A stretch of 63,526 bases of DNA, counting the filler, from Kipferlia bialata (Eukaryota): the NCBI GenBank assembly GCA_003568945.1. It is 3 parts of 3 records of this genome, joined end to end, with 100 filler letters (N's around TTAATTAATTAA, not from the genome) between each part and the next. Parts side by side here need not be neighbours in the genome. Positions count along the whole stretch, not along the records: positions 1 to 28,025 come from BDIP01000159.1; positions 28,126 to 56,053 come from BDIP01000160.1; positions 56,154 to 63,526 come from BDIP01000203.1. One strand, 5' to 3'. How positions within the stretch are numbered: the stretch's first letter is position 1; each line of letters opens with the position of its first letter. This document shows positions 1 through 63,526 of this stretch, piece after piece. The position numbers and the translations under genes are program-made. A model generated the notes under the pieces. The model worked only from the letters and a program-made list of their open reading frames with translations, searched no databases and was not told where the DNA came from.

Positions 1-52
<52 letters not shown>

Positions 53-576
53 ATACTGAGAGAGAGAGTTATGTGGCATGACGAATATGCTGACCCTTCA
101 CACAAATACCCTTATCAGTGCCTGTATGTTCCCTTGACAAAGGAATATACACATCAAATTTGAGGATACTGACACAACACATATACCCACCTCTGTCAGT
201 GCCTGTCTCTCTCGTAATGGCACCATCCCCAGACACCCCTCCCTGCAGCACGTCTTCTGAGGGTATGCACCACATGCACTAGGGGACATCTAGGTACAGT
301 GCACGCTGTACTCAAAGGGTGGTGCACCTACACAGACCACTAGTAGACTTAGTCTAATATGGAGTGACGGTAAATGAACCTAATGAACCTAAGCACTTGT
401 AGGGCCTATGGCACCTATACTTAGGGGCACCTGGTCTCTACTTCCTCCTTCGCCCAGAGAGAGGTACAGGGGTAGCGAATCATCACCAGTGGTACGGGTA
501 TATAATAAATGTACCAAACACACAAAAAACTCAAACCCTCATCACGACTGAAGATCTACTCTATTCAGCTCCCAGC

Positions 577-1695
577 CTACTTGGATCTCTTCTTGTGTGA
601 CTTACTCTTCTTCTTCTTCTTAGAGGGTTCCCTCCCCTCCATCTTCTCTCTCTCCCTCTGCGTGTACCCTGAGACCTCCCAGTCCTTCTCCCTGGCAGAG
701 GCATCCCTGGACCCGGCTAGAGCATCCCTAACTACCTGATGTTAGGGATATATATATATATATATATCACTATAGGATGTATCAGCAGAGAGAGCATCCC
801 TAACTACCTACTATAAGGGTGTCATATAACAACAGACATATATATATATATATATATGCATCAGTGGAGCCAGAGAGGGCATAGGATAGTATCTAAGTAT
901 AGAAATACATGTCAGTACATATATAGTGAGAGATAATCAAAGAAATAGGGCATCACGCACAACCTAGCTGTTAGGATAGTAGTAGTCTATACATATACAT
1001 ATATATAATGAGAGAGAATCTAGGGCATCACACACAACCTAGGGTCAATAGAGAGGCTGTCAGTAGAAATAGTATCAACAGCTATCAGTGTACAAGAAAC
1101 AGTACGTATCAATGCAACTACTATATTTAGGCATTACCTTAGGCGTCACTTTGGTCAAATAGCACTTACAAGCACAGCATATATATATATATATATATAT
1201 ACATTTAATAAGTGTTTACCTTTGGCGTCACCCTGAGGCATATCTCGATGTCAAAGTATATACATAGTATCCACCAGCATAGTATACTTATGAACATATA
1301 TATTACATGTAGATATATATATATATTAATATTATGGTGTATACCTTGGGTTGCACCCTGAGGCATATCTCGATGTCAAAGTTGTCGAGGTACAGAGAGG
1401 GGGAACGGCCCGGCTTGACAAACCACTTCCTGAGGGTTAAGTATATATATATAATACATAAACGTATACCAGTATTGTATATAATACTTCCTGAGGGTAA
1501 GTTTTTAGATAACATATATATATATATACTTTGAAACTGACGAACATGCGCAGCAGTGCGAGTGCTCTCTTGAGAGTGAGCTATCTTCCGTCTCTCTCTC
1601 TCATTCTCCCACCATTTGTGTATATGCATAATAGTATCTGATTAATATGCGCTGCAGTGCCAGAGCCCTCTTTGAGTTGTCCTCCATCTCATCCA

Positions 1696-1729
<34 letters not shown>

Positions 1730-3572
1730 CATACAGTACCTAATGAATATGCGCTGTAAGGCCAGTGCTCTCTTTGAGTTGTCCTCCATCTCATCAATCA
1801 AGTCCTCCTGTACCAGCATGGCCTCCACAACTGTGTCTGGAGTGAGCATAGTATATATATAAGAGTACCATTCATATGAAAGTATAAATATATATATCAG
1901 GTCCTCCTGTACCAGCATGGCCTCGACCACAGTGTCTGGAGTCAGAATACTATATATATNNNNNNNNNNNNNNNNNNNNNNNNNNNNNNNNNNNNNNNNN
2001 NNNNNNNNNNNNNNNNNNNNNNNNNNNNNNNNNNNNNNNNNNNNNNNNNNNNNNNNNNNNNNNNNNNNNNNNNNNNNNNNNNNNNNNNNNNNNNNNNNNN
2101 NNNNNNNNNNTAATATATATATATTATACATAATTATATAATTGGTATTAATATGGAAGTGTATATACATGGACGTCCTGTATCAGCATGGCCTCGACCA
2201 CGGTGTCTGGAGTGAGCATTACATGAATACATAGGAGCTGGGAATGTACAAGTATATGACTGCTAGTATATATATACATGACACTGATACCTATACTCTC
2301 TTATGGAGTGCGGGTTGTCTCTATGTATACTATATACCATACACATACTATATACTATAAGCGTAACTATATATATATATATATACTATATGGGTAAAAC
2401 ACTGGTACCTATGGAGTGCGGGTAGTCCCTGGGCAGGCCCTCGAGGTGCCTGGTGTAGAAGACCCTGGGGTGAGGTGATTATATAGAGCAGTACAATATC
2501 AATGACTCTCCCTGCCTCATGAACCCCCCCCCCTCTCTCTCTCTATATATATATATATAGTGGAATTACTCACTCTGAGTTCATGATGTCCCTCTCTGCC
2601 TCGTGGACCAGTCTGTTAGGACATCCTAGCAGTGTCTGCACGCTCTTGGCAGGTATCAGCAGATGCCCCTCCTCCTCGTGACACAGGTTGTTCTGGATGA
2701 ACTCCTGCGTCTTGTCCCGACTCTTCTGCCTGTCCCGCTGCTTACCAGCAACACCCTCCCTTCTGTTACGCTCGTCGATGGCACGCAGCAGACGCCGCTT
2801 GCCCTTGAGGTCTAGAGTGGGGTGGTCTTCTAGTAGGGATAGTCTGGGGTCGAGGGGGGCACCGTCAGTCTCGACACGAGCCCTGGCCTTGACCTGGAGT
2901 GAGAAGACTAGAAAAGAACACAATTCTATAACATAAAGTGAATGATTTCTATAGACTAGATGAAAGTAATCAGACTGGGAATACACCTGAGCACTGGCCT
3001 TGACCTGGGTTAAATACAATCAGTGAATATATATATATATATATGCATTTACATAGCCTTAACTTGGACTGTATCTCCTCGATGGTGTCAGACTCTGAGT
3101 CAATATAGCATGAATGTATACTCTATATATATACAGTATCAATATAGTATATATACAATGATACCTTTGACTGTATCTCCTCGATGGTGTCAGACTCTGA
3201 GTCACTAGTCTCCTCTGTGTCTGACTGTACAGAGTATGTGTCACTGGTCTCATCCACAGACTCAGACCCAGAGGCAGAGTCCTGGGGTCAGAAGTCCAAA
3301 TATGCAAGAATAATGAATACTATCATGTAAGATGCATATATAGAGGGAGTCTCATCAGCAGACTCAGACCCAGAGGCAGACTCCTGAGAGTCAGAGGAGA
3401 CCATAGTATAATGGAACAATATATCCAAAGAGTCCTAAGTAAGTAGCCAGTAGACAGCAGTAATACATATATCTACACTTAGCATCAGATAGACCACTGT
3501 ATAATGTGTACCTCAGTCTCTGTCTCTGTCTCTGCATCTGTGTCACTATGTCATACAAAGAATACATAAATG

Positions 3573-3603
<31 letters not shown>

Positions 3604-4491
3604 CCTCTGTCTCTGTCTCTGTCTCTGCATCTGTGTCACTGTCCAGGTTGGCCTCCCCAGCTGTGTCACCGTGCTCCTTGTTGAACCTAGTTCATTAGAG
3701 ATACAATATACAAAGGAGTAGGAGGTCAGAGATACATTATACTAATAGTACATTAATTAATTAATTAATGAAATGAGTAATATATTTATATATAAATATA
3801 TTTCGAGCTGTGTCACCGTGCTCCTTGTTGAACCTAAGGGGTTAGAGAGGATGGAGTATCATATCAGTATTATCAATCAAAGATACACTCTGACTCAGAG
3901 ACATGTAACACCAGTCTGTATGTATCATCTACCTATACTCTGCCTCTGCAAAGGTGAGTGCTCTGTCAGTGAGCCATGCATACTCATGCCCATCACTCTT
4001 CTCAGCCTCACTGCCATCCTTGCCATCCTCAGTCTCTCCACCAATGTCATCATCGTGTCTGGACCTGGCTGACTCATACTCAGAGGAGCCCTCCTGAGTA
4101 TAAGATATGATATATATACATAAATATATATAAGTATCCCTATATACATGCATACATACTCGTAGTCAGAGGAGTCATCCTGGCTATGAGAATGAAAAGA
4201 GGGTACTATTAGAGATTAGTGAAATGTATATAGTGTATATATAGGTTTGTATAAATATATGTATATATCGTAGTCAGAGGAACCGTCCTGAATAATAGAA
4301 TGAAGTATTAGAAATACATAATTATATATCTATAGTAATGAGGTTAATGTATATATATATACTATCCCACCTCGAATGTGTCGTCGTCTGACTCTGTCCT
4401 AGACTCCTCTGGGTGGGACAGGGTTACCCTCTTCTTCTTGACAGGCACGGACTTGGCCTGAGATGAGTATACACTATATATGTATGTGTAT

Positions 4492-4528
<37 letters not shown>

Positions 4529-7500
4529 GAGAGTGACCCTCTTCTTCTTGACAGGCACGGGCTTGACCTAGGATTAGAAACCAAGTATATAGATACTATA
4601 GAGCAAATCGAGAAGGTCCTACCACAACAACAACAAAGAAGAAATATACCCTACCTTCGGCTTGAGCTTGGTCTTGGGTGCGTGACCGGCTGCATCTCTC
4701 TTCGCCCTCCTCTCTCTCTCCCTCCGCTCTAACTCCTCCTCCTCTCTCTGAGCAGCACTCTTGGCACCCAGCCTCGCCTTCGCAGCGGCGTCTCTCCTGG
4801 CCCTTCTCTCCCTCTCCCTCTCCTCCGCCTCTCTCTCCTCTCTCTTCGCCTCCTCCTCCTTGGCTCTCTTCTTAGCTTCCCTCTCAACCAGATCAGCAGC
4901 CTTGATTCTCTCTCTCTCCTCAGCGGCTAGAGCGGCTCTCCGGGCTCTCTTTGCCTCTACAGCCCTCTCTCTCTCCACCCTCTCAGCCTCCTCCTGCTGT
5001 CTTCGCATCTCCTCCTCGGCCTCCCTCTTACTCCTCCCCTCCTCTATCAGCCTCGCTCTCTCTGCGTTGTGCTTCTGGATCCTGGCAGCAGCCTCGGCCT
5101 TCAGCTGCCTCTTGGACCTCTCTCTCTCTCCACCAACACTAGCTCTCTCTCTCTCCCTCCTCTTCTTCACCTTCTTGATGGCCTCTCCCTCCAGCTGTTC
5201 AACCTCAGCCTCACTAAGACTGAAGATAGTACCCACTACCTCCCTGGGGTAGCTGTAGCTGCCTGTCTCCTGATCACAGCAGTGTCTGTGCGCCTCCTTA
5301 GCTAAGTGCTGCTTACCAGGAGAGGGACCCAGTTTAGACAGTGCTGTCAGTACATCAGCCCCTGCCGCCCTGGTTCCACTGGCACCCATAAGACGGGGAA
5401 CAGGGGGAGAGGTGGATGATGCACCACCTTCCACATCCTCAGTGGGTGGGGTGACGTGGCTGTTGAGGAAGGTGATCCAACTGCCAAGCTCGGGGTCTTG
5501 CAGAGCCTGAATATCAGCACACATGCAACACTACTCTAAATATATATATTATTATACACATTAATGTATATATATATATATATACCTTTTTGGCAGCGAC
5601 TACGTCCAAGGGCAGACAGTCCGACATGGCTCTCAGAGAGGGCTGCTTCTTGGTCTTGTCAGCCTTGGTGGGGTCGCCATAGTGCCTCAGGGAGGCGAAG
5701 AGCTTGGCAAACAAGGACATCTTGAGAGCGGCTATGGCCTCTGCGGAGAGACGTCTATCGTACAGCCTGACGAGTCTGTCCAGTAGGTGCAGGGACTGGG
5801 ACATCGTCTGCTTGGAGGAGGCGGAGGTGCACTTAGATATCATTCTGAGGTTAGGAATTGACAGAGATAATATGAAAGTGGGTAAGATATATAGTGTGTA
5901 CATCATCTGCTTGGGGGATGGGGAGGTGCACTTGGATATCATCCTGGGGGTAAAGGAGAGAGTATAAGAGAGATTAAAGTAATGGAGAGATTGGGGTAAA
6001 CGAGAGATTAACACATAGATTGTGTAGGAGGAAGAGGTGTACTTGGATATCACCCTGAGAGGTAAGAAGGAACATCGAAGATTGGTAAGACAAGGAGAGT
6101 GTGTGTATATAGTATATATCATAAGTCCCCGCCTCTGTCTAGCTGGTATGTCCCCAGGCAGAAATAGTCTTAGTGTATAATATATATATATATATACTTC
6201 GTATATATGTAGTCCTCACCTCTGTCTAGCACTTGATACAGCAGGCATGTCCCCAGGCAGTGATAGTGATAGAGTATCACATACATACATGCAAATATAT
6301 GTATACACATATATATAGTACATATGTAGCGTCTACCTTTGTCTAGCACTAGATACAGCAGGCATGTCCCCAGGCAGAGGTGCCTCTCTGCTAGGCACCA
6401 CCGCCGCTGTCACACCCACACCCTGCACAAAGGGTCTCTCTCTCTCTCTCTCTGGCTGGACAAAGGGGGGCAGGGCAGGTGGTACGGGAACTGGGGGTGC
6501 GTTGGTACCTGTACCACTGATGGTGCCATAGGTACTGGATGTACTAGAGATGTCAGTACTGGTTGTTGTGGTGTCAGTGGCCTCTGGTACGGGGGGCAGC
6601 TTCTCAGCAGTAGAGGTAGAGACAGCGGGAGACACAGCCTTCTGAGTCTTATGGGTCTCAGTAGGTCTTGCAGCAATGGGTACAGAGGGAGGACGGGGGC
6701 GGAGAGGCCTAGAGCTGCTAGGAGCGGTAATAGCTACAGCGGGTGCCTCCACCACTGGTCTTGGCTGCAGAACACGTCTAGTCTTTGGTACAGGCTTAGG
6801 TACATCAGTGATGTCACCACTGACCATGCTCTCGAGTAGTGAGGTGGGTATGGGGGCATCACTGGATGTGGTCACAACAGCCTCTTCCACAGCCATATCC
6901 ACATCACCCTCTGCCTCTGCCTCTGAGTTGACATCAACAACAGGGTCCACTGCACCCACAGACTCTACAGTGGCACCCTGTATCTCTCTCTCTACCTCTC
7001 TCTCTCCCTCTGGTTCAGCAGGTGAGGGCGACTTCTGAGGCCTCTTACTCTCTGGCCCTGCTACATCGGCCTCTCCCTTCCTAGCCCTCTTGGCACCAGG
7101 CTGCTGATCTCCCATAGTATCTCTCTCCCTCTCTCTGACACTTGAAGTCTCATCCACTGCCTCTCTCTCTCTCTCCTTCTCTCTCTCTCCCTTGGCCTCT
7201 GCCACAGCCCTATCCCTCACCTCCATCACCAGTGCGGCAGTGCACCCCATCTCCTTAGCCACAGATATGACATCAGACTGCAGCTCACCACTGTCCTTGT
7301 GACAGTACCACTTCTTGATGAACCGGTGGCTCTCAGCCTCTATGAGACCCTTGGACAGCTCGGAATCAAGGGCAGAGACATACCGCCTATAGGAGGCCAG
7401 CTCCACTGCCATGTCTCCCTCCCCACCGGCATTGACGTCGAGGGTCTCCACGTCCAGCACCTGCTCCTCCTCGGGTATGGACACCTCCACCTCTATGCCG

Positions 7501-9760
7501 TCAGAGTCTCCATCCAGCACAGTCATGGTGGGTGCCACCCCAGCTGCCAGTCTCTGCTGTCGGAGGGTGGCCTTGCGCCTCTCGACTGCAGCGGCCATCC
7601 TCTTCAGACTGGCCTGCGTTAGACATACTCGTTTCTCTTATTACTCATTGTATATAATTCAATAATGATAATTATCCCAATGATGCATATTGTGATGATA
7701 TAATATATATCTTTGCAATCATCTTGCTTATCAGGTTCCTTGGAGACTTGCCTGTCTTGCCTTCTCTTTCCGGTACTGGTTCCTCTCCTGTGTCAGCCTC
7801 CTCTGCTCCTCGGTGACGGTGGCGTTCAGCACAGTCTGACTCACCTTGTTATTAATAGTTGTATAGTGAAATAATGAATTCTAATTGTCGGCTGACTGAC
7901 CTTATTCATAATAGATGTATTGTACAATAATGATGCTAACTCTAATTATAATTGTCAGTAATTCCCAGGCACTTAGCACTGTCTGACTCACCTCTATCTC
8001 TGGATCAGGGGCATACTTGCACTCTACCTCAGCAACAGACAGACCGACCAGAGGAGGGGTGGCTGGGGCCTTAGCAGTGGCAGTAGTGGCACTATTAGGG
8101 TCTGAGAGGGTGGATGTTACTGCAGGGCTCTCTTGTGTAGATGTAGGGGCCATATCCACATCCCCCTCCTCCTCCACTGTCTCTCTCTGTGGCTGGGTGT
8201 TACGTGCACGCACATTCATCACAGCTGTCAGTGCGGGTGATGCACCATCAGGAGGGGGTACAGTGGGAGGGGGTAGAGGGTCAGGCTTCCGCATAGCTAG
8301 TATCAGTTCATCTTCCTCCTGTCTCTCTCTCTCTCTTTCCTTTGCTCTGGCCCGTACTCTGTCCTGGCCGTCCTAGAAGGTGAGATGTCTATAATACACC
8401 CACATATATGAATACTCACCCACAAATGTGTATGTATGAGTTTTCACTGTCGCAGAAGGGTATTTGATGCCACTCTAAAACATAATAAGTGAGTGTATGT
8501 ATCGTAGGTGAGGTGCCATTTACCTTATACACCCAGTTGGAACACTGAAGCAGCTGACAGACCCTGTCTATACAGAGGGTGGGTACAGATGAATCAGACG
8601 CTCCAGACGCTCCAGACGCTGTAGGAGGAGGGAACATGTCTGCTATGAACTCTGACTTGGCATCGTTCCTGTGGGTGTCGTCAGTCAGCTCCTGGGGGTT
8701 ATGAGTGGGTGATATTGAATATGAAGAAGCACACGTAATCATACTCTCCTCTCATGAGATATATACGCACTCACACACAATGAAGTGTAGTGTTAGGGAT
8801 ACTAATCCTTCTGCTCCTCACACCTGCAGACTCTCGTAGAGCTGTGCTATACGCATTAACACTCTATTAGCATATACATATACACATACACTATAAACCA
8901 AACAGTTAGCCCACCTGCAGTCTCTCGTAGAGCTGTGCCAGCCCTAGCTTGAGAGTGTGTCTCCTGTCCCTGGGGTATGTGGACAGACAGTCCCTCTTGC
9001 AGTACTGACACTTTGTGGGTATGGGAGGGGGGCCGGAGTGCTTGTACACCTGCTCAGTACTGGTGTTAGACAATATGATAGTGGCCACATTCTATAGTAT
9101 ATGGAGTGTACCACTAGTACATAAGTATAGTGGAAAGGTAGCACTCTGGCAATAGTACAGATGTATAGTATGGAGGCGTTACATGTCACTCACACAGCTC
9201 AATAGGGAGATGTAGTACTGTGTTAGGGTTAGATGCCCATACCTCTTGCCAGCTACCAGAGCTGTGAGGACTGCCTCGGATACTCCCTCACCCTTCCCAC
9301 CCTCTCCCTCACTCACATCCCAGTCAACCTCATCATCACTCTCCTCTGCACCCTTCTGTGCCATCTCCACATCCCCAGTCTCTCTCTCTCTCTCCTTCTC
9401 ACCCTCTCCTCCCACCTCCTCGACCTCAGTATCGCTCTCTGTGTCACTCTCTGTCTCTGAGTCTGAGAATGAGGGTAAGGGCGGCATGGGCTGCGACATG
9501 GTCCACTCCTTAGGCACACCCTTGGCATCCACTGAGGGTGACTGTATGGGGGTGTGGGTGGGTCTAGGTGGGGGTGGGTGCACGGCGTCGAGGAGTGACA
9601 TGACAGCAGTGGAGCAGAGGGAGTGGAACACACCCTGTATGGCTGGGCACACTATGGGGTTGGATGTGTCGAAGAGGACATGGGCCGTGGAGGTGATGTG
9701 GGAGGGGGTGGAGGCGGCAATGTCTCTAAGAGGCTTGGGATCCATACTGGGGTTGAGTTG
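577..9760 (-). CDS. Large multi-exon hypothetical protein, largely low-complexity/charged coiled-coil; 5' end unresolved
   Basis: Series of GT-AG bounded open exons (e.g. ~9243-9760, 8913-9050, 8524-8691, 7992-8373, 6337-7613, 5585-5844, 4655-5514, 2574-2893, 1344-1429) ending ...EPSKKKKKSKSHKKRSK* (TAG 577-579). One CxxC (KCQYCKRDC). No family recognised; could be more than one gene. Confidence 0.6.
1960..2110. other. Scaffold gap (N run) inside an intron
   Basis: Run of N flanked by (TA)n. Confidence 0.97.
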
Positions 9761-10049
9761 CAAATAGTACCGTAATATATATTATATGTAAACACATGGG
9801 TGTATCTATATTGGAAGAAGTATGCTGAGGGTAAGGAAGGTAACAGATATAGTGCCTGCGAAGTGAGGGGGGGGGGGGGGGTGATAACATCTAACACACT
9901 GGCCAATATAGATACGACAGTGTCAGAGCCAGAGGGATGGATCTCACACATACACACACAGAGAGAGAGGTAGGAGAAAGAGGGAGAGGTCAACTACGAT
10001 TACCAGAATAGAGAGGGGGGGGGGGGGGGGGGGGGGACACAAAAAAAAA

Positions 10050-10082
<33 letters not shown>

Positions 10083-10909
10083 TGAAGACAAGCACCCAAC
10101 CATATTACTGTTCGAAAGAGATGTGAGAGATAAGAGGGGCATGGTGACACACACACACAACACAAGAGATACACCTTACAATCACAATCCGTCATTTCTA
10201 CAGATGGGTGGGAAATAGAAGAAGGAATAGGAGTATTGAATCAGTCCATCACAGATTGATTATACAAACATGGACATAGAGTATTATATGACATATTGCA
10301 CAGTATACCTGTCTGACTCAGGTTGGCAGCTTGGGAAGACCGTGTGTATATAAGCAGGACCTGCCAATAATGGGGCCAACTTTTGTGTCGATGTGTAGTA
10401 AAAGGGATGTGAAGGCTATGTACTGTTTGACCCTAGATCTATTGAGCTGAGCTGACAGCAGTCCAACAAACGGGTCATTCATATATGGAGTGCTAAGATG
10501 ATGCCACGACGGCTTTGAGCTTAGTCTGCATGCCCAACAGATACATGTCACCGAATCAGTCACTGCAATGCATGCGTGTAATGATAATATCATTATATAC
10601 TACAATTTTTAGCAGTGTATCATACATGGCATGTATTACATGCTATGTGTGCCAGTTAGCACAAGTGACTGGTGGCAAGTCACTGACTCCCTGTTACCAG
10701 TGTGACCTATGTAGTACATGCGTGACATGGTGTGACTTCTATTACACACAACTTGCAGAAGAGTATGTACCTCCTATAATGCCAGTGTGCAAAAGTCTAC
10801 TGAGTCCCTGTCGCCAGTGTGACTGTCTGGCAGGACCCAGTCAGCAGCATCCTCTCTGGGCGTTAGATGTAAGAGTCTTACAGTAAGAATCTTTTCTCTT
10901 ACAGTAAGA

Positions 10910-12839
10910 CTAAGGTGCCTTATTGCATCCTGTGCACAGAAAACACGATTGGCAAAAATTGGTGGTATACAAACACTGCCCTGACGGATACTTTATACGC
11001 ACTATTGGCAATGATCCTCTACCTATACCGTGGCGATGTCCCCCTCCACAGTCGGTTAGGGACATCGTGTATATAACATATACCATATATACATTTGCAA
11101 CTACGTATACACACAATCACTCTCATTGATAGTGACTCTATGTATACCTGCCGTGGCTATGTCCCCCTCCACAGTCTGGGTGAGGAACACTGAGGTGCCG
11201 TGGAGGTACTTGCCCATGGCATCTAGGTACTTGACAGTGTAGCGCAGCTTCTCCTTGCGGTGCTCGTCAGCGGTGTCTCTAGCCCTTGCTTGCTGAGGGT
11301 AAGAGGAAAGTGTGAGTATTTTGCTATACTTCATTGGGTTGCTTGAGACATGTTTCCGCCCGGATGTGTGACACCTGGTATATCAATCATACAATGGACC
11401 ATTGTAACAACGGTTGCTGCTATCATACCTCTGCCTCCACTATCGTGCCACCCATCATGAGGTCAGCAGTCTCAGCTGCCTGCATGGCCTCGATCAGACT
11501 GGGGGTGAGATATATATATACATATTCTATATACATGATTTATATAGAACGAGACACATACAGGTACAGACTGCGGTTATGAGATATCTAGACATAGTCT
11601 GATACATTCATGTGATAGGACTGTGATGTACTACAGATGCATCTCCTCATCTCGAAGTATCCAATCAAACATTGATTATCAAAGAGTCACTCTTTAAGAG
11701 TAGACTCCCCAACTTGTGGACACAATGAGACTGAATAGTCGGTGGTACATACCTTGACAGTGTGCTTGTGGCCTCTCCTATCCTCTTCTGAGCAGCGTCA
11801 AACTGATGTTAGGACGTATATAACTCTAGCTCTATATACTCACTCCATGAATATCATAGGGAGTTCATATTATGTATATAATATGAATAGACACATACTA
11901 ATTCAGTATGTATACCTCTACACGCTTCTGACCCAGCACCATCAGGACAGGAGTGCTGTTCCACCTGTCACCCCACTTGGCCTTGTACATACTGTCCAGA
12001 GTGTATACCCTGGAGGTTTTATGGAAGGAGGTATATCATACATGAAAGAAGACCTTCTTGTTCGGGGTTGGTAGGGTGTGGCACAAAGAGACAGGGGGGG
12101 GGGGGGCGAGAGATACCTAGAGAATGCCTGGTCCACCTTATACCATACATAAAGCATAGAGAGACTTGGGTGGTGTTGATAGTGTGGGGCAGAGAGAGAG
12201 AGAGAGAGAGAATCTCTCTAGTAGAGATACCTTGAGAATGCCTGGTCCACCCCCTCTGCCAGTGTCTGGACCTCCTGCTGAAGTGACTTGATAGGGCCAC
12301 ATACATCGTTGATGGAGGTGATGGTGCGGGACATGCTTCCTGGTAGGTAAGACATATACCATACTGATAAGATATACCACTATAAAAGGTGCGGGACATG
12401 CTTCCTGGGGTGTCTGATGGAAAGAGGGGTGACATAGACTGGTGTGACATGTGGGCACAAACCACTATAAAAGGGGATGCATGGGTATTAATACATTGCT
12501 ACCTGTCTCCTCAGTACCGGAACCCTGAGTAGGGGTGTCAGGTACACTCTCTGGTACTGGGGGCATGTATACACGGTGTTGGTAGAGAGTGTGTGTCACG
12601 ATTCGTGACACGAATACTCGATAATCAACTTCTGAAAAAAGGGTGCAATCCAAAGACTTTGACTCCGCATCTTGGGCTATCCTTTCCCTCTCTCTAGACT
12701 CTGTGTGTCTGGAGGTAGAGATGGAGAGTGGACGGCGGTACATTGAGATGGAGAGTGGACGGCGGTACAACACGTCAGCTGCCCCCAAGACTACTCTCAA
12801 GGAGAGAGTACCCGAGACCGGTCCTGCCAAGCCAGTCAT
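10910..12839 (-). CDS. Multi-exon hypothetical protein
   Basis: Candidate ATG at 12839 (MTGLAGPVSGTLSL...). Internal exons include LIEAMQAAETADLMMGGTIVEAE (~11428-11498) and QARARDTADEHRKEKLRYTVKYLDAMGKYLHG... (~11148-11291). Putative last exon GCNKAP*. Confidence 0.45.
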
Positions 12840-12978
12840 GTCTATGGGTGAGTGGATGTGTGGGTATGAGTGAATTGATTGATTATAGATTGCTTGTAGT
12901 ATTTTGAATCCGGTGATCACTGTGACCTATCGTGATCAGCAGTCACTCGTCCGTGGAGGGATCGATGTTATATATGCG

Positions 12979-13028
<50 letters not shown>

Positions 13029-13235
13029 ACATCAATCATGGTTCCCTTTATGTATCTCTCTTCTGTCTCCTCTCCGTCTCCCATCTACTCACGTCCATCT
13101 GTGTATATGCCTATGTTTTCCTATGTATCAGCACTCATGTACTTCATCTCTACCTGACCCTCAGCCTTTGCCTCGGTTGAGTCCTCTCTCTCCCTCTCTC
13201 TCTCTATATATATATGTATATATACTCACCCCCAG

Positions 13236-15424
13236 CCCTTTGCCTTTGTTGAGCTGCTTGAGGCCAATCAGAGAATGCTGGACAGCACAGACAGTGGCAG
13301 TATCAGAAGGTATGGTATATATGCAATATTGTATATATAATTGAGGGAGAGAGAGACTAGGGATGCTGGACATCACAGACAGTGGGTCCATCAGGATGTA
13401 TAGAAGATGGGAAAGTGCTACACATATATGGAGAGAGAGAGATAGACCTGAGGATGCTGGACAGCGACTGTGTCATGTGTGATGTCTATATCTATATATA
13501 TCATCCTGCCCCCTGACCCCCAGCTACGGTGTGATGAAGGTGATCAAGAAGAAGTACACATCCCTCAAGGACAAGATGGACAAGACAACAAGGCAGAGGT
13601 ATGGGTGGATGATATGTAGAATACTATAAGTAAATATGGTGCACTTATGTCCCCTCCTCTCTTCATCCCCCACCCCAGGACCAAGAAAGATGGTGATCCC
13701 CATTATCTATATATGTGTATGTATGTATACATATATGTATATATATATTTATATCTAAGTATCCTGCCAACCCCCCCACCCCCAGGACCAAGAAGATGGT
13801 GATCCCCCTGATCGAGAGGATGAAGGAGGGTGGGGCATCCAGCCATCATCATGTCACACTGGTCAAGGCAGAGGCACAGGCAGAGGGGAAGGCAGAGACA
13901 CAGGCACAGGGCAAGGGAGAGACACAGGCAGAGGGCAAGGGAGCCGCAGAGGCTAAGCCGGTCAAGTGGTGAGTGGGGGTATTGTATAGTATTCATATAT
14001 GTCATTGTCTATGAATTTATATTCTTCATCTGATCTCCCCAGGCCCCAGGTGTACCACGTGGAGACCAAGTACCCCACCAAGAACCAGGGCAACATGGAG
14101 ACTAGGGAGAGGTATAGACAGATAGATATAGATACCTACACACACACACATATATATACATACATATATACATACATATACATATATATACTCCCTCTTC
14201 CCCATCAAGAATCAGAGCAACATGGAGACTAGGGAGAGGTGTGAATAGATATAGATATATATATATATATATATATACTCTATCCCTCTCTCTCTCTCTC
14301 TCCCACCCCTTAGGATCCGCACCAGACTGAGGTCTGTGCTGGCAGACATCTCCACCTCAGACCCTGTCCTCGCACAGTCCAGCCAGGTGTCGGCTGATGA
14401 CCTAGGTACAGGGGTTCTATATCTATATTCAGTATATGAATACCCTATATGGTATAGTAGCCACGGGTACTCAATCTCTTTCCCGCTGTATGTACCCAAT
14501 CATAACCCCCCTCACCCCCAGCCATTGTGCTTGAGTGTGAGATGTTCCAGAAGTTCGGACTGGACACAGACTCCGCTGGGTACAAGGTATAAGCAACATA
14601 TGTGAGAGTAGGCACCCTGAGTGCATTATATAGATATATGTTTATATTCTATGCACTGTATGTCTTATTCGGTCTGGACACAGACTTGGCTGGCTACAGG
14701 GTATTGTCGAAGTGGCACTGATATGTACCATACACATTCCTATGTATGACCCTGACCCCAGGACTTCTACAGACTGCTGAGGTCTGCCCTGAGGAACAAG
14801 TCCAACGTGCATCTGCAGGTATATATACTACTCTCTACACCGTGGGTGTCATGTGGATGGGTCTGGACTACTTGGATACACTCATCCCTGGTGCTCATTT
14901 CCGTGTTTGTCGTCGTATACTCCATGATTCTACCCCCGCCCCCCACCCCACCCCAGCGCCTCCTCCTGACCGGTGGCATCAGTGGCAGGAAGGTGGTGGA
15001 GTATACCACAGAGGACTTCGAGTCTAAGGTGGGTTGAACTATATCCAATATATATATATATATATATATATGAATATAATATATATCTTAGTATTCATAC
15101 TCCTTTGCTTATACCCCCAGGCCCAGAAGGATGCCCGTGCCGATATAGATATACCCGTATAACCCCATATATCTATAGTTGTATGTGGCACTATACACAT
15201 TCCCCTTCCTCACCCCAGGCCCAGAAGGATGCCCGTGCCGATGTGGTCGAGTACCACAGGGCACTGGCCAACCCGGCAAAGCTGGCTCAGGTGGGGAGAG
15301 ACGGTGACTCTCCATATCTCTCATTGACTCTCTCTCTCTCTCTCTCTCTCTCTCCACCCCCCGTTTGACACTCAGTCCCATGCCAGATAGATGTCATCTG
15401 TATATACCACCAGTTCCTACACTC

Positions 15425-15455
<31 letters not shown>

Positions 15456-15704
15456 ACACACTCACTCACCCCCAGTCCCATGCCAGTGTGTCTGACCAGT
15501 TCCCGTGCTCAAAGTGCAAGGCTAAGCAGGTGGGGGCATGATATATATATGTATCACTGTAGTATGCATCAGTCTCGATCACAGAGTCTCTTCCCCCCTC
15601 TCTCACCCCAGACCACCTACTACCAGCTGCAGACCAGGAGTGCTGATGAGCCTATGACCACATTCTGCACATGCATCCCATGCGGACACTCGTGGAGGTT
15701 CTAA
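13236..15704 (+). CDS. TFIIS: Transcription elongation factor TFIIS (5' end hidden near poly-C tract 12981-13028)
   Basis: Spliced C-terminus [42 protein letters not shown] carries the Zn ribbon and invariant acidic hairpin (QTRSADEP). Central domain II-like exons: [13 protein letters not shown]...[17 protein letters not shown]...[21 protein letters not shown]. Confidence 0.95.
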
Positions 15705-15976
15705 GGGGGGTGTAGATCTAAGGAGAGGGAGAGAGAATAGAAGTGCAGAGTTCGAGTGAAGTTGTGTTTGTGTAGAAAGGGTGTAGAGTGAGATACCTGC
15801 ACAACCATCGGGGATATACCCTCTCTCTCTCAGTGTACCCCATGATACCCTAGGGCACTTGGGGGGTACAGGGTACCCATTCCACACACACCCTACACAC
15901 ACAGGAACCTATACTGCTAGGGTATCTGGTGATAAGTGTGTATAGAGTGTTGAGCGTGTAGACTATAGAGACGTCT

Positions 15977-18900
15977 ATGCCTGATGAGATTATGGAGGGG
16001 GAGAGAGAGGTAGAGGGAGGGAGGGGGGTAGGTACACCTGTGAAGGGTAAGGGAGGGCCTGCAACAGAGGATGTGCCTGTGGAAGGTGTCAAGGCTGAGC
16101 AGGGGGGGGGAGAGGGAGAGAAGCCCAAGAAGAAGAGGAGGAGGAGGAAGGGGAAGAAGAAGAGGTCCAAGGGGAAGGGCGCCCCTGTGCCGCCATCCAT
16201 CCAGGAGGTGAGTGACCCTGTGTATATCTATGTGTGGCTGATAGTATCAGGTGGAGTAGGCAGTTCACAGACTCTGTGTCAGTGGATAGACTGTGTAGTA
16301 TCATAATATGTACCTATTCCCATTGCCCACCCCCTAGGTTGAGCAGGCTGCCCATAAGGAGGCCCTGTCGGCATACGGTAGCCCCATCAGGTAGGCTAGT
16401 ATGGCACTCACTCTCTCTTCTATAATCCGTTGCACTGCTGTGTCATTGTCAAGGTCATACCTCTGTATGTCTTCTCTTCCCATTCTTCTATTATTCTGGC
16501 CTGGTGTATGTAGAAGTATCGATAGTATGTAAGTGTATGTATCTATATTCCTATCCCCCCCCCCCCCCCCCCCCCCCCCCCACCCCCCCCCTTCCCCCCC
16601 CCCCTGGCCCCCCCCCCCCCCCCCCCCCCACACACACACACCACTTGTTCTCTGACAGACTACTCCGGGGCCTGTGACATACACTGCCATCCACTCCTCT
16701 GCCTTTACATCAGCCCCCTAGGGCATGTATCCCATATATATATAGACTCACATCACTATGTGCATTCACGGCCTTCCTGACCCTAGAGTCAGTGTCGCTA
16801 CTCCAAGACCAACACTGAGCTTGTGTATGAGATGCAACCAGACGGGGGCTGGGTGGCTACCCAGTGGGGGTTCGAAGCACACAAGGGAGGTATGGTGTAT
16901 ACTATAGGTGTTTATACGTACCATATGGTTAGTGAGGCATTATGCACTACGGTCACGGTGAGGGTGGTACCGACACGAGAGAGGTAGTGTCGACAATACA
17001 CATCACAGCGGCTGCCTGGCAAACAGTGTATTACTATACTCAAACTAAAGCTGCGTGTATGATGTTCACTTGGATATTGCTCCTTCCACCTCACCCCAGC
17101 CAGCACTGCCGCCCTTGGCCCAGAGGAGGGTGTGATGCATGTCAAGAACTTCAGACTGCTGCTAGACCCAGGTGTGTATACTATATGTATACTATATGTA
17201 TACTCTGTATGGTAGAGTATCAGAATCACTGGGTTCAGATACTCTCTCTGTATTTGTAGCTACCATGCCTCCACCGTGATAACGTGTAAAAACACCTACC
17301 CCAGACTCCCCGAGTGCAGGTGGTACGGACAGAGCCAGGATTCAGCTGCCCCCAGGTACAGTGCCTCTAGACTATAGTAGTTGTCTATCTTCCTCCCTCG
17401 ACCCCCCCCCACACATATATGTGTGTGCACCCCCGTATACACCCCCCCTCCCCCTTCTCCCCTTTAGGCAAGACTGTGGTCAATGTCCTGGCAGACTACT
17501 TGAGGTTCATGACTCAGCACTCGATGAAGGTATAGAGAGGTTTATGGGTGCTAGGTAGTATTGTGCTGTTTGTTTGAAGAGTATATACACCCTACCTATA
17601 TACATATATATATACACCCTGCCTAGATGGAAGTGGTGCTGCTTCTCGTGAGTATACATATATACATATCTATACACCATATGTATATACGTACCACCCT
17701 GATGCATCATACATATATATATACCACACTGATACTGACACCCCAGGTTCTCCACAGGGCCTACACTGTCTCCTCCTTCTCTGTATCGGATGTGATGTGG
17801 TGCATAGCCGTGCCTGCCAGGGTGAGGCTCAGCTGGTGTTCAATATGCCGTGTATATTGATGGGTTGGCAGTATCAGGCTGTGTGTCCCGTCACCATCAG
17901 TCTCTCTCCCCTACCGTATGTTTCAGTTCACCCCCCTGTGCTACATTACTCCCAGTCTCCTGCTGATACTGACACTGACCCCCAGTGGCTGTATCTATAT
18001 GTATACATACACTGACACTGACCCCCAGTGGCGTGGCAGGGCATGGACTCAGATGAGAGAGGCAGCCACAGAGGCAGGTGAGGCATATATGCATATGAGA
18101 TGGGAACGCAAGGGCACTCATTAATACACTGACACCAACCTCACTACTTATCCCTTGTTGGATCCGACACTTCCCCGAGTCCCGCAGCAGTATCAGTATA
18201 TATAGGTGATACTACTGACCCCAGGTCTCGTCTCGTCCCCTAACAGCCCCCGCCTGCACCTAGTAGCCGAGGCAGAAGCTGCTTTGGTATATATGGACAG
18301 CCTTGGGGTGCGCCAGTATCATTCACATATGTATATATATATGGGAGTGAGTGTGTATTGTCTATACGTATATCTATTACACTGTGTACTCACCTCAGAA
18401 CCCAGAGTTTCTGTCCAACGCGATGCAGAGGCTAGCTGAGGTGAATCTATGTGCAAGTCTTATAGTAAGCTATCGCAGGAGTATGCCCTAGTTCATAATG
18501 GCATTGTCTACAGCATCCTACGCTAGTATCCACACTCACATTACCGTCACACCCTTATGTACCAGACCCCCTTCCGCACCAGAGAGGGAGAGGTGACCAT
18601 GGTGGTGGATGCAGGTATCAGTATGGGTAGTACACATATATATAGTAGATATATAGTAGCTGTAGTACACACTCACATTGTGACCATGGTGGTGGATGCA
18701 GGTATCAGTATGGGTAGTATACAAATACATATATATAGTAGATCTATAGTAGATATAGTGGACACTCATAATGTGACCATGGTGGTGGATGCAGGTATGA
18801 GTCTCAGTATAGATAGTCTATATAGTTGATACATAGCAGATACTGAGACTGAGGCTGAGGCTGCGACTGCCTGTGACCATGGTGGTGGATCCAGGCGCAT

Positions 18901-20824
18901 TAATATGCCGCATATACACGTCTTGTACTGCATTTCATACCACTGCAGTGTGTGGGGTATGAGGGATATGACTGTTGTATATGACGGTGGAAGTCGGAGT
19001 ATTCGAGTTCAGTAACGAGATGCATACACTCATGATTATGAACTCATATGTGTACTGATATATCCTCTCTAACCCCCAGGTGCCACTTCTGTTGACATCA
19101 CCACATACCGGAAGGCAGGGCCAGGGACAGACGCACTCATGCACAGAGACAGGGTGGCCACGCTGGTACGAGTTGAGCTATTCTGCGTCCCCCTACCTAG
19201 CGAGTATGAGGTGTTATGCTCTATCGATATATTCCACTCTATTCTATGACCAATGCCAGGTCAGCAGTGCGTACGACGTCACCAGCGACATGACCCTTTC
19301 TGAGTGTGTAGACTTGGCATTCAGGGTATCAGCACCTGTATATATACACTGATATTTAACACCTATATATATTCACTGATATTTACATACAGACACTGAG
19401 TGTGTAGACATGGCATTCAGGGTATGTGTTCTCTCTCTAATATGTGTGTCTGGGTGAATGCATGTGCTTATCGATGGGTGTCACCATGTTGCATGTCTCA
19501 ACTGCGCATCCTACGATACATATTGAGCATGGTATGGTGTGTATCGGGTGTATGTGTAGTCTCCTGTTCTTTTCGGGGTATTAGATGTGTCTTAGTAAGA
19601 CGTCATACAATGGCCATCTTTGTATATCTGTTTGGTATCATCATTATACCTCTTCCGTCTGTACCCACGCTAGGACTGGGTGGTTGGCAAGGTGTCCCTG
19701 AGAGTGGTAGAGGAGATGGAAAGAGACAGACCAGGGTGAGTTATCTGTATACCCACTGGTGCACATCGTATATAGGTATATACGTATGAGATATCCAAAT
19801 ACGTATCAGTGCTCTCCGGTTGCAAATGGTCATGCCGGGTCTCAGGTCCCAGTAGGAATAATGTCTATGCATACGTGTGTCCCTATTCCCCAGGGCCCCA
19901 ACAACCTGTATCAGTGTCTTTTGTTGTTTCAAATATATTCATCCATATTACTATTCTATACAGGCTATTGTATTCATCTGTACTCCCTTTCTATACCCTT
20001 CATGACTCTCTCACCCCCCAGGGCCATGTACCACCTGTATGACCAGTGGAGGATGGAACGCCGCTTCGATGTGTGGAACGATAAGGTACAATAGAATTGT
20101 GTAGGGCCCTTTCCACGTACCAGTGACTGGTACGGTACCAGTCCCTCTAGATTAACCCAGATGCACTCATACACTGTATTGTATTCTATATATATATACA
20201 CATACAGAACTGTCCGTCATCCGTTGCTTACCTTCCATAACCACCCAGGATTACGACGATCACTACATCAGATTGTCCGGTTCGATGCTAAAGTGCATCG
20301 AGTCCCACCTGGCAGAGGAGGATGTGTTCGCTAGACTGGGGGTGGGTGGTTCTGTATACATCACACATGGGACCAATACACTTCATGGGCAGTCACATGG
20401 GTACTTATATATCATGACTGCCTCTGTCACCGGTGACATTGACATTCACATTCACATTGAAAATTGTTCTACCCTGGCCCTTCATACAGACACTGCCCCC
20501 GAGCCCTATAGTCTATAGGCTATAGACACTATCCATAACCGCTAATCAATATTCTGTACTATTCAGTATACACTGCCTGTAACATCTGTTGGCTGAGCAG
20601 GACAGTATTGGTATCAGTCTCAGACTTCAATTTCATAGGACTGATGACTGACGCTGCCTCTGACCCCTCTAGCCTATATACAATGTATACTATATATACA
20701 ATGTATACTATACACTGTCACTTACCCCTCTAGCCTATATACTATATATACTATATATACAATGTGTACTATACACTGTCCCTGACCCCTCTAGCCTATA
20801 TACTATGTATTATGTATTACATAT

Positions 20825-20855
<31 letters not shown>

Positions 20856-21893
20856 ACATATATATAACATATATACCATACACTGCCTCTGACCCCTCTA
20901 GGCCGAGCAGGACGGGGAAGAGGATGACCTGGTCCTGTGCCTCAAGGACAGAGAGAGAATGTTCGACCCTACAGTGGAGAGGATACTAGGCAGGGCTGAA
21001 GAGAGTATTCATACACAATCCAATGCAAATCCAGTACTATCCTTGGACGGATGTATCCAGGTGTCTGACCCTAGCTCTGATCAGAAAGGAGATGCATAAC
21101 CAGAGCCATCGACACAGGTACACATATCTATGTGTATATGGGGTTACATATATCTATGTGTATATAGGGTTACATATATCTTTGTGTATATAGGGTTACA
21201 TATATCTATGTGTATATAGGGTTATGGGTGCCTTGCACAGAGAGAGAGATATCAATGCTTGCGTCCTTGGGCTACACTATATATATATACCTTTACACTA
21301 AACACTGCTAGAGTAGTCAGTACTATTGAAAATATCCTGTCGAATCTTCATTGATCGATGATCCAGACACACACTCAGTGCTGGCTACACTAACATTACT
21401 AACAACAGTGTTGGGTCCATTCTCCTAATCGGAGGATTCGCCCAATTCCCGTACCTGAAACATAGGTAGTGTGTGCATATATATTCACAGTATTCCATAT
21501 ATATACTATATATAATATCACACATTCAATCTGTACCAAGGCTGGTGTCATACTGTTTTAGTACCAATGTAGTCTAACTACCCCCCTCGCCTCCTCTGAC
21601 TGTTAGGGTGCAGGCTGAGCTGGGACAGGATGTCAGGGTGGTGTGGCCAAAGAGCCCAGGTATCAGCATCAGTATCTATATATGTATAGTGTATTCATAT
21701 ATCATATGTATAGTATATATATGTGTAGAGTTACGGAACCCTCTCGATGTGTGGTACAACCCCCATCTCACTACTGTATCTTTACTTATATATTAATCTA
21801 CATACATACTAAAACCTACACTCACTCCCAGCCACGGTTGTCATGGGGGGTGCGTGTCAGTATGCCCTGACAAGGGAGGGGCCCTGGGTATAG
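15977..21893 (+). CDS. HSPA12-like atypical Hsp70 / actin-like ATPase domain protein with a basic N-terminal extension
   Basis: Spliced motifs: YSKTNTELVY...WGFEA; KTVVNVLADYLRFM; WCIAVPA.W....MREAA..AGL; LVAEAEAA; MVVDAGATSVDITTY; RMFDPTVERIL; ILLIGGFAQFPYL...VVWPKSPATVVMGGACQYAL. This matches the HSPA12-type nucleotide-binding domain layout. Confidence 0.8.
18593..18895 (+). repeat. Four copies of exon 3' end plus donor (gtgaccatggtggtggatgcag|gt) in an Hsp70 intron
   Basis: Copies at ~18593 (live), ~18680, ~18773 and ~18873 (degenerate, donor gc). Confidence 0.9.
21118..21225 (+). repeat. Intronic tandem repeat, ~26-nt unit x4 (tacatatatctatgtgtatatagggt)
   Basis: Directly visible head-to-tail copies. 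Confidence 0.9.
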
Positions 21894-22625
21894 AGGGGTG
21901 GTCATGTATGTGTGTGTGTGTGCGTGTGTAAGAATAGCGGAATGATACCGACCTTCTATTACTGTGTATAGACTAGATAGGGGCCTAGGTTTGACCTAGA
22001 AGACACGTTCAAATACCTCAACTGGCAGTTGCAGCTACCCACAAGTCATCATGAGATGCTGATACAGGGTATGATCATGAACCACTCTCCCTCCTCCTAT
22101 CTCTATTCATAAAGGCACCTCACAGTAGTCTGAATACCATCATGGTATTACCATGTCTCTGCATACAAGTATCAGTATCTGAGACAACTATTCTACAAGC
22201 TATCATTGACTTCGGATACTCCTGTCACTGACAGTTTGAGTGGTGCCAGTGTAAATCATACCAGAACCCCACACGCCACACTGGGTGGAGGGTTCCTGCT
22301 GACGTTAAAGAATCAAAACTATGTATTCTTTATATATTCATATTATTATAGTACTATATATTCAATAAGTATGTATATATTCATTATACATTGAAGATAG
22401 TGGAGGAGCCCAGGATGGGTGAACGGTAGCCGCTGAGTCAGCGGCGCTGACTGTTCCAATGGCATTAACATTGCACATAGTAGTAGACTGGACTATAAGG
22501 AGGCAGCCACGAGCACACATAAATTCGAGGCCTATGTCTACAAGTATAACCATTGCTTGAGGGAAGAGACCACACGACTACTCAGTGAGGACTCCTGATT
22601 CAGAGTCAGACTAGCAAAACTTTAG

Positions 22626-24892
22626 TCAGGACCTGAAGGTGGAACTACACACTGAATATACTACACATAACTTATGTGACATAAGAAAGAATAAGGGGCA
22701 AGAGTCTCGATAGCTTTGCCAAAAATCGCGAGGCTCTCAACAATACTTTTCTCAGTCTAATATACTTGGAGGGGATACACCTCTTGCAGAGTCCACGCAC
22801 ATAGAGAGAGAAAAAGGGACGCCCGTTGAGCGGAATGAGCGGACTGATGCCCAGGTTGGTACTACCCTGGACTGATACAGTGTATTGTGTGGCGCAGTGG
22901 GTAATATAGTGGGTAATATAGTGGGTAGTATAGCGACCATGTCTACCCGAAACGGTGGCACACATTATCCTGTGGTAACCTTGTGCCATGATATATAGTA
23001 TATATATAGAGAGAGAGTAAGATATTGCTACTCTTAAGGTAGACCTCTTATGTGGATTTGTGGACAGTATGAGTCCACCCCCCCCCCCCCCCCCCAATCA
23101 GCCCCGAGCATTGCATTGTAGGTTGCCGGTTTAACACACGCCTAGGTCTCGAGTATATCCACCAACCTCAGCTTCCCTTGGTCGATGGTGGGGGCCCTCT
23201 CACCCTGGGGTCAGTATCAGTATATTAGCAGAGAGCACATAGCTGTGTGTGCAAGCAGAGTGCTATGACTCCCTATGGCATCACCACATATCCGTCTCGT
23301 CTCTGGCTATTCCTTGGTGTGTGTATATACACTATACCTTGGTGTGTGTGAACTGGGCCTGTGTCTCTGACTGGGGGAATGGGAAAGGCACCCCGGGCAT
23401 CCTGGTGTTGCAGATGGGCACGTTGGACTTGGACCGCATGCCCTTGTCGGCGGAGGGGTCTCTGGCCACGGCACCCCTGGGGTCACGGTCAGGCACAGCG
23501 AGATAGTGTATCAATCTATGATACTGATACTAATACTGATACCAATACTGATACACGGACACGGTCAGGGGAACCATCTACAACCGAGATAATGTACTTC
23601 CACGAGTGGTGTCTATATACATTATCATACCAACCCAGGCCAACGGCGTCCTACAATAAATAATACAGTAACATATATAACATATATATATGATTCATCT
23701 GTATGTACCTGTCCACATACTGCCGCTGCATCTCAGACTGGGTGTCCCCCCGGCCATCAAAGATGATGTGGGTCTTGCGGAGCTCTGTCAGTGAGTCTGG
23801 AATTGATGTGTAATAAGGAATTCAACACCGTAGATGATATGGTGAAGAAATTGTGAATAGTGAAGCCCTCCTGGGAAATGTATATGTACAAATATATGCA
23901 CACATATAACAGTACACATACCAGTCATCATATCTCCGCTGGACTGGATTGCACCTGCTCTCTCTGCCTGGGGGTCAGAGGAGATATGCCTAGACACTAG
24001 GGCCTAGAGTATGCCGTATAACACAGTATATGGTCATACTGCCAGTGATACCTTAGAGTAGGTCCTGTAGTCCTGCTGCATGACACTCCTCTCTAGGGAG
24101 GAGGACGTGTTGCCTATTCTGGCGGTGAGGGGGGGGGGTAGGGGCCGAGGAGGGGAATAATAGGGACGATATAGTACCAGCAACAGTATGAGGATGCAAA
24201 TACACTCTCATACATATGCATTGTCTATACCTGACCGCGCTCTCGCCCCTTCTGGATGAGTGGTCCTGAGGCCCGTCCAACTGTGAGAAGTCGCCTAGGC
24301 ATAAGACACACATATAGAGGAGGATGGGGCTAGGAAACAGAGGGAGAGGCCCTATGATCCCTTCATAGATGTAGAATACTACAGATGTATCAAGTGCCTG
24401 GCTTGTAGGTCACAGCGTATGAACTGCTCCCAAATGCACTCCTGCTGTCCCCAACCAGCACATGGCTCCGCTGCAGGGCCTGGGGGTCACAATACACACA
24501 CGGTCCTAACCCAGCACACATGCTTCACACCTGTTAGATATATACCATTAGATATATACAATTTGATATTGAAATAATGCCTTTCGGCTTGTCAACCGCT
24601 TAGGTGCAGAACAATTCACCAACACACATATACATATCAGTACATGCACTACATAGACCCTTACGTACCGTTGCGTCCACTGGCACTGGTCTCTCTGCCC
24701 CATTCAGACACTGAAAGTCCTGGCAGTGAGGGGCATATACATATATGTATATATATGTGTGTATGTATGGGCGATGGTATGATGTCATAGCGAAGGGACA
24801 TTACAGACAGATATATCAGGCCAACGGATCCATATTGGTGGTCATCCATAACCAATGCATACATACACATATAGATGAATCTAGGAATACTT

Positions 24893-24945
<53 letters not shown>

Positions 24946-25501
24946 CATATACACCCATGTGCCCCACCTGCTGGAAGACTGACGTCTGGAGGGGCTGCCC
25001 TTGGGTGCCCTGACTCAAGTCAAAGTGGGACTGCCGGAGCTGGGCCTTGACCTGGGGTGAGGGGCACACGCCAATACACATGCTGCCCTTGGCCTTGTGC
25101 CGTACCTCTGCTGCTGCCTCTCCTGCCCCTCCCACGGGTATGTCCCTCTGCACATAGGTGTCCCTGGAATCAGAATGGTATACTCACAACAACTGACTGA
25201 ATGTAATGGTTCTCATACTTATAGGGTCTGCGGGTAACCACTCCATTTCCATGTGTACACATTGCATGCATACCTGTATGACGTGGAGGTGGTGTTGTCG
25301 GAGTCTAGGAAGTGGATGTTGCTCCCCTTGCTGGCATACTTAGCCTTCAGATACTCACTGAGGATCAGTATAGCAGGCATATATAAACATACACATTTTT
25401 AAACTGATACTCAATGAGGTCAGAAGAAGGACAAGGGGGTGTGAAAGGCTAGATGGGAACCGATGTCCAAGGCAAGAATTAGCTATCAATCTCACAGACA
25501 T
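22626..25501 (-). CDS. Probable flagellar microtubule inner protein with repeated Mn-type motifs (SAXO5/TEX45-like)
   Basis: Phase-compatible exons give repeats: KGSNIHFLDSDNTTSTSYRDTY; LRQSHFDLSQG..LQTSVFQQDF; LQRSHVLVGD..FGSSSYAVTY; ESAVRIGN..LERSVMQQDY; LRKTHIIFDGRGDTQSEMQRQY; RSKSNVPICN..PQSETQAQF. Start and last exons uncertain. Confidence 0.65.
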
Positions 25502-25581
25502 ATGTATGAATACAAACATACTCTCTCAGCCAACAAAACTAGAATATACGCACTGCCAGCTCAACACTCTCACAGAAGACA

Positions 25582-27932
25582 TGGAATACAGTATTGGAGT
25601 TACATCGGATTATATGAGTATCAGGGGGGTAGATACATATGATCTGACAGAGTAGTTAGTCTGACCCTATCATAGCTCAATTCACTCCAACCACTGCCAC
25701 TCATACAAATACACAAATACAAACTGCAGCAGCATCTGTGATGTATGTGGGACGTACGCCTTTCGATTGACTGACTGGAGAGCAATCACAAAGAGTGAAT
25801 ATTGCTCCTACACCCTTAGGACACGAATCGAAAAAACTGGATTCATCATTGTTGCCATACAGTGGACCACTGACAGTGGTCACTCTAACCAAGGCACTCC
25901 AACTCCATCCTGACTACACTCTCCGCATATCTCCCTTGGGAGTATTTCAGACAATGGGAGTGATGGATGTGTGGCCTCTTAGCCTGTTAGACCCTGAGTA
26001 CTACACAGAGTACATGTTCATAGGTATGTGTATATAGTTATGCAGCCGTTACGGTTGACTGGCCAACTATACACAGAGGGGCTAGTGGTTAGCCCTTGGC
26101 GCACTGTCATTACTGGGGCCATCCTTTGGATGTGTAGTTATATCTTGGACTGGTGTCAGTGTGACATTCAGAGTCTGAATCAGAGTCTATTTCATGCTCT
26201 CTTACACACCGATTCCCTATTTCTATACTTCTTCGAGACTCGGTTATGTACCTACGGAGACTCTCTGTGTGTTGGCCGGATGTATTGGGTATGTACCTCA
26301 CCCCAGGCTGCTCTGCCGTTGCCGGGTGTCTGTATCTGATGGGTGTGGTCGTGCTTATGGTGGCTGGACACAGGGGGCAGCTCTCAATCACCACTCCCCT
26401 GGTTAAGTGAGTGCCATATGCTAGTGATCTATGTGTCTGGTGTCAGTTATCCGTGTGCATGTCATTTCAGCCGGTCTCTATGCCATATCCCTATGGGACT
26501 GGCTCGGTATCAAGTGGTTCTGTATATGTGTAGGGTTGTGGAGTAAAAGTGAATATGTCATTCCTACGCCACCAGACAACCCTGCCCCCCCCCCTCCCCC
26601 CCCCTCCCCTCACCCCAGGATATCCTTCATTCTGCTCACCCTCTCCTCATTCTCCATGGTGCTGGACCACGTACTGGCTATCGTGTACCCTAGCGCAAAC
26701 ATTAAGCCCGACTGGGTGTCGAAATACTCGGTACGCAGACACATGCGCGTATTCACACTCTTGTTCCTCTGACCCATGAGTTGATCAGCACCATTTCTGA
26801 ATGATCTCTACACATCCACGGTATCTATACTCACCCGTACACCCCCTCTCCCCTTATGCATCAGCTCTATGTAGATCCTGCAGCAGAGGGAGTCTCCATC
26901 CTGCAGTATGTGGGGTTGTTGTATGTATACCAGCACGTCCTGAGGGTAAGTGGCCCCTGTTCTCTTCTCTCGTCTTTCGCTCTCTCCCTCTCCCCCTCCC
27001 TCTGTCTCTCCCCCCCAGGGTGTGTGGAGTGTCAGGGCCAGCAGGATATTCCAGAGGGTCATCATCGTGCTCTGCATACTGCTGGTGAGGTTTAGGATGT
27101 ATATGTATATATACATATATGTATATAATTGCACATAGCACTCATTTGTGGTAGTGTTGGCTATGCAGGTGGTACTTTATTGAAGGTGACCTGTTTTACA
27201 GTGAACGTTACCCCCTCACCCAATCTTCTAACCCCAGACATTGGCTATTGTAGTGGTCTTTGGGGGACAGATTGTGTTGCTCAATCTCATTATCAAGGTA
27301 TTATTATTGTTGGTGTCCCTTACAGTGACGATCACCTTAGCGGTATCCTACCCCTCTCTTTGGCCTTGATACTGAGTATATACATTCTCGACTATTCTCA
27401 TTGAGAGGGGATGCAGGCTGGAGACCCAAAGGCGTGGGAGTACTTTGACTACTGGGACTCCCTCAACGGTATGGTACTGATACTGATACCGGTGCAGTGA
27501 CACATGATGTGATACAACATCACCAGATATATAGTATGAGAGTGGACGTCACTGGCTGTATAGACCCATGTATGCCGTGTCCCTGACCCCAGGGTACCGC
27601 CTGCCCCTCTATGCCGTGGTGGTGGGGTGCGTGGCATCCAACATCATGATACTCACAGCCATCCAGCACATGTGAGTCCAGCTCGATACTTGTGTATATG
27701 TATATGAAGACTCATAGACTCATTAGACTTTTACTGATACATCTGAGTGTTGTGAGTGCTCACAAGACAGTGTATTGGAGGATGGAACGCTGGACAGATA
27801 CATGTCAGTGTATCCGACTATATATATATATGTAAATAGTTGTGTATGTATCTGTTCTGGTGTGTCCTTACCCACCAGGTCCAACAGATCCATCCAGAGC
27901 GGGGGTGGCAACGTCAATCCATCAGAGGCCAG
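25582..27932 (+). CDS. Multi-pass membrane protein of unknown function (3' end lost at contig end)
   Basis: Several hydrophobic exons (TVITGAILWMCSYIL; GCLYLMGVVVLMVA; ISFILLTLSSFSMVLDHVLAIVY; IFQRVIIVLCILL; TLAIVVVFGGQIVLLNLII) bounded by GT/ccccag. Start codon tentative. Confidence 0.5.
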
Positions 27933-28025
27933 GTGCGGCTGTTTGGTGTTATGAGCGTGTCTTTTCGGCAATGGGGATTACCCCCCCCTCCCCCCCCCCC
28001 CCCCCCCCCCTCCACCCCCCCCTCT

Positions 28026-28125
28026 NNNNNNNNNNNNNNNNNNNNNNNNNNNNNNNNNNNNNNNNNNNNTTAATTAATTAANNNNNNNNNNNNNNNNNNN
28101 NNNNNNNNNNNNNNNNNNNNNNNNN
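28026..28125. other. Artificial contig linker N..TTAATTAATTAA..N
   Basis: Six-frame stop spacer (28070-28081) between N runs. Confidence 0.95.
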
Positions 28126-28174
<49 letters not shown>

Positions 28175-28366
28175 ATACAGACACACAGAGAGAGCGAGAG
28201 AGCGAGAGAGAACCAGCAGGCACCCATGGGATATAGAATTATGCACAGGCAGACCTGTACCCTGGAGGGACAAGCATACAATGAGAGTCGTGAGAACGGA
28301 AACAGCCACATTGACAGGTGGGAACATACAAATATGAGAGAGGGGGGAGATGGCCCAAGATGAACT

Positions 28367-28851
28367 ACATGGTGTTATATGGAAGACCCCAGTGGGATAG
28401 ACTACGGGCGGGGGTGTTCTGCAGATGAATAACACAGGTGGATTGACAGTTACGATATGGCACAGTGCAGTAGCTACACTGCACCCAGTGAATGCTCTCT
28501 CCGCTCCTCTCTCTCCCATATATACACCATATATACTTATATATATGTATACATGGCATGTATACCTGCACAGCGGGTGTCACTGCCACTGAGGCAGGGC
28601 CCACAGGGGATATGGAGGTGTCGTGCCCGGCATCATAGGTACCCTCATTACGCAGAGGGGCCAGGCAGATAGGGGCAAGGCGGCCTGGGGTGCCAGAGGG
28701 CGCAGGAGGCTCAGACCTGGGTGAGGCAAGAGAGAAAAAAGAGCGCACCTGTGGGCGCGAGAGAGGAGGGAGAGAGTGGAGCTCACCTGGGCGCAGAGGT
28801 CACGTCAATGACCGCGAGAGCCTCGGGGCGCTCGCCGGAGTCGATGTCCAT
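28367..28851 (-). CDS. Hypothetical protein, N-terminal part (Pro-rich)
   Basis: ATG 28851 MDIDSGERPEALAVIDVTSAP|RSEPPAPSGTPGRLAP...TPAVQ with compatible phase-2 splice. Downstream exons unclear; runs toward contig end. Confidence 0.45.
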
Positions 28852-29588
28852 GGTCACTCGAAGCAACAGGGACTCAAAAGAGATATATCCAGTGGTGGTC
28901 GTTTCTCCCCCTGTTCACTCCCTCACTGACGTAGCGGGATCACAACTTAACACAACCTTTAAACCAGCGGTTTAATCTTCCACTTAAGTTTGGTCAAAAA
29001 CCAAGAAAAGGGTCTGGAAATTGAGATTTTGGGCTTGATGCTCGCCATAGAGCATCCACCTAGTAGGTACATACACACCCGCACACGTGCTGCGCCAGTT
29101 GAGGATGCAGATGCGTGTTCCGGCTCCACTGCCACCCATCCCACCTGCTCGGTTTGGTGCCACCACTGAGCCTGTGCATGGGGACCCAGAGGCGCCGCCC
29201 AAGGTACCCTCTATCACTGTATGAGTCTCTCTGTACATAGAGGCCATATATACATGTTGTGGTGTATAACCATAGGGTATTTTCGTGTGTTTAGTGAGGA
29301 TAATGTAGTGGGGAGATGCAGTATAGTAGTATCAATGCCACTTGTGATTGTATTGCTGAGGTCACGTTATGTATGTCTCTCTCCCATTCTATAGTGGCTG
29401 TGTGAGGTTGATGTATGGATGGTTAGACAGCACGTTAATATTGGTAGGAACCCCCCCCCCCCCCCCCCCCCCCCCCACCCCCCCCCCCCCCCCCCCCCCC
29501 TCCCCCCCCCCCCCCCCTCCTCACCTTAGGGTGACATGAAGGGTGCCTTCTCCCCCCCCCTCCCCCCCTCTCCCCTCCCTCACCTTAG

Positions 29589-29826
29589 GGTGATATGAAG
29601 GGTGCCTTCTTCCACCTGAGGGGTGCAGTCAGGGTCACCCAGGCCATGGTCAGAGAGACAATACAGCTAATCAAGAGGAGGTATACATATACATAAACTA
29701 TAATACATGTACTACACTATACTATATACACTATACATATAATATAGTGAATTTGGTTATATATAGTCAGGGTCACACAGGCCATGGTCAGAGAGACCAT
29801 CCAGCTCATCAAGAGGAGGTATGCCA

Positions 29827-29863
<37 letters not shown>

Positions 29864-32745
29864 ATACTCACCCTAGATGTCCAGGCGTTGAGTGCCATGT
29901 GGCCCCCTATGATCTCTCTCTCTCTTATTCTGTATCTGCCTCTCAATCGTAGGTGTCCAGGTGTTGAGTGCCTTGTTGCCCCCCATGATCTCTCTCTCTC
30001 TCTCTCTCTCTCTTTTGTCATCCTTGACCCTCTTAATCGAAGGTGTCCCGGTGTTGAGTGCCTTGTTGCCCCCTATGATCCTCTCTCTCTCTATATATAT
30101 CTCTCCCTCTCTTAGATATTCTCACTCCAGGTGCCCAGGTGTTGAGTGCCTAGTTGCCCCCTATGAGGCCGATGCCCAGCTGTGCTACCTGGCACAGACA
30201 GGCCAGGTGGACTTTGTGTTGACAGAGGTACATGCATTCCTACACATCATATCTATTTGTACTCACGGAGGTATGTATATGAGCCTGTTGCTGATTCAGT
30301 AAAGATACTTGACCCGTTTCTCCCTCTCTCTACCCCTTCTACCTATCAGGACAGTGACCTCCTTGTCTTTGGCTGTGAGAAGGTCATGTTCAAGTTCAAC
30401 AAGGCAAACGGTACGAATCCATCACGCTTACAGAGTCAATCTGTTTTTTGTCGTATCCAAAGTAGCCATGTCTCACCGTTAGGAACAGGTGACTTTCTGA
30501 TCCGGGACCTTGCTTCCCAACAGGCAGGGTGCTTCTCCGGCATGTCACCGGACCAGTTCAGGTGTGACTATGCCACCAACTCCATATCGGATAATAGTAT
30601 ATATCTATAATGTATATTGTGGCTCCGCCTACTATAGTACTGATGGCAGGGACACGTGCATCCTGAGTGGGTGTGACTATGCCACCAACTGTATATATAT
30701 ACTGTATGTACCTACATTGTATGTCATATATATGCTCAATGCTACACCCCAGAGACACGTGCATCCTCAGTGGGTGTGACTATGCCACCAACATACAGGG
30801 CATATTATATATTGACATAGTATATATATATATATATTTGTTAGGTAATGCTTCAGTACTACTAACCTCTAGAGACACCTGCATCCTGAGTGGGTGTGAC
30901 TATGCCACCAACATACAGGGCATAGGCCTCAAGACAGCAGCCAAGATGGTCAGGGAGAGCAAGGACGCGCTGAGGTACGGTGTGGTTCTACACGATACAT
31001 ATCAGTATTGTATTCATATATGCATATTGTTATTGTTCCTCTCACCCCAGGGTCATTCAGCAGCTGAGGGGCACTGCAAAGTTCGGGAGTAAGGTACGTA
31101 CAGGTGTATATATATAGCGACGCTCACTCTCTCCAATGAGTAGTATGTAGAGATTCCGTTCAGGTTTTCTTTTCCCCCCCGAGAGACTCTCTTGGCTATT
31201 ACTATCTAGTAACTAAGAGTATTTACTCACCCTTCAGATACCCGAGGGCTATGCATCACTGGTGGAGAGGGCACAGCTGTCATTCAGGTACATGCCATAT
31301 ATGATATATATATATTTACATATTTATAAATGCTGTTCTGTTCCGACATACTGCCCATTAGTCCGTACTGTGTATGAGTACACCTTGTGAATACCACATA
31401 TTATATAGTGTGGAGTACTCTGTCTCTTATTCTATACCTATCCCACCCTCAGGCACCAGACTGTGTATGACAGTGACAGCAGGGGCCCCTATTATAATTG
31501 TATATGATGCTACAGTATATAGTATTCTGCCGTGTGCAAATATGCTAATCCTTAGGCACCAGACTGTGTATGACAGTGACAGCAGAGGCCAGGTGCCCAT
31601 GAATGAGATCAAACCGGACACAGGAGGTATCCGCTCCATATATTGTATCACGTTATAACAACACAGGAGGTATCATGTATAGGCTATTTCTGCACGTGCT
31701 TATATCCATTAGCTGTTCTCATTCCAGCCCGTATCCAAGCCCTGGTCTCCGAGGTCGGGTGCTACTTCCTGGGGCCTGTCTATGACAATGAGGATGCAGA
31801 GAAGGTTAGTTTCATGTGTGTTATATCTAATTTGATATATATATGGTATACCTGTGGCAGTTTAGTCTATGGTAACGAGGATGCAGAGAAGGTGAGGCCA
31901 CACTATATACTGTAATATATGGTTGAGTAAGTGCTTGTTCTGTTCCCTTACCCCAGGTGGCCTGTGGTGAGTATGACGCCACCACCCACCAGCCTGTGGA
32001 TGATAGTGTACGCACAGTGGCAAAGGTACATATGTGAGATCTCTTACTGTGTTATTCTTCTGTGTATCACCTGTCCTCACCGCTCCATCTGATACCAGTC
32101 CAAGCCCCGTCCCACTGCTGCAGATATATATATACATATATATAGTATATATAGATATGACTGTATTACTAGGCCTAGTATATATCATATTGATTCCAGG
32201 CCAAGCCCAGACCCACTGCTGCAGAGAGGGCAGCCAGAAAGAAGAAGGAGGTATGGCTATGTGTTCATAACACTTATAGATAATGAGTGGTGCGTGCACG
32301 AGGTAGTGTACCATCCTCTCTGCAATACTGTCTCATACCAGGTCATGGAGGCCAAGGAGGAGAGAGATTCAAAGACGTGTGTTTCCCTGTGTATATAAGT
32401 ATTCGTGTGCCTTATTCTTAGTAGTCTCATACCAGGCCCTATATATATATATATATATATATATATTACAATAGATAATACCAGGCCAAGGAGGCCAAGG
32501 AGGAGAGAGAGAGAGATGCCCAGCAGAAGAGACAGAGGCTGCAGCTGGGGGGCGGGGTTGGACTGATGCACACTCTCACCAAGGTGTGTACATCTCCTAT
32601 CTCTTTGATCATCTCTCTCTCTCTCTCTGATACCCACACTCATATGTGTATATATGCATTTACTTCTTATGCCCACACTCACTCAGACTGAGGCCACGGC
32701 TAGACAGAGGGCCAGAGAGGTGGAGCAGGAGGTAGGGACATTCTA

Positions 32746-32779
<34 letters not shown>

Positions 32780-35321
32780 GCTCTCTCTAGACAGAGGGCC
32801 AGAGAGGTGGAGCAGGAGGTATGCACCTCTCTCTTATTTTCTCTCTCTCTCTTTCTCTCTCTATCCCTGTATGGTGCTTATCATAGGTCCATGACCTCAT
32901 TGACTCTGAGTCTGAGAGCAGTGACCTGGAGAGCCTGGTCAGCAAGAGACACAGGGGGAAGAGGGAGAGAGAGAGACGGAGCCAGGGTCTGGGACAGGGC
33001 CGGGTAGAGGGGTACAGGGCACCAGCAAGTGGGAGCTATACAACCCAACGCTCCACCCAGGGTGCAACCCAGGGGTCCCAGGGCTCATATGGATCATACA
33101 GAAGGAGGGCGGGTGCCAACACAACCACCTACTCCTCCGCAGCCTCTCTATCCACTGAGGATAGTATCTTTGACGCCACAAGTGCAGGCGCCGGGGGATC
33201 TATACCAGTCCCATCTCGGCATATGGGTGCCATGCACGACGCTGAGGCAGGGAGAGAGAGAGAGAGAGAGGTAGTGGAACAGAAGGTGGAGCCAGTGAGG
33301 GAGAGGCTGTCCAGTTCTGATGCCAACCCAGTGGCAAGGTTCGTACACTTGTATTTTACTTCATACTTCAATTCACCTATTCATATACTGATATTAGGTT
33401 CCAAGGTTCGTATCCTTCTGTTCTACCTTACTTACAACTCCATCACCCTTTCATATATACTGATAGGTAGGTTCCCCCGCGCTGCCCCACTCAGGAGCTC
33501 TCCATCAGACGTCTCTACCTCTGTACGTTCAGACGTTCAGACGTTCAGACCTGCTGATGTCTCTGTACCGCGTAGTGTTGCAGAGGAGTCTAGGGAGTCG
33601 GGGGAGTCCTCACCTAGGAGAGCGTCGCCTGTCAACCCAGACAGACTGGCGGCACTCACGGTATGTATAGTATTCATACTATAGTATGTGCCTCTATGCT
33701 ATGAGAGTCAGAGATAGTAGGATTTATAGAAAGTGTGTGAATGTACCACTCACTTCAGGGCCTTACAGTACGTGTTATTGTAGTATGTGTATATATATAG
33801 TAATGTGTGAATGTACCACTCACCCCAGGCTCTTATGGCTAGGGATGACAGAAACAGGGAGGAGAGGAGACGGGCCTCTGAGGCTGCTGCTGCACTGCAG
33901 ACACCCTCCATAGTGGAGACACTCAGGTATGTATTTGTATAGTAGTGTATCTTCTCAGCGTCTAGGATGCTATGACCTCTCTCTCTATCTCTCTCCTTCT
34001 TTATCGTGTATATCTTACTGTCAGAGATACCCTAGCCAATAGGCCTGTCATCACCCCCTCCCCTGCCCCCTCCCTAGACCATGACGATGGGTCCATCACA
34101 TCCCCATCCAGCGGGGGGAAGGCAGACTTCATAGAGGTATATACTATATACACATACATACATATATTCAGGTACTTCAGTGTATGTAGTATGTATATCA
34201 AGTATACTAACCACCAGCGTCTCTCCAGACAGCAGAGGCAGAGGGGCAAGAGAGACAGGAGGGACAGTGTCGGCATGGAGAGGGGGGGCATGGAGAGCTT
34301 CATGCTAGACCCTGAGGACACGCCGGCCAAGACTATCCCTGACCACACCAGACCATCCAAGACCACGGGTGTCAAGAAGGGTAGAGTGAACAGGGAGAGA
34401 GAGGTGGAGGAGGAGGTGATGGACTTCACCAGTGATGGGGAGAGTGATGACCTCACAGCTAGCATACAGCGGAGGCGGATCGAGGCAACACCACTCTCTA
34501 GGTAACCGGAGGATGTATTGAGAATAACAGCATATTTCTGCACTGGTTTGTATACTATGGTCTATATACACTTACTCCAGGTCCCCTGCCTTTGATGGTA
34601 GGACTGCCAGGGGCAAGATGCGTAGGAGTGATGAGCTTCGGAAGAGGAGGGACGAGGAGAGGGAGAGGGAGAGGGAGAGGGAGAGAGAAAGGGAGAGAGA
34701 GAGACAGCAGGAGGCAGCGACCCTTTCCCGCAAGAGGGAGAGAGGGCCACGGTCTCTCCCCTCTCAGAACAACACCCAGGGTTCCCACAGCTCCTACAGC
34801 TCCTATCCTAGAGAGTCTCAGACCCGCCCCCTCTCCTGGGAGTCTGATCATTCCCAGCACACAGCATCTGTCGCTAAGAGGCGCCCTCCCTCCAATACAA
34901 GTGCTGATCTTAACCCGTTTCAAACGGCATCCAAGACTAGTAGGGCAGTCAGTCTTACCCAGTATCCCTCTACTAACGGGACTAGGGGGGCTAGCGGGAC
35001 TAGCGGGGCTAGCGGGAGCAGGCAGGCCGCTCTACTTGAGTCAGGTTAGTATATGTATTATTATTATATATATCTATACATATGGATTAAGTACCACTCT
35101 CACCCTAGGCTCTGTCCCAGATGGCTACAAGAAGAAGGTGAGACGGGCTGCACTGGCTGGGGTGCTGGAGAAGGTAACTCTTCTGCACCACACACTATAT
35201 AGATGTGTGATTTGCATAGACTCATATACCCCTCTCACTGCAGGCCAGGGATAACTCTGTACGTAGACGCAGTGCCCAGGTCCTAGACCTTGACAACCTC
35301 AAGTTCAACGGAGGCAGCTAG
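29589..35321 (+). CDS. EXO1: Exonuclease 1 (XPG/Rad2 family); XPG-N segment not visible
   Basis: CPGVECLVAPYEADAQLCYL...VLTEDSDLLVFGC (XPG-I); CILSGCDYATNIQGIGLKTAAK (H3TH); FRHQTVYD (EXO1-typical). Long disordered C-terminus ending LDLDNLKFNGGS* (TAG 35319-35321). Confidence 0.92.
29766..30165 (+). repeat. Nested exon-edge copies in an EXO1 intron (1 donor-side, 3 acceptor-side)
   Basis: Copy of upstream exon end at 29766-29820. Copies of ag|(g)tg[tc]cc.gg.gttgagtgcc..gt.gccccc at ~29876, ~29951, ~30041, and the live one at ~30129. Confidence 0.9.
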
Positions 35322-35696
35322 CGACCTCCCCTCCCCTTTATAGTCTGTTGTGTGTTCACTTACCCGTATCTGTTTCATTCGAGTGTTGGAGTGTGTTATC
35401 ATTCATTATCGTGTTTAGTTGTGTTTTTCGTTGTTCTTCTGTTGATGTGCCATGTGGACCTATCATAAATGGTTTGTGCATTCAATGTTTTGCGATCTAC
35501 GTTGGTAGAGGCTGCTCCTGTTAATCTGTCACAAAGCACGAGAGGGTCGAGTCAAAACAATGGAGAATCTCCGGAAATATTCCGACTTTCCGATCAAATG
35601 TCCGATTTCATCAATCTTGGTGGGTTGATTTGGGCTCCCCACCTGTACTCTCTCTTCTCTTGCGTGGCTTGCAACCCTACTTCAAGGCACCCACAA

Positions 35697-36232
35697 ATGT
35701 CGCACAACGTTGATAGCTGGCACTGGGAGGAGAAGGACTGGACCCCATGGTACGGCTTGTGTATATCGTATAGAGAGAGTGGGGTACTACTCTCTGATCA
35801 AACCTGTGACACCCTGTTTGTGCATATGATCCACTATGTACCTGACACTCAGGGCCGAGGCCAGGCTGAAGGAGATCATGGGATCCAAGTGGCTGGTTGA
35901 GGAGGGAGACATGAAGGTTAGTACCATTCAAAGGGAGAACACATTATGTTTCATCATACTGTTCCCTGCTGTGTTGCCTCACTTCTATCAGCACACTCTT
36001 GTTAGCATTTAGCAGGTAGGTTGATATCTCTCGACTTCACCCCTCTCTTCAACACAAACCGCTCCCACTTTGTATATGTTTCTTCTGGTATATCATCCAC
36101 CTATCGATGCTCATATCCAGGTCACCTTCTCTGTCAAGAAGTGCGACGGAGACGCCTTTGTCATGGTCAGAAAGAAGAAGGTCATGCACACATTCGAGTT
36201 TGAGATGAAGCTCAAGTTCACAGCCAATGTCG
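35697..36232 (+). CDS. AHA1: Activator of Hsp90 ATPase, Aha1 N-terminal domain (truncated at poly-C tract)
   Basis: MSHNVDSWHWEEKDWTPW|AEARLKEIM...|VTFSVKKCDGDAFVMVRKKKVMHTFEFEMKLKF matches the Aha1_N pattern (NxNNWHW..., RKGK...). Only about 75 aa visible. Confidence 0.8.
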
Positions 36233-36330
36233 GTACGTAAGGATCCCCCCCCCCCCCCCCCCCCCCCCCCCTCTCTTTTTTTTTTGTTCCCCCCCCCCCC
36301 CCCCCCCCCCCTCCTCTCACTGACTCTCAG

Positions 36331-39300
36331 GTCTCGTACCAATCTGCGTATCTACGTGCTGGCCATGATGGGTCTCTACTACCGGAAGAAGAAGAAGAGA
36401 TCAGTGGCACTCTCAGAGTTCCAGCAGGCATGCGAGCTCCTGAGACACACCAAGGTACGGGTGTATGTACACATTTCTAGATGACTGAGTGCTTCCATAT
36501 ATGTCTGAATGATACACAATCCTCCCCCCCCCCCAACCTTTCTCTCATTATGCTTCTACTGTTGTTTCTATCCCTATCACTCACTCCAGGAGTTTGAGGG
36601 TGCTGGTCCAGTGTACCTGGCCACTGGGTACCTGTACTCACTGGGAGGGGGACTGGATGCCCCGCAGAAGGTATATACACTAGTGTTAGATGGGCAGAGT
36701 TAGTCACCACCTTGACTCTTCCTAGTTGACCCCAGGCCTTCCGCATGTCCCTCCGCGGACTTCAGTGGTATATACTCTCTGTCTGTAAGATGCTATGTAT
36801 ATTGTATATAGCCTCCTTTAACTCCAGGCCTTCCGCATGTCCCTCCGCGGACTGCAGTGGGCCCTTGCCCAGATACACCTGCCTGTCTCTGACCCAGACT
36901 CTGTGTCAGAGCTGGTCAAGGAGAGCGCAATCATAGGTACACACCTCCCCCCCCCCCTCCCCCGCCCCCTTCTCTCTGTGTGTCTTGCTTGTACTCTAGA
37001 CTCATTCACTCCCAGGTCACTACAATGTTGCCATTTCACTCAAGAAGGGCTCAGGATCGAAGCTCGGCGTCAAGGCAGGCAGAGACAAGGAGGTGGGTGT
37101 CTTCTTATCAATATCTGTGTGGGTCTCACCCCCAGCATAATCCATAATCACGTTCTGTTCTATCTCTGCTCTCCCTCACTCCCCCCCCATCTCTCTCTGC
37201 CTTACCCCCAGCAGGATGACCCCTACTACCACATCAGCCGTGCCCTCTCTCTCCTTCTCTCCATGTATATACAGATATCCTTGTATATGTGAATATATAT
37301 ATATCTGTCTCACCTTCAGCAGGATGACCCCTACTACCACATCAGCCGGGCCCTGTCTCTTGTGGATCTGCTACAGCTGGGTGACCACGGCATAGCAACT
37401 AGGGTGCAGAGGGCATTCAGATCATTCGATGCTAGGTACGTTTATGCCGGTGTACTTCTAGTATATATAGGAAAGTATATAGTATACATTTGTTGTAGAG
37501 TCTGAATATGTATACATTCATATGTGTTAGTGTCTCACTCCAGGGAGCGTGCCAAGGACATGCGTGCCAGGGGTGAGTCTGGAAGGCCACACCCTGCATC
37601 AGCTGGGCCAGCAACTAGGTATAGTATAGTGAATAGTATATGTTCCCATCTGTCTATACACTCCATATACCTTCTTACCCCTAGGGCCCCCAGCTTGCCC
37701 ACTGCAATATTGTTAGTTTTGTGTGTTCATTATTACCCTCTCCCTATATGACCCCTCACCCCCAGGGCCACCAGCGTCCCCCACCTCCCCAGGCTATCCG
37801 GCACCACCAAGAGGGGTCAGGATGGGACAGCACGGGGCACTATCCCCAGACCCCCCACCGATGCCCCGCCCCATGCCGCCACAGCCTACAAGCCAAGCAG
37901 TGCGCCCAGTGGGTCATCCTTCACATCCTCCTACCACCTCGCTGCCACTACTAGACCTCCCCAGGGGCATATCCAGATGGATGACACCACTGGGTTCAGG
38001 AGCGTGCCCAGTGGCAACATGACAATCAGGTACAGTGCCATATACTAAAAATATATATAATTATTGTAGTTTAGTATATAATGGTGCTATAATATGCTAA
38101 CTCCAGGCCCCCCGATGAGAATGAGCTCCCTGCATCTAGGTTCGAGAGGGACTCCTACGACGATGGGGTGGACATCCCATCCCCTAGCTCGTTCATCCCA
38201 AGGCCGCCTAGTAAGGTAAGATCATATATATACTATCCGAATGGTATAGAACAGTGGGTTATGTGCGTGTTGTTGCTGTTACTGATGCCCAGGGTGCCGG
38301 TGTCGGCTCAAGGGGAGGCTTTGACTTCACTGCTCCGAGACCACCCATGCCTGGCCCACCTAGGGTATGTATATACTTTACTCTCCACCTCTCTGTCTCT
38401 CTCTATATATATGTATGTGTATGTATGTTTATATATATGTATTTACTGACTCCTAGGGCAGACGCGAGAGACCTAGGGAGAGGCCTGGCAGCAGGGGTCG
38501 CAGACTGGTGGCCAGTGGGGGAGAGGATGAGTCGTACCTCCATGTGCACCCCCCATCCTCCCACAGCCAGAGGAGACAGACACCGCAGACAGGGGCCATC
38601 GCAACTGCTAGACAGGTATGTGCACTCTCTCAATACTGTATACATATTTGTATATATATGTGTATATATATGGAGAGAGAGAGAGAGACAGACGCCGCAG
38701 ACAGGGGCCATCGCAACTGCTAGACAGGTATGTGTCAAGCATACATCATACTGTTAGACTCTATAGTGTTGACTCTTCACTTCTTACATCCAGAGACAGA
38801 TGCGTGCCCTGGCCCCTGCCCCCCCTACCTCGGCACCCATTGGGGCTACAAAGTCTCGCAGACTCCGTGGAACCAAGGGTACACAGCATCACATATCATC
38901 TAGTATATATGTGTGCATGGATTCAGTGACAATGTGTTGCTAACCCCCAGCCACCAAGGGCGAGAGGTCCGTTGGCATCACGTCCTTGGGCACCGAGTCT
39001 CTGCAGCTGAGGCACTTTGCTGGGTCGGGGAAGAGCAGGGACGACGGCGTGGCACCCCCTCCCTCTGACACAGAGAGGAAGACTGCCCTCAGACTCATCC
39101 TGGCAGCCAAGCAGGTATATCCACTCGTCGCGTTGTTTTTGCGCTCTCTCTCTCTCTGTGTGTGTATGTGTGTGTGTATCTCTGGACCTTTCTCTCCCTC
39201 TCACTCCCTAGGCCGTAACTGAGGAGAGGGCTGCCACCAAGATTGAGGGTGCAGTGAGGGGCTTCCTGGTCAGAAGGAGGATCAGGAATGAAGCCATCAG

Positions 39301-53549: not shown

Positions 53550-53775
53550 TGTGATATTTCTGACCGCTATTGACAGCTGGTTAACTACTGACGACCACTA
53601 TTGACAGCTGGTGACAAAAGAGGTGACGTGTGTAGGAACCTAGGAACCAATGTATATTGAACTTATGTGCCAATTTCAGCTTAAAAAGCATACCCCAGAT
53701 TTCATTGAGGACAACGACCCAGTAGCAATGAATATGACTAATATGTGAAATATAGATGCAAATAGATACCTTCAC

Positions 53776-55960
53776 CTGTAGAACAGGTACTTCGAGGTCA
53801 GGACGACGGCCCCCCTTGACCCCCCTTGACCACCGTCCTGAGTTAATGGGTCTCTCCCTCCCACCCTACCCAGTGCAGTGGCAGAGAGAAGGCAGCATAC
53901 AGCCAGAGTGTGGCAGAGTTACTCTACAGCTGTGGAGGTAAAAACAACAAAAGGGGCCAAGGTGACAAACACGAAAAGGGGTTTAGGTCGAGCAATGTAA
54001 TCCTACGCTAATGAGTCTAATCCCCGTTCACTGAATCCTTGAACAATGCCAGCATTGCCCACATCTCCCACACCCAACATTCAATGAAAAGAGGTCTCAT
54101 GTGTGGTGCCCGCACACACACTGCTGGTCTAGTGACCAAAGTACATGTATGGGCACCACACATGGGACAGGGTATATATATATATACATCAATTAACATG
54201 CATACATCAGTATATCACTAGTATTGGAGTGGGTTCTGGTCCCTACCCCCTTCGGGGCACTAGACGGAAGGGGCAGGACTCTGCTGTTGCACAGTCTCAA
54301 TAGAGGAGTAACTTCTTCTACGTTGCCCGACTTGACACCGTCTGCTGTTGCTCAGTATCAGTGACGGTCTAGCCTGACATCATGAGAGGACATCGATATG
54401 CCACAGTCTGCAGTGGCCACTCACCCTGGCTGATGAGATACATGAGTATATACACATACATACATATATACTATATATATGATATATATATGATATTTAT
54501 ACATGTGTCGTACCTCTGGTGGCACTGTCATCGGTGTGTACAGTGTGTACAGGTCAGAACCCCTACCACTTGCATGGATCTGGTGTGAGATAGCTTGGTT
54601 GATAGAGTCACATAACAAATAATGTGCGAGAGAAACACTATTGATGTAAACAGTGAGAGGAGGACGTCGGATGGGGGTTGAGTGTATGTGTGTATATATA
54701 GGTTTGAATGTCCTTACCATGCGCGTGTTGTATGGAAGGCCAACTAGACCCTACCACATACGAGTGTCCAGTTGAAACGTCTCTCCTGTGTGACTGTAAT
54801 CATGCATGTGTAGATATACGTTAATATATACATATATGAACACCAGCACCACTTCACTGCCAACGTTACATATACAAATAGGATCCAAAATCTAAATACC
54901 AACATACACAAACATACATAAGTAAATAGTCATATTCATATAGAAAGACCAATGTACACTACCATACTCACCGTCCACATCACTTTACTCTGCCACTGTG
55001 ATCGAAAAGACGACGTCTGCTTGTGTACAGTGTATATAACCGAACCTTCACCAAGTAGTGTACTTGGACGTCACTATGCCACAGTCTGCTGTGGAATACT
55101 CATCCTAATGACCACAGACCAACGCCCGCTGAGCAGCACACACCCTGTCTGACGCACTGAGCAGTGGTCGGTACAGAACCCTAGACGACTTGTTAGTGCC
55201 CTGCTATCAGACAGTACCGCTAACTTATGTGAGTAGCCAAAACATTAGGCCATGGGGGTGAGGGTGTGTGGGAGCGTAGAATATGAATCGTGTACTGGCC
55301 AGTAGGGTGGATAGTAGGGGCTTAGTAAGTATTTACCACAGTCTAGCACTGTAATGTCTACCCGATAGAAACACACATGGGCATACCTTGGTCATATAGG
55401 TGTGCGTAGATCCTACTACCTATGAGTGTCCAGTGGAACAAGATCTCCGAGAGAGTGGACTGATGTCAGCAAGAATGTGCATATAACATACATATATGCA
55501 TATACATACATATATATATATATATATATGCATATTGGTTACTCTACACCTTTGGTTGCCACTGTGGTCCAGTGCAAGAAGCCTCACCTCTAGTGCCACT
55601 ACACCAACTTAGAGTAAGAAGACGGGGTTGAAGAGCATAAGAGGGAGATTATGCGAGAGAATATGGGTACTATATAAGTATATGTATATATATGCCGACA
55701 CATATATATACATACATATATATGAGTGTCGGAATATGTGGGTAGAGAGATAGAGAGAGAGGCCAGAGCCAGGAGAATCCGTACCTTTGGTGTCTAGTAC
55801 ATGGAGGCACCAGGGTACTGAGGGGCGTCCAATCCAATTGTCCAGTCTACTTACTGCGCCGATGTTCAATTTCAACTGATTCCCTTACCCTTGTCATGAA
55901 CGGTAAACACCAACGCGCCACCTACGAGTGTCCAGTGGAAATGATGGGATGAGGAACCTA
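53776..55960 (-). pseudogene. Decayed, internally repeated kelch-like coding remnants
   Basis: Three related segments encode (Q/P)LDT(R/H)xW-like peptides on - strand (~54750, ~55412, ~55919), one with the Trp codon changed to TAG. Two LWH(I/S)DV segments (~54389, ~55067). No long open frame. Confidence 0.35.
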
Positions 55961-56053
55961 CTGACGTCAGCGGGAAGTGGAGAGAGGGAAGACCGAACAG
56001 AGATGGGAGAGAATTAGAGTCCACTGACAGCAATGAGAGAGTGTCAAATAGTA

Positions 56054-56153
56054 NNNNNNNNNNNNNNNNNNNNNNNNNNNNNNNNNNNNNNNNNNNNTTA
56101 ATTAATTAANNNNNNNNNNNNNNNNNNNNNNNNNNNNNNNNNNNNNNNNNNNN
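56054..56153. other. Artificial contig linker N..TTAATTAATTAA..N
   Basis: Spacer at 56098-56109 between N runs. Confidence 0.95.
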
Positions 56154-56212
<59 letters not shown>

Positions 56213-56217
56213 ACCAG

Positions 56218-57935
56218 GTCTCTTGGGTGGCAGAAACCATCGCCACCACATACACACACTCAACCACTGGAGAGATACCACCGTCCCTGATGTTCTTCCA
56301 CAGTACGTTGTGTTCTATATTCTCTCTCTTTCTGGCCTTCTCTCTCTCTCTCTCTTTATATATATATATATATGTATATATGTATATGTATTCCTTTCTG
56401 GCCCACTCTCACTCTATATACTTCTCTCTCTCAGTATGCCTGTCTCATATATATAGTCTAGCAACTACCAGTATATATGGGTATATCATCGTCTCACTAC
56501 CAGTCCCCACCCAGGAGTGGATACCAGAGGGCACTATATCTCCACGTATTATAGCATCTCTCCATCTATATTTGTTACTGGTAACGCTCTTCTCACCCTC
56601 AGTCCCCACCCAGGAGTGGATACCAGAGGGCACAGGGGTGACATCCATGTATGGGGACTATGGGGAGGACCCATGCTGGTCGGGGAAGGACTCAGGTATA
56701 TATGTATACATACCTACATATATTCTATGATAAATACAGTACATCAGTATTTATGTGGGACATCAATGTATGGAGACTAGGGAGGAGGCGTTGTGATGTA
56801 GGAAAGACTGTGGTATGTGTCTCTAATATATTCATGATTGAGTAGTAGCTGGAGAGGAATCTAACCACTTCTTACAATCCGTATACGTGTACCCCTCACC
56901 CCCCAGATATTCTCAATGACCTACTTGATGCTGTGGGCAATGCATGGGTCATGTCGGTGGGACACGGTGAGTTGAGTATATTGTCACATTGTTACAGTTG
57001 TACTGTAGGATATAGGAAGAGCACTCCCTCTTCCCGATCTCACCCCAAGACCACGTCAATAACTACTGCCTGGAGACCAGTGACACAGTGCAGCCAAGCA
57101 CAGCTGACCGGAACGTGTCGCTCTGCTACGGTATGTGTCCAAGTATCATATGTATTCCAATATATGTACGTATAGACGATATCACTAATCAGTGGTGTTG
57201 ATGAATATGCTGTGTACGTCTCTCTCTCTCTCTCTCTCTCTCTCTGTACCTGACTCTAGGAGGCAAGACGAGTGAGAAGTCCTACAATGATGGTACATCT
57301 GGAGGCAGGATATTCAACCTGTATCTAGGGGAGGACGGCACTCTCTCCTACATAGAGACCTTTATAGCTAGACAGGACGTTAGTGAGTACTACTCCACTG
57401 AGGACTATTGGGTCACTCTCGAGGCTGGGTCGGCTATGATTCTGGGTGCACTGACAGTGGAGGGATCTTACTATAGGTATGAATCCAATGAGTCTTTGTT
57501 TACATATATATGTGTAAATATGCTATATGGTCACTGTTGAGGCTGGGGCGGCTATGATTCTGGGGGCACTCTCAGAAGAGGGTGCATACTACAGGTATTT
57601 CTGTTTGATGTATTTTACATAGTATATATATATACATGTATGTGTGTGTGTGAGAGAGCTATTGAGGCACAGAAGGGGTACAACAGTTAATTTCATAGGT
57701 AGGGTTGTTTTGATATATTGTTACATATTCCATTAACCCCAGGTTCTTACGTGGCACCAGGGAGTGGCTAGTAGTGGTCATACTAGTGGCCATTGTTTGT
57801 GCATGTGCACTGCGTGGTGCATACTGCAAGAGGAAGGCAGTTGTAGATGAGGATGTGTCTACACCTACAGTGACATCACCAGGCAACACTAGCTTTGACG
57901 GTATTGCTGTCAGTACCGCAGCAGAGACTGTGTAA
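56218..57935 (+). CDS. Calcineurin-like metallophosphoesterase (Dcr2/PAP16-like), 3' part, with C-terminal transmembrane helix
   Basis: LMFFH|IPTQE; MSVGH|DHVNNYC; LCY|GGKTSEKSY...GGRIFNL. Tail WLVVVILVAIVCACAL followed by RGAYCKRK; TAA 57933-57935. Confidence 0.85.
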
Positions 57936-58287
57936 TCTAATGAGTGCTAACTACGCACTATCTTTACTATAGCCCATGCATTTTCTAGACACCCAATCGT
58001 TTCTAATAGAGTTGTATTTCAGACCATGCCTTGGTCTGTTGAACGGAGTATAGCAGTCGCTATTACGCGATATTGACTATTGCACCATATCTGACACATA
58101 GTGGTGGTACTGGAAAGTGATGAGAGTGAACATATATCAGTCTTCTATTGCTACACAAGTATCCTCCTCTGTCTAAAGTGCCCTCTTGTACTGGATAGTG
58201 ATGAGCTTCATGACTGTCTCCTCAAAGTTGGCCAGGACACACACCTAAAAGTCAAACAATTGATGGCAAAATATTACAACAGAAGAA

Positions 58288-61200
58288 TTAGTAGGAAATA
58301 GAAAGGAACGCCAAAACACTGACCTCTGAGTCGGTCTCAGAGAGCACACACACAATCTTAGGCATCTCAAACCCAAGGTCCTTGCTATCCTCGTCCTCAG
58401 GGTCAGTCAGTTTATAGAAAATAGAAAGACTATATAGGGTATCTAATAGTGAATTGCATTACTTTTTTCATTCTAAAGTGTGGAAGAATTACTCATTATA
58501 TTATCAAGTGTTTCACAGTTTTGAAAGCATACCTCAGGGTCAGTCAGCACATTGACCATGGTCCCAGTCACCAGGTCGAATGCCCTCACTGGGAAGTGGG
58601 ATGTCGTGACAAGCATATGTCCAAGCCTGAGGAAGCCTGGACTCACAAGGTCGTTGTCACCACCTGGGGCTATATCTCTTCGCCAGTTGGTGAGGGTATC
58701 CCAGCAACCAGAGGCAGAGAGGGAGAGGTGACCCGGTATGTTATCTTGTGTACGACCGGACGGGAGAATATGGAGCTTCCCTTGAGAGACGAAAGCATCT
58801 CCCGAGAGAATGGGCCGCAGGGACTCTGGACAAGGAGGAAGCTCCAGCCAGTCTCCGCTGACACTGATCTCTCCAGTGCTCTCATCGATACTGACATGAG
58901 GCTCCAGAGCCATCACGACATCCTCCCTCACTAGAATCAGGCGACCACCTAGTTCGACAATGTGATGACTATCTTGGTTGTCAAAACTGAGTTGACAGTC
59001 TGGGATCTCTCCGAAGGTCTCGGAACCAGTGTCTATCCACCACACTCGAACTCTCTCCCACTTCTCTTCCTCTCGGTCGTCTGCAGCGTGACGGGAGTAT
59101 CTGTAAGGGGGTTGTTCACGCCGTACACAGTACACAATACCTCCAATAGGTAGTATCGTCACTGAATGACTGTTCTCTCTGTCTGGCTTTAGGGACGGTC
59201 CAGAGGTAGGACTCCAGTCGGGAAGTGACTCGCCACTAGTCAGTGATGAGAGGTTGAGTGTCCGAGTTGACCAATCGCCCTGAGAGCTGTGGTATTTCAG
59301 ACAGACGACAGACTCGCCCTGCCCATACCTAGGAATTAGACCGAAGAAAATAAAGCGAAATCGCGTATGGCAAGGTATCATTGTAAATATAAAAATAGTA
59401 TGTATGATGAGCATAATGTAATGTGAATACTATGTATAGAGACATCAAATGATTAGTTTCCAAAACAGCGGCAGTTCAATACCTGTGAGTCACACAAGAG
59501 TGGTCCAGGATGTTGTAACTCACAAACTTCGCTTCTCTCTCGGAGTCTGGAATTGGCGTCAGAGTGAGACAGCACTGCCTCTCCAAGTCTTCAGCGACTA
59601 ATGGATACTGGCAGGGAAGAATGCCAGTCTTCTGTATCTGTAGGTCGATGGGTATCCCTGATAGAGGAGTCACGGGGACAGCTAGGGCAGCATCACGTAT
59701 CACACTGGGGTAAGACAAGGCGCTATACAATATGAAATAAGAAGAGAAGACTATGAAACAAATAGTATGTACCTCACAATGGTGCCAGTGAGAGTCTCAG
59801 GCAGCAGAACATGGGAAGAGGGGGTGGCGTGTAGGAAAGAGATCAGACTCTGACAGCCTTCACTCTCAGCCATGTCTCTAAGGTCTAGAACTGGGGTGTT
59901 TGTCATAGTGGATAGCTGAGGACACATCTCAATCCATACTGGGAGGTGGGCAGGGGCAGTGAGGGAGAGCTTAGCGAGTGCCTCGACAAGAGGCATAGCC
60001 TCATTGCCATCAGTGGCACCTAGGCACCCATGGGGAAGAGAGGTAAGCATCTCCATGGCGGCAGCTGAAGGCATTCTCATACACACTCTGTGGTAGAGCG
60101 GGTAGGTGTCAAGCCGGACACGGACAATAGCCTGGGAGGTTAGTATACATGCACATCATGACTACATTGGATGCAATATGAAACATCATTACCTCAGCAA
60201 CCTCCATGTACCAGGGGTGTGTCTGTCTAGCACATCCTACTGCTCCCTCTAACAGATGGGCCAAAGCTGACCCATGAAATCCATCAGCAACCATGGCAAG
60301 ACCCACCAGTCCAGAGGTTTTCCCAGAGCCCTTGGGGTAGAGAGGCGACACTCCAGACACTGAGAGGTTGAGGCCACCCTCGTCGAGCTCTATAGCAGAC
60401 GCCTCTAGAGTCTGGAGTAAGGATTAAGTAAATTAGACAATACAATTAGCAACAGTACACGTGCGACACATTACTACTCATGAATGCTGTTCGTGACAAA
60501 TGGGAATGAGTGACATACCACAGCAAGCCACATCTTAAGGTTCATGGTGACTAGGGAGGCCATGTCGGGATACTTCTCCCCTATGAGACACATCACCCGA
60601 CTGATATGAGTAACGTATATAATTATACTACAGTTTCTGGTAAGCAAAGAAGTAGACGAAATGGCAGTGAAGTACATACCTAGCAACTGGGGTCTCTCCC
60701 AACAGTCCTGCAGCCATCGTAGTTTCTCTAGACAGCAGTGGCCTCAGATACACAGCAAGAGAGGGGTATGTGTCATAGACGGTGGCTAGTGCATCTAGTG
60801 GACAGTCATACAATGACCTATCCCCCTCATCAACTGGATACAGAGTCGAGAGGGGTGTCACCTCAGGCAGACGACTCATTGCCTGGTTGTTAAGAATACT
60901 GGGACACACTCTATGTCACCGAAATCCCAATACTCATGTACATATACACGAAGAGAATACTATGCAAACAACTGTACCTTGATGAGGTCCGGCATAGGAC
61001 ATCCCCAGTTGATTTGGGTTTCTAGCTTGTTCCAAACCACATCCAACAGTGCTTCAGTCACATCTGGGGACTTGAGGGCTATCAGAGCATGTGCCAACAG
61101 AACCAGACAGACATTGTCAAATGAGTGCTCATCAGCCTTGAGACTCATGACCAAGTCCATGACCATGTCACTCACTGAGCAGTGGAGGGTTGTACATAGA

Positions 61201-63281
61201 TCGAGGAGAGAACGAGAATCAGAGGCAACCTCGAGGACTTGTGACCCTGAAGGTTAATGACAATACAAAGTGTTGACACCAGAAGACATAGCAATACCTG
61301 TGAGAGACTGAGTGCTGGGTATGCTTCCATACGCATACAGAGAAGTGCAAGGCCCGATTGGCACACAGGGGTAAGGTCGGTTCTCTTCATAGATGTCTTG
61401 GAGGTCGTATCGGACACACTCATTGGAAGCCATGTCATACTCCAGAGTACCGGCTGGGGATCTCATATAGACACGGTTGCCTTGGGTGAGAAGCACGCAA
61501 ACTCTTCACTCCATCATTAGTAAGTGTATATACTCAATGTTAATATCAACATGCATTCGTATGATTAACAATAGAAACATACCTACTCGGAATGGACACT
61601 GCATGACAGTGGTGATCGGCAGGGGAGGGTGCTCCTTCCACACGCCCTGTGGAGAAAGGGATACATGCGTAGTGTACCTGGGTGGCATATACTCGTCATC
61701 TCTGTCGTGCACTCCACCGAAGATATGCATGTGGCCATCTATCAGAATACTGGCAGAGTTGTTCACCTATTGTCAAGGAATCAGAAGTAAATTCATCATG
61801 AAGCCGAGTATCCTATCAACGCGTGTGTGATTCTAGCACTTTCATACCTAGCCTCTCCCAGAGGTCACACTGTATATATACACGCATATATATACCTATA
61901 CACACACCTATGTACCAATACATCATATGAATAGTACTCCGTACCTCTCCGGGTACATCCATGCCTCTTCCACAGGTGACATAAGATATATATATATATA
62001 TATATATCCTATATATATTATACATATACTATATACTATTCGAATAGCACTCCGTACCTCTCCAGGTACATCCATGCCCCTCTCCCAGAGGTGAGTGACA
62101 GGATCATATACTCTACAGAGCTCTCTCGTGTAGGTGTAATGATCCTCATTCAGCTCAAACGATGAGCCACCCACCACCCACACCCTTCCCTGATGGGCAA
62201 ACACAGCGAAACCCCTCCTGGAGGTGAATATAATACTAATTTGTAATATACATATATATATATATATATCATATGTACTGTATTTACCCCTGGTGGGCAA
62301 ACACAGCAAAACCCCTCCTGGAGGTGAGTATACAAAGTAGAAACAAAATGTATATGTATATATATATATAAATATATATATCATCATCTTGTGTACCTCT
62401 CGTCGTTTCCAAGGTAGGGCCTATCCGCCTCCTCTTCGTAGGTAACTGTATCGGGCTCATACACTGTCCACTGAGGTAAGGATGGGATGTCCACAGGTCA
62501 CAGTATTGGAAACCATACGAATAGAGAGAACATATATAACAACTTTATACACCTACATAAATGGAAGGTATATATTTGTGTTAACTACTGGACAGTCCCT
62601 ACCTACAGTGTAGCCAGGTGTAAGTCCAGTTCATAAATACGTGTATGAATATACCCACATATGTATATACAAATGTAGTGGATAGATAAATATAGATAAA
62701 TAGAGTATAAATCATATTAACATGAGTAAGGCAGCAAGTCCATTCCTGCAGTCTCTCCAGGTGTAGCTCCAGTACCCCTACCCCCGTAGTCTCAGAGTTA
62801 TAGAACACGTAGTGCACGCAGTCTCCAATTCTCACACCCTGTGGGTGAGACATGAAGAAACTATAACACTAACATCCATAAATACAAGACTATTCAGTGT
62901 GTCTACAACTATATATTTACAGCATTCAACGAGGCATTGTATACAGATATCAAGAAATATGGGAGATACAATGGATATGGTTATGACTACCCACCTGCTC
63001 CAGGACTCTGCCTTCCAACATGTCATTGACACCTGGAGCAGGGACTCTCTCCCACGTCCACTCCTGGATATTAGGATGATACACTGTACCTAAACGCGCA
63101 TGAGTGGAATATGGTACAAATAACAATGCACATACATATGCATATTGTGTCCATTCATTGTTATAAACATACTTACATATACTCATACATATATACATAC
63201 ACGCATACTTATACATTAGAAGATGCAGGTACCTTGGATAGACTGCATTCAGCTGTCCCTATGAACCACTCTGGAATTAAC
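58288..63281 (-). CDS. Large kelch/beta-propeller protein with central helical region (5' end at or beyond window end)
   Basis: Kelch repeats RGFAVFAHQGRVWVVGG...VYDPVTHLWE and SASILIDGHMHIFGG...WKEHPPLP. Long exon 58534-59329 with propeller-like W-x-D/GG motifs. GT-AG exons in series. Confidence 0.7.
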
Positions 63282-63526
63282 CTGGGATGAGACACATTGT
63301 CACATATCATATATCACTGTGTACAGATGGAACATACACCATGTGGCCTCTCTACAATAATCCATACATTCACACATCAGTATCGACGAAGTTTAAAAGT
63401 TGGAGGGGTGTACGGGAAACAAACTGATATAGTGAGAATATTAAATAATACACTGCGTATTATGTACATAAGTACATCATGTGTCAGAATATAAAGAGTG
63501 AATATACAGAGGAGGCGCGGGGGGGG

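Follow-up and report, generated by a model that had tools for sequence, protein, structure and literature searches.

Intronic copies of exon edges in Kipferlia bialata and their coding-like divergence

Exon-edge copies in the window

The window analysed here is a 63,526-nt stretch of Kipferlia bialata DNA in which three records (BDIP01000159.1, BDIP01000160.1 and BDIP01000203.1) are joined with N filler. Fixed-parameter gene finding with hand curation gave 15 stop-free gene models with 168 introns, of median length near 89 nt; the gH model may fuse adjacent genes, which leaves reading frames unaffected. We use "echo" for a short intronic copy of the adjoining exon edge, scored against that live edge, and echoes scoring below 12 were left out. 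Echoes beside terminal or unmodelled exons, such as those at 1136-1257, 11028-11053 and 29493-29551, are uncounted. All counts refer to this window alone, and the sequencing evidence to two runs of one sample.

A systematic scan found 51 echoes of 15-60 nt in 36 of the 168 introns (21%) and in 10 of the 15 models; the null, with exon edges matched to other introns, was 0.2. The features are as follows, with synonymous and non-synonymous differences from the live exon given as S and N.

1345..9745, minus strand: gene model with 16 exons for P0001, a 1613-aa protein of unknown family, agreeing with P0001 without a difference over 1561 aa; 9 of its 15 introns hold 17 echoes, 31 S / 21 N
1537..2319, minus strand: P0001 echo cluster with donor echoes 1697-1638 and 1571-1537 (live edge 1799-1740), acceptor echoes 1935-1896 and 2206-2176 (live edge from 1836) and donor echo 2319-2301
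2989..4567, minus strand: P0001 echoes 3004-2989, 3102-3063, 3383-3349, 3547-3512, 3833-3806 and 4567-4536
5900..6260, minus strand: donor echoes 6260-6220 and 6162-6141 and acceptor echoes 6054-6026 and 5943-5900, all in one intron (6336-5845)
7614..7751, minus strand: weaker candidate intron gain, a GC-AG intron with 8 of its first 12 nt as in the next exon start
7845..7991, minus strand: candidate intron gain, its first 17 nt a copy of the next exon start (AG|GT); the intron agrees with P0001
8824..8847, minus strand: donor echo of exon end 8938-8915, 0 S / 1 N
12117..12137, minus strand: donor echo of 12251-12231, intron part still alignable
13524..15703, plus strand: TFIIS gene model (Pfam PF01096) with echoes 13680-13701, 14200-14238, 14668-14700 and 15121-15144, 7 S / 6 N
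18593..18894, plus strand: mirage-like array of exon end 18593-18614 and three donor echoes, units 87-100 bp, intron parts alignable in the first two units
19396..19421, plus strand: donor echo of 19300-19325
29589..35320, plus strand: EXO1/XPG-family nuclease model (Pfam PF00867), 12 echoes, 22 S / 7 N
29681..30130, plus strand: 450-nt EXO1 intron, removed whole (joint 29678-30129 in an RNA contig), with donor echo 29765-29818 (4 S / 0 N) and acceptor echoes 29877-29912, 29953-29988 and 30043-30078
30562..30872, plus strand: 311-nt EXO1 intron, removed whole in an RNA contig, with echoes 30562-30580, 30650-30689 and 30753-30804
31453..32818, plus strand: EXO1 echoes 31453-31487, 31865-31891, 32099-32124, 32342-32367 and 32787-32818
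36736..46529, plus strand: Aha1_N / IQ-repeat region (Pfam), six echoes in 53 introns (36736-36768, 37212-37252, 38685-38727, 39769-39800, 45220-45237 and 46515-46529), 6 S / 2 N
47234..52339, plus strand: DPP4-like S9 peptidase model (weak Pfam PF00326, E 0.0014, below cut-off) with donor echoes 48701-48724 (identical) and 50037-50056 (2 S)
56504..57570, plus strand: echoes 56504-56534, 56759-56779 and 57529-57570
58396..58532, minus strand: candidate intron gain, its final 15 nt, with branch point and AG, a copy of the upstream exon end
62288..62317, minus strand: acceptor echo of Kelch (Pfam) exon 62217-62188, 2 S / 0 N

The repeats singled out by the first-pass annotation are present (29628/29766 with 4 mismatches, 49954/50034 with 3, 37212/37320 with 3, 6219/6336 with 2 and 62189/62289 with 2), save that the partner of 36737 lies at 36829 and not 36827. 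Its statement that introns in most genes carry such copies needs tempering: echoes occur in 10 of 15 gene models, but the introns concerned are a minority (21%) and the echoes are patchily spread between genes (p 1e-4).

The echoes fall on 41 edges, the majority as single copies, at about 100 bp from the live edge (nearest offsets 63-147 bp) and with spacers never below 42 nt. In the scan of 168 introns, 47 of the 51 end within 7 nt of a splice junction. Among these 47, the splice dinucleotides that the copies had been said to carry are indeed retained, AG in 25 of 26 acceptor echoes and GT in 15 of 21 donor echoes, and the splice score equals or exceeds that of the live site in 11 and 10 of them, respectively. 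Acceptor echoes start with GT in 9 of 26 cases versus 28 of 168 exons, an excess in favour of recursive splicing at the echo AG|GT that is suggestive only. A plausible second splice site is found in 11 of 47 echoes, a figure without chance control, and in-register splice swap points occur in few, nearly all of them merely the GT of an exon start. Dinucleotide runs stand at the far junction of 19 of the 51 echoes (37% against a background of 20.5%, p 0.004); copies are thus not "usually" joined through such runs, as had been proposed, and the enrichment speaks for nothing beyond a modest role of microsatellites.

Homology stops at the junction, with a median of 5 intron nt ahead of the second mismatch. 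The whole intron part is alignable (p<=0.05) in 7 of 36 units and unalignable in 29, even beside identical exon parts, which bears out the earlier remark that adjoining intron DNA is often unalignable. Blastn of all 168 introns of this window against each other returned microsatellite-type matches only and no spacer sequence families, ruling out introner or transposon spacers with target-site duplication within the window. Intron-only repeats of like size lie at 20660-20810.

Echoes in DNA and RNA contigs

Independently built DNA contigs bridge the pairs 30043/30131, 31778/31865 and 36736/36828 with 0 differences each, and depth is 436-506 in seven of the eight listed contigs and 313 in one. 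The DNA run may be the source sample of the assembly, and bridging checks the assembly, not the culture; contigs also break where copies share at least 31 identical letters, leaving such pairs unbridged. Over 10.4 kb, the sample's DNA and RNA contigs contain just one haplotype, and no second haplotype at 85% likeness appears in the DNA contigs. Since the bridged pairs have single-copy depth, the echoes are not merged haplotypes, and the artefact that the first-pass annotation had named as fatal to its observation is excluded. Frequent DNA deletion that makes the copy the live exon, one of its candidate mechanisms, is disfavoured by these full-depth contigs, which retain both copies.

One contig set (X2) is spliced on alignment, though no run is recorded as RNA. 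The EXO1 mRNA contig confirms exons 29589-31626, matches the live exons with 0 differences and removes whole all three echo-bearing introns that it covers, skipping all 7 scored echoes there; it has neither echo letters nor cover on echoes. Contigs hide rare variants, and RNA evidence at this resolution concerns EXO1 only. The seven skipped echoes and the few in-register swap points speak against the suggested alternative-splicing route. The echoes are real junction-spanning duplications of about 100 bp, spliced out where RNA was checked (EXO1).

The window has no match to the mRNA sequence that precedes EXO1 exon 29589, and this missing sequence indicates that local misjoins probably exist in the assembly. 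An EXO1 paralog, seen as contig loose ends, was ruled out as echo donor; its letters differ from both live exon and echo. Metagenome scans and protein searches found no second strain, and a representative protein search found no P0001 orthologue, its single match being the window's own protein.

Divergence between echo and live exon

All 51 echoes together differ from the live exon by 75 S and 40 N changes over 1564 sites, and the synonymous excess thus holds beyond the pairs first picked out. Codon position 3 takes 79 of the 115 changes; 4-fold sites differ at 48 of 241 and 0-fold sites at 32 of 1013. The dN/dS is 0.13 (CI 0.10-0.20), versus about 0.5 expected of a dead copy (LRT with one echo per edge, p 1e-8), and reaches 0.24 in the worst case, with every echo forced to the junction. 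This window-level comparison, a check named along with the original claim, supports filtering of the differences by protein-level selection. Read in either wrong frame, the sequences lose the bias (ratios 2.56 and 1.50). In the right frame it is stable whichever of the four bases is considered and in a 12-rate model, which rules out base-composition bias as its source, and is alike in donor and acceptor echoes (0.155 and 0.154) and at low and high divergence (0.14 and 0.17). Non-synonymous sites changed number 2 of 237 in the RNA-confirmed part of EXO1 versus 21 of 427 in the low-complexity protein (p 0.006); non-synonymous divergence thus tracks protein constraint, which speaks against plain decay.

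The copies look young. AT drift is absent (32 synonymous live-AT/echo-GC differences, 22 the reverse), there are 0 stops among the 40 non-synonymous changes, and indels occur in 3 of 51 echoes. Synonymous counts over the 41 edges are not overdispersed, with a dispersion of 1.0 that trimming and the score threshold deflate. At edges with several echoes, 12 S and 1 N changes are private to the live copy and 13 S and 13 N to echoes, whereas sequential duplication and decay predicts at least 85 N. Three different letters occur at 1832 and at 5822, and the four copies of EXO1 edge 30131-30166 hold six private synonymous sites. The letter patterns in arrays, as at 1832 and 5822, require more than two haplotypes.

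Known systems and the origin of the echoes

Amphioxus mirages, known from Adh3, the globins BflGb6 and BflGb9, troponin C and PGBD5, are tandem duplications over either exon-intron boundary, with units of 10-160 bp, proposed as a source of new introns; they form minisatellite arrays under concerted evolution, whole units being 81-100% alike (PMC3087553, PMC3902484). As these sources outline them, mirages share with the echoes duplication across the boundary (47 of 51 echoes within 7 nt), splice signals that are often kept (AG 25/26, GT 15/21) and undisturbed splicing (here in 3 of 3 echo-bearing EXO1 introns covered). Echoes differ in being mostly single copies with intron parts alignable in just 7 of 36 units, in occupying 21% of introns of a metamonad protist and in their coding-filtered differences, with no synonymous bias reported in the parts of those sources that describe mirages. 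The echoes are a variant of mirages, not a member of the class. While the structure itself is already known, no precedent for the coding-like divergence was found in the literature searched, which held no report of synonymous bias in mirages or of such echoes in K. bialata; the supplementary mirage alignments of PMC3087553, outside that scope, could bear on novelty.

In the 37-bp VNTR of human F7 intron 7, functional donor copies downstream of the used, most upstream donor likewise stay silent (PMC1557585), but this is a single locus of identical copies in a long mammalian intron, with no acceptor-side counterpart or allelic signal in the part of the source that describes it. Duplications from SDSA repair, about 1000 in the human genome (PMC2671141), are also short, closely linked, able to include splice sites and born of break repair; as summarised there, they are captured intrachromosomally and, unlike echoes, have no tie to exon edges or diverged alleles. 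Intron birth through duplication of an AG|GT site has been described as well (PMC3265369; Rogers model cited in PMC3087553). Intron 7991-7845 resembles it in repeating the next exon, at AG|GT, in its opening nucleotides (11 of its first 12 nt match the downstream exon, the 1 clear case in 168 introns), and introns 7751-7614 and 58532-58396 in having repeats flush to the junction. In contrast to the model as cited, in all three 12-17 nt are exon-derived and the remainder is AT-rich and unrelated to exons; at the 3' end of 7991-7845, 4 of 12 nt agree with the end of the upstream exon, so its interior does not come from both exons. From their sequence, these three introns are candidates for recent gain.

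We consider it likely that the echo differences are allelic in origin. On balance, we also favour a reading in which inter-homolog repair, in a recombining species of very high diversity, took the copies from diverged alleles or refreshed them from such alleles. Capture from diverged haplotypes, already among the first candidates, fits best in toy simulations, with no second allele seen in the sample. With three runs per model, simulated birth from another allele gave pS 0.19 and pN 0.03, conversion from other alleles pS 0.16 and pN 0.02, and clonal models ratios of 0.47-0.56; the observed numbers were reproduced only with allelic exchange, which favours the allelic reading. Metamonads are described as lacking NHEJ, and fornicates as lacking Rad51A and having two Dmc1 paralogs, in the portion of PMC8516963 that treats them, so that repair is likely led by HR.

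The particular repair route, invasion of the homolog and microhomology joining, is offered more tentatively. Alleles would differ at about 20% of synonymous sites, with introns too unlike to pair. After a break in or near an intron, the exon-side end would invade the homolog for repair, synthesis would cross the foreign intron and then 15-60 nt of the next exon, and the new end would join the uncut intron stub via microhomology rather than by annealing after flap removal. The product would be live edge, stub, the allele's edge and the allele's intron. Unequal exchange in the exon part could build arrays of 2-3 copies and renew copies from coding alleles, and partial-exon copies alone would persist because the spliceosome would pick the shortest exon.

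Several observations weaken the allelic reading. Diversity and sex are assumed, given the single haplotype over 10.4 kb and the failure to find another strain; the dispersion is 1.0 where a simple coalescent predicts overdispersion; introns 20% diverged would normally still align, so the reading has to suppose additional intron turnover; a cell that is mostly clonal should duplicate from the sister chromatid more often than from the homolog, yet intron parts are mostly unalignable; and the spacer minimum of 42 nt is left unexplained.

It is unlikely that the echoes go back to one hybridisation, in which the copies would have been left by template switching as heterozygosity was lost after the fusion of two diverged lineages, with no need of standing hyperdiversity. 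A uniform pS near 0.19 without overdispersion, the one haplotype of the strain and unalignable introns, which deep parental divergence would account for, all suit such an event, but the arrays at 30131-30166, 1832 and 5822 need more than two haplotypes and the sample's one EXO1 paralog lacks echo letters.

That the echoes are old, enter protein at low levels today through some unknown repeat-guided RNA route or a rare DNA deletion, and so come under direct selection, seems quite improbable. It would simply explain the constant, constraint-tracking dN/dS and homology limited to exon and splice signal, and contigs, which drop rare forms, leave room for minor use. Against it stand the EXO1 mRNA contig, the DNA contigs with both copies at full depth, the scarcity of second splice sites (11 of 47, no chance control) and of swap points other than exon-start GT, the ratio of 0.52-0.56 left by conversion onto the live copy in clonal simulations, and the lack of a known mechanism. 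The specific form in which echoes are selected spare exon edges, swapped in by rare repeat-guided RNA or DNA excision without canonical splice sites, is very improbable. In silent-cassette gene conversion systems (pilS, vlsE, VSG), letters of the silent cassettes turn up in the gene copy that is expressed; for the echoes, the EXO1 mRNA contig has live-exon letters throughout, at a resolution that hides rare variants.

Ordinary mirages would be tandem duplications within one molecule that decay neutrally, and faster where the intron part is rich in microsatellites. They are known as a class in amphioxus and would fit the plain tandem units with alignable introns at the 18593 array, 45220, 12137 and 62317, as well as the equal-sized intron-only repeats (20660-20810). 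They predict a dN/dS of about 0.5, however, and the low ratio (0.24 at worst, p about 1e-8), which persists for all four bases and the 12-rate model, makes them a highly doubtful source of the whole set. Merged haplotypes are scarcely credible: long C/G runs, N gaps, the missing sequence upstream of 29589 and unbridged pairs are outweighed by three pairs bridged without difference, even depth in seven of eight contigs and no second haplotype at 85% likeness.

Whatever the mechanism, the EXO1 mRNA contig shows equally strong internal splice sites being skipped in introns of 268-450 nt, long beside the median near 89 nt, which points to exon-centred site choice in a lineage whose spliceosome is reduced, given as 87 of 174 proteins in the relevant part of PMC6679479.

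If capture from diverged alleles is the true reading, a genome that looks like a single haplotype samples other alleles on a large scale, with 51 echoes in 63 kb and, by extrapolation, tens of thousands should the window represent the 51 Mb as a whole. It would yield an estimate of synonymous diversity of about 0.2 from one genome and, as a trace of hidden sex, evidence that homologs recombine in a free-living fornicate. The dN/dS of mirages would then be a simple test for cryptic sex, usable in any genome. Lineage-specific intron gain has been left possible, with ancestral retention favoured, in PMC5874029; in the only fornicate that is rich in introns, allelic capture would provide a way for introns to turn over quickly and to arise anew.

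Exon-edge echoes in the curated introns

The three contigs (1-28025, 28126-56053 and 56154-63526, with N spacers between) carry intron-rich eukaryotic DNA, and the curated set comprises 15 stop-free models with 168 introns. The minus-strand 16-exon model is identical across all 1561 modelled residues to P0001, a 1613-aa protein with the database name Kipferlia bialata KIPB_001178; the host is a free-living fornicate. Pfam families were matched for seven of the thirteen exons searched, confirming XPG_I (EXO1-like), TFIIS, Aha1_N, IQ and Kelch, while the S9 peptidase match fell below threshold. A very long IQ-motif repeat protein with ~45 short introns lies at 37764-46660 (+), partly covered by a 9300-nt RNA contig. 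The Aha1_N gene (35697-36236 and 36245-36310), which has a deep RNA contig, reaches a C/T run; the frame remains open through this gene and the exons that follow, but they could belong to separate genes or have been misjoined. Repeats 500-680 bp apart within 54397-55940 (54745/55407/55920 and 54397/55075) point to a gene on the minus strand that carries internal domain repeats.

Aligning 70 nt of each exon edge against the adjoining intron recovered 51 echoes, or short intronic copies of that edge, in 36 of the 168 introns and 10 of the 15 models, against 0.2 when introns were shuffled; the copies described in the first-pass annotation are real. Echoes are 15-60 nt long, and 47 of 51 reach the junction. 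The nearest lie at offsets of 63-147 bp, leaving spacers of normal intron size (42-130 nt), and introns with echoes have a median length of 213 nt versus 89. Density differs by gene, from 9/15 introns in one to 2/30 in DPP4, the S9 peptidase-like model (p 1e-4). The dinucleotide runs said to join most copies are enriched near the far junction (19/51 versus a 20.5% background) but accompany only a minority.

Similarity ends at the splice signal: the median distance from the junction to the second mismatch is 5 nt on the intron side, and the same early mismatch is seen in echoes with ≤1 difference over ≥20 nt. Whole intron parts are alignable in 7 of 36 units, indicating that plain tandem repeats make up a small minority of units; residual intron-part similarity is weak overall (median z 0.8), and no spacer sequence families occur among the 168 introns. 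Tandem repeats of 26-70 bp that are intron-only or acceptor-only (20660-20810, 21119-21224, 19333-19385, 33734-33823 and 17968-18032) indicate that local duplication extends beyond exon edges.

Echoes in DNA and in the EXO1 message

Independently built DNA contigs (run X1) agree with the window at 0 differences and carry both copies of three echo/live pairs (30043/30131, 31778/31865 and 36736/36828), although contigs break at pairs with ≥31 identical letters, which stay unbridged, and X1 may be the source sample of the assembly. Depth is 436-506 in seven of the eight listed contigs, and other letters over 10.4 kb come solely from one EXO1 paralog. The echoes are thus present in DNA and were not made by assembly, and a haplotype-merging artefact is not borne out. 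Separately, within 29451-29610 a long C run precedes EXO1 exon 29589. The EXO1 mRNA extends ~330 nt upstream of this exon, and the window lacks a motif taken from the mRNA's upstream end, so a misjoin at the run is likely. The counts exclude a 59-bp acceptor echo in this region that differs synonymously (GAC/GAT).

A 2511-nt EXO1 mRNA contig from the second run of the same sample (X2) joins the predicted exons 29589 to 31626 exactly, with 0 differences. Introns of 450, 311 and 268 nt are removed whole and their echoes are uncovered, placing the echoes outside EXO1's main message and telling against the proposed alternative-splicing route, for one gene and at the level of contigs, which conceal rare forms. 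Echo splice sites nevertheless score inside the live range for 15 of 21 donors and 22 of 26 acceptors, and five introns hold an internal donor-acceptor pair. Splice-site choice appears to favor the shortest exon, a pattern paralleling the F7 minisatellite (PMC1557585). Non-synonymous GCC to GTC changes at 32342 (+) and 4567 (-) make AG|GT at the echo acceptor, resembling a recursive-splice site; a GT start is found in 9/26 acceptor echoes versus 28/168 exons.

Coding-like divergence and its origin

Echo and live edges differ by 75 synonymous and 40 non-synonymous changes over 1564 sites; counted as whole codons, the residue is kept in 59 and changed in 38. Observed pS is 0.19-0.21 and pN 0.033, and a 12-rate likelihood model gives dN/dS 0.13 (CI 0.10-0.20; worst case 0.24). 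For a constrained exon, a dead copy would be expected at ~0.5, since silent sites drift in both copies and the rest in one; with each edge represented by a single echo (41 edges), this value is rejected (p 1e-8). The bias holds in donor and acceptor echoes and at low and high divergence, and vanishes in wrong frames. It also tracks constraint, with 19 S/2 N (synonymous/non-synonymous) in the RNA-confirmed part of EXO1 and 31 S/21 N in the low-complexity P0001 (p 0.012); exceptions are the TFIIS (7 S/6 N) and gE2 (0 S/2 N) echoes. Echo differences are coding-filtered, and the synonymous excess first noticed by eye holds over all counted echoes.

Amino-acid sites are 3% apart, silent sites 20% apart and introns unalignable, a profile that reads as two alleles or strains rather than copy and template. 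In toy forward simulations (three runs per scenario), clonal duplication gave ratios of 0.47-0.56, whether or not same-molecule conversion was included. With high diversity, birth from another allele yielded pS 0.19 and pN 0.03. The corresponding values were 0.16 and 0.02 for conversion from other alleles and 0.06 and 0.01 for same-molecule conversion plus recombination; low diversity gave a ratio of 0.40. Sequential duplication with decay is ruled out by multi-echo edges, which hold 13 echo-private non-synonymous changes versus at least 85 expected; such edges need more than two haplotypes. The EXO1 paralog was rejected as donor by comparison with X2 contig letters. This second EXO1-like gene has single-copy DNA depth, is transcribed, shares at least one junction with EXO1 and matches only exon pieces over 30157-31480 (6 differences/72 nt in one).

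Together, the site classes, simulations, multi-echo edges and paralog exclusion make it probable that echoes were captured from homologous alleles at birth or refreshed by alleles later. The earlier interpretation is partly supported: its coding-like filter stands and allele capture fits, while its splicing route is not supported. One-ended homologous repair could copy the partner's intron and continue into the partner's exon, microhomology would close the end, and unequal exchange within the exon part might come afterwards. Such a route would suit a lineage reported (PMC8516963) to lack NHEJ and Rad51A and depend on HR with Dmc1. Allele capture has its weak point here: the sample's contigs showed no second allele, and silent differences are not overdispersed among edges; metagenome and protein searches found no other strain.

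Intron gain and known relatives

A copy lies flush with a junction, supplying a splice site, in 3 of 168 introns. These are candidate recent gains, through the process that also produced the echoes:

7991-7845, minus strand: repeat flush with junction
7751-7614, minus strand: GC-AG intron (the database protein model agrees), repeat flush with junction
58532-58396, minus strand: repeat flush with junction

PMC3087553 and PMC3902484 describe amphioxus mirages of the same anatomy, likewise boundary-spanning, with splice signals kept and splice-silent (as seen here in EXO1). Whole mirage units are minisatellite-like, a character the echoes lack. We therefore file the echoes as a probable variant of this known structure; the literature covered, which excludes the founding mirage description, reports neither echoes in Kipferlia bialata nor a silent-change bias in mirages. 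What is surprising is the density of echoes in a protist and the robust coding-like divergence of spliced-out sequence, which together open cryptic sex and intron turnover in fornicates to direct testing.

Follow-up and report, generated by a model that had tools for sequence, protein, structure and literature searches.

The closest known kind of structure to the one described here is the mirage of amphioxus, reported in the main texts of PMC3087553 and PMC3902484 for the globin genes BflGb6 and BflGb9, Adh3, troponin C and PGBD5. Intron gain through tandem genomic duplication at a proto-splice site has also been described, as outlined in PMC3443670 and PMC2891723, and the account given in PMC13031629 has aborted homologous recombination followed by end-joining produce tandem duplications. 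Duplicated splice boundaries have been known as single-gene oddities, and in the stretch of Kipferlia bialata DNA analysed here (63,526 nt, referred to as the window) they are frequent enough to measure. We found no description of such repeats in Kipferlia in the open text of PMC5874029 (where the string 'duplicat' is absent) or PMC6679479 or in wider searches, and found neither the silent-site bias of such copies nor their scale in print, subscription papers and supplements lying outside these searches. All counts below apply to this window, which represents a single genotype of a free-living protist, and not to the genome as a whole. Exon-end copies are genuinely present throughout much of it and amount to more than a series of passive fossils; they are mirage-like with an allele-like signature.

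A self-trained finder followed by manual curation gave us models of 13 genes or parts of genes, free of internal stops and containing 178 introns; exon-end copies mislead gene finders. KIPB_001178 and KIPB_001431 are backed by database proteins, the remaining models being our own predictions, for which the names Exo1, TFIIS, DPP IV, IQ-repeat and Aha1 are presumptive. The window joins three contigs, with N-run spacers at 28026-28125 and 56054-56153, and long poly-C/G runs stand at many contig ends and gaps, the presumed Aha1-like gene stopping at one near 36240. The focal intron belongs to KIPB_001178 (577-9746, minus strand; 17 exons, 1613 aa), and the translation of this model is exactly the database protein (P0001). 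A Pfam search with KIPB_001178 gave no significant family, an orthologue search with its C-terminal region returned P0001 only, the single addition from a representative library was P0003, a protein of Kipferlia whose repeats bear a remote similarity, and no relatives emerged from two metagenome scans; searches with KIPB_001431 found neither paralogue nor orthologue. Several copies of a short FI..W..D..TG.L-like motif occur in KIPB_001178 (P0001 residues ~528, 1016, 1440 and 1531), the focal exon end at 1740 forming part of one of them, and the motif recurs about 12 times in P0003 (annotated as poly(A) polymerase; no Pfam match).

The live focal exon (1740-1836, minus strand, as are all features of this gene) ends in KRALALQRIFI, is matched by a transcript-like contig (X2 record 9) and belongs to the gene model identical to P0001; it is followed at 1739-1698 by its donor and a 42-nt spacer with TA/GA runs. 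Beyond this lie two copies of the exon end, copy 2 (1638-1697; a DNA contig covers it to 1685) and copy 3 (1537-1594; within a DNA contig), which diverge from the live end by 14% and 24%, respectively. The preliminary description had located all three blocks correctly. The live donor GT is at 1739, copy 2 ends at 1638 before AT, and copy 3 ends at 1537 before TT. Its counts for copy 2 are confirmed over the range that it considered (six synonymous nucleotide changes in five codons, including TTA/CTG, and one F>L), and in full, from 1697, the copy has 19 codons with six synonymous and two replacement changes, the added one being I>M. Copy 3 reads KRALALLRMFV as had been stated, but it carries a 5-nt insertion and is therefore in frame only over its last 11 codons; up to 1594 it has seven synonymous and five replacement changes in 17 codons. 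The same intron contains a short copy of the next acceptor with 5 nt of the next exon (1486-1500, found by eye and under the detector threshold), and the next live exon (1345-1429, 85 nt, in P0001) fits the transcript-like contig exactly in length. The 5' end of the focal exon is likewise copied, once nearby (1896-1935; four synonymous and no replacement changes) and once further away (2176-2206; three and one), with the acceptor intact in each. For the 3' end of exon 1429-1345 the detector found a copy with GT intact (1220-1257), and a further worn one is visible by eye (1160-1138). Finally, nucleotide and protein-level scans place three copies of the start of the last exon within 791-1038, where 807-791 is identical, 963-946 keeps six residues with 5 of 18 nt changed, and 1038-1021 keeps five of six residues.

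Across the window we count 57 copies in 39 of the 178 modelled introns (about one in five), at both exon ends and in units of about 100 bp. A copy stands in the adjacent intron for 46 of 356 exon ends, against 0.1-0.7 expected from the ends of other exons, and among long exons the ends are copied in 10 of 52 cases and inner parts in 0 of 52. Most copies (52/57) extend to the exon end together with the flank there, which makes them tandem repeats across the exon-intron boundary. In the 45 units measured, a median exon copy of ~32 nt is joined to a median spacer of ~68 nt, shorter than the median copy-free intron (91 nt). Introns under 80 nt hold no copies (0/59), as opposed to 35 of the 56 that measure at least 150 nt. 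A self-comparison of the window reveals many direct repeats some 60-150 bp apart, and the protein-level scan adds five further copies where 0.15 are expected, one having six identical residues with 5 of 18 bases changed. Among individual cases, the presumed Exo1-like gene has a single 3' copy besides two arrays, each made up of three 5' copies (29765-30872, plus strand), and the longest diverged copy, of 66 nt, lies in KIPB_001431 (57529-57594, plus strand; 7 synonymous and 5 replacement changes, GT intact). Copy density varies by gene, from 12 of 16 introns in KIPB_001178 (570-9750) and 8 of 21 in the Exo1-like gene to 6 of 49 in the presumed IQ-repeat gene and 1 of 30 in the DPP IV-like gene, the introns of these last two genes (39000-52340) being ~77 nt. 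In three arrays (18593-18895, 20651-20901 and 45127-45341) the whole unit including its spacer is 73-83% alike, nearer to classic mirages, and the array at 20651-20901 repeats the acceptor almost without exon sequence. Whole-exon duplication was ruled out, because the copies are 15-66 nt long beside exons of 259-1277 nt. Spacers of mobile-element origin were also considered, and the self-comparison of the window yielded no spacer family beyond microsatellites.

Splice sites are mostly intact in the copies, with AG kept in 27/27 and GT in 18/25, and dead sites score much like live ones, at 6.7 against 6.9 for acceptors and 4.4 against 5.6 for donors, where random intronic sites fall below zero. 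Such values would be expected if the copies were used as alternative exon ends and selected as protein sequence, rare isoforms being dropped by contigs. We consider this reading highly improbable, as a copy has only a single splice site, the donors of the focal copies are dead, some copies are frameshifted, the changes are not conservative, and the transcript-like contig equals the copy-free model of 11 exons. This 3,133-nt X2 contig matches seven exons, and its unaligned gaps equal four other modelled exons to the base, so that no copy is included in that transcript, which fits the copy-free model from 5844 to 577; the check covers one contig of the focal gene, and contigs drop rare isoforms. 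X2 is RNA by software guess, no run being on record as RNA, yet its contig skips introns. In the focal transcript the exon-adjacent site is used every time, and for this one gene it thus appears that the exon-side site is chosen despite equally strong decoys, contrary to the intron definition expected in short-intron protists from the discussion in PMC2397502. Loss of GT from copy donors exceeds expectation (5/23 vs 1.8, p=0.03), which suggests that some decoys may be selected against.

The differences between copies and live exons are strongly concentrated at silent sites. Summed over all 57 copies, differences fall at 58 of 259 four-fold sites and at 44 of 1090 zero-fold sites, giving a d0/d4 of 0.156 (bootstrap CI 0.10-0.24). 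The focal gene taken alone has 0.17, and the other genes 0.14. The ratio is 0.15-0.18 across detector thresholds of 22-40 with nothing dropped, 0.18 when the two of 59 detector matches that we set aside (a low-complexity-end cross-match and a poorly aligned one) are retained, and 0.22 for the 18 copies beside RNA-checked exons; for the six copies sharing one DNA contig with the live exon it is 0.38 (10/116 vs 6/29), a sample too small to tell from 0.5. If the copies were single-chromosome tandem duplications simply decaying, with distance equal to age, a ratio of 0.5 would be predicted, and simulated passive fossils, set beside a live exon that changed at silent sites and passed through the same detector, gave 0.49-0.50 with a minimum of 0.25 in 240 runs. 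A six-fold silent-site bias cannot arise from passive decay, and we reject this explanation for the pooled set (0.16 vs 0.5), although individual copies may be fossils of this kind. Conversion between live and dead copies was rejected as the cause of the bias on the argument that it cannot push d0/d4 below 0.5.

Changes private to one member of a series carry the same signal. In 12 adjacent pairs from nine arrays (56 four-fold and 212 zero-fold sites), private four-fold changes number 7/56 in live ends, 6/56 in near copies and 5/56 in far copies, and private zero-fold changes 0/212, 4/212 and 13/212. Passive decay predicts equal private rates at both kinds of site in dead copies, but near copies have 6/56 at four-fold and 4/212 at zero-fold sites (Fisher p=0.007), an excess which indicates that the near copy had its own history under coding constraint. 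The codons of dead copies are as common in genes as those of live ends (0.327 and 0.314; silent change at random would give 0.267), the silent differences include the exchange of entire codons, for example AGG/CGT and AGT/TCC, and the four-fold differences of the 57 copies comprise 13 transitions and 45 transversions, vs 20:24 at zero-fold sites (p=0.02). A several-fold faster mutation of silent sites in exons than of introns, with the live exon departing from a slow fossil, would lower d0/d4 without any allele; it could not, however, produce private silent changes in the near dead copy, and it predicts well-kept intron flanks where the flanks are the most diverged part, making it a very doubtful account. 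Flank identity is 47% after donors (baseline 32%) and 60% before acceptors (baseline 42%), and of 43 units examined 11 have spacers that can be aligned with one another, in comparison with controls of 99% at 8% divergence and 53% at 27%. By these controls the flanks and spacers fit a divergence of about 30%, where passive fossils predict ~8%. Introns and silent sites that are far apart, with amino-acid sites close, form the pattern of alleles. The live and dead copies behave in this way like alleles, and, their differences being mostly silent, a live exon end and its copy are likely to derive from two versions of the chromosome joined in DNA repair. No second allele or paralogue was seen in the contigs over 51-6200, in protein searches or in two metagenome scans; since the donor allele was not seen, we infer the homologue.

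The preliminary description had interpreted the copies as an age-graded series of fossil exon ends whose divergence rises with distance, the intron perhaps recording earlier or homologous states of the protein. That they are dead exon ends is borne out. Their total divergence, however, is uncorrelated with distance when all 57 are considered (Spearman 0.04, p=0.79), the second of the outcomes that the preliminary description had named as refuting it. In silent divergence the copies resemble one another (p=0.11). What survives of the age grading lies in the private zero-fold changes, which number 4 in near vs 13 in far copies (p=0.049) and whose outward rise suggests a series ordered by time since death, whereas total divergence is not graded in this manner. 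Likewise, 'homologous states' fits the silent sites, but 'earlier states' of the protein finds no support. No zero-fold change against the live exon is shared by two fossils (0/212 sites), and the 51 amino-acid changes show no excess of conservative replacements over chance (P=0.29), which makes it more likely that residues M/V/L of copy 3 reflect decay rather than earlier protein states; 4 of 5 indels in the copies shift the frame. These three features (the outward increase, random amino-acid changes and frame-shifting indels) are those that passive single-chromosome decay would leave, and yet the ratios and spacer divergence above render that explanation, taken by itself, barely credible. 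To judge from the sequences, the silent differences between live and dead copies predate the death of the copy.

We slightly favour the view that the copies are scars left when DNA was repaired from a homologous but diverged chromosome, now absent from the genome as seen. A break in an exon would be followed by invasion of the homologue by one end, the exons matching and the introns being ~30% different. Synthesis would then proceed through what remains of the exon and across the splice site, stopping ~70 nt into the intron, short of a full intron length. There the new strand would be let go, in many cases at a TA/GA run, and would undergo end-joining with the opposite side of the break, with no annealing. 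In this manner the homologue's exon end would become the live one and the old end would be shifted ~100 bp into the intron, repeated events producing a series with the longest-dead copy outermost. Live and dead copies would thus begin as two functional alleles, of which the dead one then decays randomly. Such scars may persist because splicing takes the site nearest the exon, as seen in one contig of the focal gene. Of 45 junctions, 20 adjoin a dinucleotide run, over a 26% background (p=0.005). According to the treatment in PMC8516963, metamonads are without NHEJ, fornicates have Dmc1 instead of Rad51A and retain meiotic genes, sex in metamonads is not observed, and alternative end-joining genes are full in C. 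membranifera and partial in others. A point against the repair model comes from the C. elegans tnsl-1 mutants described in PMC13031629, in which both duplicate copies are of single-parent origin and not from the homologue.

The main competing explanation is that a same-chromatid duplication first made identical copies, as for a mirage, and that in an outcrossing population the live or the dead copy was later replaced by the version of a diverged allele, through gene conversion or unequal exchange. This route, which we regard as rather unlikely but a serious contender, yields the same silent bias and diverged flanks, has a parallel in the unequal crossing-over proposed in the mirage papers on amphioxus, and suits those arrays with a common junction and similar spacers (18593-18895; 29832-30166). 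It does require recombination within copies of 30-60 bp, and no young, fully identical unit is found among 43 (the best whole units are 82-83% alike), an absence that leans against it and is not decisive. Moreover, no repeat with a 60-160-bp unit occurs in 6,681 nt of intergenic DNA, a weak test given that this DNA is short and constrained. Both this route and repair from the homologue need diverged homologues that the genome no longer shows, and in one genome divergence at birth is inseparable from later allele exchange. An origin from the homologue in the broader sense, whether at birth or via later exchange, is in our view quite probable.

Two haplotypes joined in tandem across microsatellites by the assembler would also give silent-biased copies and TA/GA-rich junctions. 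Contig alignment passed over the repeats that separate the live exon from copy 2, so this one joint has no independent bridge, and the contig-bridged subset has the weakest ratio (0.38). Nevertheless, a contig of run X1 spans 1214-1685, taking in copy 3, the greater part of copy 2 and the next exon together with its own copy, with zero differences at a depth of 455, comparable with neighbouring contigs (376-455), which places copies 2 and 3 in one contig, and six live-plus-copy pairs each lie within a single contig of this separate assembly with no differences at depths of 376-455; X1 is possibly the sample behind the window, and the comparison thus tests the assembly and not the biology. Contigs compared with 51-6200 contain no alternative letters in any exon, the Kipferlia genome paper displays one eukaryote coverage peak in its reported analysis (PMC5874029), and the copies are partial, some with dead donors or frameshifts. 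An assembly artefact is accordingly a very unlikely source of the pattern. Runs X3 and X4, from another sample with the same species label, gave no match over 51-6200, which is not proof of absence.

Should the copies be scars of alleles, a single genome would hold evidence of chromosome exchange in a group in which sex is unobserved, together with an estimate of past diversity, and evidence of mating or hybridisation drawn from them would be indirect. Tentatively, and with a little less than even confidence, we propose that about one-fifth of Kipferlia introns store former alleles of the neighbouring exon end, that chromosomes differing at 20-30% of their silent sites have met in repair again and again, which would mean cryptic sex or hybridisation in a metamonad that lacks NHEJ, and that the same process both lengthens and creates introns. 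If all 124,912 annotated introns behave alike, tens of thousands of Kipferlia introns would be involved. Most long introns in the window are explained by the copies, which also seem to give rise to introns, a point relevant to whether the intron richness of Kipferlia is ancestral. Two introns fit the gain by duplication at a proto-splice site described in PMC3443670 and PMC2891723, a copy of the adjacent exon supplying a splice site, and these are the clear cases of in-register matches between intron end and adjacent exon among 178 (16/18 and 15/18 nt). The candidate at 7991-7845 (minus strand) begins with 24 nt copied from the start of the next exon, donor included (16/18 nt; 0.04 expected at 12 or more), and the intron at 58532-58396 (minus strand) terminates in the last 15 nt of the previous exon. 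Unlike such gains, most Kipferlia copies duplicate an existing boundary and merely lengthen the intron. Other introns in which duplicated exon sequence may have supplied the splice site are a GC-AG intron at 7751-7614 (minus strand), whose start resembles the next exon at 10/18, within chance; one at 32584-32686 (plus strand), whose end matches the previous exon end at 14/18; and one whose donor at 30562 (plus strand) sits in a copy of the interior of the next exon.

Among described repair systems, the one in C. elegans involving brc-1, helq-1, tnsl-1 and polymerase theta is set out in PMC13031629 as invasion, synthesis and end-joining leading to a head-to-tail duplication, the same sequence that we propose here. 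The worm duplications arise in repair mutants, whereas the Kipferlia units are ~100 bp, involve exon ends only, and contain copies that look allelic. As for the amphioxus mirages, the word 'synonymous' is absent from the main texts of both papers (PMC3087553, PMC3902484). As these texts present them, mirages resemble the Kipferlia copies in being tandem copies of exon-intron boundaries, at 5' or 3' ends and often with AG or GT intact, in leaving the main mRNA unaffected (in Kipferlia, for one contig of the focal gene), and in having been proposed as a source of new introns. Unit number that varies among haplotypes or cells is a further mark of mirages, and the material compared here is one genotype in the form of contigs. 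They differ in that mirages are minisatellites of single genes with 81-100% identity over the whole unit and concerted evolution, whereas in Kipferlia 39 of 178 introns are affected, most spacers are unalignable (11/43 align), and the exon parts look like alleles.

Follow-up and report, generated by a model that had tools for sequence, protein, structure and literature searches.

Gene G1 is modelled on the minus strand of the window, by which we mean the whole stretch of 63,526 nt of Kipferlia bialata DNA analysed here, filler included. The model runs from 9745 to 579 with 17 exons and an open frame of 1,613 aa, and no Pfam family was found above cut-off for the three exons around intron 6 and one exon further down. 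Intron 6 (6336-5845, minus strand, 492 nt) is probably removed from the transcript as one outer intron, and it holds decoy copies of its own junctions. The coding exon upstream of it, exon 6 of the model (6337..7613), ends in the real donor context, with the frame open throughout the model, and the downstream coding exon (5586..5844) is covered by an RNA contig and keeps to the open G1 frame.

Along the minus strand the real donor GT (6336) opens a layer L1 of 76 nt (6261..6336), which is intron-like and has no acceptor at its end. It is followed by a 41 nt decoy copy of the upstream exon end (6220..6260) with two differences, both synonymous, and by a decoy donor D2 (GT at 6219) that scores 6.1, against 4.8 for the real donor. 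The layer behind D2, L2 (6162..6219), is related to L1 with a likeness z of 1.9, a value equalled or exceeded in 5 of 88 plain introns. The inner decoy copy of the upstream exon end (6133..6161, 29 nt) has an in-frame deletion of 12 nt, and beyond it lies the innermost intron-like unit (6055..6132, 78 nt), running from a GC donor at 6132 (score -0.2) to an AG acceptor A3 at 6056-6055 (score 8.1). Next come the inner decoy copy of the downstream exon start (6023..6054, 32 nt, three synonymous and four amino-acid-changing differences) and layer R2 (5944..6022), which ends in the decoy acceptor A2 (AG 5945-5944) with a branch-like motif and a score of 13.7, against 12.5 for the real acceptor. The outer decoy copy of the downstream exon start (5900..5943, 44 nt, three synonymous and three amino-acid-changing differences) is followed by layer R1 (5845..5899), ending in the real acceptor A1 (AG 5846-5845). 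In order, the unit lengths are 117, 87, 78 (the inner intron), 111 and 99 nt. A first-pass annotation of this DNA had already given the same succession of real donor, two decoy donors, two decoy acceptors and real acceptor, with coordinates right to within 1-2 nt, and had described the inner donor decoy as degenerate, with a deletion and a GC donor; our analysis confirms both and adds that the deletion is 12 nt long and in frame.

The anchored scores of the copies are 36, 14.5 and 29, a score of 11 being reached by none of about 6,000 mismatched exon/intron sides, and the gapped inner donor copy has a local-alignment score of 17 (control maximum 12 among 6,000). That the innermost copies are the most diverged in this intron, as the annotation had claimed, is borne out by the acceptor copies, where over the shared 32 nt the inner one differs from the exon at seven positions and the outer one at five. 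The intron gives 8 synonymous and 7 amino-acid-changing differences; intron 6 alone cannot separate the models of origin, and the argument for alleles below therefore rests on the window-wide set. There are three sites where both decoys agree against the exon, all of them silent. All four layer units have a length divisible by three. With either decoy acceptor the frame would be kept without a stop, with either decoy donor a stop would come immediately, and neither decoy acceptor is followed by GT. In a computed fold of 5845-6336 (minus strand, folding z -1.6) hardly any of either decoy donor is left unpaired (0.00 and 0.05), against 0.55 for the real donor. This trend is absent across the other introns, so the pairing in intron 6 may be due to chance.

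The DNA itself seems reliable. The DNA run X1, a possible source of this DNA, contains all 137 sampled 31-mers from 5400-6900. Its contigs cover intron 6 only in part, but other decoy-bearing introns of G1 are crossed whole by individual X1 contigs, 370-1,083 nt long, that show no differences and have an even depth of 418-436. A merge of two haplotypes during assembly would agree with a layer period close to the length of a short read and with the gaps in the window, but the intact contigs refute it for the neighbouring introns, and together with the sampled words they make it a most improbable explanation overall. No alternative letters were found in X1 over the 26 of 30 bins covered (95% threshold), so that a single version is seen at this threshold.

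G1 is the gene richest in decoys, with copies in 10 of its 16 introns. Among the nine further introns 8-16 (736..4654, minus strand) eight have decoy copies in arrangements of 1+1, 0+1, 0+2, 2+4 and others, and for four of them the outermost joints are found in the spliced contig. One decoy in the last G1 intron specifies six residues identical to those of the exon, five of the six codons being silently changed. A 2+4 onion lies at 736-1344 (minus strand); the copies at its decoy acceptors 963 and 1038 have the same peptide in a different coding, and its order of decay is non-monotonic.

Junction copies across the window

A self-trained gene finder called too many decoys as exons. The 170 introns used here, from 13 gene models, were curated by hand, with uncertain end exons and several genes excluded, and all counts are for this one window. 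In the anchored scan, for which the rate of false hits was 0.12% per intron side, there were 58 matches in 43 introns. Two were dropped, one being off-register and one without AG, which left 56 copies (26 donor-type, 30 acceptor-type) in 41 introns, and ten additions that were gapped, found at the protein level or seen by eye brought the decoy-bearing introns to 44 of 170. One-sided introns make up 37 of these 44, and only three of the seven two-sided ones are symmetric, so the symmetry pointed out in the annotation is incidental. Donor and acceptor copies co-occur no more than expected by chance (Fisher p=0.13). The number of copies per side is 1-4, sometimes on both sides, and the density varies strongly between genes, with decoys in 10/16, 9/21 and 6/10 introns of some genes versus 6/50 and 2/30 of others.

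Each unit consists of an exon end with its splice signal and a stretch that is related to, and nearly as long as, the inner intron and lacks the far splice site. The outer period averages 101 nt (sd 20), and the medians are 30 nt for the exon copy and 68 nt for the layer. In sequence the layers are like the inner intron (mean z 1.26, n=32, p=6e-4), with median lengths of 69.5 versus 77 nt in this comparison, and their free ends have no acceptor or donor and score no better than intron interiors. Exon copies away from a junction are rare, as we found seven local matches and most of these are gapped decoys. In all nine adjacent decoy pairs the inner copy is at least as diverged as the outer one (five strictly, four ties) and never longer. 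Growth by addition of layers at the edges, also proposed in the annotation, is thereby supported as a tendency; it does not hold as a strict rule, as in the 736-1344 intron of G1 the decoy at 892 is more decayed than the inner one at 963, both being protein-level copies. Of 47 outer units, 24 have a length divisible by three (p=0.009; 11/15 in G1 and 13/32 elsewhere), and this occurs without a loss of stop codons.

The general style of the window is a G+C content near 49% and short TA-rich introns with a fused branch-acceptor; a putative branch A lies 7-8 nt from the 3' end in 114 of the 170 introns. A branch motif fused to the acceptor fits what is reported for metamonad introns (PMC6679479). 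The plus strand carries a TFIIS-like gene (13236-15704, Pfam), a dipeptidyl-peptidase-like gene (47234-52340, weak Pfam S9) and a modelled gene of 51 exons for a coiled repeat protein (36331-46661), whose repeats we take by eye to be IQ-like. Two comparison cases are also found on the plus strand. The first, at 29681..30872, lies in an Exo1-like gene (Pfam XPG_I), where introns bear 1+3 and 0+2 decoys and nearly every difference in these copies is synonymous, and at 18615..19079 there are three decoy donors, the outer one having a near-identical intron flank of the kind expected from same-allele duplication. At 20568-20913 (plus strand) an acceptor-side motif occurs four times almost without an exon copy, and at 45109-45323 (plus strand) a young-looking acceptor-type duplicate is seen, its layer nearly identical to the inner intron and its join apparently at a 3-nt microhomology. 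Gaps of N are located at 1960-2110, 28026-28125 and 56054-56153, and two of these are paired N runs around a 12-nt T/A linker, suggesting three joined contigs.

Splice-site choice

The decoys retain most of their splice signals. All 30 decoy acceptors keep the AG and 24 of them a branch-like motif, and the decoy donors keep the GT in 20 of 26 cases; its loss in the other six exceeds the prediction from the zero-fold rate (p=0.016). Decoy scores equal or exceed those of the real sites for 13 of 26 donors and 13 of 30 acceptors.

Run X2 was taken as RNA; its spliced contig of 3,133 nt skips GT-AG introns of G1. The contig piece at 5594-5846 shows no other letters, and as its match starts at 5846 and X2 depth is 0 over 5872-6270, the outer acceptor of intron 6 is used and no layer is retained there. 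The outer donor at 6336 is presumably used as well, the contig's 848 nt upstream of the next exon falling outside the compared stretch. Five other GT-AG joints in G1 are present in the X2 contig, and four of them are at the outermost sites; three of these four belong to introns that have decoys on the acceptor side only, one or two in number. The fifth joint was placed on the decoy donor at 3511, which differs from the real donor by one letter; this placement is probably due to the real copy lying in a repeat that was skipped by the tool, in a stretch at which the DNA contigs are also cut. Only the exons of G1 have RNA support, and the other gene models are hand-made.

As the outermost sites are used despite equally strong decoys, the choice of site seems to be made by position, which is most simply set by the neighbouring full-length exon. 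The spliceosome would accordingly take the site beside the full-length exon by position and not by strength, and all 492 nt of intron 6 would leave in one step. RNA structure was not supported as a general mask of the decoys, with the real site more open than the decoy for 8 of 25 donors and 17 of 28 acceptors.

The annotation had further suggested, as a possibility, inside-out splicing, in which the inner pairs would be removed before the outer one. No nested joint was found among the assembled RNA contigs, which lose rare forms, the one-sided introns are spliced at their outermost site, and most cases lack the signals for a second step, so this idea is not needed and obligatory inside-out splicing is unlikely. 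Since the decoys of intron 6 score like real sites and rare forms are lost from contigs, it is possible that stepwise removal serves as a minor side path in two-sided onions of this kind.

Several related schemes were considered and rejected. Recursive splicing or intrasplicing at the copied exon end would have usable new sites at only 9 of 30 acceptors, where a GT follows the decoy acceptor directly (it is absent in the other 21), and at none of the 26 decoy donors, as no branch-like motif precedes the copied exon end. A stwintron does not fit intron 6, whose outer donor and acceptor are intact and not interrupted by the inner unit. Alternative micro-exons were dismissed as the free layer ends score like intron interiors and the contig pieces carry the real exon letters; stops are not depleted in the read-through frame either (48 versus 50 and 58).

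Origin of the junction copies

The 56 anchored copies are about 92% identical to the real exons, with 148 differences in 1,746 nt, of which 88 are synonymous and 60 amino-acid-changing (pS 0.20, pN 0.046). The synonymous share of 0.59 is to be compared with 0.37-0.43 predicted by neutral decay after same-allele duplication (p 1e-8 to 4e-5), and only one of 750 simulations run through the same detection step reached it. Fourfold sites differ at 47 of 241 positions and zero-fold sites at 47 of 1,132, a ratio of 4.7. Duplication of the same allele caps this ratio at 2, because silent sites change in both copies and the others only in the decoy. Bootstrapping by intron gave 3.2-7.7 with none of 5,000 replicates at or below 2, and leaving out one gene at a time gave 4.5-5.4. 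A blind split by composition yielded a ratio of 7.9 in ordered and 2.2 in disordered protein regions; the zero-fold contrast of a non-blind hand split into conserved and other regions (8/472 versus 39/660) was not reproduced by the blind one (23/569 versus 24/563). A silent excess is also found in differences between decoy and decoy (14 to 15; p=0.012 against neutral).

The intron flanks of the copies are far more diverged than the exon parts. Over positions 3-12 the donor flanks are 47% identical (control 32%) and the acceptor flanks 59% (control 42%), and exon divergence does not track flank divergence (rho 0.13). A minority of the copies have near-identical flanks, which fits duplication of the same allele. 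Taken together, the ratio of 4.7 and the diverged flanks indicate that the copies likely diverged while still coding, as other alleles, and we infer that the two versions diverged for a long time in this state and came together recently. The silent differences lean to A/T in the real exon (35 versus 20, p=0.058), and GC3 is 0.685 in decoys, 0.66 in the real segments and 0.69 as window mean.

Three other accounts of the copies were weighed against an origin from alleles. Ordinary tandem duplication of a single allele across the junction, with the outer site used and neutral decay afterwards, would produce the head-to-tail layout with its regular period as well as related flanks, near-identical in the minority mentioned (18615-18702, 45109-45323), and it has precedents in lancelets and in human F7 and CBS. 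The ratio in disordered regions is also near its ceiling, but that ceiling is well passed overall and more so in ordered regions; a back-of-envelope estimate indicates that two-way gene conversion between exon and decoy could not lift the ratio above about 2, and the flanks of the 12 copies that match their exon perfectly show no greater likeness than those of the other copies. We therefore regard it as disfavoured as a general cause and leave it a small chance. It is also unlikely that the decoys are working parts of an inside-out or stepwise removal, where selection would keep inner sites and exon-like flanks as frozen snapshots while the real exon drifts silently. The retained acceptor signals, layers of normal intron size, inner pairs in intron 6 that are canonical and as strong as the outer pair, and the A/T lean of the real exon would all suit such a role, as would the AG that ends the upstream exon in 22 of 23 donor-type introns, compared with 131 of all 170 introns. 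Against it speak the predominance of one-sided introns, most of which could not finish a second step, the excess of decoy donors without GT and, weakly given the loss of rare forms, the lack of inner junctions in the contigs.

The third account, error-prone re-copying of the junction from the same chromosome, assumes that a mutated outer copy is made, that only events with silent errors survive and that the untouched original is what we see as decoy. It explains the silent bias, the diverged flanks and the A/T lean of the real exon with no need for a second allele, and the GC3 of the decoys is indeed closer to the window mean than that of the real segments. We still find it quite improbable, as it needs error rates of about 20% per base and a heavy load, and it is hard to square with five silent changes in six codons or with a copy of 72 nt that has seven silent and seven amino-acid changes and no gap.

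We believe that the stacked junction copies probably arose by imprecisely resolved DNA exchange between diverged versions of the gene, that is alleles or homologs. As the copies differ mostly at silent positions, they are likely to be scars of exchange and not layers of a splicing device. The route would be one-sided invasion with end joining. In such an event the exons of two diverged alleles would pair and their diverged introns would not; exon homology could resolve one end, and end joining close to the far side of the intron left unpaired could resolve the other. The product would have the exon end of allele B and most of its intron placed ahead of about 30 nt of the exon end of allele A and the whole A intron, or the mirror image of this. 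Each event would likely leave about 30 nt of exon and most of an intron as a new outer layer, and a repeat of the exchange on the layered allele would put the next layer outside. This outside stacking fits the gradient towards more diverged inner copies in the nine adjacent pairs, with its one counter-example, and in a few legible cases the joins seem to be at short microhomologies. The decoys would then be fairly young, near-neutral passengers. Metamonads have no Ku-based end joining and depend on homologous and alternative end-joining repair (PMC8516963). Some observations count against an origin from alleles: no second allele, strain or paralog was seen, with a single version over the X1 bins covered and no relative in protein searches or metagenome scans, the A/T lean of the real exon is unpredicted by a symmetric allele model, and the excess of outer units that are multiples of three is unexplained.

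More tentatively, and with a little less than even confidence, we speculate that a quarter of the introns preserve, layer upon layer, the traces of recombination among alleles that were strongly diverged, by about 20% at silent sites and some by far more, each layer being a snapshot of the junction of another allele. This would imply hidden sex or parasex and extreme diversity in a likely free-living metamonad, whose spliceosome would obey a strict outermost-site rule, by which the scars do no harm and sometimes become new introns. If the allele reading is true, a single genome records past recombination and population diversity, and it also shows what repair does where pairing is possible in exons but not in introns.

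Comparison with known junction duplications

The closest known parallel is the mirage repeats of lancelets (Adh3 and the globins BflGb6 and BflGb9), which are tandem copies of the exon-intron boundary at either intron end, many of them keeping AG or GT, with splicing undisturbed, and which were proposed as a source of new introns (PMC3087553). We find the same head-to-tail unit across the boundary, with signals kept and the outer acceptor used. The lancelet units are alike over both exon and intron parts, a property that only a minority of our copies share, given flank identities of 47-59% versus about 92% in the exon. The mirages were reported gene by gene, as minisatellite-like clusters with units 81-100% alike that undergo concerted evolution (PMC3087553), whereas here about a quarter of the introns are concerned, the flanks are strongly diverged and the exon copies differ mainly at silent sites. 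The parts of the lancelet report considered here describe no such codon signature (PMC3087553).

Two human loci are similar on a smaller scale. The 37-bp VNTR in intron 7 of F7 presents several functional donors in a row, of which only the most upstream is used, by position and not strength; unlike the present case it is one locus with identical short units on the donor side only (PMC1557585). In CBS 844ins68 an intron/exon junction is duplicated, the distal site is used and the upstream exon copy is spliced away to give normal mRNA, but this is a single 68-bp event at one locus (PMC2630376). Fungal stwintrons, intrasplicing and recursive splicing share with intron 6 an intron-like unit inside an intron. 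In a stwintron the inner intron interrupts an outer splice signal and the order is forced, whereas in intron 6 both outer signals are whole and nothing imposes an order.

No word beginning with "duplicat" occurs in the main text of the K. bialata genome paper (PMC5874029), and in the open literature we found no account of such a pattern in a protist. Junction duplications have been known as oddities of single genes. In this window they are frequent, at 44 of 170 introns, and their codon signature is one that same-allele duplication cannot give. Thousands of natural pairs of splice sites of equal strength would offer a direct test of positional choice in an organism with short introns. For annotation it should be noted that the decoys are easily taken for micro-exons.

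The G1 introns 7991-7845 and 7751-7614 (minus strand) start with a copy of the start of the next exon, with silent differences. The copy is 17 nt long with a score of 14.5 in the former, and in the latter it is a weaker 8-nt match with a GC donor. They are alike to the model of Rogers, where an intron is gained by duplication of an AG/GT segment (as described in PMC3087553), unlike intron 6, whose copies carry true intron flanks. The donors of both introns look exon-derived, by gain of an intron or by exact loss of an inner one, and point to a route for intron gain and turnover. At 30562-30580 (plus strand) one intron of the Exo1-like gene opens with a repeat of positions +22 to +40 of the exon that follows, which looks as though the old donor had been lost in a deletion that left an exon-derived donor in its place.

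Follow-up and report, generated by a model that had tools for sequence, protein, structure and literature searches.

The intron at 29681-30130, which measures 450 nt by sequence alignment within the window (the whole 63.5-kb stretch of Kipferlia bialata DNA that was analysed), interrupts a gene for an EXO1-like XPG-Rad2 nuclease and contains copies of the ends of both flanking exons. The identity of the gene is given by the XPG-I catalytic acidic motif and by the nearest structures, all five PDB matches being Exonuclease 1; the live catalytic exon downstream of the intron (30131..30227, plus strand), which encodes the XPG-I region, matches Pfam XPG_I (PF00867) with an E value of 3.6e-9 and 37.3 bits against a cut-off of 24.9. 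The live exon upstream (29589..29680, plus strand) shows no differences from its piece of the RNA contig and ends at the donor used in RNA. This contig, of 2511 nt, comes from X2, a presumed RNA run, and shows 13 GT-AG joints, all of them in agreement with the gene model. It joins 29680 to 30131 and thus skips the 450 nt, it has no differences from the live exons and it carries no copy variant; this is a single contig from a single sample, in which decay of mis-spliced RNA could mask the use of inner sites. The copies of this intron are covered by no X2 contig, contigs being blind to rare forms. The RNA contig includes 334 nt from the 5' part of EXO1 that are absent from 29520-29588.

The intron opens and closes with intron-type sequence, and between its ends lies an ordered array on the plus strand: an AT-rich spacer, a copy of the upstream exon's end with a donor, a short core that ends in a good acceptor, and the start of the next exon in three copies. 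The live donor (score 6.0) and the 84-nt spacer occupy 29681..29764 and are followed by the 54-nt exon-end copy at 29765..29818, which differs from the live exon by four synonymous and no replacement changes and continues into GTATGC, a donor with a score of 6.8. The core is a mini-intron at 29819..29876 with a CT tract, a branch-point-like CTCAC 7 nt from its TAG and an acceptor score of 8.2; it is 58 nt long, and seven of 165 modelled introns are as short or shorter. The three exon-start copies, each of 36 nt, all end at the same base, are separated by CT-rich spacers of 40-54 nt, and are 83-92% identical to the live exon start. Copy 1 (29877..29912) has five silent changes and one replacement (L to H), copy 2 (29953..29988) has two silent changes and one replacement (Y to H), and copy 3 (30043..30078) has three silent changes. 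Alignment scores of the copies in the intron are 50-92 against a threshold of 28, and the copied parts amount to 36 of 97 nt of the next exon and 54 of 92 nt of the upstream exon. Similarity to the 58-nt core is seen for the three acceptor-side spacers (p 0.03-0.04) but not for the donor-side spacer (p 0.98). The cassette is probably a donor copy that faces an acceptor copy by juxtaposition.

The preliminary description, which had reported an exon-intron-exon cassette of synonymous copies embedded in this intron, is thus borne out by the alignment, apart from the length of the mini-intron, which had been put at about 59 nt. It had also proposed that three good-looking 3' sites must be skipped to produce the mRNA. 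The skipping itself is upheld, as the RNA contig uses the outer pair and every inner donor-acceptor pairing leads to an early stop, and the joint from 29680 to 30131 supplies the junction usage by which it had proposed to check this. Scoring of all four acceptors leaves a single strong decoy: the first copy scores like a real site at 8.2, the second is marginal at 3.4 and the third, with AAG, scores -0.7, compared with 10.4 for the live acceptor. Among the 165 modelled acceptors, 78, 8 and 1, respectively, score as low as these or lower.

The remainder of the gene contains further copies. In the preceding intron, an acceptor together with a 23-nt copy of the start of the upstream exon lies at 29519..29552 (plus strand), has the same acceptor score as the live one (8.1), and belongs to a 59-nt tandem unit beside a poly-C run. 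A second EXO1 intron (30562..30872, plus strand, 311 nt) holds three copies of the next exon (30562-30580, 30651-30689 and 30753-30804) and is skipped whole in RNA; its RNA-supported donor arises from 19 nt that repeat, without a difference, an interior stretch of the following exon. Four further introns within 31288..32886 (plus strand) hold one copy each (31453-31487, 31865-31891, 32100-32124 and 32787-32818), with an RNA joint for the first three. An RNA joint is therefore available for five of the six copy-bearing EXO1 introns, and in all five the outer sites are joined and the copies skipped. X2 also contains a second EXO1-like transcript (2157 nt, depth 15.6) with six differences over 30157-30228, a paralogue. 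At the DNA level, contigs of X1, which may be the source of the window itself, contain 29539-29818 and 30023-30686 without differences and so confirm both outer adjacencies, from the live donor to the donor copy and from the third copy to the live exon, whereas 29819-30022, between skipped CT repeats, is bridged by no listed X1 piece. The window has N gaps (28026-28125 and 56054-56153) with a TTAATTAATTAA linker as well as long poly-C/poly-G runs (e.g., 29451-29517) where genes break off, and some of these runs may be assembly joins.

The feature is window-wide, and nothing special has been shown for EXO1 itself. For the 63.5 kb, to which all counts are restricted, gene models were produced with a small gene finder and then curated by hand to skip copies; models outside EXO1 are predictions, and the regions left without confident models are mainly 20100-22300, parts of 22300-28000, 53500-56050 and 61250-63500. 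After two of 167 modelled introns had been left out because of frame problems, 37 of the remaining 165 (approximately a fifth) were found to hold 54 copies of flanking exon ends, and 37 is a lower bound within the models, as the detector misses short or low-complexity copies visible by eye (32342, 33399 and 33760). In the control, three of 3300 alignments (0.09%) reached the score threshold of 28. Forty-eight of the 54 copies, including all four in 29681-30130, are anchored no more than 3 nt from an exon boundary. Donor copies only occur in 14 introns, acceptor copies only in 15, and both in 5 (of 165; Fisher p 0.06), and the idea of one embedded cassette peculiar to EXO1 is not supported. Copies are 15-66 nt long (median 35% of the parent exon), mostly with no second splice site; they recur at a period of 63-147 nt (median 101.5, n=46), and the spacers span 40-119 nt, none being shorter than 40 nt (n=37). 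The copies are found in 33 of the 48 introns longer than 150 nt, and their frequency differs strongly between genes (12/16, 5/10, 6/20, 2/12, 6/50 and 2/31 introns; p 7e-7). Self-alignment reveals similar pairs throughout the window, which has a GC content of 48.4%.

The density is highest in a low-complexity gene at 577-9745 (minus strand), where 12 of 16 introns have copies and four have donor as well as acceptor copies. The genes at 36365-46660 and 47029-52339, which by their motifs appear to be IQ-repeat-like and dipeptidyl-peptidase-IV-like, have few copies, in 6 of 50 and 2 of 31 introns, respectively. The intron 7991-7845 (minus strand) takes its GT from a 24-nt duplicate of the next exon's beginning, with which it opens, ends with AAG, and is a candidate for intron birth by AG|GT duplication; the predicted intron 7751-7614 (minus strand) is GC-AG, the sole non-GT donor among the 167 modelled introns. 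An acceptor copy at 62317-62288 (minus strand) is followed 30 nt on by an in-frame donor (score 3.6) and may be a real duplicated mini-exon. The array at 18593-18894 has three donor copies 87-100 nt apart, the first two with well-matched intron parts, and is a young self-duplication. Dispersed repeats of 21-32 nt recur every 500-680 nt in an unmodelled gene at 54388-55940 and are perhaps protein repeats.

Donors in the window read AG|GTR, and 57 of the 69 predicted introns used to build the splice matrices have a branch-point-like YTNAY that lies 7-9 nt from the acceptor. Judged by these matrices, the signals of the copies are largely intact: AG is kept in all 25 acceptor copies and GT in 17 of 22 donor copies, and 21 of 25 acceptors and 16 of 22 donors score within the range of real sites, compared with 2.4% and 6.5% of background dinucleotides, respectively. 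The copy sites are not significantly weaker than the live sites (p 0.11 and 0.12), so that site strength does not explain the choice of the outer sites, and weaker signals were rejected as a general cause of skipping. In sequence the signals of the copies differ from the live ones, with 6.6 of 12 positions identical compared with 4.9 for random acceptors. A usable donor lies near 9 of 25 acceptor copies, in frame in six cases; none was found for the three exon-start copies of 29681-30130 (best scores -0.2 to -1.3), and none of the 22 donor copies has a usable acceptor. Copies 2 and 3 of 29681-30130 start with GT and are predicted to regenerate a donor with a score of 4.2, whereas copy 1 would regenerate none. 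Such a GT start is found in 8 of 25 acceptor copies, and recursive splicing as a general rule was rejected on this count; GT is also the first dinucleotide of 6 of the 20 exons that have an acceptor copy, compared with 20 of 145 others (p 0.07).

The copies differ from the live exons in a manner typical of coding sequence. Divergence is 48/201 (0.239) at four-fold, 38/288 (0.132) at two-fold and 40/868 (0.046) at zero-fold sites, whereas in a neutral dead copy zero-fold sites are predicted to diverge at least half as much as four-fold sites, and thus the pattern is unexpected for neutral decay. Third positions have 82 differences compared with a neutral ceiling of 43.7, and the unique changes comprise 79 silent and 57 replacement changes (p 1.5e-5, under a null of a neutral copy and a live exon that is free at silent sites); one gapped copy was left out of the site classes and of these counts. 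For the nuclease part of EXO1 the unique changes are 14 silent and 2 replacement (p 1.4e-4). When four copy sets were dropped (three possible real mini-exons and the gapped copy), the excess persisted: four-fold and zero-fold divergence were 9/35 (0.257) and 3/162 (0.019) in EXO1 and 35/145 and 30/622 in the other genes. Replacement divergence tracks the protein, being low where it is conserved and higher where it is of low complexity (pN 0.025 for EXO1, 0.007 for the IQ-repeat gene and 0.085-0.089 for two low-complexity proteins), and silent divergence does so much less (pS 0.17-0.30 in seven of nine genes). Changes confined to a single copy number 34, of which 15 are silent compared with 25% expected (p 0.012), and no difference from the live exon is seen in 11 of 53 copies. 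Base-composition bias was rejected as the source of the silent and third-position excess, and a drift of the copies towards A/T was rejected, as 39 silent differences are towards G/C in the copy and 30 in the opposite direction. Judged from the sequences, the exon parts and splice signals look as if they had been under selection for most of the time since their split from the live sequence.

The intron parts behave differently from the exon parts. Flanks are similar at p<0.05 in 5 of 37 cases, whereas simulated copies with 9-24% point change are recognized in 39-40 of 40. The residual similarity (median p 0.25 compared with 0.70 for unrelated introns) fits about 40% substitution plus 12% indels in simulations, which is above the divergence at silent sites. 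The 20 nt at the truncated ends of the copies are rich in TA (0.155 compared with 0.068, p 3e-7), which fits slippage or microhomology at such tracts, or their later expansion.

With modest confidence, we favour the view that the copies are scars of duplications of about 100 bp over exon-intron boundaries, with sequence from diverged working alleles, which are tolerated because splicing picks the sites of intact exons. Recombination or repair between homologues would slip back by about one intron length, often at a TA or CT tract, so that the boundary would be present twice. One of the two copies would stem from, or later be overwritten by, an allele that was coding until recently, which would account for differences that are mostly silent and for consensus-like splice signals. 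As long as the duplication was polymorphic, either half could pair with the normal chromosome, and the copy and its splice site could be exchanged with functional sequence. Survival would be limited to arrangements whose outer sites win, these being chosen by recognition across the intact exon. Such recognition is likely to be the rule, given that inner sites often match the outer ones in strength and lie nearer; in 29681-30130 the strong inner donor and acceptor may in addition cancel each other if the 58-nt core is spliced first, so that the live acceptor would compete with one weak and one poor acceptor. Metamonads have been reported to lack canonical end joining and to rely on homologous recombination, as far as the account in PMC8516963 goes, and a framework for exon versus intron definition is outlined in PMC3488318.

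We infer the allelic source of the copies from their pattern of divergence, and it has its price. It requires a silent diversity of 20-25% among alleles, a postulated value, and, as flank divergence exceeds silent divergence, it needs introns that change faster than silent sites. X2 shows one haplotype of EXO1 at 80% likeness, X1 shows single-contig depth over the exons at 92%, motif scans of metagenome contigs yielded no loci and no second strain, and protein searches with long exons gave no matches. Random breakpoints do not predict the 40-nt floor of the spacers (n=37), and some units, e.g., 18593-18842, are plain recent tandem repeats that need no second allele. A bolder version, which we regard as doubtful, is that the shadow copies in a fifth of the introns are a working, protein-selected system in which they are swapped with or spliced into live exons so frequently that coding selection continues to act on them; introns would then archive alternative alleles, and exons would be read whole while perfect inner sites were ignored in introns of about 80 nt.

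The main rival explanation is plain tandem self-duplication with neutral decay, very fast turnover of intron microsatellites and, from time to time, conversion by the live exon of the same chromosome. The anchoring of 48 of the 54 copies at boundaries, the recent tandem repeats with matching intron parts at 18593-18842, 20660-20810 and 29494-29610, the residual flank similarity and the shared end base of the three acceptor copies are all in its favour. We nevertheless consider it unlikely, since its zero-fold divergence should be at least half the four-fold value, far from 0.046 against 0.239 (and 0.019 against 0.257 in the RNA-checked EXO1), the third-position excess is left unexplained by base composition, and replacement rates should be independent of the protein but vary with it. 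The coding-type divergence and the intact signals would instead be expected if the copies were still used, whether as minor mini-exons, in intermediate steps of nested or recursive splicing, or as RNA- or DNA-level templates for sequence that enters the protein, with selection keeping the codons; the six in-frame cases among the nine acceptor copies with a usable donor nearby and the donor that copies 2 and 3 would regenerate also point in this direction. This appears less likely still than the bolder version above, because the RNA contig has no copy variant, the three exon-start copies of 29681-30130 have no usable donor and the donor copies no usable acceptor, inner pairings lead to stops, a GT start is confined to 8 of 25 acceptor copies, and splicing in steps gives no reason for amino acids to be conserved.

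Two further explanations are far less probable than those above. The insertion of a junction-spanning fragment of a paralogous gene as a single cassette would agree with the normal length and intact signals of the 58-nt core and with the existence of the paralogue transcript. That transcript cannot be aligned over 30131-30156 even at 80% likeness, while the copies and the live exon start share 83-92% identity, and the paralogue was rejected as their source for this reason; moreover, the acceptor-side spacers resemble the core, and 29 introns hold one kind of anchored copy only, so that we regard the insertion as very improbable. To an assembly artefact, in which alleles of a heterozygous or mixed culture were laid in tandem, we give the least credence of all. 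The period of about 100 nt, the allele-like silent differences, the N gaps and poly-C joins and the unbridged 29819-30022 could be so explained, but separate X1 contigs cross both outer adjacencies without a difference, their depths (365 for the contig from donor to donor copy and 506 for that from third copy to live exon) are near the 450-500 of the flanks, and other listed X1 pieces span further copies together with live exons.

Tandem exon duplication with mutually exclusive exons likewise places exon-like copies with apparent coding constraint beside a parent exon. The copies here are 15-66 nt long, with a median of 35% of the parent exon, and mostly have no second site; in 29681-30130 parts of exons (36/97 and 54/92 nt) were copied, and inner use leads to stops. 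In the duplicated-site constructs of Reed and Maniatis (1986), a site beside a truncated piece of an exon reportedly lost to the site of the full exon; those constructs were artificial and were assayed in human extracts, whereas natural introns are concerned here.

The closest published analogues are boundary-spanning minisatellites with silent pseudo splice sites, described for intron 7 of human F7 and also for LMNB2, PDGF, CBS and 6-16 (PMC1557585). As in F7, the unit spans the exon-intron boundary (48 of 54 copies), the splice site is reiterated in the intron, and the outermost site is used, in the five of six EXO1 introns for which contigs, blind to rare forms, show a joint. The F7 pseudo-sites, as described in that source, are identical in sequence, on the donor side only and known from few genes, whereas the copies analysed here are on both sides and in 37 of 165 introns; their exon parts differ mostly at silent sites, and their intron parts can barely be aligned, so that units are not alike over their whole length. 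The Rogers model, in which an intron is gained when an AG|GT site is duplicated in tandem (PMC3265369), shares the short intragenic duplication, the splicing out of the extra copy and the unchanged protein, but the duplicated piece is described there as purely exonic, while most units here span an existing boundary and lengthen an existing intron. In 29681-30130 the two splice sites do not both stem from the exon, and at 7991-7968 (minus strand) and 30562-30580 only the donor side does. Spliceosomal twin introns and nested introns of fungi (PMC12403724, PMC6616335) also contain an inner intron-like unit with donor, branch point and acceptor that could leave first. In stwintrons, as characterized in these sources, a splice element of the outer intron is split by the inner one, which makes two steps obligatory, whereas here nothing interrupts the outer donor (6.0) or acceptor (10.4), both of which are intact.

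A fused branch point and acceptor has been described in diplomonads and parabasalids (PMC6679479), and the genome paper of an intron-rich fornicate with similar GC content and intron density (PMC5874029) has no occurrence of "duplicat" in its main text. The literature searched, comprising titles and the beginnings of abstracts, with few subscription journals and no supplements, contained single-gene analogues only, and none at genome scale or with coding-type divergence. On this limited evidence, the phenomenon is known in part from the human boundary-spanning minisatellites, and what appears to be new is its scale and the coding-type divergence.

One practical consequence is that the copies mislead gene finders; the initial gene model spliced them in as mini-exons. 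Every 60 kb offers dozens of natural contests between splice sites of equal strength, in introns short enough for pairing across the intron to be expected, so that exon versus intron definition becomes directly measurable genome-wide. If the allelic origin is true, traces of lost alleles and of imprecise recombination are preserved in a fifth of the introns of a single genome, and introns lengthen stepwise, by about 100 nt at a time, along a route that was not found described in the literature searched.
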